From: Marsupella aquatica
Lineage: Eukaryota; Plantae; Marchantiophyta
Assembly (NCBI GenBank): GCA_973895155.1
Contig: OZ316895.1
Span: 21,712,558 to 21,776,557 of the forward strand
DNA: 64,000 bases
Direction: 5' to 3'
Position numbers and translations under genes: made by a program. A model generated the notes under the pieces. The model made no database searches and was not told the origin of the DNA. It was given only the letters and a program-made list of their open reading frames with translations. Below are positions 1 through 64,000 of this stretch, one piece after another. Each line of letters starts with the position of its first letter. The first letter of the stretch is position 1.

Positions 1-2887
1 AGAGCAATTTTGTTGCTAGGCACCAAGTCGGGCACCACACTAACGTTGACATGAATTTGAGGCTGAACGAAGACCATCACAGAGGTCCTGTCCCTCTTAT
101 CGCTTGCTAGTACTCGATGCTCAGCACTTTTATACTTATCGTTGGTCATAATCTGAGTATGAGAGCCGAGACATTTCCAACCAAAGAACCATCATTAGCC
201 TAATGAAGTATTCTTCTCATGAGCAGCCACATTCTACCTTTAACCCAACTTGAGTTGTCACCAAAACGAAATTCACGTCACTCTCTAGACTTCAACCTGA
301 CGTGGTTGTCACCAACATCAAAATGAATTAATCTCCCTATTAAACTTGATTGGTTAAAAAGTAATAAATTTTCTCTCTAATCTTTAATCGAAGTTGAGTT
401 GGTGACAGTTGAGTTCATTAATCATTTGTTGAGACCGTCCTTGAGAATATTTAATCTGTGTGGGGTACTCTGATGAACTTCTGATCTTTTTCAATTGAGC
501 GAAGCGCAATTTTCCTATAGTAAACATGTCAATCGCACGTACGTGACCCCACATCAGAACATAGCAAACTCGAAATCCAAGATGCAAACTCATTGCACCT
601 ATAGTACCTGGAAGGCATCGCCGATGTTGACAACGAATCCATTAGAAGCTGGCACCACAGGAATCCAGAAACCATCGTTTTTGACTTCAAGCCCAACACC
701 GTCCTGAATCACAAGCGTCAAGAGATTGGGGTCCGTGTGGCCGATGAGTCCCAGCGCCAGATCAGGCTGTGGGCAGCGAGGATAGTGGGCTAACATCACG
801 ATGTGCTCCATCCCGTCTGCCCCACCCAGGGCCTCATAAATATGTTCGCTTTTCAGATTCAGCCCCTCTGATATCAGTTCGAGAAGAGTAGTGGACAATT
901 TCAGCGTTGCTCGGTTGTATTCTAGCATGGTCTCCCTACATTCACACACATTAGTTTAGATACCATGGACCAAACCACATGAAATAATTTATTACAACGA
1001 CTTATCCTGATCACCATCTGTTTCAAGTAGGCGTCCAGGAGAAAAACTATGACCAATCCGTGACAATCGTTCTGAAGGCTTCACAGATCTCATTCAACGA
1101 ACCTGAAGAGCATTCCTGTGGGTCAAAGCGAGGCTACCAGCCGACCAATGCTATCCGGGAACCACGGAGGACCCACCACCAGACCCAGGCATTGAGTCCA
1201 ACAGTATGATCAACGAATGAGTAACACTACTAACGAGTTGACTTGAGGATACTCTAATAACATGGTGATTTTCAAGGTCCGATACTCAAACTGATGTACG
1301 CGAAAGACAGGAGGCAAAAAGGTCAATTGTTGGCAAGGAGAAATAGAAAGTTGAACTAACCTCAATTGTGCACAAGGAGTTTATTACAGGCTGAAAGATG
1401 GAATTCAAATAGAACAGTTTATGCATCTAAGCTAACAACTAATCCATCTCAGGCTGAACTGACTGAAATATCATGGCCTCATCCTCAGGTGGACCCAGTT
1501 CCATCGAGAAAAAGAAACTCCTAATTTGGGTTGGCTAGGAGCACGACTTAAAGCTTAAAGGCATGTATATTACACGCAGATACAATACAGAGCGCAAAGA
1601 TTGCGATGAAAGAACCAACCTGTAGGAATCCGGTGTGGTGGGCCATTGGTCGAGTTCCGCGTCACTTATTGGAGTTATCTTATGTCTGAACAAATCTCTC
1701 CACGAATGATGGCCACTGGTCGTCGTCCTACTTTTCCCCAAAATGGGTGTTTCAAAGGGTAGATTCTTGTGCTCCCCAGTCCACTTGACCTTCTCGGACA
1801 ATGGCAACTTGAAGAACTCACATCCCACAGCGAGTATTCTCTGCCTCAAGTCCTCTGGGACGCCATGACCTACCACCTGCAACACGCGAGTTCAGGAGAT
1901 AGTCAGCTCCAACACAGGAACGAGTTCAAGTAAAGGAGAAGCATGGAAGATATCCATAGTCGACCGTCAGAGAATGTCAAGAATTTCGTAGGCAAATATC
2001 TAGCCTGTCATCTAAAATCAATGTGTCCTATGACCGTCCACGCATCGAAGCTAAACAGTGTCCTCTCAAATTCAAAGGCAGCCACCACAAATTCTGATTC
2101 CTACCAAAGTCAGGCTGCACTAGTCAAAACACACGATCACAGACGATCTCACAAGTCACAAGGAGGCCAAATGTCTCTCCTAGATTTCATCAGAGGCATT
2201 ATTGCAGCTGTGCAAATTCGTTCATACAACTATTTGTGTGGGTAGGTGATTGTCCGCACAATTGCGCTTACGGGTCGAACCTCAAAACACCAGCACTGTT
2301 CGCAATCACTTATATACACATTGGGTGTCATGTGACATAATACATGTTTCACACGTGAAATTGACGAACCTGCTCACAATGGACTATAGATCACACAAGT
2401 CGCGAGAATCTGCCGGTTGAGAGAAGAAGTGTAAGTCTCATCACTTTTCTAAAATAGTCCGAATGTACGTGGGGATAGAAGAAGAAATGGACGTCTGATC
2501 ACTTGCCTGGAAGAATCCCCAAGTGCTGCAAGCTTTAGCTATAGACGCCGCAATCTGTCTCCTTCGCTCCGGGTTGTCATAGATGCCGGACATGTCAATC
2601 AAGGGTAGTCTGACAGTTCTGTGGTCGCCCTTGACCGAAAGGCCCGGTTGCAGGTGGGGAGGAAGCACAAATTCTGCCGGAATTTCCACAGAATGAGCCC
2701 CATTTTGCTGCTGCTGCTGTGCAATGTCTTTCAATCTATTGTGTGTCAAAGCTGCTGGGTCCGTTCTACTTTCCGGGGGTGGTGCAGCCGGTCCTTCTTT
2801 TGTATCAAGCTCGTCCGCTGCCCCCAATCCTTTCACTTGCGGCTTCTGTTGTAGCTCCAGACTATTACGTAGAATCGTCACCATCAT
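1..2887 (-). CDS. 2-oxoglutarate/Fe(II)-dependent dioxygenase (DOXC type, DIOX_N + 2OG-FeII_Oxy); 3' end outside the window. Exons 2887-2507, 1876-1620, 935-608, 152-<1
   Basis: Spliced translation gives LPLIDMS...IAKACSTWGFFQ|VVGHGVP...FFKLPLSEK...WRD...WPTTPDSYR|ETMLEY...HYPRCPQPDLALGLIGHTDPNLLTLVIQDGVGLEV...WIPV...FVVNIGDAFQ|IMTNDKYKSAEHRV...RTS. This contains the HxD...H iron triad and the RxS 2OG motif. Intron phases are consistent. Confidence 0.95.
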
Positions 2888-2954
2888 CGCATCGAAAGAA
2901 ATCAAGAATGGGGAACGAACAAAAGAAATGGGATTGAGAAGGAGACCAACGAAC

Positions 2955-3610
2955 TAACGAATGCCAATGACTGGATGATCGCGTCTAATTACATAAAAGG
3001 AGTGACAGCAGAGTGAGAGAAGGTGTAGAGAGCGAGATGACCGAAATGGAAGCAGATGGGAAGAGAGATACAGTACTGCGAACGCCAAACCATTGCGAAG
3101 CAGAATGGAAGAAAGTCATTGAGAGGCCGGGGAGATCACGAAGACGAGAGAATGCCAATGACTCTGAATAATCGCGTCAAAGAATTACATAAAAGAATTG
3201 ACAGCAGAGTGAGAGGAGGTGTACTGTGAATAGTCGCGCCTAATTACATACAAGTAGAGACGGAACTGGAAGCAGATGGGAAGAGAGATACAGTACAGCG
3301 AACGCAAAACCATTGCGAAGCAGAATGGAAGAAAGTCATTGAGAGGGTGATCACGAAGACAAGAGAGAATGCCAATTGACTCTGAATGTCGCGTCAAATT
3401 ACATAGAAGAAAGTGAAAGCAGGGTGAGAGAAGGTGCAGTGTGAACAATCGCGCCTCATTACATGACAGAAGTGACAGCAGAGTGAGAGAAGGTGTCTCT
3501 AGCGAGATGGCTTAACAGGAAAGGAAGCAGATGAAGAGAGATACAGTACTGCGAAGTGCGAACTCAAAACCATGGCGAAGGTGAGAGAACAAGAGACAAA
3601 GGTGATCATG
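2955..3610. repeat. Three diverged ~200-240 bp tandem copies immediately upstream of the 2OGD start
   Basis: Blocks such as atgccaatgact...cgcgtc..attacata...gacagcagagtgagagaaggtgt...gaagcagatgggaagagagatacagtactgcgaacg...aaaccattgcgaag recur at ~2960, ~3150 and ~3370. Confidence 0.85.
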
Positions 3611-3628
3611 AGGATGAGAGTGAATGCA

Positions 3629-3634
3629 TTTATA
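3629..3634 (-). promoter_or_regulatory. Candidate TATA box (cTATAAAtg) for the 2OGD gene
   Basis: Minus-strand CTATAAAT just upstream of the pyrimidine-rich repeated leader. Position only, no transcript evidence. Confidence 0.35.
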
Positions 3635-3874
3635 GTCAAGGGAACGAAATTGGAGGACGTGGAACAGGCTTCACCTTTGTCTCTTTACGTGAATGAATTA
3701 CTGTAGTGAGTTGACAAAAACGTCCACTGACCATTCATCACACCAAATCACAGAATGCATGAAAGAGCCAATGAATGAAAGAATTGGGAAGTCCACACAT
3801 TCTTCAACTTGGAAGGCCAGACAAAAAATGGAGACTAGCTCAGAAAGATTTGCACGGGAATTGTTGGAATGTAC

Positions 3875-4020
3875 TACTGTAGAAGCTACTGTAGAAACTG
3901 TACACTGAGTTTCTCTCTTTGTCTGAGTTTCACTATTTTAGAAGCTGTACACTGAGTTTCACTATATTAGAAGCTGTACACTGAGTTTCTCTCTTTCTCT
4001 GAGTTTCGCTATTTCTCTTG
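3875..4020. repeat. Short tandem repeat (agaagctgtacactgagtttc units)
   Basis: Three to four visible copies. Confidence 0.7.
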
Positions 4021-4097
4021 AATTAGTATTCAGATTCAGTAGGCTGCCTGGTCCTTAGTTGCAAGAGTTGAGAGTAGCTCTTCAAAACCCACAATAC

Positions 4098-4550
4098 CAG
4101 TAGAGTGGTCTTTCTCTAAGTGCACACCCCAATGTGGATAACCTCTCTAACTGCAAGGCACCCCCTTCCTCCCCTTTGTTCGGAAATGATTATGAATTTT
4201 TTTGCACCTTTTGTAAGTACAAACAGGCCAAAAACTTTGGTTAAATGACAACTTTATAAGTGCAGAATCTTAATAAGTGGACAATGAACACTTATTGGTA
4301 AGTGCACAATCCCATCAAGTTATATACACTTACTGATAAGTGCATGGCACTGTTCAGTCGAATAAAAATTGCACTTATGGTGTGGGGGACCGAACTTAGG
4401 GTAAGGACGTACAATTTAGTGTGGAAGAAGCGTAAATAATTGTCAAGAGCAGCAGAATCATCCTTAAGGATGTTTCTTATAAGTTGATATAGACCCGCAA
4501 AAAGCAAAAGCGGGACTCTTTGGGAGCAATAGGGAGTGTCAAAGCACTTA
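4098..4550 (+). mobile_element. Decayed MITE-like element, same family as 56432-56930 (opposite orientation)
   Basis: Shares tctctaagtgcacac, ttttgcacctttt..taagt, ttataagtgca, cacttactgataagtgc and taaaaattg.acttatgg with the reverse complement of 56440-56925. Confidence 0.55.
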
Positions 4551-7500
4551 TGGTTATGAATTTTTGGAAGTCTCACTCTTACCAGGCATGTATTTAGGTA
4601 GCCCTTAGGGTTTTCCTACCAGCCATAAAACCATTTTATGTTCCTGGCCATACCTCACTTAAGCCACTCCCTAATGACCCTTTGTTATTGTTTATCAGTC
4701 TTGGCAAAGGCTCAAGTATCTTGCAGCTGTAAAGTAGCACATCAGATACACCTTGCCATTGTCAGTTTCTCTGGTGCTGATTCTGTAAACTTTACCTTCT
4801 TATTTAAATCTACACAACTCACATATTCTCTGCTTTACGTCAGCTGCATTGTGACGAATTCAATGATGAAGCGGCCATTGACTCATAAGCTCGATAATCC
4901 TGCAGATTTTGATACAACATTGAAATGGGGTGGCCAGGTGGATATAATGAAATCTTGGGATGGGTTTACCAAGCCCAGTTGAAAAAAGTGCAGATTCACT
5001 GATAATTTGAAGCAGGGATTTGCAATGCCAAAGTTTTATGGTGGCCCATGCTAAAGTACACTGTTCACTATAATTAGTGATATGCAAGAATTAGCAATAG
5101 TACAAAATTAGTGTTACTAACATTGATTTGGTAAAAATGAATTAGTCAACCCAGCCAGGCATAGCTGTGTGGTATCAAGTGATGACTCATAGCTCTTGGG
5201 TTCAAATGTTGTGATTGATTGTTCCTTTTCCATGGGGTTTCATAGATTTCCCCTTTAATTTAAAATAAATAAATTAAGTGATTTTGTCCCAGTAACACTA
5301 TTTTTTGTCTGTTTTTCAGAATAGTTTTTTTTTCACAATCTTGAGTCCAAAGTAGCACTAATTCTTGTGTATTCTTCAAAAAATAAAATTCCTTCTAATT
5401 TCCACTCTTGAGACCACACTAATAATGAAAATTGGTGCTCTCAAATTAGTATTGGTCACACTAATTATAGTGACTTGTGTGAAAAGATTTGAATTGATGG
5501 GGACTTGTGTGAAATATCCAAAAAGAATTAATGTAAATGTGTAGTGCACCATAGGTCAAGGAAGGCCATAGGTGCTTGTGACAGTTGTAGGAATTATACC
5601 AAAAAAGTACCAAAATATAAAACAGGGGTTTTCCAGCGTGCACTTTTGCGGTTTCCTTTTATAACAATGAACCCAAATATGTTAAAGGGCCTGAGCAAAT
5701 TTGGACATTGGAGCACCACTATCCATGTCAAGACCTGGATCCACCAGGTTTCACTATGAATGGTACCCTTTTCAAGAACCCTTTTCCTGAAATTGTGGAG
5801 CTAAATGGCACTGTAGAGGAGAACAATGAGTGGAATATGAAAAAGTGATAAATCTTGGACACTTCACCTTTTTATATGCCTAAATAAGAAGATTGTAGGC
5901 ACTAGAGTAGAGGTGAAGAGGGTTATTTCTTACTTCCATCCTAGGTGGTACACCAAAGTAGAGTATATTTTGGAAGCTATTATAGTGCATGGAAACCGAC
6001 TCTTGGGGAGGCTACAATTACCTTAAAGTGGCTCCATGGCAGTAGGGAAGGCAGATAAATTTAATCACACGTGAACAGATATTTTTGAGACATTACGTGG
6101 CGTGGCAGGCCGGAAAACAAAACAGTTGGTAACCCCTTTAGAAATACAAATATAACAACTGGCCAAGCTCGTGCGCGGCTTTCCCTTTAATTAAGAAAAC
6201 AACAGTTGTCAGAATTGTAGTGATTCAGGTTGGAATGTGTTTTTCATTATCTGAGAATTTTGGGTCATCTTGACAGAATTTTAGTGTCTCAGTGTGAAAC
6301 CATGAGAATATTCTCGTGTGATTATGGATACAATATTCTGAGAATCTTCTAATATTATCTATTCCGATTATCTATGCAAGTTTTTCGTGATATACTTTAG
6401 TGGCAGCTCTACAAAAATCTTAGGGCCATGAATTATTGCCTGGATTATTTAGAAACCAAAGCTATGTTGCACTGCCAAAACCCAACTCTTGACAAGATGC
6501 TTAAATGGACTAATGAAATCCCCAAGGACCCTTCTGAAACTTTACTTTCCACTTATATAGCCTTAAATTCCATTCCAAGACAGTGAGATACTGGCAATCA
6601 TCATTTTGATGCTGAGTTATGAGGGCAAGTCCAACGGACCTGATTAAGCCCTTTGGTTTTTGGCCAACTTGCACGGGACTGAGACTGGTCCAAGGATAGC
6701 AGTTGGCTGGCTTCCTAGTCAAGTCATGCTAAAGGGGTTGAGTTTGAAGGTTGCTTTTTGCCATCAAGACCCACCTGAAATCAATAGCTGAGTGTTTCCA
6801 GACCCATAGCTTGAGACACCTGGGTGATTACCAGGAGCTAGTAGATCTTCTGCAAAAGCTGTAGAAATTCTAGCTATAGAGCACACAACCTGGATGCAAA
6901 GGCCTCTACAAGCGAGGCATGCAACCCAGATGCACTGGTTGGGAGAACAGCATATATTTGAACACTATAATGTATCACCCGTAGGACTAACACAGCAGCA
7001 ATCTCTATCCCTAGTCGACCGACTCAGGAGGAGCAGCGACCAGGGGCTGCTAACCGGCGTGCCTGCCAAAATTGAAACAGACGACCCAACTCAAGCCATG
7101 ACATCCAATGCAATATTGACATGTTCAGCATCACACATTGTCCAACACCAATATTGACTACATTTCAATCTTAACATCTAAAACTACAAACACAAAAGAG
7201 ATAGGGGTCCACGAACTAATTCCCTTGAGAAGGGGGCGGTGCACAACACTTTTCCTCATTTTTCTTGGTATAACTGAACATAGTGACAAGCCAAACAAGA
7301 ATTGTGACCAACCCAGCCCCACTGTTGCCTTCTCGTTTGTTTTATTTCAATATTGTGGCTAAGTAACAAAAATCCAATACGGCACATAGAAAGACTGGAA
7401 ATGGATCAAATGTGAGTTCCAATGTAGAGAGCAATATGGTGATTGCTTTTCACATTGCGTCAACAAAAGGTAAAGGAACAAATCACTCAAGAGGGTAAAG

Positions 7501-9384
7501 TGACAAAACCATGCAATTGGCACCCCATTTTAACCTGAGCTAGCATTAAATTAACCATGGTTAGCCCTGACTACCATAAATTTATCATGATCTTCATTGG
7601 TGAAGAGATTTTTGAATTTGGCAAGACAAAAGTCGATATGCGATTGTTGTTTACATCGAGCATGGAGAGTCGACAAGTTGGAAAGGTTTTCCAATAAATT
7701 TATTGTAGTCATCACTGTTGACTGAGTACATTTTGAATGTGGTAATACAGAGGTAGGTTTAAGTAGGTTCTCATTATCTCATATCAAAGCCCCATTGCCA
7801 CAAACTGATTTATATTATGGTATGGAGACAAGAAGTACGACCCAAAGGTACCAAAAGAGATATTGAAAATCAAATAAAATCATTGTATTTGATTTTATTA
7901 CAAGGAAAAGAAAGTGAAGAAAAGCCAGAGTATCAGTGTGGCATACACTTGGTTAAAGGGAGTGAAAAAGGTTTGCACAATGAATTTGGTCGTAAGTTGA
8001 AGATCGCGCACATTGCGTCAGTGGGGATGATATGCGTACCAGCACTCAGAAAATGCTAAAAGCCACTATCTGCTATAAAATCTTATAGGAGAATATCTAG
8101 TAAGATTTGAAGGGAACCTATTCTGACTGTTGCTATGACAGTTTTCAGCTCAATTTACAACAGGGTCATGTGCTGGTGGAGTGATGAAAGAGTGCCCACT
8201 GTCATTTTGGCAGTTTGTGCAGGAGAGCTATGGGACAACTAAACATCTGAAAGCATGTTGCCTGCATGCACTACGTCATTCAGTCCCATGGGTTGTCGTT
8301 TTGTTTCAGACCTACCTTTAATGCCCCCACTCCTTAATTTGCAGGCCCTAACAGACTGTTGCCCTATATGTTTTTCTTTTTCTATATTACGTTTTGTCTT
8401 TTGTACAAAATAGAATTGAGAGTATTTCATGAGCTGTGAACGTCCCAGACAGACAATCTGGAGTTCACAAGATTAAATGGGGAGATTATTCTAAACCCCG
8501 TTCTGAACAAAAGCTCTGCAAAATACAAAAAAGAAAATCCTTGAGAGCTTGAAGAGAACAAAAGAAAACTGAACAGCCTCCTTGGTGGTCTTGTCCCTTT
8601 GTGCTGGCTGGGTTGGTTTTACCACCCATTAAATCTAGGTCAATTGTATAACCAGAACATAAACCAACACACATGTCAAATCACTTGATTTGTAGATCAT
8701 AAATAGATTGTATTGGTTTAATTTAGGTGTATGGAGCACATTAACTTGACGGTTTTGGTCATGCTTGCTTTGCCTCATCAATGGAGTTTTTGCAAAATTA
8801 TGAAAACTATGAAACATATCAGAGAAAGAAAACTGAACAGAACCAAGCAGTGTCCAAATCTTTCTTCAAAAGATTGGATACAAGATGATCTTGATTTGAT
8901 CTATTAGTGTGGGTTTGGCCAGTAATTTGGGTTAGAAGACACAAAGGTGACTGAGGCGGATGAACAAGGAAAAGGGGAAGGAAAAGGTTCAGCCAACCTG
9001 TCCAAGTTTGATAGCCCTCTTCAGACCCTTGTGAAACGACTTCCCACCCAATCTGAGTCTGCCACTAGATATCGCCAACGAAATGGAGGTGGAGTTTCAT
9101 TTTTTTCTTTAATTGTAAAGAAATGGAAGTGGAGTTGGGACGGCATGGAGGACAGGCCTTTTACTTGCCCTATGTTTTTCCTTTGTTGCCCTATGTTTTC
9201 TTTCTGGAAAACAACAAAGTTCGAGGACTAATGAATGAGGAATAGCCCAGAAAGTGTGCTGCCCATAGCCTTTCCTGCTTGATGACGATGGTCCTTGTCA
9301 TTGGACCAGGTACAGTGGAGTGGGTGCAACTGTGAGGGAGGCCTTACTCATGGTGGGGCCCTTTGTCTTCGTTTTATTCCCTCA

Positions 9385-9462
9385 GATTATATGTGGATCA
9401 TATAATGAGTGTTAAATGTGGATCATATAATGAGTGTTTAAATCTGGATCATATAATGAGTG
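9385..9462. repeat. ~25-bp tandem repeat x3
   Basis: (atgtggatcatataatgagtgttaa)x3. Confidence 0.8.
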
Positions 9463-10689
9463 GGAACTGTAATTGGCTTTGCAAGAACTGGGGGCCCCAT
9501 CCAGATAGAGTGGTTACCAATTCTAGATAGAGTGGTTACCAATTCTACATGGCAAGGAGTGTGTTGCAATTGGCTTACAAGAATTGTGGTTGGTGGGGGG
9601 GGGGGAGAGAGGGTGTTCAGATATGGTGCTACCAGTTGTCCATGGCGAAGAGTGAGCCCAAGTATATGTTGACATGGAGTACTTATTTTATGGGCAGTTT
9701 TAGACAAGTATACCTGTTTGGGCAGGTATACTTAGTCTACCCAGACAATACCTTGCCGCCCGTATAATTGCAATACTTGGCCTGGCAGGTATTGATGTTG
9801 ACTACACCTCGTAAGATACCATGCCTAGCTAGTATTGGCTCTTCCTATACCCGGCCTACTATGTAGAGGAATTTTCTGTACCTACTTTAACTACTTTAGA
9901 CTACACCTTCCATATAAAGGGAGGTATATGCCATACAGGTATTGCCATACAAAAATTCAAAAAACGTTACTAAGTGTAAGGGTTTTGGAAGGGTGTAGGG
10001 GGCTTGGCTTGACTTGGCCTGGCTTGGTATGTGTATAGAAGCAGCAGCACAACACATTTATTTGTGTCCATCGCAACTTGGGTTTGTTGCACTGGCAGCT
10101 CTCTCAGATGATATCATCAAATTTCTGCTGAAAACTCCTCAGTTCATTTAGAATGGCAGATTGAAGTAAATTGGATGTGTGTGATGAATGTGATTTCTCG
10201 CTTGTGGATCACATCTTGCAAGACATCAAATGAACTTAAGATGACGAGCTGGCAGCACATTGAGGCTTGCAAGTACTGGACGTAAAAAGGTATGGTCTAG
10301 TAGTCGTTTGATTCCTTTCCATTCCCTCTCCATCATGAACTCATAGCTCCCTTTTGGTTGGTTGGTTGTTGCTATAATCATTTCTGATGGAATTGTTTAC
10401 TCAATTGATGTTGTCTGATTGTGCAACTTTGGCTCCTTCACTCATGAGATTTGATTTGTTGAAGTTCATTTCAAGAGATTTCTGGGCCTAGGGTCTATCT
10501 CTAGAACACAAAACACAAAATGGCCATCCAGTTTGCTTTCGTGGAAAAAATCACCAGCACCCCAACCCCCTTGTAAAGACACCTTGTGTAGGAAGCGAGA
10601 GGTCAAGCCTGGTTGGTACACATGAAGGTCAAGCCTGGTTGGTACACATGAACACTGTTATCAAACCCCATGCCAAGGTGGGGTACACT

Positions 10690-10960
10690 AGGCCCTTCCT
10701 AACACCTAGAAATTTTTTAATGAGCACAAAGTTTGATGGAGGTCCCTGTAACTCCACATCAAAATATGACATGTACGGTGTACAATCTCTCTATACCGTG
10801 ATAAACCTCATTATCTTCTTTAAATCAACTTTAAATCAATGATTGCACAGAGTATATCACCACATTTTGAGTTTGATTAGAGTGCAGGCAGTATATCACC
10901 ACATTTTGAGTTTGATTAGAGTGCAGGCAGTATATTATCACATTTTGATGTGTGATTACC
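10690..10960 (+). repeat. Dispersed repeat with internal ~39-bp tandem units; related copy at 60150-60450 (minus)
   Basis: gtaactccacatc and tatcaccacattttgagtttgattag / cattttgatgtgtgatta are shared with the reverse complement of 60150-60450. Confidence 0.5.
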
Positions 10961-11870
10961 AGGAGAGAGGGGGGTGAGACTGACCATGGGCAGCCATTCT
11001 TGGGGCTCAATAATGCTTCTCAATCTTGCTACAACTCTAATGACGAAAAGTTACTTTAATGTACATTTCCACTTTCTTGGTTTTTTCGATGCTCGAATTA
11101 AATGGCAACTACAGTAAGTACACGACAACTCAATCCATGGCCCATGACTAGGAGGTGGTGCCCACGAGGAGTAAGGAAAGAATACCACAGCCGACATACT
11201 GCATGGTTAACGTGGAAATTAAGAACGCAATTATAGGAAGGACACCAAACTCCTTACTCTAGAATATTTTTATTGGGAAATGAGCACACAAGTGGAGGAA
11301 AGGACACCCAACAGGCTGGTCCTGTATATTGAAACGTGGGAAAACGAGCACCGCTAACAAACATAATATATTTTACATTCAAGTCAATCTCGAGTCTCGA
11401 AACGAGCCTCAAGTGGGATTTCCCATCCTTCGCAGCTCACTGTCCAATTTTGGATCCCATCCTTCGCAACTCGTTGTCCGAATCTGGATCCAATCCTTAG
11501 CAGCTCGCAGTCCGATTTCGCATCTTGCTGAAATATTCCTATAAAGTCCAGTTTTGCATCAGGCTGAGATATTGTCAGAGTGCTTCCACAAATGTAGCTG
11601 AAATATTTTAAAGATTGATCCACAAACTATGGTGAGACGTAGTAGTGAGTGAACGATTTATTTCTCCGGCATCCCCGGCAGTTGCACAGCCCTTCACCCA
11701 TCCAATCATATGGGAGAAAAGGAAGCTCTAAAGTAAGAATCGATTTATTTGGGTAACAACGTGAAACTTTCTTCAAGTAGACGTCATTGAACAGGAGCTC
11801 ACATTTTAACCATTTTTAATAAATTCCCTTCGACAAGGCTCAGCAGTCCACCATCTCGGAATGGCGGCAG

Positions 11871-14800
11871 TTAGCCCTTTAAACCATCAAGGAAGGGGGC
11901 AGGCAAGCACAAGTCTAAAAGACTTTGAGGGATTTGCACGTATTTAAACAGAGAAAGAAGCCAAGCTGCAGCATTTTGAACCTGTTCAAACAACACCCAT
12001 GACGAACCATGAGGAACTGGATATCGAAAGCCAAGGATGAAGCAACAGGAATAAATAACATACGAAGATTGAATGCTTTACATTTATCGTATGCTTACCT
12101 CCAGTGGTAACTCCGGAGCACTTTTCTCTAAACCCGTGGTCATGGTTGAATTCTCCACGTGCGTCTGAATATACTGACCTAAAAGCTACAGGACAAGAAC
12201 ATGGCCATCATCAAAACATGTTACGAAATAAAGCACACATTGTAGAACGTCCAAACACAGATAAGTACGAGAATCTGCTGATGGCCCGTGATGACTACCA
12301 GCGGAATATATCAGAATGAAACCAAGAGAGGCACCTGAACGTATGTAGTCATGTGCGATGGATGGAATTGCTGGAGGATGGTCCCAAATCCTACTACCTG
12401 ATTCAGGCGCAAGGACAAAAGGAAATGAAAAGCAGGCTTAAGTCTTTTCTCAATCGTCTTCGGGACGTAAAGTATTACTGTTTTCACAGAGAAACGAAAA
12501 GCACTTTTACTGACTGTTGCAGCAGAATCAGGGCTTTCCAAATTGTTACCAGAGGACAGCAATCAAGGGCATTCTTCTTCAGTTTACTTGTCAGCATACC
12601 GACATGGTTGTCGAGCACATACTTTGGTAGCTGCATACGAATTAGATGTGAGTATCCTGTAAACAAGAGTCGTGAACTCGTAAGAAACGTTTACAATTCA
12701 GAATAGACTAGATCGCAATACCATTTAGTTTACTCTTCCACCTTGTCTCCAATGATGTAGCCAAGAGCACGAGAAGAAAGAAAAGTAAGAAATATACCCG
12801 TGAAAGCGTGAGGAAAAACAGAATAAGAGCCAGGTGATCTGGAGGATGAGAGGCCACGTAGAGCTTGCATATCGGTGAATGAAGTCCACACATCTGAAGT
12901 TGCTCACTCAGCTCTAAAAGTAATTTATCATTGCCTTCCCAATGGAATGTGGACCGTTCTTTTTTTAAAATAGAACTCTGAATCAACCACAAAAACCAGT
13001 ACAAGCATGCTTTACAATGTCAATCATGGTTCAATAAACATCCTGGGAAGGCTTTCAGATTGATACCATGAAGAAGCAAGAGAGATAGAATATCCACACA
13101 ACACCATTCGCAGGATACTAAAGTCTGGACAAAATTTCCCATAATCACATCAAAAGTTCGTGACTTAAATTTGCGAATGCCTATAGAACATCACAAAACA
13201 AAAAAATAATATCTGAAGAGGATGTAGCACTTAGATCCTACTGTTTGCCCAAAAATGAGAAGGCCAAGGTCCTTGTGCCCACCTCGGTGCCATTGGTAAT
13301 GTCTGCAAGGACAGCCTTGTTCAACCCTTCCAATCCAAAAGAGACGAGGCCTGAATCCACCTGCATGGCGTGAACAGCACTTCTGAGACCAAACCTTTCC
13401 TCGTATGAATACATAGCCGAAAAAGTCGACCAGATGTGATGCTAGGACAATGGAAAAACTAAATTTGGAATTCCAATAGGGCTGAACATGAATAAGGAAA
13501 GCCCCCTACTTCACGACTAGCCATCATGTACTGCATTTATTCTTGAACAGTTTTCCATTCATGCTGTTGTGTGCCTATTCTGGCCAAAGAACAGCAGTTT
13601 GACGACTCTAAGAATGATTTGTGCAGTCTCTCAAGGCTGAAGAGTTAAATAGAAATAAGACGAAATGACGCGACTTACTTGATTTAAAATTTCGTAATTT
13701 GAAATGTTCTAGACCATTAAGGGGTTTTCAGTCAATTTCTAATGACCCAACATCTGTCCAGAATGAGAGAAACACCTTTGATGCAGACCGTAATTGAGTA
13801 GCAATAAGACTACGAAGCAACTGAATCTGCCCGATTTGAGCCAGCTGATCAACCAGGGATGGCCATCCTTGATTTGCTCCTATCCTTGCACATAACTTTT
13901 ACAATGAACTTGTCTCAGATTACAGATCATACGCGACGAAGTCGCGGACCTCTTTGCCTCATGGAAAATGACAATTGAGACAAGCACACTCTAGCCTCTG
14001 AAAAACGCGAAACGCTTGTCCATTAGACATAAGAGCCTACGAAGATCAAGGCATTTCTTAGACAAAACACTCCGGGACCTTGTCTGTTGTCTGCCTTGAC
14101 AAAAGTACCCACGTTCCACACCACATCCTCAGGCTCGCTCTATATTGAATAAAGCAAAGATGATCCAAAAACTGGATCTCGACTTGCTGATCTGAGAACA
14201 TTCCACTTACGTCTGTGTAAATTGGTGGGCCAGCATCAGGAATAGTCGAAGGTGGAGAGAGAGCCTTCTCAACATTACTCAACTGCTTGGCGAAAGTCTC
14301 ATCTACCTGCCCTGCACAAGGTGCTCGACGTCAAAATTTAAGATCTGTATATAGCCATCTTTCTGATATTTCCTTATATTTCCTTATATTTTTATTATTG
14401 TTGAGTAATAAATACATGCCATATTCTGCAGAGGTCTGAGAAGCACAAGGTGAAGGGAAACAATTATCAGAACAAGGAGAGATTGACAAACCTGGTCTAG
14501 TAGATGTTTCAGGATGTGTTGTACGGTGCTTGCAGTTTTGAAGCTAAGAAGTCGATCAACCCCCCTAACTCCTGCAGGACCCAAACTACGCAAAATCTCT
14601 CAAATAAGAAATAATCCATTCACTTAACCAGCTCGTGCAATAAATCATGCTACTTCAAGTATCAGGTTCTTGTAGAAACCTCAGTGTCTCTTGAATTGCA
14701 GGAACCTACGATGGATGGGCTGCCCATTAGGAGACAAATATTCAAAGAGATGGATGGATATGGAAGGAAAATGTCAGGCCAACTTAAGCTCCTTCTCATT

Positions 14801-17604
14801 CTCGATGCTTGAAAGACAACTAAAACTGTAAAATGCCGCCAAAAAACAAATACCGAGAGCAACCTACAACAGCATTCCTCGAGGAGCTTGAGATTCTAAT
14901 GTAGCCTCAGAATGGATGGAGCATACGTTTGTCTGTGATGCAATTATTCAATTAAAAACTGCTCTCTCGCACATCACTAAATATTGCTAGTTAATGTCAA
15001 CCTAACAATGGTTCACGGAAAACTCACCTTGCCTGAAGCATAGTAAATGTATGCAATCCAACCAGCTCTTTACCATCTGCATCAAACCTGAAACCGCAAG
15101 GAGGAACTCGAATCATCACGAACCCAGTATGAACTATTCTCAATTTGAACTGTTGAGCTTGATGTCAAGAAAGGTTGTAGAAGGACAGGAACAAATTTTC
15201 CGAAGATTTGGAGTGAAGGACAGACCAGGCACTCATAGGTGCTAGAAACATTGATCGGCTTGGGTGTGTCATGTGGAGAAGCTTCTTCACCAACCGCCCT
15301 GCAATAGCACTACTTCATGTCAAGAAATCACCCATAATTAACACCCACAGATGCAACATGCTTATCATAGCAACTGCAATTGTGAAGGGGGTGACAGGTA
15401 GTCATATGTAAATCTACCCATAAAGTTGAGCGACTTTGACTGGTCTTGGTCAGGAGCCGGATAAGATGGGATCGGTATAGCTATAGTTTGATATGCACTT
15501 TCCCAATCTCGCACTTTTCGTCGCAAAAAAGTGTTGCATTCCTACAGTTCAATCAATTCAGAAGTCAAATTTAGCTAAGGAGATCATGTGCAATACAAAT
15601 CCTTGTCGAAGATTTCCGCTATACTGGAATGATCATTTTCCGTCACAATAGATGTGATCCATAGCACAGACAGCTAGACCTAGATGTAAAGAAGTGTTTT
15701 CTCTTTGATCTGTTTGTGTTACTCCAAATCCCATATCAAATTCCAATCTTCCTATCAAGGCAAGGAGAGAGGAGAAGATCAAAGAGTGAGCAAACAATAT
15801 GATGACAATACAAACTGGAAGAAAGGTAAAACCTGCTCTGCGTTATAATCGACTATCCGAGTGAACTCCTCCTGCCAAGTCTGCAGTCCATGCAATCGCA
15901 CATAATCCTGCAAAATATCACCATGAATACGAATGATGAGATGAGCAATCCCAAGATATAATGTTGGCGTTGCCATTGACAAAATGCTTATTCGGCTGTC
16001 ATTTCAAATGCTGGTACCTGGAAATACTCCATGGACTTCTGTTGTGAATTCAGAGTTGAAAACAGTTCCTGCAAGGTGTCCTGAAAACTAGTAGCCTTCC
16101 CTGCTAAAATAAACAACACAACAGCGACACTCAGAACGATACCTTTGAAGGGTACAGGTCAAATCCAGAGACAATCCAATGGAACTCAAACTTGAAGGCG
16201 GTCCGATTATAAATGTCATACGGTCTAAATACCATAGAAGGGGAACACCGAAGCGGAGGCAGGAAAGCAAACCTGCAGGAAAGACAAGGGTTGAATGCAG
16301 TGCAGAGGCAATTTGTTTCACAACTTGATTGCGGATTCCATCTTCCAAGAGCTGCCGTGGATCCTGTAAAATAAAGGTCATTAGATTAGGGAACATAATG
16401 ACCTCTTGCAACTTTCTGAGATGATTAAAGATTCTCGCGATGCTCATGTCCAAGTTTCAAGTTACGGTCACTACGAACTACATCACACCAGAAACGATTT
16501 TAACAAATATGTTCAAATCACAGTTCCATCCTTCAGGTCATGGACCGTAGGAAAGTCTTGAATACGCAATACGATCTTCGGTCAAGGCCCTGATAAATGT
16601 GACCGTAAAGCAAAATGTCGTAAACCAAAATGTCGCAGAACCAAAATGCTAATAAAAGGGCATTTCATCTTATACACATTTAACGTCAAGTTGCCACTGT
16701 ACCAATTCTATTGCACCAATAAAAGTCTTCTTCATTGCCAAGATTCCCTGCACCACAAAACATTTGGGATCAATTCTGCCCTGTAGCTCCCAGGTCACAA
16801 GAAAAACTGTTTCTTTTCACAGAAAATCTGCTCAAGACACAACTTTACATTAATGATGGTTACGTCACGCGATCATAAAGTTCCACCTACGTTCCAACCT
16901 AAAGGACTAGCATCTAACGTGTGATGGATCGAAATACGGACCATTGATTGTAGATGGATGGTTTGAAACCCTCTGACAGCAAATTCCAAAGGAGAACATA
17001 GACCGGAGTAAGTTTGAAATACCTGGGTAAAAACAGCAACCTGATGCGTTGCTTTCGCTAAATTATAACGCTCCTCCAACTACAAAGCACAAAAGTTATT
17101 ATGCGCAACGATATACATTAATTAAACTTCAGACCTAGGAGCTCACCAGTAAAGTGCTGCAAGTAACATATGGACCACAAACGGTGAATTAACTAAAAAA
17201 TGAACTTCTGCCCTATCACGAACAGATCTAAGACACAATGCAGGTGTAAAACTTGAGATGACTTCATGTCTAATCGATCTGACTGACCTGGGAAAACTCA
17301 CGAAGGCTATCTTTTTCAAGACGGCCAGGTAATTCACGAAGGCGCTTCGTTTCTGCAGCTATTACATCATTGAGAATAGAAAACATGGTCATCTGCACCA
17401 ACAAAAACCCACTATTACTTCAATCATCTCTAAAATATACTTCATCCTATTAAGTGTAAGTCTTTAGGGGTCTCGACATGAAGTACGAATTTTCGGAAAA
17501 GATTGTAAAGCGTCACCATAAGCTTGGTGCCAAATCATTTCCATTGTACCCGAGGGCATTCAGTACACTGACGACATAGTTCTGGTGCTATCGAAATTTG
17601 AGAG

Positions 17605-17648
<44 letters not shown>

Positions 17649-20600
17649 TTATGCTTTTGCACAACTCATACCACTATCACAATGTTGTATAGCGAATTTT
17701 GCAAGAGCGGAAGTCCATTACACGAAAATTAGGAGTGAAAAAGAATGATGTAAAATATCACATACCGGCACAACTTCCAGAACTGCACGCACATACGCTA
17801 CGAGTTCGGATGAGTAGTACTCTGACACTGAAAAAAGATCCAGACTGCAGACAAACATGAATAACTATGTTATCAACCAAGAAATTCCTATGCAAGTCAC
17901 TAGGATATTGTCAGTGAAGAGAATTTCCAAATGATGCAATTGGGTATGACAGTGATGCACAGAAAATACGTGAAGAACCGCAGGAAGGGGAGACAATGGC
18001 AGGGCGGAAATTTTAATTAATGTAGACCTGTTGCACTGAGATATGCGCAAAAGTGGAATATCCATAATCGAACGCAGCTTGATAAATAAGCACTGGAGCT
18101 TTAGTACTGTAAGAGGCTCTGCACGAATACGTGCATGTATTTGCTCTGTGAAGGTATTCATCAGGCCCCAAGCATATGTTGCGTCACTAACCTGTCACAT
18201 ACAGTTCCACTACGTCATGCATTCTAACAAGAGCAAGAAGGGACTCACATATTCATGGAATTCATGGCCGACAAGTCAATAGAGCAACCTCAACCTCTGC
18301 ACCAAGACTGTTAATTAGATACTTTTATTAACTTGGCCATGTATATCATTAATCGCTAAGGCACTATATATCTGAACTGACGCTCCAATAACTAAAACAA
18401 AAAACAAACGGCATTTCAGCTCACTATGCAAATGCTTACCACAGCTAGAGTGGCAAGGATGTTCTCTTGCACGTTGAGGATTCGGACCATCTCCTGAAGC
18501 TGATTCCGTATTTCGGAAAGAAATTGCTTAACCTGCAGGCTGCTTTCAATCTGGAAGAACCAGTAAATGCTTTATGAGATCACAGACAAGAGCCTCAACG
18601 CGTGTAGGCTTCCCAGTAAGCATCAAAGTTTAACGTCGTTTAGACAGATCAAACAATTTACGTTAAGTACATAAGGCTCTATGACAAAAGACAATAAATT
18701 GCAACTAAACTCTGCACTCTTGGTTTTCTGTATCATAAGCATTTTTGTCCTTCCCAAACATAAATTGAAAAAGGTGCACTTTGAACATGAGTGAGTACTG
18801 AATGATAGACTGATTGTAACGCCACACACGGGAAAAATAACAAGGAATTTGCTTGGTCAGGTCTTGTTCATAGACAAAGCAGGACCCTTCCGTACTTTTT
18901 GTACTGAAACACACCATAATGCAAAAGCGATGACTGAACGAATGGTATTTTAGCTATAGCAGGTAGCTGTAAGCTGGTCAATTTAGTTTCAACTTGATGG
19001 CTGGAACCTCTGCATCTCGTCTGTGTGCGGTGTTGTGGCTCGCTCACTTTGCGTTATAATTGACATAGCAAGAAAAGCCTTATCACTGTAAGCAAAGGAT
19101 TTAGCTACTGATTTGATTATTTAACATTTATCTATTTATTTGTTGGCTTTTTCTCATTGGTTTTTTCTTTTGGTTGGGGGTGGGGTGGGGTGGGGCCGAA
19201 ACGTTGATGCTGGAGAAGGGGTCAATTGTAGAGAACTTGTCTAATGAACAAGGTGAAGAGAAACCAACAATAACTCACATATCAGATGTAAAATCTCCAA
19301 ATATCGAGCTGTGGCACAACGTCATTCGCATACAGTCCCTGTGTGTACTTTCTGTCCCACCGTAAGGAATATCTCATGATTTTGTGTGCAATACTTAAAT
19401 GTTCTTTTGACTTGAATGAACGAGATTTTGTTTTGGACCTGTGTTTTGAGTATTTGCTTGTAGGATGGCAGGAATAGCCCTGTCTAGGTAGATTTTTGTA
19501 GCAGCTCAGCTTTCTCCTTAAACTGGGACCCAGGACCACAAGAATCATTCATTCAAAATCATCTCATTCTTTTCTTATCTATCATTGATCTCGAAGTGAT
19601 GAGAAATGCTCTCTGCCTCTGGTTCCAAAGAAGCAGTAGTAATTTGCGTGTGGAAGGGGCCACTTACCTGATGAAACTGTTCAACTTCCTCAAGGGCAGC
19701 AAGAATGTATTGAATTTTCCGCCCCGCGCTTATTGGCTCTAAGTAGTCCAAGGTGTTGACCTGGTTCACCCAAACAAAAAGAGAACTCAAGAAACGCCGA
19801 ACCGCAACGTTGTAGAAACTTCAATCGCAACACATTTACACTTCTTAGCTAATTCCCCTTACGCGATGTCGAAAATCCATAATAACACACTAATTACTTC
19901 ACGTAATTGATTTTTCTTGATTGCACCTAGAGTAGCAGCTTAAGGCTTAGCAACTAAGCTGTGTTACACGGTGGGATTTAAACCCAAGCCAGTTGCCCCG
20001 TAGACAGCTCCTGAAACAGTACAAATCATGTGATGATAGCTACAATATATTGTACTGACACATCTCCTACGGCCCATGCAACGTAGTCGATCTCATATCA
20101 GTGACCGAACTTAGTGACGGGATTGTCGAGCTCAGAAACAGAGGGCAATATGAGGAGGAAACCTGGGCAGCCAATTGGTGAAACCATTGTTGCAGATTCT
20201 CATCGATCATTTTCTTCGAAAGGATCTGCATCGAGAAAAGTACATGCAGTAAAGAACACATCATTAGGGAAGGACCAATCTCTGCTGCTGTCATTCTGTT
20301 CGCTTATTGGCGATCCTGACATCTGGGACGTGCTTGCTGGAAGGAATCCATAGATTCACTGCTACATTACTTGGAAAGACATATTGCAAACAGGATAATG
20401 ATGGGTATGTGTTACTGATGACTTTCAAGAATGAGTAAAGAGAAAAAATTATAGGCAGCTATCACTAATGATGAGAAAGATACCTTGGAGCCTGAGAAAA
20501 ACTCTGAAAGCTCTTGAGCGTAGTCAGCAGCATGAGTCCTACACTGCTCCCATCTATTATTTTTGCTCTCCAGCAAATCACTGTACACCTGCTTTACTTC

Positions 20601-23600
20601 AAACTCCAGCTGTAAAAACCGAATTTAATTCAGCATTGAGAATAGAGACAGTTAAATAATAATAATAAACAATAATAAAAATAAATGCTCGAGGGATATA
20701 TAACTGGCCGGTTAACCCTCTTGACTACGGGAAAGAAAGACGTGTAGCTTGAGTCCCCATTTAGTCCTAAAAGGTCAGTGAACCAACACGTGCAAAGCTT
20801 TGTGAAGATCACTCGTAAGTCAATATGGATTGATCGAGAACGAATACACATCCCTGAATATACAGGGCTACCATATGACATAGATCTTCTCCAATTTTAA
20901 GTCTAGAATCCAGAACTAAGCAGAAGACTCACTGCAGCAGTATCCAGCAGCAGCGAGAGCAGTGTGTCAATGTTGGAATTTTGTTGTTGACCACTTCCCG
21001 CAACTGCATCGCGTAGCTTCTTACTTGCTGTCTGGGAAGCAAACAGACGACGGTCTGTTATTAGAATAAACAGTCAAATTCGTGGGTATGTGCATGGCAT
21101 GCACATGACCAAAATAGACACATTGATTCAGCTCACATTGTCTATGGACTATGGACTATGGAATCTTTCCTTTCTGCTTCTCTCGCTGGAATATTTGAAA
21201 AAGCAGCTGTTCATCTGCTCATGTACAATGCAATTTGACCAAGTTCCAAAGGAATTACCAACTGGTATTTCGAGTGACTGAGAGGAACTCACAGTGCGAT
21301 GTAGTAGCAGCCAGCGCAGTGTCACATTACAGTTCCTCAAGCAAGATAAAAGTTTTGATATATTTACAAGCAAATAATCTTGTGTCAGAACGCCTTCACA
21401 CAAAAACGCGCTCAGCTCTGAGAGCAGTACTACTACCTGAAATAGAACAAGAAAAAAGTGAGAATAGGGGCAACACTTTCGGTTAAGTTTGACGAACATA
21501 GTTCACGGGACATGGTCCATAGTCTAAATTAGAAAAGAGAAACATACGGATTAGAAGGTCGTAGTTAAGTCAATCACTTCCACGTAAGGTGCTGTTCCTT
21601 CACCAACTCTTCATATAACCGGCTAAGACATTTCACTATATGATTGTGCAAAGTATGGGAAAATCCAAATCAACTCCAAATGACCATTTCTTGGCCCAAT
21701 TGTAAGTACTTCAATGGAAACCTAATAGACAAGTTTTGTATCATACTTCAGGAATTATTTACATAGCTCTAGTTGACTCTTCTGCCATCTGATAATTGCT
21801 GTCCTTCCCTCAATTTGGGATCTACGGATTTGCAACGAAGTTCATTCCTGTTCTCACTTCGACATGCATCAACTTCAAATGCCAGCTCTTTTGAAAACTT
21901 TGCCAAATTGCTAGTTTTACTAATTATTACGGTACCAGGTCATCTCGAGAGAGCTCAGTGAACACTATGGCAGTATTCTTTAATGTTTAAGTGAAATGCC
22001 AGTAGCAGCTATTCATAAATCACAGCAATGTTTTCGTTCGGTTGATACAAAGACGAGCTGCTCATGCAAACAAACAAATATGACGACTTACTTTGGAAAT
22101 ATGTCGTTGTGTGAGATCTGAGACCGTGGATGGATTTAGGTTTGACATTAAAGCACTCTTAGCAGCTTTGAATCTTTCCCATGCTTGTGAAAGGTCTACA
22201 GTAAAACCCATAAAGATTGGAAGAACCCAAGATTCTCTAAAAAACCTGTCGACTATTCCGCGCATAGCAAGCTGATCACTGTGCAGCATCTGAGGAACAT
22301 ATAATAGAAGGACATAGAGAGCACTTGCTTGTCCACTAAGTGCAGTACTCCTGTGTTCTGGATGCGGGTAGTGACGGATCTGATGATACAAGTCATCGCT
22401 CAAGAGCTGTTGAATCAGGGTCTGAACGATGTGTTTTGGAAACGTGAAACGTGCCAGTATTTCCTCCGGTCTGGCAAGCATAAGCATTGAAGGGAGAACT
22501 GGAGGTGGGGCTCCTTGCAAAAGTTGGGTAAAGGAGGCAACAGAACGGATTCCCGAGGGCGCTGGAGAGGGAAAAGACCGGCAAAGTAAGCATATTGCTT
22601 CAAAATTAGGAATATCAGTAGAGCCTCTATTCCGGTAGTACGCTATCACAAGCTGTTCGCGCAGAGGTCCGCTAACTTTATGCTCCAAAAGCATAAGAAT
22701 AACGCCGTGTAGCACAAGTGCTTCCACCACAAGTTGTCGCCCCTCTTCATTCTCCAAGACGCTTTCCACGGTGCTTTGGATATAAACTCCTTCCTGCACG
22801 GATTCAAATATTGTCAATCGTTCGATGAATTTTCTGAAAATCGTGTTCGTTTTAACCAGATGCGGACAGCATTCAATGATGATCGCCCGATACATAACAT
22901 TATGAATGGCAGAGGGATCTCTTCACATAAATCACAGCTCATATCCATAGTGCAGTGAAAATGAAAGTCTGCCAGCATGTAGGCATGTCCATTGGTGAAG
23001 AGCCTATAAGTCTAGCCCACAGCGTGCTTGATATCAAAATGTATTCGGCTCAAATATTAGGCTGAAATTGACTCACATTCGATTCATAAAATTTAGCGAT
23101 CCGAAAGAATTTAACCAAGCAGTAATTTCATGGTTTTCGGGAAGACCAGCGCTAACCTGCAAGTCCTCGAGATATCGGGAGATATCATTATAGTACTTCA
23201 CGATTCCATTAAATAGTAAAAAACATCGCTCCACAAAGGGATGATAGTTTTCTCGAAATTCTTCATCCAGTGCCACCAAGTCAGCACTGGCTTCGATGCG
23301 TTCCTCCACAAGCTCAGGCGCCTTGAGATATCTGATACATTGAGGATAACACAAACCAAATAATAAGCTCATCAAACAATTCCAAACGGATTCCACCAAA
23401 TTTGGTTGTAGAAGTCAAAACAGTGCTTCAGCAGTTAAATAGCACACATACAAAAACTGCGGGCATGTTTCTGCTGGAAGAAGACCAGAGGGATACGCCA
23501 GAGTTTCGGTAGTAAGCTAATCAAGTTCAATTCAAAATCAATCATGGCAAGAATGTAAAAAGTAGACTCGTGGCAGAATTGGTGATTGAATGCCTGGCCC

Positions 23601-24213
23601 GTTGCAAATTTCAAAAAATAAATAGCAGACACACAACACAGGAGTGCGAACCATAATCTACAACACAACAAATCTGAAGGGCAGACACACTACACATGAT
23701 TACCAATATCATCCTGCAACAAACAACTAAAGTCTAAGCAAGCCAGAGAATACACATAACACAGCACTCGACACAAGTCGGAGAATTCACTTACAACTGT
23801 TTCCTTCGCCCTAAACATTTAACTCGTGACTCATGCAGTTCTTGAGAATACATGCCGTTAAATCATTGTGAGTACAATTTTGGCAGTACTCTGTGTTGTC
23901 TTTCTTGAATTCATAAAAATTTGCAATCCATCTTAGTGGTGTCCAATTTCCATCAAATTCAAAACACTCATATTCTCCTTCGGCGCTGTGGTGCGACGAA
24001 GAATTGAGCTGAATTCAATGAGGTCAAAATCAGAATTGATTACCTCAAGTCAAACAGAACTGAAGTGAATCGTGGGTCCGATGAAGGATAGAACACCGGC
24101 GGAACCCGATCTGCCAGACGAAGCAGCTCGGCGAGCAAGGCCTGCGCTCGGCTCACAATCCGCAGTAGCACAGCTCCCACCGGCCTTTCTGAGAAATCCG
24201 CCGCCCTCGGCAT
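11871..24213 (-). CDS. WASHC5: WASH complex subunit 5 (strumpellin), >20 exons
   Basis: The N-terminus GAVLLRIVSRAQALLAELLRL...FDLR|YLKAPE...LDEEFRENY...RYLEDLQ|EGVYIQSTVESVLENEEGRQLVVEAL, internal HYPHPEHRSTALSGQASALYVLL, VSEYYSSELVAYVR, DPRQLLEDGIR and WQEEFTRIVDYNAEQ, and the C-terminal LPKYVLDNHVGML...LQQFHP all match strumpellin. The last exon, 11981-11871, reads VQNAAAWLLSLFKYVQIPQSLLDLCLPAPFLDGLKG*. The start could alternatively be the ATG at 24237. Confidence 0.95.
17605..17644. repeat. (AT)n microsatellite in a WASHC5 intron
   Basis: About 20 AT units. Confidence 0.95.
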
Positions 24214-24783
24214 CCTTCCTTCCTTCCTTCCTTCCATCCTTCGTTCCTCTCTGTCCACCAGCCAGAATCAAAATCCTCTACATCTGATCGTTCGTCAGCT
24301 CAGCGATGGCCTTAAACATCAACCTCGCCCTCCGAAGCGCCATTGCAAAGAGTAATTCTCTCGTTCCGCATCAAAATCCTGCAGGCTTTCGGAATTGGAC
24401 ACTCTTACTAAAACATTGCTCCCAATCATTCTTTGAAAAACCACTTATTCGGCGATCCCTCGAGGCAAAAGTGGTCTTGAAGAAAACTGGAGAGATTCTT
24501 CGTCTACTTCTTTACAAAACCCCAACCACTGTGGAAAAGAGGTCAAGTGTGAAATTAGGACAGAGACTAGAGAGAAACAGAGAAAACCTAAAAATTGTAA
24601 GCGACTAAATTATGAAATTTCACTTTACACTTGTCATTGCTAGGTGGGATGGTACGTTTTCTAACAGAACACAGAACACTAACCCCTACTATCCCTTGCA
24701 ATAAAAGTGTCAACAAAATATGTTTTTATTCATATTCTTTGAAAATTGATAAATTAATATTTATACCTGTCATTTTTAATAAT

Positions 24784-24976
24784 ATAACATATCATTCTCT
24801 TTTCTATGGAAATCCCTCTTTATTTCTAATAATCATGCATAACATATCATTCTCTTTTCTATGCAAATCCCTCTTTATTTCTAATAATCATGCATAACAT
24901 ATCATTCTCTTTTCTATGCAAATCCCTCTTTATTTCTAATAATCATGCATAACATATCATTCTCTTTTCTATGCAC
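24784..24976. repeat. 55-bp tandem repeat x~3.5
   Basis: aacatatcattctcttttctatgcaaatccctctttatttctaataatcatgcat is repeated near-perfectly at 24841, 24896 and 24951. Confidence 0.9.
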
Positions 24977-27900
24977 ATATATTATAGTGAACCCTAGAGT
25001 CCATTTTTTGAATGTAAATAGAAATTATGACAAAAACATGCATGATTATCATTTAACATACACGATAGCCATGTGAGTGTTCCACATGGTGGGCCATAGA
25101 GTTATGGTCTAGAGTCTTCACTCTAAAGGACTAGACCCCAACTCTAGTTTGTGATTGGCACTTGATAAATAAGATGCTTGAAAAAGTAAGATGTTGTTCC
25201 ATCCCATCAAAACCTGCTTGTTGTCACATTGAGTGATGTGGTTGAAGTAAGCTAAAGGAGATCGAGACCCTTAATCTTCAAGCCCTTCCTGATTTTTCTC
25301 TTTGTAATTTTGGGTGTTCTATGGAAAAGAATTCATTGTCCAGTTCTCCTTGTACTTTTGAGTGTTTTCATGGAAAATAATTCATTGTTCAGTTCTCCTT
25401 GTAATTTTTCCTTGTAATATTGGGTGTTTTGATGGTAAAGAATGCAGAGTGCAGATTTAGATAGAGTAATTACGGAACTTCTCCGAGCTACTTTTACTAA
25501 CAAGAAATCTATTAGGTTTTTAAGTGCATTAAAGTCCTATTGATACCAGAACATTATACAATAGCAGCTGCTCAAAACTTGAGCTAAAGCCCTCCTTTTC
25601 ACACATCCTATGACCCACAATGCATAGGGCTTTACTAAATTCAAAATGCCAGATTTACTATTGGGTGAATTTATTTGTTTTGCTTATAGTACCTTCCTGG
25701 CCCATGACCCCCTGCTAACCAGGCTCTAATACACTTAGAGGTCTAATAGATTTTCTAGTATCATTTTTTGTATTTTCACTATTTTTAGTAAAACTAGAGG
25801 AGATGTTCATAATACCACAATACAAATCTAGACTGTGCTTTCTCCTCTATACCGCACCAAGAGCAACATAGAAAAAAAATCATGAAAGGCACTAAGTGCA
25901 TTTTTTAAATTTTTTGGGGGGGATCCCAAATGACCCTTCTAAGATGGTAATTTTTATTTCTTCATTTTCCATGACTTGATGGCAAGTCAGAATTGTGGAG
26001 ACTGCAGACTGAGTAGGGCAGGGAAGGAGGACATTTCAGAATGGATAAAATGTAATCTGAAGGTACAGTCCTTTAAAAATGTACTCCTTCCCTTCCCCAC
26101 TGAATTTAGGAATTGTACTCTGAAGGTACAATTGTATCCCCTTCCTTTGTTTGTAGTTGTTACTATTGGGTTTTGCACGTAGTAGGAGCTTCATAGAGCT
26201 ACCATCCTTATCCTTTTTTGTCTATCATTACGGACCCCCAAGGGAAGCTCCTTCCAAAATCTCTGGCACCACGTGGAGCCTCATCAGCAACATTAGCCAC
26301 AAACAGGAAAATTTGGTTGTGCAAGAAAAATAAATCCTAATGATTCGTGTTTGTGGCACAGCAAAGAAACAGTAAGACCTAGTAATGATAAAAACAACAC
26401 AATGATGAAGAGTAACACTGGAAATAAACAAAGACTAGGGTTAAAGAAATTGACCTGTAGGAATTCTCTTGATTGATATATTAGTGCTTTACATTATATT
26501 TTTTAGTTTTGAATTTAATTGGGAAATTTTTGAAATATTACGAGTTGGACAAGGATTGTGGATCTAGGAATACAATCTTTGTGGAGCTTGTTGTGGACTT
26601 GTGATCATTTCCTTTGTTGCTACCCAAATTTCTCATTCCCTTTTGCAGTAACTGAAGCTTGGTTGACATTGTCGCATTTACACTACAATTGGTGAAAATA
26701 GGTTTTATTCGTGCATAGCTAAGTTTTCAGCAATTCCAGTGTTGCTTTGCCCTGAGCCAACAATTGGTGGACCTTCAATTAGCTTATGTTACGTCAACAA
26801 CTGATATGACAAAAGTGATGAACATTCTTGGATGCACGTGTAGTCACATCAGCGTGATTTGTCACAAACAATAACTATTAGTTAGGCAAGAAGAACCAAA
26901 ATTGACTATTTGTGTTTGAGGCAAGACATAGAAAACAGTTAGACTGTAACTGTAAAAAAACAATGTGAAACTGAATTAACATTACAAGCAAACCAAGAAA
27001 AGGGTAAAATAGGAGTGTAAAAAATATTTGGATGAGTTGTGATTGATATATCAATGTTTTCTGGTAATCTGTTTCAATTTTCTTACTTACACATTTTTGG
27101 AATAATGACAAGTAGAAAGAAACTCTTCAACTACTCTAACATTTACTAAGGTAACATAAGAAGCCCAAGAAACTTTTCAGCTTCTCTAACATTTACCAAG
27201 GTAACTTAAGAAACCCTAAAGTTGACTAATATATATAGAGGAGTAATAAGCAAAGGTAAGAAACATCATAATTACTATAGGTAGAGGAATACCAAGGGAC
27301 TCTAAGATCCTTTCAACTATTATGGACAAAGTTATATTTTGCATGAACTATGGAATGTTGCATGTATTGTATAGACTTAGGGGTACTAAAGGCAACCTTT
27401 TGCATGAAGGATTACCATCAGTATTACCATGAATGTACTCTTATTTGTCCTCAATGAAACTGTCATAACCACCTTTAAAATTTACTTCATATAGAATCCT
27501 CCACCGGTTACCAGGTTGGTCTACTGTAATCCTATGTTGACCTAACCGAGTAAAGTTTAACAAAAAAGGCAACCCCAATGGGTTACTCTAAGTGCCAACT
27601 CGCATGTGAAGTGTCTTTCAAAAGACGGCCCTTAACTTGAGTCGTGTGAGGATGTGAATGAACAAGAAGTTTCTGGCAGTACCCCCTCATGCGCCAGGCC
27701 TGATGGCATTTTTTTGGAGTCGCAAGAGCAAGGACTAGAAAGTTTTTGGCCCTTGCAGATCCTGACCTTTGCCTTGTGGAAAAAACAAAAATAACTTTAC
27801 TCTTGTTACAAGCTCTCTCCTAGTTAAGAATTACAGACCAAGATTTGTCTCAGATTGTCTGATCATAGAAGTGCTACATTTTCCTGAAGTATTGGGAGCA

Positions 27901-30139
27901 CAAAGGGCCGCATGATCACATGCGAGTTGGCCCTAACGCTATTCCTTTCTGACCTTAATACTGGGTTTTTTGGTTAGTGGATCTGCATATGAGCTACTGT
28001 GTAGTGCATTGACTGACATAATTCATTCTTGGGTTCTCCAAGATCCAATGATTGGCATCCAAGGGTGCATATGTCAGGAGACACTAAAAAACCCAGTAAC
28101 CATTGGGCTTGCTTTTTGACAGATCATCGTTGCTATATACAGCAACCTAAAAAAGACAACTTTTTATGTTATATTTAATGTATACATTAAGCAAATAGCG
28201 TACACAGTTGGAGATGCTTTTACGCCTTATTAAATTAGTGGGCTCCTCTCTATTCATTCGCTCATAGATGCTTTGAAGATGCCTGAAGCTAGTGTCAAAT
28301 GCGCAACACAAAGAGGGCTCCTCGGTATTCCTTTGCTTGAAGATGCTCGAAGCTACCGGTAGCGTCAACTGCTCAACATACGTATGAAACAAGTTCTCAT
28401 CTTATTTTTGAAAACCTTAAAGGATGATTACAGTACAACACATCAATCAATGTCTCAATTACAGTGCACAAAAATGGGATTCTTTGTCCAGAACCTAGCA
28501 TAAACGAATAGCATTATTAAAACTGGCCAGCTCACTTTTGTTTTGGGACATCATTTTGCAGGCCTACCATACCTGTTGATGGTAACTGATGTTAAGTGGA
28601 CTAGGCCTGACAATAGCAACTGATGTATAAGTGAAAGAGCTCTCAAGCATAAGTGAAATGGCCAGGTAGTTGGGACACTGTGGGGAGTTGAGAGGTCAGC
28701 CTGACAACTGGATTTTAAACAGTGTGCAAGCTCCAAAGAGAGTGATGGTGTGGGTTGGGCATAGCGCCTTTAGATCCCTCCAAGGTGAGAAAATAGTGCA
28801 TCATAATCCAAATGCCAAGGAGGCTTTCCATGAGAATGACATTTTGTAAACAAACCATGAGAAAAGAATGTTGCTTTACATATTGTAGTGTTTAGATGAT
28901 CCCAAACCACATGAGTACCAGATTTCCAAATGCCACCACCAAAATTCAGCTGTTCATAATATTGAAAAAGGCGATTACATAAGAGGCACTTTATACAGCT
29001 CTGACTGCTAGAATCATTCAGAGCACTCTGTTCCATACCTAATATAATGCCATAGGCAGGACTGGCGAAACATTAATTATTTTCCATGTTAGCAAATAAC
29101 CAACCAAAAAAAAAACTTCAGGAGAGAGTGAATCCAAGCTGTTGCAAGCTACAAATCTGCAGGAGCACGGAAAGAAACTTGCTGCAAGAGGAGACAACTA
29201 AAGCGCTGGTCAGCCCAAATCGCTTATCCAAGAGTTCAGTTCGAAACAGGACGATGAATTGTTCACTACGGAAGGGAAGGGAAGTGGAGCCGTGCAAAGA
29301 GACAAAGACAAACTCAGGGCTTGTATACCTGAGACGCCAATCCTCCTGTCAAGTGGAAGTGAAAGAGCCACGCGATATGAATCTCAGTTGATCAGCCCAC
29401 AATTTATTTGTAGATCAAAACAATTTATTTGTATCAGTCAGATTTGAAGATCATCCGCAGCTCAATGATGTCCTTTGCAACGGAAGTTGGATGATCTAGA
29501 GCTTAGGCGTTTCAAGATTGGGCTTCCTGATACCAAGCTTCCATATTCGAGTCAGCAAATAGATATACAGAACGAAACAAAGGATCCAGCTTAGCCAAGA
29601 ACATGTGAGGAGAATTCCAAATAACCATGATCAGCCTGTATCTGACAACTGGCATGTATAAATGTTCCTACTGCTTTTCAGTCGATGACTACAGATGCAG
29701 GAGGATGGGTGCTAATATGACCAGCATCGCAACATTCACGAGAGTTTCACAAGTTTGACAAAATAAGTCCAAGCAGAGTAATGGTATTTCCCAGATCAGT
29801 GGCTCTGGTGGAGCTGGGCTCCAATTCACACTAAATCATTTCTGTGTCGGCAATGAATACCATTGAGTAGAAACACATATCCAAACTTATAATTACCAAC
29901 AGATCAGAAGTCGAGATGTTGCCTCTCCTTGCACACGTGCTATCTTCCTTCTAGTCATACTAAGTTTTGGTCTCCCACAGTTTGGTTTCATTCCTCCAGT
30001 CCCTTGAGTTTGTTTTCCTCTGCCCTGTTGGTTTTCGCCTTGGGTGTCTTTGAATTAACTTGTTGCACCGTCAACTTCCTTAAGAAAACATCATAAAAAA
30101 GTCTGGTCATACAAAGGCGAGCAGTGTGGATTACAACAA

Positions 30140-31840
30140 TTACCTCCACAGCTCCCACTGGGCAGTACCGTTTATCTTTTCCATACCCGCATTGCTTAAG
30201 CAATCCATCAAAAGACTGCTTGTTCCTGAGAACTTTCTAATTTTTTCTAACTCGTCTACCTTCAGGTATAACCCCACTCCCTGCCGAATCGTTTGAACCG
30301 ATTTAACAGTTTTGATTAGAAGTTTTGTACTCTCAATTTCAGCGTTATCCTCGAGCTTAGGAGCAGGCTCAATTTTCCTTGACTCCCTTGGTCTTTGAAG
30401 GAATAGAACAAGGTTCTTGAACCTGTTATCTCTCTGATTGCAAGGCTTACATGCATCAAAATGGTCACTTGTGGCAGCTGTGAAGAAGCAATCAATGTCG
30501 TAGCGGACTGATGCTTCTACTGCAACATATGTATGCCAATATCCATACCACACATCCTGCCCACGATAAAAAGCATCAGATTTCATCCAATCAATTGACT
30601 AGCACCTATAGCAGAAAGCTTGATGTATGATAAAGCTCAAATAAACCCATCACGCGAGGGCGATTTGGACTGTAATCCTGGAGGACCGTTAGCCCGAGGG
30701 GGTTAGATACTGGCCGGAGCCCCTGAAGTGGGGATGGCCTACAAAGCTGAATTCACGACTCTGTTCTTCTGAAGAAATTTTCACTTTTGAAATTCACAAC
30801 CCCCGGACCAAGCTGGCTAGCGGATTATGAGCTTCAACTGCGGGGTTACGATTGAAACACCGTGCAATCTTGAAAGGAAGAAACAATTGAAGGGGTTAAG
30901 AAATCATACGCACCACTTTGGTTTGGCAAGCTGCAAAAATTGCTTCATTCGTGCAACCACTGTATTTCCTCCATTCCCTGAACCATTCATTTCGGCGGCT
31001 AGCATCTTCGCTCAGAGTTTTTACAATTTTCAACAAGGGACTCTCTTCCTTGGGTAACCACGCTGTGTAGTCAGCTAACTTTGAGCCCAAAAATGGTGTA
31101 TTATAAAAGAAAACACCTTGTATGTTCTCCACGAAAGAACTCAATCTCTGAAAATCTGTGCGTTCTGGAGAGACAAAGCCAGAAAATACCCCTCGCTTCC
31201 AAAGGCTTAGTTTTACTTCCATGGCATAGACAAGCTCTTTGATGACTAGCCCTCCCAAACCATGTCCAACTAGGAAGATGGGACAATCTGTTTCGTATAT
31301 GTTGACAATGTCTTGTCTCAAGTTCTCTGCAATCAAGTATATATCCATATGACCAGCAGTTCTTGTCTTCCATATGGCACCTTGGTAATAAGCACTTGAG
31401 ATTCTGGACTCGGGGAACTCTATTGAAAGCCACTCTTTTGGCCAGTAAACAGCAGGTTCACTATTCGACATCCAAGTTTCCAGATAAGGCTTCCCATTCT
31501 TGCTCAAGTCAATATCATGAAAAAAAATTACTTCTGATTTTGGAGCACGTTTGGGTTTGTGAGCCGCATAAATGGAATCATTGAGCTGCATCCAAGCCAT
31601 ATATATGATCAACCGGATGACGTCATGAGCAGCTCTTAACATGGGCTTGGCAAATGTTCAACAGCAAACAAACTTGAGGAACAAAGCGGAATACAAAAAA
31701 TTCGTTATGTGAAACACAATTCATACCAAATAAAGAGGAAACACTCTGCCACGTTGCCTGCCTGCCAAAACAAACCATGAACAACGTACCCAGGTGCCCA
31801 ACTCCGAGATAGAATCCTTGGAAGTGGATGCCGATGCCAT
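30140..31840 (-). CDS. Gene D: stand-alone alpha/beta-hydrolase-fold protein (SERAC1/HNL N-terminal type) with the nucleophile Ser replaced by Gly. Exons 31840-31790, 31585-30914, 30556-30140
   Basis: MASASTSKDSISELGTW|LNDSIY...VIFFHD...TW...WPKEWL..EFPESRISSAYY...PIFLVGHGLGGLVIKEL...GVFFYNTPFLGS...|...EASVRYD...DHFDACKP. Introns are GT-AG, phase 0. Confidence 0.8.
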
Positions 31841-33119
31841 TCGGCCTCAGGGAAATTGAGAGGAACTTAAAGGTCTTTTTCCAGAAAGGGGAACAGAATG
31901 ATCTTTCCCGAGCTAGCCCTCCAAGGGAAAGCCCGACAATGTGTTGGGTAACAGACTGCCTTACACCCGCGGCGCTTTACCGTAACGAGTCATAAGCTAA
32001 AAACTAGCCCTACGATTACAGTAGAACGAAAGTGCAGTCGAGAAGACGTCGAGATCAGACACACAGAAGGGAACACTTCACAAGGGAAACACTTCACAAC
32101 AATGGCTGCATCGAACAGCGGGCTGGTGTCCATACAGTATAGAGTAGTTTTTTTCTCTTTTCCTTCCTGGTCTTGAAACCTAAAGTCGAAGGGTGATCTC
32201 CTGTGGTGTTGCCCTGGTGGCCACCTGTTTGTATGCTGTCTTTGTGAATGGAATTCAAAAAGATCTTTCAAGGCAAAAATAAATAAAGTCGAAGAGTGAT
32301 CATCTTTACAGAACAGTAGTCTTGCTCAGTTTGGTCCTCGCGCGATCCATTCTTCAGAAAAGTCAAGACGGTAATCGCTTTCACTCCCGAACCGTACCAG
32401 TGTGGTTATATTTTATTGAATTGAATGGAGTTCTCGTCACTAGACCCACACGCAAGGAGCATTTATTCTGCCTGAACTGTTGTAGATTCTTACCTTTACG
32501 TCAGTGAGTTGCAGCAACAAGCGAGGTCTTATTATTATATTCGTGTAGCTTCTAGTGGGGCCGGGACAGCTTCTAGACTTGGAACTCTTGCAGCTCTAGG
32601 GGAGTTTCGGGGCAAGCTCCGCAACTCTTGGGAGTTGGCCAAATTTCGACAGCGCACAGGACGATTTGAAACTCCAATCTGAGCAATTTGTAGGGGACGC
32701 TTATCCCGGCCTCTTCGGGAGCTCTCTCTCTTAAGTGTTCTCACTCAATTCTTCTCAGGAAACCTTGACGGACTTTCTCCGCCGAGTTCTCCGCCTGGTT
32801 TTCATTCCTCGTGATCGTTCATCTCGATTAGGTGTGAAGGATCTCATGAGGCAGTCATGTAGGTAACTTCGATGGCCGGACGGATGTGTTCGAGCTGAGA
32901 ACTTTCCTCTTCTGAATTGCTGCTAATACATCGTGTCTCAACTCTGGGCCTTGTCCTCGATGCTGGTCTGTAATTCCAAAGGATCGCACGGGTGTGATGA
33001 AGTGCGAGAAAACTAGGCAGGAATTGCCGGTCCGGCTGACATCGACACACCATTAAAGTTTTAGTTCTCTATTGCCGTTGTCATTCTCTGCTGGTGGTCC
33101 TTTTTCCCTTCTTGGAGAC

Positions 33120-36100
33120 ATGGACCGGGTATGGGGAAGTAGTCTGGAAAGTCCAATACCAGCGGGTGAGGCAACTTCATCATCGCCTGAGCGTTTACTT
33201 CCTCATGGACTACAGAAGGTACGTAGGAACTAGTTGCCCCCTGCGCTTGCTTGCTGAAGACGAAGGCAGTTCAACCAAACACTTGCGTCTCTTTGTTGGT
33301 TCATGTCTTCGAGCTCTTCTCATTTCAGTCGACGCGTTTATCGTGCGCTTTAATCTTGAGTGTTGACGTTATATGGTCGGGCTTTTCAATTACTGGTCTC
33401 CAGTCTATCAGACGAATCGAGTTCTGACAAGCACATCTTGCTGCAGATCAATGATTCGGTCTATCTAGTTGACGGGCTCCTAGAAAATCCCTCAGTTGAA
33501 ATTGTTTTTTTCCACGGTCTCAGCCTGGATGGATCCAAGGAAACATATTGGACGACATGGCTCTCATCAGATGGCTCCGAGTTGTGGCTCCGATGGATCT
33601 TGAAAGAGTTCCCATGTGCTCGCATACTTATGGTTTCGTACGATCCTTCAATTAAGAGAAGAGTTGATTGGGGCTCTCGGAACATTTGCGAAATTGGTAA
33701 AAAACTGGTGCGAGATCTAACAAATGCTCGAGTTGGGAACCGTGGTTGCCCGGTGGTGTTTGTAGGGCATTCCGTTGGATGTGTGGTGATGAAAGAACTT
33801 TGTATTAGACACGAATGCACGGGTGAATATATAAGGGAATATTCGAGGGAATATCAAATATTCGAGGGTTTTCCCGCATTTAATGGTGTCGATATTCGAG
33901 GGAATATCGAATATAATGGTGTCGATAATGGTGTCGATATTCGAGGGAATATTTATCTGAAGAAATATTCGAGTGAATATTCGAGTGTGTTGAGGAAATA
34001 TTACCTCGACCAATATTTGAGTGAATTTCATTGGAGCGAATGGGAATCGATACACTCAAGTGCAAAGTCATTGTCCAATGAATATTCTAGTGAGTTGTTA
34101 TTCAATTTGAAAGGACTCTTCTACTACTCATGTCCCAACCTTGGGTTAGAGTTGCCACACAGTAGTGCCTCAACGTTTCCAGAGGGACGACTGGTTCAAG
34201 ACGTTACTATCAGTAATGAGCAACTAGAACGGACGAATAGGGTTTTTCGTGAGGTACGCAAGGATTATGGATGGATAACCGGTGGAATCGGAGAACGCCT
34301 TCCAACAACTTTGGTAAGTGTTCTAGCTGCAACTTCTGCTACAATCACTTTATCAAAATCAAAACCTCGTCGTGAGTCTTAGCAGTTCAATGTGAAGATG
34401 AAGTTGAGCTTGTGAAAATGTGTCTTTCACTCAATGAAAGTGTCAAGTGCTAGGCCAACTCAATTTCCCAGCCCATAGAAACGAGCGACGAATTCTGTGA
34501 AGGCAAAGTTCAGTTTATTTATTTTCTGTTGGTGCAATATATTCTCTACAGGGACAATGGAAAAAGGTGATTGTTTCAGAAGCGTCAGCAAGGTATGATT
34601 CGGACGAGTTTACACGGTCAATGCTGACCATTTTGATGTGTGTCGACCAGAGTCTCCTTCGAATTCCACATATCTTCTCCTGTCACGCTTCATTGCTCGT
34701 GCATTGGAAAAGGTATCATTGTCTGAGCGCTTTTTATGTGCTTAAGCTATAAACTGCAAAACTATTAGAACCTTGGCAGATCTTATATACTTAGCATGTT
34801 TTGAGAAGGTTTTACTAATATAGTTCTGAACACAATTTAAATCATACTCTAGATCGATTGATGGCACTGTAACAGAACGAAGTCATTGTAAGAGGACGCT
34901 TTGCCAGCTACTGTTGTTACACATTTGCTTGTTTTTGTTGAAATGTTGTGGATAGTAAATACTTTCTGGTCTTTCATGATAGCATGAAGAACAAGAGTAG
35001 CCTTAGTTGCAACTGAAAATTGCAGCCTAGCTCTTCATTTCATCAACATTCGAGTAGATTTTATGGCATTCATATATTTTGGAGTATATAACTTCATGCT
35101 CAATTCAAATGGCTGGATAACGTGATTCATATTCCCCATGGAATTGTTGGTCTTGACAGGCGGCGGGTCAAGACAGTCCATCGCCAGCTTCGTACATGAC
35201 GATGGACGCGGACATAGCTCAGCGACCGGATATAAAATTGAAAAAGAATCGGTTCAACTTGTCTGACGAACTTTCCAAGGCTGAAGCATCCAAGGACGAG
35301 CCAACCAAGCTTGCCGGGGAGTTGAGCATGCGGCAGCCTCTCCAGAATGCGCGCTTACCCCTGGATATGAACTTAAAACAGCAGGCAATGAAAAGTTTGC
35401 TTGGTAGCTCTGCTGCAGAAACTTTAGGTACTGGGGGTCATGGGACCGGGAGTAACGAGAACAAAAGCGATGACGGGAGCAAGGAAGATGAAACTTCAGG
35501 TACTGGGGGCCATGAGGTCGGCAGCAGTGAGAAGAATAGCGATGACGGGAGCAATGACGATGAGATACTGTTACTCCACCAACTGCCCGAGGAAGGCGAC
35601 GTTGCTTCCCAGGGGACTCATGCCGTTAAACTGTCAGCAGCCCACCCTCCCCCGCCATCAGGTTACAAAAATGCCAAGAGCATTAAACGAAGGAAGCTGT
35701 CGATGGCAACAGGCGAGTCCATCTTTGGGACAAGCATAGAATCCGTCTATCAAGAAAAGAGTACTGAAAATTTTGAAAGAAAATCTGTGATGGGCTTGAC
35801 ATTGAGGCCAGGGGAAGATCTAGGGATAAAGCAACTTTCCGTGGAAACAAACAATTTAAGGATAGAGGAGACAGCGGACAAATGCATGACTAGAGATGGG
35901 ACTCCAGAGTCTAGGTTGCTAATGTGTTTTATAGGGCTCGTTAAGGACAGAGACGAAGAAGGATACTTCGTGAGTTCAGAGTGGCTCCTCAGCCTACAAG
36001 AGAATGAAAGAGAATCTTTAATGTCAGTCCTTTGGGGAGCTGGATATGCAGAGGCTTGTCAAACAACTACCACAACATTGTTTGCTAGAATTGAGAATGA

Positions 36101-38326
36101 TGTGGAAGGGGGCACATCTACAGAGGCCTCAGGATCATTCATTTTAACAGGAAAGAGGGTCGATAAATATCCCGGAGAAATACAGGGTTTGAGTATGGAC
36201 AAGAAGCCAGAGATTTCAACTCAAGAAATTGCCAATAACTTCGGTTCAGACAACCCAAGAGAATCAAGTATGCCATCCTCCATCCACTTACTAATTGTAT
36301 TAGATCTTAGATCACAGTACGACCACAAGTGCTCATCATTAAGCTGAATCCACATGACATAGAGCGACGTGGTTTTGTTACGAGGACTACTAGAGTTTAA
36401 AATTGATTCTTTGAAGTTTAGAAACTTGTATGAACGGAGTGCTGGATGACAATAGCCCGTGGCTGGTGGCATTGCCAGCGTCCCAGAGGTCCTAGAAATA
36501 TGTGCAATTCTGTCTTGAGCTTTGCATTAGTGCAGCTATCAATTCCCTCCTCAAGAGACATGAGGGAAACGGGCAGGGAAACTGCATTAATATACGTATG
36601 TCACACGATTAAATTAGCAAAAAAATACTTTAGGCTCGGAGGTAAAAATGAAAATCAAGAATGGAATCTTCTCGTCTCTTATACTCGGTAATAATCACAT
36701 CTCCGAATAAACATGGATAATAGATTATTCTCTCCATTCATGGCTGTGGGAATACCTGAGGAGAAACATATCAAAGTTGAAATCTCAGGCGACTGGAGTG
36801 AGTGCACAATAATTTTCGCTTCATCTTCATTCTACGGGGCCAGGTTCGAAAATCCATTGCACACCCTAATCACTTTTGTCCCTGTTCAGGTAGTGCAATT
36901 GACGACGGAAGGCGCAGGCACGTAGCAACATGGGAGTCTTTCCAAGCGGCAATAAACAGCAAACGCCAGGAGAGGTTTTGTGTAAGCACGCAGTGGATCT
37001 CCCATCTAAATGGGCATGAGAAGGAGGCATTGGTTCAATCTTTAACGGAAGCTAAGTACGTGCAGATTTCTCAGTCAAGCGAAACAACTTGGTATGTGAG
37101 GTTCCGAGGTGAGGTGCGGAACCTTCCTCGTCCTGCAGGCGATGATGATGCATCAAGATCGTCCAATAAAAATAACAGTACCAGTGGTAATGTCGAAAAG
37201 CTTGGAATATGGAACTTATTTGGATGGCTGAGACCTAAGAGGAACATGAATGATGAGGATAATCTAAGGGGTTCGTCTGATGCGGCAAACAGAGTGGAAA
37301 CAAGTAAGTTGGACGTCCCACGAAGTTGGTATTGGCAAGTGATTGCGATGTACGTTGCTATAATAGTGGTCATATGGCTGTCTTATGACCTTGAACACTA
37401 TGGCATTTATCGTTTGCAGGCCAAATCCAAGATGGCAAAAGTTCTGTGTGTCATCCTCAACTTTTGACAGTGACGTGCTCATCGTCTTCTGAACCGTCAA
37501 CAGTACTGCCATTGAACGGGAATGTGAGTGAAGATTTCAGTAGATTTCGATTTGGTGACTCAACTGTCACAATCCCTCGAATGGGTCCCTCCCAGAATAT
37601 TTCAACCTCTATGGAGAAATCCTTCTCAATAACGAAGATTGAGTTCGTTGATGGACGAAGTAGGGAGGCCTCCATGGATCTGAAGGCAATTGCAACAACC
37701 TCACTGAGTTGCTGCGTTAAAATGGACCGTCACCTCCAGAAGGTGCATTTTAAATTTTCTAAAATATCTGGAGAAGTCAGGAACGTAGAACCAGAAGAAG
37801 AGTGGTGCAATGCTATCGTTGTGAGCTCTGTATACACAAGTGTGTTCGGTTGTAGTAAGAGGAGAACCAATCCATATAACATGGAACCAATCGATCTTTT
37901 TCTCGACGATGAATACTGTCGTAGTGGAGGACGGAGAGTGTCTGAAGGGGATCCCTCTACAGGTGATCTTGTGTGGATCGAGAATGCAGAAAGAACTCCT
38001 GACAGCTGTGAGCCTGGATCAACGACCATAGTGTTGCAAAGAGAGATTGAAAGAAGACGCCTAGAGGACTCACGGAGACCCGTTCAGGGAGCTTATCCTC
38101 TTCTCTTCCAAAACGTATTCCTGTGAAATTCGAGGGGGAAGTTAGTTTAGCCCATTACCGTCACACAGATTCATTCTTACAATTTCGTGTTAGATATCAA
38201 CTGCAAGTGTCTTACTTCAAACCCTCTCGAGCCATTTTAGAAGAAGGCCCAGTTTGGTATGCCATCAACACCACTAAACTCATCGATTTTGGCCCCTGTT
38301 TGACATTTACAACCGAGAGTTTTTAG
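33120..38326 (+). CDS. Gene A: alpha/beta-hydrolase fused to an unknown C-terminal module (two ~65-aa repeats + ~290-aa beta-rich domain). Exons 33120-33218, 33447-34313, 34552-34712, 35160-36267, 36890-37303, 37420-38326. Two 1-bp frameshifts (~34610, ~38112), so a pseudogene or assembly error
   Basis: Hydrolase motifs IVFFHGL, WL..EFP.ARIL.VSY, VFVGHSVG, LFYYSCP and EASARYD...DHFDVCRP. All five GT-AG introns join in phase once the two single-base deletions are corrected. Exons 4-6 are collinear with gene B. Confidence 0.75.
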
Positions 38327-38994
38327 GGTTTAGGTTGCACCACTCTTCTTCTGGTGCAACCTAAACCCCTCAACCCGATTACTGTGGGTGATGAATTAGT
38401 GTTACTGGGGAATTAATGTAAGTCTACAAAACTAGTTGAGGATACTTATTTCTGTTTGCAATGAAGAAATGTTTTGGAATCAATTGTGGTAAAAAGACGA
38501 AGTCTGCTTTCCGACATTGATTTCTCTGGAAAATTGCAGGTCATTTGCCATCCTACCATTACTTTCCATGATGAGAAAGGTATGGATGAATTAACAATTG
38601 TACTTTTATGTGGTACTGTCTTCGTCCTCTTGTGATTGTCCTCCTGCCATCGAGCGGGTGGATCTACAGTACCTACCCCTCTCTTGAACGAAAGTGAGAA
38701 GCAAAGTCAGTTGGGCAACCTCGATGGAATGTCGACTGAAATTCCAGTGCTATTTTCATGAGTTTCTCCAATGTAAAAATAATAGTACCAGTGGTAATGT
38801 TTCCTACTTGTTTTACCATTTCTGTAAAGTTCCTAACAACCCTAAGAAGATATATATGATCAATTGCTCGTTACCATATCTGGCTATGACCATGTAAAGA
38901 CCTCCCATATGCCTCTTGGCATACAAGGTAGACGGAATGTCAACTAGATAACAGTTCATAGCAGAACCACACACTCTTAACATATACATTTGAC

Positions 38995-39153
38995 GAGAGA
39001 TATACTGGATGGACTCCCAAAATGAAAAGAGTCACTTGATGGACCCCATTAGTGATCCAGACCATTGATAAACCTTAAATCAACGTACCCAAAATCTCAT
39101 GGGGTCCATCAACTAACACCTTTCATTTTGGGGGTCCATCACGTATATCTCTC
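38995..39153. mobile_element. MITE (~160 bp) with ~58-bp terminal inverted repeats
   Basis: Left end gagagatatactggatggactcccaaaatgaaaagagtcacttgatggacccca; reverse complement of right end gagagatatacgtgatggacccccaaaatgaaaggtgttagttgatggacccca. The GAGAGAT terminus resembles the MULE at 48956. No clear TSD. Confidence 0.75.
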
Positions 39154-39927
39154 CAAGAGCTTTTCCAGCAGTATAGGGGTCAATGACCTCTACACCTAAA
39201 ATGTAGCCCATCATTTGGAGGCCTAGAAACTAGAAAAGCCCTAATATTGAATTTGGTCACCCATTCCCCCCCCCCCCCTCCTTTCTTTGACTTCCATCCT
39301 CCAAAATGATGTGTTATCATGCCTAGGTTCAAAATCTCAAGCATATTCATGGTCTTGTGACATGTGATAGAATCTTTGAGGTAGATGTTAATAGGTCAGG
39401 ATAGAGGTCTCTCTCCTGGCTGCCATTTGTATCAGACATGGAGGTGAGGGGCTGTGAAAATGGAGGTTGACTGCCACTTATTTAGGGATAGGGGCCACCC
39501 TTGGGAAGCCATCCCGACAAAATCGACCACTATATGCTCTTTTTAGAAGTTACAGGTGCATTTGACCCCCTCAGCTCAAGACGCTCTACATGAAGTGGGT
39601 CAAGCCAAGGGGCTCCTCCAACTGAACCATGAGTAGTGTGGAGCACTCACAGGAGGATCAAGACATGAGAATGTGCTTGTCTTTGGCCAAGTCAGAGCAT
39701 TGAAGTCCCCTAACAAGATTTACTTTGAATTGAAGGCTAGCGTGGCCCCAAGGTGCAGAGAACAGCTAAGACCGTCGATCTTATCGATGACCCTTGGTGA
39801 AGCACCATCTTCCACTAAAGTAGAAAGCAAGGAAAAGAATTTTTGTCTATTTATTTCAAGCAATGGAGCTAGCGAATAAATGACGGTGGGGGTGGGGATC
39901 CATCAAGAAAGTAATCCTATCCCTTTG

Positions 39928-40243
39928 ATTTTTATTTTTTTGCCTTGAATACCAAAATCAGATCCATCCAAAGTAGGATGGAAGATCAACGCCAGAGCAT
40001 GCATCTCTGTAGGGTAATCCACAAGGGGGGTCATACCCAGTACAAGGCGCGAGAGAGGGTTGGACCAGAGCCCCAAAGCGGACCAGCCCAGGGGTTGAGA
40101 AGAAACCAAGACTCCCACTAGTACACCCCACCCTCACACACACACTCACCCTTCACAACCCTTGCATGTGAAAGGGGGAAGGGAAAGGGGGATTGAATCT
40201 AGGACCTCTGGGTTCTAGACTCATCCTCTGGCCAACTGACCAC
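39928..40243 (-). mobile_element. tRNA-derived SINE (copy 1)
   Basis: Minus strand has a tRNA-like head ggtcagttggccagagg...ctagaacccagaggtcctagattcaatcccc, a (TG)n tract, body cccttgtgg.tacccta.aga.atgcatgc, and tail caaggcaaaaaaa. Homologous to 57076-57444. Confidence 0.7.
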
Positions 40244-40480
40244 TTCCAGTTGGTTCTCTCTTTCATTTCTTACCACTGCCACTTCCAGTTGGTTCTCTCT
40301 TTCATTTTTGACCACTGCCATTTGGTTATCTCTTTGATTTTTCCTGCTGTGGAGTGGAGTGTGGATCCAGGAGCAAGCGACACTTTTGTGCAATATGTCT
40401 TAGTGTCTTTGATTTTTCCTGCTGTGGAGTGGAGTGTGGATTCAGGAGCAAGCGACACTTTTGTGCAATATGTCTTACTG
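40238..40480. repeat. Two adjacent local tandem duplications (~39 bp x2, ~66 bp x2)
   Basis: ccacttccagttggttctctctttcattt x2 and tctttgatttttcctgctgtggagtggagtgtgga...gcaatatgtctta x2. Confidence 0.85.
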
Positions 40481-41410
40481 GCTTTACCAAAAGATTGTGT
40501 CTCTCTATCGAAGGATTCTTTGACGACAATCAAGCAGAGTTGTACACAATCATGGTTGTACCGCACTGTTCTACATTCTGTAGAGAAAATTATTGGTGTT
40601 GCGAGTTGTTTTCTGTGCCTTGAACGTGGGCCATCGCTGCAAATTCTACTACTACCGGAGCTTCTACAGGGGCCCAAAGATCCCGGCCCATTAACGAGAT
40701 TCCGCAAGGGCCCAGAGTCCCACACCATTGAAGATTACTGTATAATACTGTAGATTTCTGTTGCCAACAATCTTTGCTTTTCTGTATCTTCGTTGGAAAG
40801 CGATGCATCTGATTGAGTGGCCGTCATTCTAGGGGTTGACGCTACTCGTAGTTACTGTACCGTTTGACGAAGTTTGAGTGAGGCCAAGTCGAATGAAGAT
40901 GCAAACGAGTGACCCTAAACCCTGATGATCCACAAGAGTCTCACAATTGGCCATCTCGCGGTACATGTCACCTACGATTGTCATTGCACTAAGGACAGAT
41001 CAAGAGATCATCGAAGCGGTGACCAATGTCGAGAGATCATCTTCCATTTTAGTCTTGCAGCTCTTCTTCCGTGTTTTCTTTTGTGTTTTGAGTGAGCCTA
41101 AACTGTGCGCTGAACTTCCACATTGCTTGTGTAATCGAGAAAAGTGGTTTCATGTTCTGAATAAGGTACGCTACGGCCTGGGGATCCTCCATCTGCAGGC
41201 GACTTTGGAAGTGATCCTCCACAGCCACGTTACGAGTTGGGCTTGAGGCAATTGGATCGAGGCAGCTCCTGGCCGGGTAGAGGCACATCGGACACAGAAG
41301 AACATCTCAGATGACTCGCGGAGCAGCATTGGGGTGACCGGATTGATAGAGCTCAACAAGTCTAGATTTCTGGGTCCGGAAAGGTCGATCGCTTTGGGCA
41401 GAAGCGATTC

Positions 41411-44400
41411 ATGGGTAATTGCCTCTACAAGGACATCGGAGCAGCAATCGGCAGAGACGCTTCCCAAGCCCTGATTCTGGTCGTCGGCAACGATGCAGAA
41501 TGCAAGTCTCGTGTCGCATGGGACCTCGCAGAGGCTCGTGGTGCGACAGAAATGCACCTCAACAAGGCCGGGGTTCTGTTATTCGCGAGAAAACATTCCC
41601 CCGCAGAGCCTGTAGTGATGGACACTGCTCCTTTGAAGACCGTCCCGGGTTTGTCCCGGTTGGACACTGCGAGGGTCTGGATCTCACAGAATTCTCTGAG
41701 ACAGCTTTCGGGACAGGTTGTGTTTGTTGTGTGCGTCATATCGTCCACCGATGCCAAAGATGAGATCTACAGGGACCCAAATTTCAGGCACAACCAATTC
41801 AGCTGGTTGCACGTGTTGGCGTATGTTTTTGAAAAGAACAGAAAGGAGATCCTGATCCTGGTGAAGTCCGAGGACAGCACTGACAACCCGTTTAAGCAGA
41901 GATTCATGCAGGTCCTGAAAAGGGATGGATTCGGATGGCACGAGAACATCATCTTCGTCAAGTCTAAGAGAACAGATCTCAATAATCCTATGGTCAAAAG
42001 GAAAGTGCATCCTAGTGTTGATAGAGACAATGTCGATCACGAGAAATCAATTGAAAAAGGGATCGAGTCGATGTCCCCTTTCCGGTTGCCAATGGTGGCA
42101 CTGGATGGTGCCGACCAGTTTGGGCCATGGGGCCCTGAGAACGTGATCCTTTTCGGGATGTCAGGCAGTGGAAAGTCCACCCTGGCCAAGATGCTCACGA
42201 CAGGGAGGCTGGACGGAGTCGATTCTCTCTCCACAAAATTTTCCACGAGCTCAGGTCTGAGGGGAGAAACGAAGAAGGTCATTGTAGGGCAGGGGAGAGG
42301 TTGGCGAGTTGTCGACACTCCGGGGGTCGGAGAGTCGAACGAGGATGCAAAGAGCGGCGTATCAACAGACAGAGCAGGAAAATTGATCAGAGATTACGTG
42401 ACGTTGGTCCAAGGAGTTTTCAGCCACTTCATCTTCGTCATGAAGATGGGTCGGGTGAGCGAGACCGATACGGCATTGTGGAGAATCTTCAACAAAATGT
42501 TCCACGAAGATGGGGTCAGAAACCACAAGACTGTTGTGATTACCGGTGCGGATCAAAGCTGGGTGGACTGCAACATCAGTCATTTGAAGAATTGTTTTGA
42601 AGGCTGTCACAGCTTTTTGCCTGCAGAATTCCCTTCAATGGAGCCGGATGTGGATTGTGACGAGGAAGCGGAGAGAGAGCTCCAAGAAGAGCTTCAGAAC
42701 ACGAGACTGCAGTCCTTGAAGGCGCTCGAGGAAGATCTCGCCAGCCTCTGTCGACCGGATGCGTCTTGCAGATTGGGGATGTGGTCGCTTGGTACTCAGC
42801 GAAGCTTGATAGCTCGTGGTGAGGAGGAATCCAGCTCAATAGGAACTCATTATTGCCAGAATTCTGCTTTCGGATGGTTAGCCGTGAAACCACAGCCATC
42901 AGACTACGAAACATTCAGGACTATCAACAGAATCAATTCTTTCATTTCCCCAACCTTTCTGCCTGGGCAGAAATTAGACCTCAAGTCTTTTACTTCCCCA
43001 AGCTTTTTGCCTGGGCGCAAATTAGACCTTTCACAGAGTGAAGGTATCAAAAAGATAAAGGGGACAGCTGACAAATACATGATAAGGGACGGGACTCCAG
43101 AGACTAAGCTGCTAACGTGTTTTATAGGGCTCATTAAGGACAGAGACGATGACGGATACTTCGTGAGTTCAGAGTGGCTTCTCAGCCTACAAGACAACCA
43201 AAGAGAATCTTTAATGTCAGTCCTTCAAGGAGCTGGATATGCAGAGGCTTGTCAAACAAGAACCACTACATTGTTTGCTAGAATTGGGAGTGATGGGGAA
43301 GGGCCCACATCCACAGAGGCACCTGGATCATTCATTTCAACAGGGAAAAAGGTTGATAATCTTCCTAGAGATTGGCAGGGTTTCAATATGGACAAAAATG
43401 CAGAAATTTCAAACCAAGAAATTGCCAACGCCTCCGATGCAGACAACCAGCGAGAATCAAGTAAGTCGTCCTCCATCTACTTGCGAATTGGATTATACCT
43501 TAGATCGCAATCATATTATAACATCAGCATAACTTCATCAAGTTCAATTGATCCATGAAAGGACATGGTCCAGAGGGACGTGGTTTTGTTTGTGAGGATT
43601 ACTGAACTTTAACATTGATTCTTTGCAGTTTAGAAATTTGCATGTTCTGAATCCAAATTGAAGCTTAGAAATCTTCATGGTTTGAATCTGAATCGAGTGC
43701 TGGATGGAAACGCCTTGAGGTTTGTGGCATTGCCAGTATCCCAGAAATATGCGCAATACCATCTTTAACTCAGCAGTCTAGCTATAACGTCTCAGAAATA
43801 GACAAGAGAGAAATTGGACGAATGATGCGAAAATATCGTATTAACAGAAAAGTTCTTAGGCTTAAAAGTACAAATGAAAAATCAGGAGTAGAAACGTCTA
43901 GTCTTTTATTCTCTCTCATTAATAATCACATATCTAAACATGGATGATAGATTATTTCCCCCCTTCATAGGATGGCTATCATGGGATGCTTTGGGTCAAA
44001 TATAATTAACAAAACGGCTGTAGAGAAACGGCCAGAATCTCTGTGATCCAACATAAGGAGTTGGTTGGGGCCCCTGTTCAGGTAGTGCAACTGACGACAG
44101 AAGGCGAAGGCAAGTAGCAACGTGGGAGTCTTTCCAAGCGGCAATAAAGAGCAAATGCCATCAGAGGTTTTGTGTAAGTACGCAGTGGCTCTACGATCTA
44201 AACCAGCATGAGAAGGAGGCATTGGTCCAATCTTTAAGTGAAGCTAAGTACGTGCAGATTTCCCAGACAAGAAACACAACTTGGTACGTAAGGTTCCAAG
44301 TGGGAAACCTTCCTGGTTCTGCAGGCGATGGTGATTCATCAAGCTCGTCCAATAAAAATAATAGTCCCAGTGGTAATGTCAAAAATCTTGGAAGATGGAA

Positions 44401-45502
44401 CTCATTTGGATGGCTGAGACCTAAGAAGAGCGTGAATGGTGAGGATAATGCAAAGGGTTCGTCTGGTGCGGAAAACGGAGTGGAAACAAGTAAGTGGCAC
44501 ATCCCACAAAATTGTTAGTGGCACAGTGATTGTAATGTACGTAGCTACAAGAGTGGTGATACAGCGTTCTAATGACCTTGAACACTATGGCATCTGTCGT
44601 TTGCAGGCAAAATCCAAGATGGCAAAATTTCTGTGTGTCATCCTCAACGTTTGACAGTGACGTGTTCATCGTCTTCGGAACGTTCAACTGTACCCCAATT
44701 AAACGGGGATTTGAGTGAATATTTCAGTAGAAATCGATTTGGTGACTCGATTGTCACAATCCCTCGAATTGGTCCGTCCCACAATATTTCAACCTCTATG
44801 GAGAAACCGTTCCCAATAACGAAGATTGAGTTCGTTGATGGCAGAAGTAGGGAGGCGTCCATGGATCTGAAGGCCATTGCAACAACCTCAATGAGTTGTT
44901 GCGTTAAATTGGACAGTCATCTGGTGCATGTTAAATTTTCTAAAATATCTGGAGAAGCCAAGAATGTACAACCAGAAGAAGAGTGGTGCAATGCTGTTGT
45001 TGTGAGCGCTGTATACACGACTGTGTTCGGCTGTAGCAAGAGGACAACCGATACAGGTTCTAGCATAGAACAAATTGATCTTTCTCTGGACGATGAATAC
45101 TGTCGTAGTGGAGGACGGATAGTGTCTGAAGGGGATCCCTCTACAGGTGATCTTGTGTGGATGGAGCATTCAGAGAGAACTCCTGACCGATGTGAGCCTG
45201 GATCAACGACCTTAGTGTTGCGAAGAGAGGTTGAAAGAAGACGCCTAGAGGACTCAAAGAAAGTTCTTCAGGGAGCTTATCCTCTTCACTTTCAAAGGCC
45301 TAGTCCTGTGATATTCAATGGTGAAGCTAATTTAACCCATCAGGGTCACCCAGATTCATATTTACAATTTATAATTAGATACCAACTCCAAGTTTCATAC
45401 TTCGAACCTTCTAGAGCCATTTTAGAAGAAGGACTAGTTTGGTATGCCATCAACAAAACTAAGCTCATCGATTTTGGCTGCTCTTTGACAATTACAACCT
45501 AG
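41411..45502 (+). CDS. Gene B: N-acylated pseudoGTPase + AIG1/GIMAP(IAN)-type GTPase fused to the same C-terminal module as gene A. Exons 41411-43460, 44082-44489, 44607-45502; reading frame intact
   Basis: MGNC start, G1 GMSGSGKST, G2 ETK, G3 VVDTPG, AIG1-like HFIFVMKMGRVSETD...MF...TVVITGAD, then an acidic coiled coil. Donors GTAAGT at 43461 and 44490 and acceptors at 44081 and 44606 sit at the same positions and phase (1) as in gene A. Confidence 0.85.
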
Positions 45503-46847
45503 GTGCACCCCTCAACCTTCCTTGTGGGTTGTGGGTGAAGAATTAGCGTTACTGCAGAATCACTGTAAGCTTACTAAGTCAGATTGACAACAGTTATTCC
45601 TGTATACTAGGCCTCCGTGGGGAAGGAACCTTGACAGGCATCTCTTTGCCTGTGTGGGATTAGGGTGGCTCTACAAGACCTTGGAGGTGGTGAAAAAGGA
45701 GGGAACAAATAGTACCCTCAAATATATTGCAATGATTGTAGTGTTACCAAAGCAAACATCAAGGCCATTTTACATCCTAAAGGTAGGGTCCAGGGGCTAA
45801 AGGAGAGTTGGGATTCATTTAATGGCCCCAATGTCTGCTGAAGCCAAGTGCAGCAGATGGTGCTAGAACTATTTGCTGGAAGACAAAGTAGGGACCCACT
45901 ACACCTACAAGTGACAAAAGTTCATTAGTTATGGCCCTTTTAGTGTTGAAAAGAGAAGATGTGATGAGGGGCATGTGGGTCCACTTTTAATATAAAAGAC
46001 TCAAAATATGAATGGACCACGCTGCCAGGATGAAGAGACCCAGAGACCCCAAAGAGAGGTGGTCTAAATCTGGGACAAAAATGTGCTCCAAGTAAGCAAA
46101 AATTGGGCCCCGCTTCACTCCATATAGGATTGGCAACAGTTTAGGTTCAAAGTACCCCCAGCGTTTTGTAAAAGGAACAACAGCAGTTTTCCCACAATGG
46201 ATGGCCTTGATCACACCTTGGAGACAAGAAAAAAGTGGAAACTGTCACCAACATCTTGTAAAGCCACTCTTAAAAAGCGTTTTTGCATTTTGCAAAAAAG
46301 CTATGATAAAGGTAGACAAAGTCTGCTTTCCTACTTACTCTGGAAAAAATTGCAATTCATTTGCAATACAACCATTTTTGTTCATGATCAGTTTGTGGCA
46401 CACTTTTATGTGGTTCTATCTTAGTTTGTCCTCTGGTGGTCAACTGCTCTTTGCTGTCTGCAAGATCAACTTCCCAAAGAAAGTGTGGATCTACCTACCC
46501 CTCCCCTTGAACGAAAGTGAGAAATAAAGCATTCTGGCAGTCTCGATGGGATGTGAAATGAAACTCCAGTCCTAGCCTACCTCCATTGCTGAAATTTTTG
46601 CCTATGGTAGGGAATCTGTTTGCAGCCTAGCGAACGAGCCTGAATGCCCATCATTGAATATTAATTGAAATGATGACAAAAATCATCCTGCCTAATTCAT
46701 TCTGAAATACATACATCTCATTGTTCTTTTCATTGCAAATATTGGCGGACCCTAGAGTCATGATCTAGAGGCTTCATTCTAGAAACCTCGGCCCCAACTC
46801 TAGCTTATGTTTGCGATTTATTAGGAATATAGTTGACTTCTCAAAAG

Positions 46848-47103
46848 TGGTTTAGCCTTCAAAACGGAGATTTTGCAGGTTATTGTATAGTAGTTGGCTG
46901 GACACAGTATGCATCGAGTAAACAATACGAGCGATTACCAGGCTCTCGTAGTAGTTGGTGGTGGTTTAGCCTTCAAAACGGAGATTTTGCAGGTTATTGC
47001 ATAGTAGTTGGGTGGACACAGTATGCATCGAGTAAACAATAGGAGAGATTACCAGGCTCTTGTAGTAGTTGGTGGGACTTATTGGTATGCATTGAGTAAA
47101 CAA
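46848..47103. repeat. ~114-bp tandem repeat (two copies plus a partial third interrupted by the Helitron insertion)
   Basis: tggtttagccttcaaaacggagattttgcaggttattg.atagtagttgg.tggacacagtatgcatcgagtaaacaata.gag.gattaccaggctct x2. Confidence 0.85.
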
Positions 47104-48849
47104 TCTACATCTATAATATGCAATGTCGCCAAAAAGTACTTTCGTCTGCTTACAAAATTGAAAATGGAGGGAATCAAGCTAAACCGTCAGATTATTTTTA
47201 AGTTTTTTGTGTACTCTTGGATTGATTCACCAAGAGTGTCAAATGATATACTTCTCTCTATAATATAATACACAGTATATGAGGTATTTCTTATGTACAT
47301 TCTTATGTGACATCATCTAAAATGTTTCTTTCTCTTTTATTAATAAGTTACACACATCCCAACCATAAACTTTTGGGGCATGTCAAATGTTTTGGATTTT
47401 GCATAGAATATGATTATAAGGTACATCTCCAAACAATAATTGTCACTGAGGGACAATTGGGGTCGTAGTATATCTATTACTGTCCCAGGGTATATGAATA
47501 CCCTGGAGACTTGAAGCCACAAGGAAGGGAGAGGGTCGGTTTTCAAAGATAAAAGGGAAAAGCCACAAGGAGGGAGAGGGGAGAGGTTGGTTTCTAAAGA
47601 TAAAGGGACAAAACGAAGTTAAATAAAGTTGAGTACATGGAAAAAACTGCAAAGCAAGAAAAGGATAGAGGGGATAATATTTTTGCCAGCCAAGAGCTTT
47701 CCATGATGGAAAACTTATAGTTTTTTGTGCATAAAAATACTTATTTATCAAAATCTTGAAAAATGGAACATTAAAACAAAAAGTGTTTCCCTCCTCCACA
47801 TCGTTGTCTTGCCTCAACATTTCTGTCTTGCTTCTGCCTTGACATTTTCACTCTCTTCAACATTCTTGCCTGGCCTTCACATCTTCCTTTGCCTCTACAT
47901 CCTTGCCTCGCCTCAAATTCTTGGGCATTGGGCTATCACACAATAAGGGATCCCATCCATTCATGGGATCATCTGCTTACAGTTGCAAGATTCAGCCCGG
48001 TTCAACCTCAACCATTGGATGGAAAAGAAGTTTTTTGTGGCCCTTGATCTGCAAAACTCCATTAATAGCTCTGGATACTGTCTCCTCTAACGCCCTTTCA
48101 GTATGTTGGGTTTCTCCCACTTTGCCTTTTGTGTCTGTCTTTTTGCTTTTATTTCCTTTAATTTATTTCTGAACATTGCCTTAATTTCTCCATAATTATT
48201 TGTCTTTTGCCTTGCTTTGACATTGCTTTGACCTCGCTTGACATCTTTGCCTCTCCTCGACATCTTGCCCTTGCCTCAACATCTTCGCATCTCCTCGACA
48301 TCTTACCCTCTCCTCAACATCTTTGTCTCTCCTTGACATCCTTGACATCTGGCTCTTGCCTCGACATCTTGCCCTCATCTAAACATTTTTGCCTCGCCTT
48401 GACATCTTTCTCTCCCCTGGACATCTTGCTCTTGCCTGGACATCTTTGCCTCTCCTCGACATCTGGCCCTCCCCTGAACATCTTTGCATCTCCTTGACAT
48501 CTTGCCCTCGCCTTGACATCTTCGCATCTCCTTGACATCTTCGTATGTCCTCAACATCTTACCCTCTCCTCAAAATCTTTGTCTCTCCTTGACATCTTGC
48601 CCTTGCCTCAACATCTTGCCCTCACTCGACATCTTGCCCTCACCTCAAAATCTTGCCCTCACCTTGACATCTTGCCTTCACCTCAAAATTTTGCATTCAC
48701 CTCGACATCCAGCCCTCACTTGCAATCTTGCCCTTACCTCAACGTCTTGCCCTCACCTAGAAATTTTGCCCTCACTCAAAATCTTGCCCTCATCTCAACA
48801 TCTTGACCTCACTCAACATCTTTCGTGCAACGCACGGGCATGGGGCTAG
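47104..48849 (+). mobile_element. Non-autonomous Helitron 1
   Basis: 5' end A|TCTACATCTATAATA; 3' subterminal hairpin CGTGC-AAC-GCACG followed by ...GGGGCTAG (48846-48849). Contains a CTTGACATCTT-type minisatellite (~48190-48820). Confidence 0.75.
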
Positions 48850-49647
48850 TCTAACACTATAATACCTCCGCACTTTTTGTCGTCATTGTCCGTTTATGAA
48901 ATGCAGGGTGGGCGAGAACCAACCATGGCCCTTAGAGATTTTTGGTCATGTTTTGGAGAGATTTTCTTGGTGGGGTCTCACTTGAAAGCTGTCGACTTAA
49001 CAAGTCCCAAAAAGTCCAAAATGACTTGGTAGGACCTCAAACGTAGGATCGACTGGGTTTAGTATGACTTTGCCGGCCCTGCACCTTACCCTATTGTAGA
49101 ACGGCAAAAAACTACGTTGGAGCGAGGATAGGGAGAACTTATTGTGTGCCCATTATTTGGACCCCACTTCATCGCTCACGGGAGGTGAAGTGTACCCATT
49201 ATCTGGAGCCCACTGCTTATCTTGAGCCCACTGCATCGCTCATGGGAGGCAAGGCAAGGCTCCCGTGAGTTCCCTGGCAAAAAGTCAGGGTGCCATTGCA
49301 CCCAATGTTTATACATTGTGGTTGATTGGAATCCAAGCTATGATGCGCTGCACTAAGAGGAGCGGAGAGTATCATTTGAGAGTGATGTGGACAATGTCCA
49401 GACATGCTGAGAACAATGTCATGGGTTTAGGGTGACTGTGCTGTGCGCTGGTAAATGCTGCGACGAGAGGATCTTTTGCCAGAGTTCAGGGTCCCATTCA
49501 ATGCTCAGTTTTTCTCTCCATTCTGCTAAGGCGCTAACTAAAGGGATACATTCATGCGACTCTCGAGCAGCTACTAAGGGCTACATGCGGCGACCCAGCT
49601 GCTGCTTCGGGCTACATGCGACGATCTATTGTGAATAGAACTGCACT

Positions 49648-52510
49648 ATGGAGGCAGAAGTCTGTGATGAAAATGAAGTGCCAGATTGGATGAGAGGGGA
49701 TGCATATCCATTACACATTCCAGATCATGAGAGGCTTCCGTTGCCTCCAAGCAATGAGCTGCAGCGTCGTTTTGCAGTTTGGAATTCTGAGATTGAACAA
49801 GTTAATCCACTATTGAGAGGGAAGTCCCCACATGAGGTGGAAGAGGAGGCTACTCGTATTAGGCTTGGAGAATCTTTCTCCACTTTTAATGAATTTGATC
49901 GCTGCTTGGATTCATGGAGTGTGCTGCATGGGAGGGTGAGCCACAGGCTGGCAACAAAATACAAGTTCAGAGTTAGAGTTTGTCGATTTGGACCTAACAC
50001 CAGACCTCGTTGGAGAGGAAGCAATTCAAATTCAGGCCCAGACTCTGAGATATATAGAAATTGCAGGCTTTCATGAAGCTGAATTTAGTAATTTGGCAAG
50101 ATCCCAGGAAGATTGTGGTGACAAAGACATTGCAGGGGAACTGACAACTACTCCAAGGCCCATCAATTCCACAGCACCATTACAAGAAATTGTGGCCAAT
50201 ACTATTCCACAGTCCATTGGAACTAACAATAACCGAAGAGAATACGTGGCACATACTAGGGAGTGGATCCCTGCAAGTTTTCCACAGCAACAGGCAGCAG
50301 GGGCGAAGCTGCGGAATCAGTCAAAAACCGGAGCATGTGAAGAGCAATGTCGGTTCTTGCCACCACAAGACAGTGACAACACTGAATTGATTCAGCCCTG
50401 CCCATTTCGAGTAAGATGTCAACGTGAGAAGGATGGGAAGTTTACAATCACAGTATGCAATCTGCAGCATACATGTCCAGGTTACAAGCATAAGTGGCGA
50501 GGCCCTGTCCAAAAATCTGCATGGTTGGGTGTGACGCTAGCGCCTCGAGTAGTGCTAAATGTCCAAGTGCCAGTGAAGGAGATGTTAAATGGACTCAAGA
50601 TGGACTACAAAAAGAGTTGTAGTTACCATCAGATGTGGCGGGCTCGAGATCTTGTTAGAGATTGGTACCTTGGTGGCCAGCGCCAGAGTTTCCTCCTAAT
50701 CCCATCTTTGCTGGATAGAATGAAGGCTGTTGATCCAGAGTGTGTAGTGGATTGGTCTACTGTGGAAGGCAGTAGAGTTTTCAATCGAGCTTTCATATGC
50801 CCATCTGCAACCCGCACAACTTTACAGTACAGCCAACCTGTGGTGTGCATTGATGCTTGCCACACCAAGAATCGGAAGTATCCTATTCAACTTTTTGTAG
50901 CTACAACACTTGATGGAAACTCTCAAGTGAACATTCTATGTTATGCCATTGCTCCTGTGGAAAATACTAACAATTGGACATGGTTTTTGTCATGGTTGGA
51001 GCGATCAGTTCATGGCATAGCAGACCCTACGATTCCATTGATTTCTGACAGACAGAAGGGCTTGCAAGCAGCTGTTCGAAATGTGTTCCCAACAAAAGTT
51101 CATGGCCACTGTGCCAACCATTTGAGAGCCAACGTTAGGAAACGTCACGGCAAGGGAGCGGAACGAATCTTTCTGGCTTGTGTGTATGCCAACACTAAGA
51201 GACGGTAAGCTAAGGCCCAAGTCTAGTACAGTGAAATGTTTTACTTTCAGTTTGACTAAGGAAGGGCTAAACCTTACAGAGATTGACTTTGCTTATACAT
51301 TGGCATTCACATGGGCTGCAGGTTTGAGCTGTTGTTGGACCACTTGTCATCATCTATCACAGACGGGGCTGAAGCAGTAAAGTACATCAGAGACATGGAC
51401 GAGAATTGTTATGCTAGACATGCATTCCCCTTGCCCCGACTTGGGAAGGTTACCAGCAACCCTGTGGAGCAAGCCAACTCAGGTCTGCTCCCATTAGGGA
51501 GTTTGCACCTTTTAAAGTGCTAATGTAGTTGTGGTATTACATCCAGACCCATTACAACAACAAGAAATCTGCTGCAATTGCAAGACAAGAGACTTACAGC
51601 CAGCAAGCCTCGAAGAGACACACAAAGAACCTGCGAAACTTTGGACAGTGGCAAGTGCTAGATGATGGACAATGCCAAGCAAAAGTTCAGACCACAGACC
51701 AACAAGAGGAGTATTTGGTCACACTATCACCAAAACTCAGTTGCAGTTGTGTGGAGTTACAAGAAATGTTATGGCCATGTGAACATTTAATGGCTTGGTA
51801 TGACAGGGACGGGAAGGACTTCACTCAACATTTCCACCACTGCTGGAAAATGGCTTCTTTGCGAAAGTTATATGAGCCTAAGGTACCTTGTTTCCTGGTT
51901 TCTGATTTAGACCCGTCAGAGCACTGTCTACCTCCTATTCCAGCTGTGAAAAAAGGCAGGCATCGAGTGGTGCGGATTGAGAGAGGCAACAGATCATCCA
52001 TAGCATCAGAACTTGCTCAAGACGAGTATGTGGATGTAGAGGGTAATTTGTTTCGACAATTTCCAATTCGAGATGACAGTCATAGGATCACACCAATGCA
52101 AACTGCACAAACTACAGCCAGGTGTGAACAAGTTCTGAGAGGAAGGCAGGGTTCAACCAGGACTAGCAGGAGGCCTCAAGTGAATACTGGAAAGACAATG
52201 CTCTGTTTGTGGTCAAGTGGGCCACAACAGGAGAACTTGTCCTGTTAATAGAGGTACAACTCCTGCACAAGTAGTACCAGAAGATGATGGACAAGACTTG
52301 GGTGACCATGCACAACCGACTTCTCAGCTAGTGAACCCATCAGGCCCACTTGCAGTATTGTTGGACAGTTTAGACAATTCATGTGAATCTGATAGTGTGG
52401 ATCCAATGAACTCAGATCAGGAACCAAGTGAAGTCAGTGACATGGATTATTTCATTAGCCTTGCAGATGAGATAGCAAGAGAATCAGCAAGTGGAGCATT
52501 TGACCCATAG
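49648..52510 (+). pseudogene. MuDRA-like transposase, disrupted (frameshifts ~50055, ~51490, ~52190; TAG at ~51526; intron 51206-51321)
   Basis: CPFRVRC...HTC, MULE DDE core CIDACHTK..YPIQLFVATTLDGN...AIAPVE...WTWFL...LISDRQKGLQAAV..VFP..HGHCANHL, TSNPVEQANS, SWIM finger CSC...WPCEH, and zinc knuckle CSVCGQVGHNRRTC. Confidence 0.92.
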
Positions 52511-52637
52511 AATCACATGGACCACTACAGAAACAGGTAGCAAGAAAACCACTGTAATTGCATGCCAACTTCATTCAAATAAAATGCTTCATATTTATTC
52601 CAAAATTGGGAAATTGGTATGTGAGAATTCTCTATCT

Positions 52638-53186
52638 CTACATTTCGCCATTTCCACAAAATATCTCACCACAAGACACACATCTATAAACATGATGCCC
52701 TGCATCATCTAATCCCATAAATTCTATGTTTTGCCTATGACATGAATATGGGATATATCCTGTGGCAGCCAACTCCCTGTCCATCCAATTCTCTCCTTGT
52801 AATATAGATGTAAAGGACTTGTGTTTGGCCCCACTGTACTTATTGACATGTCTGGCAGCCTCCTCCCAAGTCTTGTATATTCCTGGAGTTCTCCCTATGG
52901 CCACTGCATACCATTTTTGCTTGGAGAAAACTCCTAGGTTACAATTATATGGTCTAGTGATTGCACTACCGAGAAATGCACTAGGTGTAGCGCAAGGAGT
53001 AGACACTAAACAATTGGGTGGATATATGTGGACATTTCCACAAAGCTCTTCATTGTCGACAGGCACGACTCCTTCCACAGTTGTTGGCTCAGATCCAAGT
53101 GCAGTAGGGAGTGGGCGGAGTCGCTCCAACATGAGATGCACAGTGCCAAAAATGGCACTAAGTGCCTCTACAAGTAACCAGAGCAA
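52638..53186 (-). CDS. MULE accessory ORF with an RNase H1 N-terminal hybrid-binding (Cauli_VI/viroplasmin) domain and a C-terminal Cys/His motif
   Basis: KWYAVAIGRTPGIYKTWEEAARHVNKYSGAKHKSF matches the hybrid-binding domain consensus (YAV..GR..GIY.TW.E....V..Y.GA..KSF). The C-terminus is CH...HHVYRCVSC...C. The first in-frame ATG is at 53132; the true start is uncertain. Confidence 0.75.
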   Translation of the reverse strand: MLWLLVEALSAIFGTVHLMLERLRPLPTALGSEPTTVEGVVPVDNEELCGNVHIYPPNCLVSTPCATPSAFLGSAITRPYNCNLGVFSKQKWYAVAIGRTPGIYKTWEEAARHVNKYSGAKHKSFTSILQGENWMDRELAATGYIPYSCHRQNIEFMGLDDAGHHVYRCVSCGEIFCGNGEM

Positions 53187-55592
53187 TGCACGACAAGCAA
53201 CCCAGAATTGGCTGTCAAAATGGTCTCTATAGCTTTAGCCATTGAACAGTCTTCCTGAACAGCTTACACAGAGCAAGCGATGCAATGTGTAAGCACTGCA
53301 GCTTCAACCACAAATTAACTCCTCCCCCCAGAACGCAACATGAAGCACCGACACTGCTCCCAAGTGATCCGCAGCGCGCTGACTTCTCTCTCCAGCACGC
53401 ACCTAGTTCACTTCTCTCCCCGGCCAGCACGCAGCTCAATCACTTCTTTCCCCAACATGCAGCTCAATCGAGAGCTCAATCAGCTTCAGGCGATCAGCCC
53501 TTTCACTTTTCCAGTCGAAGCTCTCCTCATAGCATCGACCACATCACTCTGTACGATCCTCACCCTCTCGCAGCCCAGCCCGGAGCGCAGCGTAGCTTCA
53601 ATCAATCACTCTCAACGATCAGTAATCCTCTAGCTCCTCTCGATCAGTGCAGCGCCGGGTGCAGCGCAGCTTTGACTCTCGACAATCCACCACAATGTAT
53701 CAACATTGGGTTCTCAATCAATGGCAATCGACGTTTTGCTTAGGAAGTCCAGGGCCTCGCCTCCCGTGAATGATGCAGTGGGGTCTTGCCTCCCGTGAGT
53801 GTTCCAACGGGTACACAATACACAGGCCCTGCCCCCCCCCCAACATAAAATTTTCCTGTTCTCACTTAGGTATGGTGTCAGAAATCTGCAGGGCCCGACA
53901 ACTTCTTGCTAAACGGCTCCAACCTACGTTTGAGGTCCCACCAAGTCATTTTGGACTTTTTGGGACTTGTTAAGTCGGCAGCTTTCAAGTGAGACCCCAC
54001 CAAGCAAATCTCTCTCATTTTTTGCTTTCCGTTGGATAGGCCGCAAACCCCCACCCAAGCCCTGCGTAGGGCCTTGGGCCAAGCTGGCGGGAGAAGCCCT
54101 GACTCATGCCCCTACACTCCCCCTGATGCATCAGAGTCTGGCCCTGCCCAGGCTTGCATGCTGCCTGCCCTGATCCCTGACGCTTATCCTTCACTAGCCT
54201 GGCGCATGCCCCGCCTCAGAGGCACCTGCCCCCAACCCTGGCTCACACTTTGTACCTGGTGGGTATTTGAGACTATTTAATGAAATGGGTATGTATAAGA
54301 CATATTACATGTGCTAGGGTATGTAGTATACACATAAAGTGTTTTTTTGGCACGGAGCATCCGCAAGGAGAATAGGTTGAAGCATATATTAATCAAAGCA
54401 ACAGATTGGTGAGATTGAGGCATAATTTGGCATGGAGCGAATAGAGGGAAATGATCCACATGAGAAAGTTGTTTGGCTATTTTCTCTTGAGAAGGGATGG
54501 ATGGTTATCTTTTCTTACCAAAAAAATCTCAATTTTAATGGTGTTGGAGGGAAGAAAAATGGGGAGGGATGGAGGGAGGGAGGGAGAGCAGGAGAAAAGA
54601 AGGAAGAGCATGGGGGAATAAGGAGGCAAGAAAAGGTTAAATATATGTTCTCCCTCCATATAGCATGAAGCAACCCAACCTGGATCCCACAATGCCTCAG
54701 ATGTTCTTACCAGTCTTACAGCATCCGCCCCCCGGGCCCTTGCCTTCCCACAGACATCACTTTTCCACACCAACTACATTGACTAACCAACAACCACGCA
54801 CCTAAACAATGCTTTTGCAAACATAATATGATTACACCCATGACATGGTTGGAATGACAACACTTCCGCAACAATCACACCGCCCTAATGACAATCCAGT
54901 TCAAACAACAACTAACTTTCAGAACCACAACAGTGACAACCCGACCACAAGCACAACACAGTCATAATTATAATACGGCTCAAAATTTAACTTTGCCTTT
55001 GCAAGATTTATCTTCCTCAATGACTTTCTCCATGACATCTTTTGCACAATGGTTTGTTTACTTAATGACTATCTTAATTTTTTGGATCGATATTATTTGC
55101 ACAATGACATATTTGACACATTGACATCTTTTCCGCATTGACATTTTTTAGACAACTACATCTTCTATGCAACTTGTGGGTATACACTATAAAATGCTAC
55201 CCTGCCTAAAAGCTTCCGTGGAGTCCATTAAAAAAAAGTGAAAACAGAGGGAACAAATAGTACCCTAAAATATATTGCTATGATTTTTGATACCGTTAGA
55301 TTGAGTGAAATAAAGGGGATAGAAAATGGAAAGGGATACCCATGGATATACTTGCTCTCACAACATAACATTGGTATGATCTAAGAATTTTTTTTTTGGC
55401 TTTTTGCTAGGGAGAAGGGAAAATTTCAATTTTTTTCCCTCCCTGTCTTCTACTTATCTTTCATATATTGGAGGGGGGGAGGGAGGGAGCCGAAGAGCCA
55501 GGGAGGGAGGCCGGAAGGAGAGAAAGGGAGGGCACAAGAGAGGAGCAAAGAAGAAAAAAGGAGGAAAAAAAGGGAAATAATATTCTCTCCCT

Positions 55593-55594
<2 letters not shown>

Positions 55595-55632
<38 letters not shown>
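55595..55632. repeat. (AT)n microsatellite
   Basis: About 19 AT units. Confidence 0.95.
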
Positions 55633-55634
<2 letters not shown>

Positions 55635-56431
55635 TTGGGCTACCACACTTGACACTATACACCCCATCCACTGCCCCTGTTTTGCAGCCCACCCTCCCAC
55701 GCCCTTGCACTCCCCAAGAACATTGCTTTCACAGCAACTCCTTGGGACATGCTGTACCTTGACATTTTTGCCTTGCCTTGACATTTTTTTTCACCTTGAC
55801 ATATTTTTTCTTCTCAACATATAATCTTTTTTTCACCTTGACATCTTTTCCTCACCTCAACATTGCTTTCTCACTTCAAATCTTTTTCTCACCTCAACAT
55901 CTTTTCTGTCCTCAACATTCTCTCTTTTCTTGACATTTTTCTTCACCTCAACATCGATTTCTCACCTTGACATCTTTTTTCACCTTGATGTCTTTTCTCA
56001 CACATCGTTTTCCTCACCTCAGCATCTTTTTCTCACCTAAGCATTTTTTGTGCAATGCACAGGCATTGGGCTAGTACTAGACATAACCTGGCACATGACC
56101 ACAACTAAAGTGCTTTGTTCACAAGAGGACTCGACATTTTTTCTCTCTCCCTACTCAGTCGTGCTAACTCTTTCACCCTCCCTAGTGCTCGTGCTTTATG
56201 TTTATATACCATCCCAGCTCCTTATTTTTCTTGTATATTAGCTAGAATCTGGTAGTTATATTTCTGAACTACCTTTCCTGGGGATACAAGTTGGAGAGGG
56301 ACATGGACTCTCCCTCCAAATTGATCTCCTTCCATAGTCCTACTTATTTTACTATTTGTGTAAAGGCCGTATCAGCAGTAACAATAACATGATCAATGGT
56401 GAGGGACCATATTGGGTAGAACCATTAAAGT

Positions 56432-56930
56432 ACAGTCATATCTCTCTAAGTGCACACTCCCCTGGAAGAAGCATCCAGTGTGCACTAAACTGGAGTCTGC
56501 GTTACGCGCGCCAACCTCTAGAATTTTGCTGTTATCTATAAGAGTTTATGGTTTACATCTCTTTGTTAATTATCCTCTGTGCAATTATTCTGTCAGTGAA
56601 CAGGCCGGTGATTCACACCCTAAACTGTATATTCCTGCCCTAAAGGAGGTCCCCTACCCCATAAGTACAATTTTTACTCTACCAAATATGTCAAGCACTT
56701 ATCAGTAAGTGAAATTTGAAGGGATTGACTGTGTGCTTATCTCTAGGTGTTCATATACACTTCCTGAGGATTTGCACTTATAATGCTGTCATTTAGCAAA
56801 ACATTTAGTCCTTTATGCACTTAAAAAAGGTGCAAAACAGTGCAAAATTCTATGCTGAAAAGGGAAAAAGGATGCCGTGCTGTTACGCAACTTTTGCAAC
56901 TATGAAGTGTGCACTTAGCTAGAGACATCT
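56432..56930. mobile_element. MITE (~490 bp) with short imperfect TIRs
   Basis: tctctctaagtgcacac (56441) vs gtgtgcacttagctagaga (~56907-56925); second copy at 4098-4550. The left end TA|CAGT is Tc1/mariner-like (inference). Confidence 0.55.
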
Positions 56931-57075
56931 GCATGACCAAAGGCAACCACATTCCGCTATGACCATGTCAAGATGTCCCATATGCTTCCCTGCGTACTGG
57001 GTCGGAAATGGTCAACCCTAATTTATAGTACAAGTGGATCAAGCCAAGGGGCTGGCTGCCCCAATTGAATGAATG

Positions 57076-57444
57076 ATGGTTTAGGTCAGTTGCCCAGGGG
57101 ATTAGCCTAGAACCAAGAGGTCCTGGGTTCAATTCCCCCTCCAGAAGGAAGCACACGCAAAGGGTGTGGACGGGATAAGTGCATGTGTGTGTGTAATGAC
57201 TGGAGTATTGGTTAGGCTGACCAGCTTTGAAGCCCTAGTTTAACCCTCTCTTCCTCCTGGTCTGGGTGCCTCTCAGATTGGGTACCACCCCCCTTGTGGC
57301 TACCCCAAAGAATTGCATGCCCTGGAGCAGAATGTCCATCCTCTGTGGGATGGGTGTGCTTTTGGGTTTCAAGGCCAAAAAAAATTTACTTTTTTGGGTT
57401 TGAAGGGAATTTTTTTTTTGGTTGGTTTCAAGGCCAAAAAAAAA
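57076..57444 (+). mobile_element. tRNA-derived SINE (copy 2)
   Basis: A-box-like ggtcagttg, B-box GGTTCAATTCC (57126-57136), (TG)n tract and repeated aaggccaaaaaaaa tail. It is absent from the paralogous position at ~39630. Confidence 0.75.
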
Positions 57445-57689
57445 TAGTAGTGTGGAGGAAGAGATGAGGATGCGCCTCCCTTTGGCCAGGTCAGAGCGTT
57501 GAAGTCGCCCAATGAAATCGAAGGCTAGCGTGAGCGCAATGTGCCGAAAATGTCTAAGACCGTCGATCTTGTCGGCGGCTCTTCACCATCTTTGACTACA
57601 GGAGAAAATACAGGGAAATAAATTTATGGACACTAATTTCAAGCATTCGCGCTGGCGAATCCCAGGACCGGCGGAGATCCATCGACTGC

Positions 57690-58300
57690 TTCAAACCATC
57701 GAAAGGAAAAATTCTAGCCCGTAGAGTCTTGTGCTGTTGACTGTGGGACCCCAGCTCTCAACCCTTCAAACCATCGAAAGAAAAATTCTAGCTCTTAAGA
57801 TTCTTGTGCTGTTGACTATCGGACCCCAGCTCTCATCCCTTTCGAGCTTTCTGATCGTCTCATAGGCTTCACCAAAGGATTTGTAATTTTGTATTCTCTC
57901 CAGGATTCTCGACAATCGTGCAGAGTCTGTAAACGTGCTGCTGCCGCACAAATTTCACTTTCTGTAGAATAAACAATTCGAGCTGCGAGTCAGTCGTTTG
58001 GGATTTGAAGGTGGGCCATTGCTTGCGTTGATCTGCGGGGTGATGCAGAAAGTTTCCATTTCCCCTACAACGAATTTTCGAGCTTTCTGATTGTCTCATC
58101 GGGTTTACCAAAGGATTTGTATTCTCTCCAGGATTCTCGACAATCGTGCCGAGTCTGTGAACGTGCTGCTGCCGCACAAATGTCACCTTCTGCAGAATAA
58201 ACAATTCGAGCTGCGAGTTGTCTTGTTGGGACTTGAAGGTGGGCCATTGCTGCATTGATATGCGGGGTGATGCAGACAGAAAGTTTCCATTTCCCCTACA
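57690..58300. repeat. Local tandem duplications (~77 bp x2 and ~235 bp x2)
   Basis: cttcaaaccatcgaaag..aaaattctag x2, and caccaaaggatttgta...gtattctctccaggattctcgacaatcgtgc...gaaggtgggccattgct...gggtgatgcaga...agtttccatttcccctaca x2. Confidence 0.8.
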
Positions 58301-58549
58301 GCGAAATGATTTCTGTCCACTCTCTGGGAAAGAAACGGTCTACACTCCAATCAGAGTTTCTGTTGATGTCGCACCGTTCAAGTGGGCGACATGATCGACA
58401 CTCGTGGTCTTCGGGCAAAGATACTCACGCAACGACCGTTTCTGTAGTCTAGATGACATTTTATCCACCTTGGGTGCAGTATGCTTGAGTGTCCATTCAC
58501 AGCCATTTAACATGCTAAAGATAGTGTACTGGGATAAAGGGGAGTTTGG

Positions 58550-59830
58550 ATTCATTTTATGGCTCCCCATGCCTTGCAAAGAGAGATGAAGCTAGAATAT
58601 AATTTGCTAGGAGACAAGCCACATATAAATCATTTTATGGCCCCCAATGCCTTGGAAAGAGAATTGTAACTAGAATATGATTTGCTAGCAGACAAGTTTA
58701 GTACCACTCGACCTAAAAATCATTTTATTGCCCCCAATGCCTTGGAATGAGAATCGTAACTAGAATATAATCTGCTAGGAGACAAGTTTAGTACCACTCC
58801 ATCTAAAAATCATTTATGGTCTTTAGAGGTTTCATTTTTACAAAATGACACATCATGTGCAATCATTTTATTTGTTTTAAGGGAAAATTTAATAATTTTC
58901 TTAGAAGAACAATTATAGGGTCTTTTAAATACAATTTTGAGACTTATAAATATATTAGGGTCTTCTTAATCAAATTTTTAAAATATTCTAATTTTATATG
59001 GAATTTTTTTTAAAAAAATTCTTACATATTAGGAGGTCTAAGACCTAAACTTGCCATGATGGGGAGGCCCCCATATAGTGAGAGCCCCAAGAATGCCCCC
59101 CCAATGCCTTGCAAAGAGAATTGTAGCTAAACTTTACTTTTCTAGGAGACAACTTTAGTATCACTCCACCTAAAAATCATTTAATGGCCCGCATGCCTTG
59201 CAAACAGAATTGTAGCTAAAGTATAATTTTCTAGGAGACAACGTTAGTACCACTCCACCTAAAAATCATTTTATGGCCCCCATGGCCCCATGCCTTGCAA
59301 AGAGAATTGTAGCTAAAGTATAATTTGCTAGGAGACAGTTTTTTATAGTAATTTTAAAAAGGTGAAATCTGTGAAACCCCACAAAAAGGGAAGAGTCAGT
59401 CACAATAGTCCCAAGACCTATCAGTTACTAGTCAAGGGAGTTATCACAAAGTCATGCCTTTCTGGACACTAAGAGACAACTTTAGTACCACTCCACCTAA
59501 AAATCATTTTATGGCCCCCATGCCTTGCAAAGAGAATTGTAGCTAAAGTATAATTTGCTAGGAGACGATTTTTTTATAGTAATTTTAAAAAGGGGAAATA
59601 TGTGAAACCCCACAAAAAGGGAAGAGTCAGTCACAATAGTCCCAAGACCTATTAGTCTCTAGCCAAGTGAGTTACCACAAAGTCATGCCTTTCTGGACAC
59701 TAAGAGACAACTTTAGTACCACTCCACCTTAAAATCATTTTATGGCCCCCAATGCCTTGCAAAGAGAATTGTAGCTAGAATGTATTTGCTAGGAGACAAG
59801 TTTAGTACCACTCCACCTAAAAATCACATA
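58550..59830. repeat. Satellite-like array of ~90-bp units with a ~240-bp higher-order duplication
   Basis: atggcccccaatgccttgcaaagagaattgtagctagaatataatttgctaggagacaagtttagtaccactccacctaaaaatcatttt occurs ~8-9 times; 59290-59520 is duplicated at 59520-59750. Confidence 0.85.
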
Positions 59831-60822
59831 GTTCACTGGCTAGGGCTTTTCTTGTTATGACAAGAAAAAAATCTGATGAGTAACATGTGAGTACATTTAA
59901 ATACAAATCTGATGAGGGACATGTGGGTACATTTTTTAATGTAAACGACTCCAAAATGGGAATGGACCAAGAGACCTCCAAGGGAGCCTGTCTACCATGT
60001 GCTCCACATAAGCAAAATTAGTTTCTCACTCCATTATAGGATGGGCAACAATTTAGATAGAAACGCTACCCTAAGTAAGGAGTAATAGTAATCATCTGTA
60101 GGTCAATCCTACTATTGTACAACCTTAGCTTCAAGAGAGGCCGAGACAGCACTCTAGAAACCCTGTCACTAATCACACATCAAAATATGATAATATAGGT
60201 TGTGCAGTCATTCATTTAAAGAAAATAAAGTAATCAAACATCAAAATGTGGTAATATACGTTACACACTTTTTGATTTAAAGAGAATAATGTGATAATAT
60301 AGGATGTGTGCACTCATTGACTTAAAGAGAATAAGGTGATAATATAGGCTGTGCACTCATTGATATAAAAAAATTTACCAGATTTATCATGCTATAAAGG
60401 AATGTCTTCGACATATAGATGTGGAGTTACCTGGACCCCTCTAGAAGGGTCCTGGCCCAGGCACGAGAATTCGCTAGGGGGCCAGACCCATACCGTTAGC
60501 GACCATTTATATTTGAGATTTCTGTTGCCAAGATTGCTTTTTCTGTACCGTACTTGGAAAGCAATGTATTCGATTGATTGGCCCTCGAGAAATTCCAGGG
60601 GTTGAAACTACACTCTTAGTTACTGCACACCGTTCGATATGATTATTCGAGGACTTTTGACAAAGCTTGAATGTAGAGAGGCCAAGTCTGTTCTCTGCAC
60701 GTGCAAATCCATAGTCTTGGTTAAAAAGAAACTTCCAGGACATTTCCAGGGGCTTGACTTTGGTTCCACACCCCTTTGGTGGTTGTGATGGGCCGTGCTA
60801 GTGAGCCGAGCTCCGCTGATGA

Positions 60823-60851
60823 TGAGGAGGAGGAGGAGGAGGAGGAGGAGG
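60823..60851. repeat. (GAG)n microsatellite
   Basis: About 9-10 units. Confidence 0.9.
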
Positions 60852-62317
60852 AAAGATGGAGACTCGCAAATCTTCAAAAGCACTGCTGCAATGTTGCAGT
60901 CTGTTGGCTTTGGAGAGTCTTGGTTGATGACGTCTGTCATGTTGAATACAGAAAACCTTGTGGGCGAATGCTCCATCTTTCCAAGCAGGTTCCTCAATTC
61001 TCTAACACCCTTCCAATCATGAGAACTATCCCAACCGCCAAATTGTGAAGCGATTTCTGGCTCTGTACTTAGCAGCTCGTACTTCTCGAGACGCACGGAT
61101 TGGCAGTCTCTGAATTGGAGTTGCATCTGTGAAACTCACAGGTCGGCAGGGAAAAGTATATTCAAGGGGTTGAGTTCCAGTTTCGTCGCCGCTCTGGAAA
61201 CAGTCCTGCTAATTTGCTGCCTTTCTCTCAGAATTAAATATATATCGATGTGTTCAGAGTTGATTTCAATCTACATTCGTGACAGATTCCAGGATTTGTG
61301 AGCGACTTCGACCTTCATTCGTGGGGAAGTGGAACTAGACTTCTTGTTTCCGTCCACTAGCTCTACTCCTCCCGCAACGATCGACCAATGAAGGTTTTTT
61401 CCAAACACACTCTACAATTGCTTCTTCCTTGTGAGCCTCTTGCGATATCGTTCTGCGCTTTTGTAGCAAGTCGGAAAATTGTATTTCGGGTACAGGACTA
61501 ATCGCGAGTTTGAATAGAAGCGAGGCGATAAACATTCTTATGCGTAGTTGAATTGCAGATTTCGTTTGTGGTTCTAGTCACAGTAGATGAGCGGTGTACT
61601 AGAATGGCTATGAAGAAGGACGATGCAAAAATTAAGCCGCCGATACTCTGCACAATTCTTCTGCATTCCTTAGGTTCCAATTCGTGCTTTTTGGTTGAAT
61701 GTGTTAGTTCTGTGTTTTGAGTGACGGCATATAATGTTTATCCAGTTGACCCTCGTGGAGAAGATGAGCTTCCACATCGCTTCTGTAATTGAGCAAAGTG
61801 GGCTCACGTTTTGAGTGAGAGACGCTACGGCCGGGGATCGTCCATCTGCAGGCCACTTCGGAAGTGATCCTCCACGGCCACCTAGCACGTTGGACTTGAG
61901 GAGGCAATTGGGATCGAGGGAGCTCCTCGCCGGGTACAGACACGAAAGAAACTCTCCATGGCGGTATCCACATGAAAGGCATCATCAATCAAGAACGATA
62001 GGTCGGATTAGAATGGGATCGACTCATCAACCAGATATTTGCAGCTTGTGCCTCCATAGCAACCTCGAAAGTAAGTGTGAATGGGAGGTAGGCTGCCGAC
62101 TGTAGTAATCAAAGCCCAGCTGATGGATTTCCCCTTCACCACGGGAGGATCGAAGGAGCCGGTCTTCTGGATTCACGCCCAACTTTCTGAGATGATGACT
62201 CGAGGAGTAGCACCAGTATTTCCGGATAGGTAGAGCTCACCACGTCTAGATTTCCGGGCTCATGATCTGAATAGTTCATTCGCCGGAAACGTCTATCGAG
62301 TTTGGCGGAAGCGATTG

Positions 62318-63889
62318 ATGGGTAATTGCCTCTGCACCTATAATCGACCAGCAGCAATCGGCACAGACACTTCCCAAGCCCTGATCCTGGTCGTGGGCAA
62401 CGATGCAGAATACAAGTCTCGTGTCGCACAGGACCTCGCAGAGGCTCGTGGCGCGACAGAAAAGCACGTCAACAAGGCCGGGGTTCGGTGTTTCGCCAGA
62501 AACGCTTCCCCCGCAGAACCTGTGGTGATGGAGACTGCTCCCTTGAAGACTGTCCCGGGTTTGTCCCGGGTGGACACTGCGAGAGTCTGGATCTCACAGA
62601 ATTCCCTGAGACAGCTTTCGGGACAGGTTGTGTTTGTGGTTTGCGTCATAGGGTCGACCGATGCCGATGAAATCTCCAGGGAGCCGAGTTTCACGAAAAA
62701 CCAATTCTGCTGGTTGCATGCGTTGGCGCATGTTTTTGAAAAGAACAAAAATGAGATCCTGATCATGGTTAAGTCGGAGGACAGCACTGACGATGCGTTC
62801 AAGCAGAAATTCCTGCAGGTCCTGAAAAGGGATGGATTCCGATGCGAAGAAAACATCATCTTCGTCAAGTCGAAGAAAGCATATCTCAATTCTCCTATCG
62901 TCAAAACGTTACTGCAATCTCATGTTGATGAGAGAATAATTGAACACAGGATCGAGGCAATGCCCCCTTTCCGTTTGCCAATGGTGGCACGGGATGGTAC
63001 CGGCTGGTTTGGGCCATGGGGTCCTGAGAACGTGATGCTTTTCGGGATTTCAGGCAGTGGAAAGTCCACACTGGCCAAGATGCTCACGACAGGGAGGCTA
63101 GACGGAGTCGATTCTCTCTCCACCAAATTTTCCACGAGCTCAGGTATGAGGGGAGAAACGAAGAAGGTCATTGTAGGGCAAGGGAGAGGGTGGTGTGTTG
63201 TCGACACTCCGGGGCTCGGAGAGTCGAACGAGGATGCAAAGAGCGGCGTATCAACAGACAGAGCGGGCAAATTGATCAAAGAGTACGTGATGTTGGCCCA
63301 AGGAGTTTACAGCCACTTCATCTTCGTCATTAAGAAGGAAAGGGTGAGCGAGTCCGATACGGCATTGTGGAGAATCTTCAACACAATGTTCCACGCAGAG
63401 GGGGTTGAAAACCACATGACTGTTGTGGTTTCCGGTGCAGATCAAATATGGGTTGACGAAAACATCAGTCATTTGAAGAAGTGTTTCGAAGGCTGTCACA
63501 GTTTTTTGCCTGCAGAATTCCCTTCAATGGAGCCGGATGTGCATTGTGACGAGGAAGCGGAGAGAGAGCTCCAAGAAGAGCTTCAGAACACGAGACTGCA
63601 GTCCTTGAAGGCGCTCGAGGAAGATCTCGCCAGCCTTTGTCGATTGGATGTGTCTTGCAGATTGGGAAAGTGGTCGCTCGGTACTCAACGGAGTTTGATA
63701 GCTCGCGATGAGGACGAATCCTTCTCGTACGGGGCTCATATGCGCCAAAATGCTGTCTTCGGACCGTCAGCCGGAAAACCACAGCCATCTGACTACGAAA
63801 CAGCCAGGACCATCATCAGATTCAAGTCCTTAACGACCCCAACCTTTCTCCCTGGGGAGAAATTAGTGGTTTCTCCGTGTAGAAAATAG
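62318..63889 (+). CDS. Gene C: intronless N-acylated pseudoGTPase + AIG1/GIMAP-type GTPase, paralog of gene B's N-terminal half, without the C-terminal module
   Basis: MGNCLC start, GISGSGKST, DTPG, HFIFV...TVVVSGAD. Collinear with 41411-42975 with long identical stretches; stop after PTFLPGEKLVVSPCRK. Confidence 0.88.
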   Translation: MGNCLCTYNRPAAIGTDTSQALILVVGNDAEYKSRVAQDLAEARGATEKHVNKAGVRCFARNASPAEPVVMETAPLKTVPGLSRVDTARVWISQNSLRQLSGQVVFVVCVIGSTDADEISREPSFTKNQFCWLHALAHVFEKNKNEILIMVKSEDSTDDAFKQKFLQVLKRDGFRCEENIIFVKSKKAYLNSPIVKTLLQSHVDERIIEHRIEAMPPFRLPMVARDGTGWFGPWGPENVMLFGISGSGKSTLAKMLTTGRLDGVDSLSTKFSTSSGMRGETKKVIVGQGRGWCVVDTPGLGESNEDAKSGVSTDRAGKLIKEYVMLAQGVYSHFIFVIKKERVSESDTALWRIFNTMFHAEGVENHMTVVVSGADQIWVDENISHLKKCFEGCHSFLPAEFPSMEPDVHCDEEAERELQEELQNTRLQSLKALEEDLASLCRLDVSCRLGKWSLGTQRSLIARDEDESFSYGAHMRQNAVFGPSAGKPQPSDYETARTIIRFKSLTTPTFLPGEKLVVSPCRK

Positions 63890-64000
63890 GGAGAGCAGGC
63901 TAATCCCTCGCTATAGAGCTAAGAGAAAAATGAGGGACAGTAGACAAATCCCTCAAGTGCTCTTCCAAATACGTGATCCTGGGAGTACTCCATTAGTGAG

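What the first reader, a model, noticed from the sequence alone, without database searches (positions are those of the whole stretch)
30140..63889. Mix-and-match cluster: one unknown C-terminal module attached to either an alpha/beta-hydrolase or an AIG1-type GTPase, with stand-alone versions of both heads nearby
Seen: four architectures within 34 kb. D = hydrolase only, A = hydrolase + module, B = GTPase + module, C = GTPase only. A (from ~35855) and B (from ~43050) share the module with two introns at identical position and phase, plus the 3' flank. Known: this hydrolase type is the N-terminal domain of liverwort hydrolase-NLRs (HNL), and AIG1/IAN/GIMAP GTPases are immunity-associated. Inference: this may be an undescribed NLR-independent immune or stress-signalling family that swaps N-terminal heads onto a common module. 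No NB-ARC or LRR is present.
Basis: partly seen in the sequence, partly recalled or inferred. Interest (0 to 1): 0.88.

Follow-up and report, generated by a model that had tools for sequence, protein, structure and literature searches.

The report
Liverwort NLR tail swapped onto GTPase
A liverwort gene cluster joins one undescribed protein tail, which in a related liverwort also ends predicted NLR immune receptors and is predicted to fold loosely like the body of bacterial alpha-hemolysin toxins, to either an immunity-type GTPase (intact gene) or an NLR-type hydrolase (frameshifted here), so it likely shows immune-receptor parts being reshuffled onto new signalling heads.

Summary
The four architectures are in the sequence. 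B (GTPase + module) is an intact 1117-aa three-exon frame, and Calypogeia fissa has the same fusion (P0001) beside stand-alone GTPases that end where C ends. A (hydrolase + module) has two frameshifts, also present in matching DNA runs, so it is broken in this genotype and its fusion rests on inferred splicing. No RNA was available. The module is two 60-aa alpha/beta repeats plus a 290-aa beta-sandwich with no Pfam family. Of 14 real homologues, 13 are from C. fissa, and 4 carry LRRs in front of it (1 with a full NB-ARC). It is therefore a post-LRR NLR tail, not NLR-independent. The predicted sandwich ranks alpha-hemolysin/leukocidin structures first (Z 8.6-8.8, rmsd about 4.5 A), which is borderline, and the membrane-spanning stem appears absent. 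Best reading: a C-JID-like sensor or regulatory tail moved between NB-LRR, hydrolase and IAN-type GTPase heads in a birth-and-death cluster (0.5). Closest precedent: Arabidopsis TIR/Nictaba and AIG1/Nictaba. New variant of a known kind; interest 0.62.

The parts
30140..31600 (-). Gene D: stand-alone HNL-type alpha/beta-hydrolase, inferred exons 31600-30914 and 30556-30140, about 367 aa; nucleophile motif reads G-H-G
33205..34712 (+). Gene A hydrolase exons (33205-33218, 33404-34313, 34552-34712); G-H-S motif intact; low-complexity insert of about 90 aa in exon 2; frameshift near 34608, before the His motif
   Evidence: frameshift present in X1 and X2, one extra base there in X3 and X4
35160..36267 (+). 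Gene A exon 4: low-complexity linker, then module repeat 1 (35898-36095); in-frame ATGs from 35196 allow a separate module gene
36890..37303 (+). Gene A exon 5: module repeat 2
37420..38326 (+). Gene A last exon: beta-sandwich domain, frameshifted near 38113 with a premature stop at 38124-38126
   Evidence: X2 contig matches without gaps
35858..38317 (+). Copy of the shared module block in A; its 5' edge is sharp and lies mid-exon
41411..43460 (+). Gene B exon 1: N-terminus M-G-N-C (predicted acylation site), about 230-aa domain with a possibly degenerate P-loop, AIG1-like GTPase, 42-bp tandem duplication at 42940-43029, module repeat 1 (43091-43288)
44082..44489 (+). Gene B exon 2: module repeat 2
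44607..45502 (+). Gene B exon 3: 297-aa beta-sandwich domain, intact here; a 1-bp deletion at 44978 in runs X3 and X4
43051..45502 (+). Copy of the shared module block in B
62318..63889 (+). Gene C: single-exon stand-alone AIG1-like GTPase, 523 aa, 79% identical to B's head; 5' flanks 60450-60628 and 61765-61943 match B's

Best explanation
The shared module is the C-terminal tail of a subset of predicted leafy-liverwort NLR receptors, likely a ligand-sensing or regulatory unit, and in this cluster it sits behind two other heads: an IAN/AIG1-type GTPase (gene B, intact) and, by inferred splicing, an NLR-type hydrolase without NB-ARC or LRR (gene A, frameshifted in this genotype). Shown: the architectures, the shared exon structure, the homologous tail on C. 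fissa NB-ARC-LRR and hydrolase-LRR models, and a second species with the B fusion. Predicted: two small alpha/beta repeats on flexible linkers and an elongated beta-sandwich resembling the cap and rim of alpha-hemolysin without its stem. Inferred: B is anchored to a membrane by N-terminal acylation. Binding of a microbial protein or membrane ligand to the sandwich would switch the GTPase, or in an intact A would release the hydrolase, a domain class that triggers cell death on its own. DNA-level recombination within the cluster keeps exchanging heads and tails, and copies are often lost.
For: Module behind LRRs in P0008, P0012, P0016 and P0019, with a full NB-ARC in P0016. B architecture in C. 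fissa P0001, at 54% identity over exon 1 and 41% over the last exon. P0001 lies on one contig with three stand-alone GTPases and a module-only model, with near-consecutive accessions. A's hydrolase is 50-58% identical to 5 of 5 HNLs. Hydrolase plus beta domain without NB-LRR also occurs in P0018. Heads group by species, and a clade of fused heads is rejected. dN/dS is 0.45-0.72 over all 8 segments compared. G1 and G3 motifs are intact in 10 of 10 heads, and M-G-N-C is present in 8 of 10. Precedents: post-LRR beta-sandwich C-JIDs bind effectors (PMC8813719); two Marchantia NLR hydrolase domains cause HR-like responses (PMC11218826); TIR/Nictaba and AIG1/Nictaba fusions (PMC5485960).
Against: No transcript, ligand or phenotype data. 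A is broken twice here, and B's last exon is frameshifted in runs X3 and X4 of a second organism code. dN/dS near 0.5-0.7 is weak constraint. C. fissa architectures are automatic gene models, and none is a complete hydrolase-NB-ARC-LRR-module. The 5 HNLs closest to A lack the module. 10 of 14 homologues have no LRR. No C-JID Pfam match. A sensor role is argued from position and analogy only.
Confidence: 0.5

Rival explanations
1. The beta domain is a pore-forming or membrane-damaging executioner of the alpha-hemolysin/leukocidin type, and the NLR, hydrolase and GTPase heads regulate its release or oligomerisation.
For: Foldseek ranks this family first (E 2e-5). In a search of 48,161 representatives the top 7 rows are all of this family (Z 7.9-8.6, rmsd 4.1-5.0 A, 174-212 aligned), and the next row has Z 6.5. 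The alignments span model residues 1-297 against most of the toxin chain. Marchantia has infection-induced aerolysin/ETX domains attributed to horizontal transfer (PMC12890914).
Against: Foldseek TM-scores are only 0.14-0.28. The tool notes that a best Z of 7-8 is typical for models without a clear match. Identity is 5-10%, and there is no sequence or profile hit. Monomer entries align no more residues than pore entries (185-191 against 177-189), so a prestem is not matched. Where the stem would lie by recalled strand order, there is a polar loop of 7-10 residues in 16 of 17 rows and an acidic 20-residue loop in the other.
Confidence: 0.12
2. These are by-products of birth and death in an NLR-derived cluster: A is a pseudogene or two separate genes, D is a catalytically dead remnant, and only the GTPases matter, with the tail dispensable.
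For: Two frameshifts in A, and B frameshifted in X3 and X4. In-frame ATGs from 35196, so the module could start by itself. Six C. fissa GTPases lack the tail. Five of 14 homologues are module-only models.
Against: The B fusion has an open frame in two species whose modules are only 41-46% identical. dN/dS is below 1 in all segments. A's hydrolase frame is open at 34608 in X3 and X4.
Confidence: 0.25
3. The module has a non-immune role, such as membrane trafficking, symbiosis or abiotic stress, as a scaffold for the GTPase, and its presence on NLRs is as an integrated decoy of that host protein.
For: Most homologues lack LRRs. The next-best folds are adaptor and Ig-like sandwiches (GAE, AP2, arrestin-like; Z 5.4-6.5). 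The nearest tree neighbour of the A and B modules is the GTPase-fused P0001 (85/84).
Against: The module was found only in one other named liverwort, unlike the conserved host proteins that decoys usually mimic (general knowledge). The named partners are mostly immune-type domains.
Confidence: 0.1
4. The module is a transposon-derived protein that inserted behind both heads.
For: Sharp mid-exon 5' boundary; a MULE element lies nearby.
Against: No transposon domain in Pfam or NCBIfam. No inverted repeats at the block ends. Two conserved introns, and in-frame fusion to host genes in two species.
Confidence: 0.03

Closest known systems
Bryophyte hydrolase-NLRs (Hyd-NLR/HNL; Chia et al. 2024, PMC11218826)
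   Same: The hydrolase heads of A and D are of this type (50-58% for A); C. fissa hydrolase-LRR and NB-ARC-LRR models carry the module.
   Different: A and D have no NB-ARC or LRR; the passages read describe no such C-terminal module and the text has no mention of GTPase or C-JID.
C-JID / post-LRR domain of angiosperm TNLs (RPP1, ROQ1; PMC8813719)
   Same: A beta-sandwich placed after the LRRs, variable in sequence, plausibly ligand binding.
   Different: About 290 aa with about 12 strands, many of them long, against 8-9 strands; preceded by two alpha/beta repeats; no Pfam C-JID hit; also fused to a GTPase and to a bare hydrolase; found in liverworts.
Arabidopsis TIR/Nictaba and AIG1/Nictaba proteins (PMC5485960)
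   Same: One C-terminal domain is carried behind either an NLR signalling domain or an AIG1 GTPase, without NB-LRR.
   Different: The head is a hydrolase rather than TIR; the tail is not Nictaba or any Pfam lectin; the GTPase has an extra N-terminal domain.
Alpha-hemolysin/leukocidin beta-pore-forming toxins
   Same: Best structural neighbours of the predicted sandwich by two programs, with whole-domain span.
   Different: 5-10% identity, rmsd 4-5 A, stem apparently absent, no signal peptide, C-terminal domain of an intracellular multidomain protein.
IAN/AIG1/GIMAP GTPases (Pfam PF04548)
   Same: AIG1 scores of 32.5 and 30.6 bits against a cut-off of 27; G1 and G3 intact; clustered paralogues.
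   Different: Match covers only about 130 of 212 profile positions; extra 230-aa N-terminal domain; M-G-N-C terminus; fused NLR tail in B.

Membership tests
AIG1/IAN/GIMAP GTPase (B, C) | PF04548 above curated cut-off | tested here: met
   32.5 and 30.6 bits against 27; marginal, and P0001 scores 21.5
AIG1/IAN/GIMAP GTPase (B, C) | G1 P-loop and G3 motifs | tested here: met
   Present in 10 of 10 heads
AIG1/IAN/GIMAP GTPase (B, C) | GTP binding and hydrolysis | not testable with these tools
   Needs an assay
Hydrolase-NLR (A, D) | N-terminal HNL-type alpha/beta-hydrolase | tested here: met
Hydrolase-NLR (A, D) | Central NB-ARC and LRRs | tested here: not met
   tblastn with NLR homologues and an NB-ARC HMM over six frames found none; best E 0.06 is the GTPase P-loop
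Hydrolase-NLR (A, D) | Serine nucleophile motif G-H-S-x-G | tested here: inconclusive
   Present in A, replaced by G-H-G in D; A's His motif is out of frame in this genotype
C-JID / post-LRR domain | Position after the LRRs of an NLR | tested here: met
   4 of 14 homologues, separated from the LRRs by linkers and repeats; not in the window's own genes
C-JID / post-LRR domain | Sequence match to the Pfam C-JID profile | tested here: not met
   No such hit for any module protein at E 0.05 or for 9 pieces at E 10
C-JID / post-LRR domain | 8-9-strand jelly-roll/Ig-like fold as in RPP1 and ROQ1 | tested here: inconclusive
   The model is a larger beta-sandwich; fold listings cannot exclude the family
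Alpha-hemolysin/leukocidin beta-PFT | Cap plus rim beta-sandwich topology | tested here: inconclusive
   Top-ranked family, Z 7.9-8.8, rmsd 3.9-5.4 A, 168-212 aligned; near the tool's background of 7-8
Alpha-hemolysin/leukocidin beta-PFT | Amphipathic stem hairpin (flanked by Y112 and H144 in alpha-hemolysin, PMC12794805) | tested here: inconclusive
   Indirectly absent; no residue-level superposition was available, and the strand mapping is recalled
Alpha-hemolysin/leukocidin beta-PFT | Sequence match to the family profile | tested here: not met
   No Pfam, NCBIfam or PDB sequence hit
Alpha-hemolysin/leukocidin beta-PFT | Ring oligomer and pore activity | not tested
Transposon protein | Transposase/RT domain or terminal repeats | tested here: not met

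The most novel reading that the evidence does not exclude
Leafy liverworts took up a bacterial alpha-hemolysin/leukocidin-family fold, kept its membrane- and receptor-binding cap and rim, lost the stem, and use it as a mobile C-terminal module on NLRs, bare NLR hydrolases and membrane-anchored IAN GTPases: a toxin scaffold domesticated as an intracellular immune sensor, with an NLR-like GTPase receptor as one output.
Probability: 0.25. Interest if true: 0.85.

Novelty: new variant of a known kind. Interest (0 to 1): 0.62.

Why it matters
It adds an undescribed post-LRR module to the NLR parts list, in a lineage whose NLRs are barely studied. It also ties IAN/AIG1 GTPases, long linked to immunity without a mechanism (general knowledge), to NLR parts through a fusion found in two species. 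That gives a direct test of whether a GTPase or a bare hydrolase can replace NB-ARC-LRR as the switch behind a sensor. If the fold match holds, it would be a plant use of the alpha-hemolysin scaffold, which my searches did not find in print.

Tried and rejected
No whole genome is held, so copy number and sequence beyond 64000 were not seen. No RNA holder was listed; the four runs laid behaved as DNA contigs. A second read-laying over gene A did not complete, so whether organism B lacks A's second frameshift is open; 29 indel rows were hidden. I suspected that C continued past the window edge or was cut by an insertion; rejected because 6 stand-alone homologues end at the same motif. I suspected that A's frameshifts were homopolymer assembly errors; rejected. 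The word-based search for longer homologues found nothing although P0001 qualifies, so it is insensitive. ESM Atlas gave no usable hit. Metagenome scans failed, as did plasmid tblastn (best E 0.4) and the viral fold library (TM at most 0.19). The repeats fold confidently (pLDDT 85-94 per repeat) but match nothing (no E below 0.001, best Z 4.7); winged-helix, SepF and R3H rows are not distinguishable. No C-JID structure is among the rows listed, which does not exclude it. The pseudo-GTPase idea for the N-terminal domain got only weak support (hhalign E 0.07 with G1 and G3 in register; P-loop family E 0.09). A GTPase-tail remnant upstream of A's junction was not found (927 of 1000 shuffles scored as well), so the direction of transfer is unresolved. 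D's tail looks by eye like the start of an NB-ARC but scored nothing. P0014 (moth) and P0017 (rhinoceros) were dropped as repeat-driven chance hits; they did not match the domain HMM, which was built without them. A homo-oligomer prediction was never queued: no verdict. Earlier-findings look-ups were empty.
Full report
Setting. The window is eukaryotic DNA with spliced genes; no whole genome is held. Nearly all named homologues are from the leafy liverwort Calypogeia fissa, at 40-66% identity depending on the domain, so the source is likely another liverwort species (inference).

Observation. Self-comparison finds the block A 35858-38317 / B 43051-45502 and the block B 41310-42977 / C 62194-63866. 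B, spliced at GT-AG sites as 41411-43460, 44082-44489 and 44607-45502, gives 3354 nt with a single terminal stop, 1117 aa. A's two module introns lie at the same positions. Exons are 84-88% and introns 79-83% identical, so the copy was made at DNA level. The 5' edge is sharp and mid-exon, and B has a 42-bp tandem duplication just before it. C is a 523-aa single exon. I first suspected truncation at the window edge, but 6 of 6 stand-alone C. fissa GTPases end at the same motif. D and A exon 2 are hydrolases of the HNL type. No NB-ARC or LRR is in the window.

A has a 1-bp deletion near 34608, where tblastn hits to four HNLs change frame, and another near 38113. Spliced as is, A stops at 35197-35199. 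Contigs from runs X1 and X2 (organism code A) match over 34608 without gaps, and X2 also over 38113, so the breaks are real in this genotype. Runs X3 and X4 (organism code B, one study) have one extra base at 34608 but lack one base at 44978 in B's last exon. Loss-of-frame alleles thus segregate in both fusion genes. No RNA run was listed, and a second read-laying did not complete. A's fusion therefore remains inferred. For it: a canonical phase-0 splice, and a C. fissa model with hydrolase plus beta domain and no NB-LRR (P0018). Against it: in-frame ATGs from 35196.

What the module is. It has two repeats of about 60 aa and a final domain of about 290 aa. A phmmer search of 1.84 billion representatives gave 16 hits; I dropped 2 as chance. 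Of the 14 left, 13 are C. fissa and 1 is a short JGI/IMG contig. Partners by Pfam: NB-ARC-LRR (P0016), hydrolase-LRR (P0012, P0019), LRR (P0008), hydrolase alone (P0018), GTPase (P0001), DEK_C (P0009). P0010 and P0013 have N-terminal parts with no family above cut-off, and five are module-only models. So 4 of 14 place the module after LRRs. P0001 reproduces B and lies on one contig with three stand-alone GTPases and a module-only model. All 5 longer relatives of A's hydrolase are hydrolase-NB-ARC-LRR proteins, but none of them has the module. All C. fissa entries are automatic gene models.

Evolution. In a tree of 10 heads, B groups with C (89/79) and P0001 with the C. fissa stand-alone GTPases (91/90). 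In a tree of 17 beta domains, A and B are sisters (100/100) with P0001 next (85/84). Forcing the two fused heads together is rejected (AU p 4e-6). Either the fusion arose twice or the head is homogenised by gene conversion; both mean continued exchange. dS is about 0.19 for both B-head/C and the B/A beta domain, and dN/dS is 0.45-0.72. The direction of transfer is unresolved.

Folds. The repeats are predicted as helix-strand-helix-helix-strand-strand (pLDDT 85-94) with no clear match. The final domain (17-row alignment; pLDDT 74, pTM 0.77) is almost all long strands with one main helix. Foldseek ranks leukocidins first (E 2e-5) but with TM 0.14-0.28. The independent wide search puts seven alpha-hemolysin-family chains on top (Z 7.9-8.6, rmsd 4.1-5.0 A, 174-212 aligned), ahead of 6.5 for the next fold. 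The second look gives Z up to 8.8. The tool's note puts background at Z 7-8, so this is a lead and not a homology. There is no sequence support. Monomer entries align no more residues than pore entries, and the loop where the stem would lie, by strand order recalled from memory, is 7-10 polar residues in 16 of 17 rows. In alpha-hemolysin the stem includes Y112 and H144 and the rim binds lipid (PMC12794805, passages). I read the domain as a stemless cap/rim-like sandwich.

Heads. G1 and G3 are intact in 10 of 10 GTPase heads, and M-G-N-C starts 8 of 10; Gly2 with a nearby Cys suggests myristoylation and palmitoylation (general knowledge). The 230-aa domain in front may be a degenerate second G domain, with weak support. 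A keeps the serine motif and D does not. Two Marchantia NLR hydrolase domains elicit HR-like responses in N. benthamiana (PMC11218826; passages and section 8).

Mechanism. Most likely (0.5) the module is a sensing or regulatory tail, like C-JIDs, which bind effectors after the LRRs of TNLs (PMC8813719, passages), and it has been moved behind a membrane-anchored GTPase switch and a bare executioner hydrolase. Arabidopsis TIR/Nictaba and AIG1/Nictaba show the same logic (PMC5485960, passages). Rivals: cluster debris with a dispensable tail (0.25), pore-forming executioner (0.12), non-immune scaffold copied as a decoy (0.10), transposon (0.03). The architectures and homologies are shown; folds are predicted; ligand sensing, acylation and an immune role are inferred.

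Novelty. No Pfam or NCBIfam family covers the module. Literature searches (listings only, except the papers cited) found no description of it, of an AIG1 fusion in liverworts, or of a leukocidin-like NLR domain. The C. fissa genome preprint has no mention of NLR, GTPase or hydrolase in its main text (10.1101/2025.04.01.646537, passages); its supplements are closed and may bear on expression. PMC12890914 (passages) reports aerolysin-type, not leukocidin-type, domains in Marchantia. The library omits most subscription papers.

Verdict. Real and undescribed at the domain level, reproduced in a second species for B and C, but NLR-linked rather than NLR-independent, with A broken here and function untested. 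New variant of a known kind; interest 0.62.

Noticed in passing
window 48956-54014: MULE transposon with long terminal inverted repeats (48956-49083 / 53887-54014, 85%), MULE and SWIM domains, and an opposite-strand ORF (52638-53234) with an RNase H1 N-terminal (Cauli_VI) domain, possibly captured.
   Followed up: partly
window about 16000-23500, minus strand: Strumpellin (WASH complex subunit) exons, Pfam PF10266.
   Followed up: partly
window 599-2953, minus strand: 2-oxoglutarate/Fe(II) dioxygenase exons.
   Followed up: partly
window 33809-34084: Low-complexity in-frame insert of about 90 aa in A's hydrolase, absent from homologues; contigs of X3 and X4 skip 276 bp here, with short anchors only.
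   Followed up: partly
window 38326-38368: Perfect 17-bp inverted repeat directly after A's last codon; one arm also resembles 37785-37810 in reverse.
   Followed up: no
window 30140-30330, minus strand: D's C-terminal tail resembles by eye the entry into an NB-ARC domain, but no HMM or tblastn score supports it.
   Followed up: partly
P0009, P0013 (C. fissa): The module follows a DEK C-terminal-like domain (at Pfam's cut-off in P0009), a chromatin-protein domain that could be an integrated decoy.
   Followed up: no
P0004 (unnamed assembly): A 39%-identical two-part GTPase lacking the C-terminal tail shared by C and the C. fissa genes; shows the head is older than the cluster.
   Followed up: partly
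window 48200-48850, 55750-56080 and 58550-59830: Arrays of degenerate tandem repeats between B and C; high-copy repeats also near 32000 and 39000-40300.
   Followed up: no
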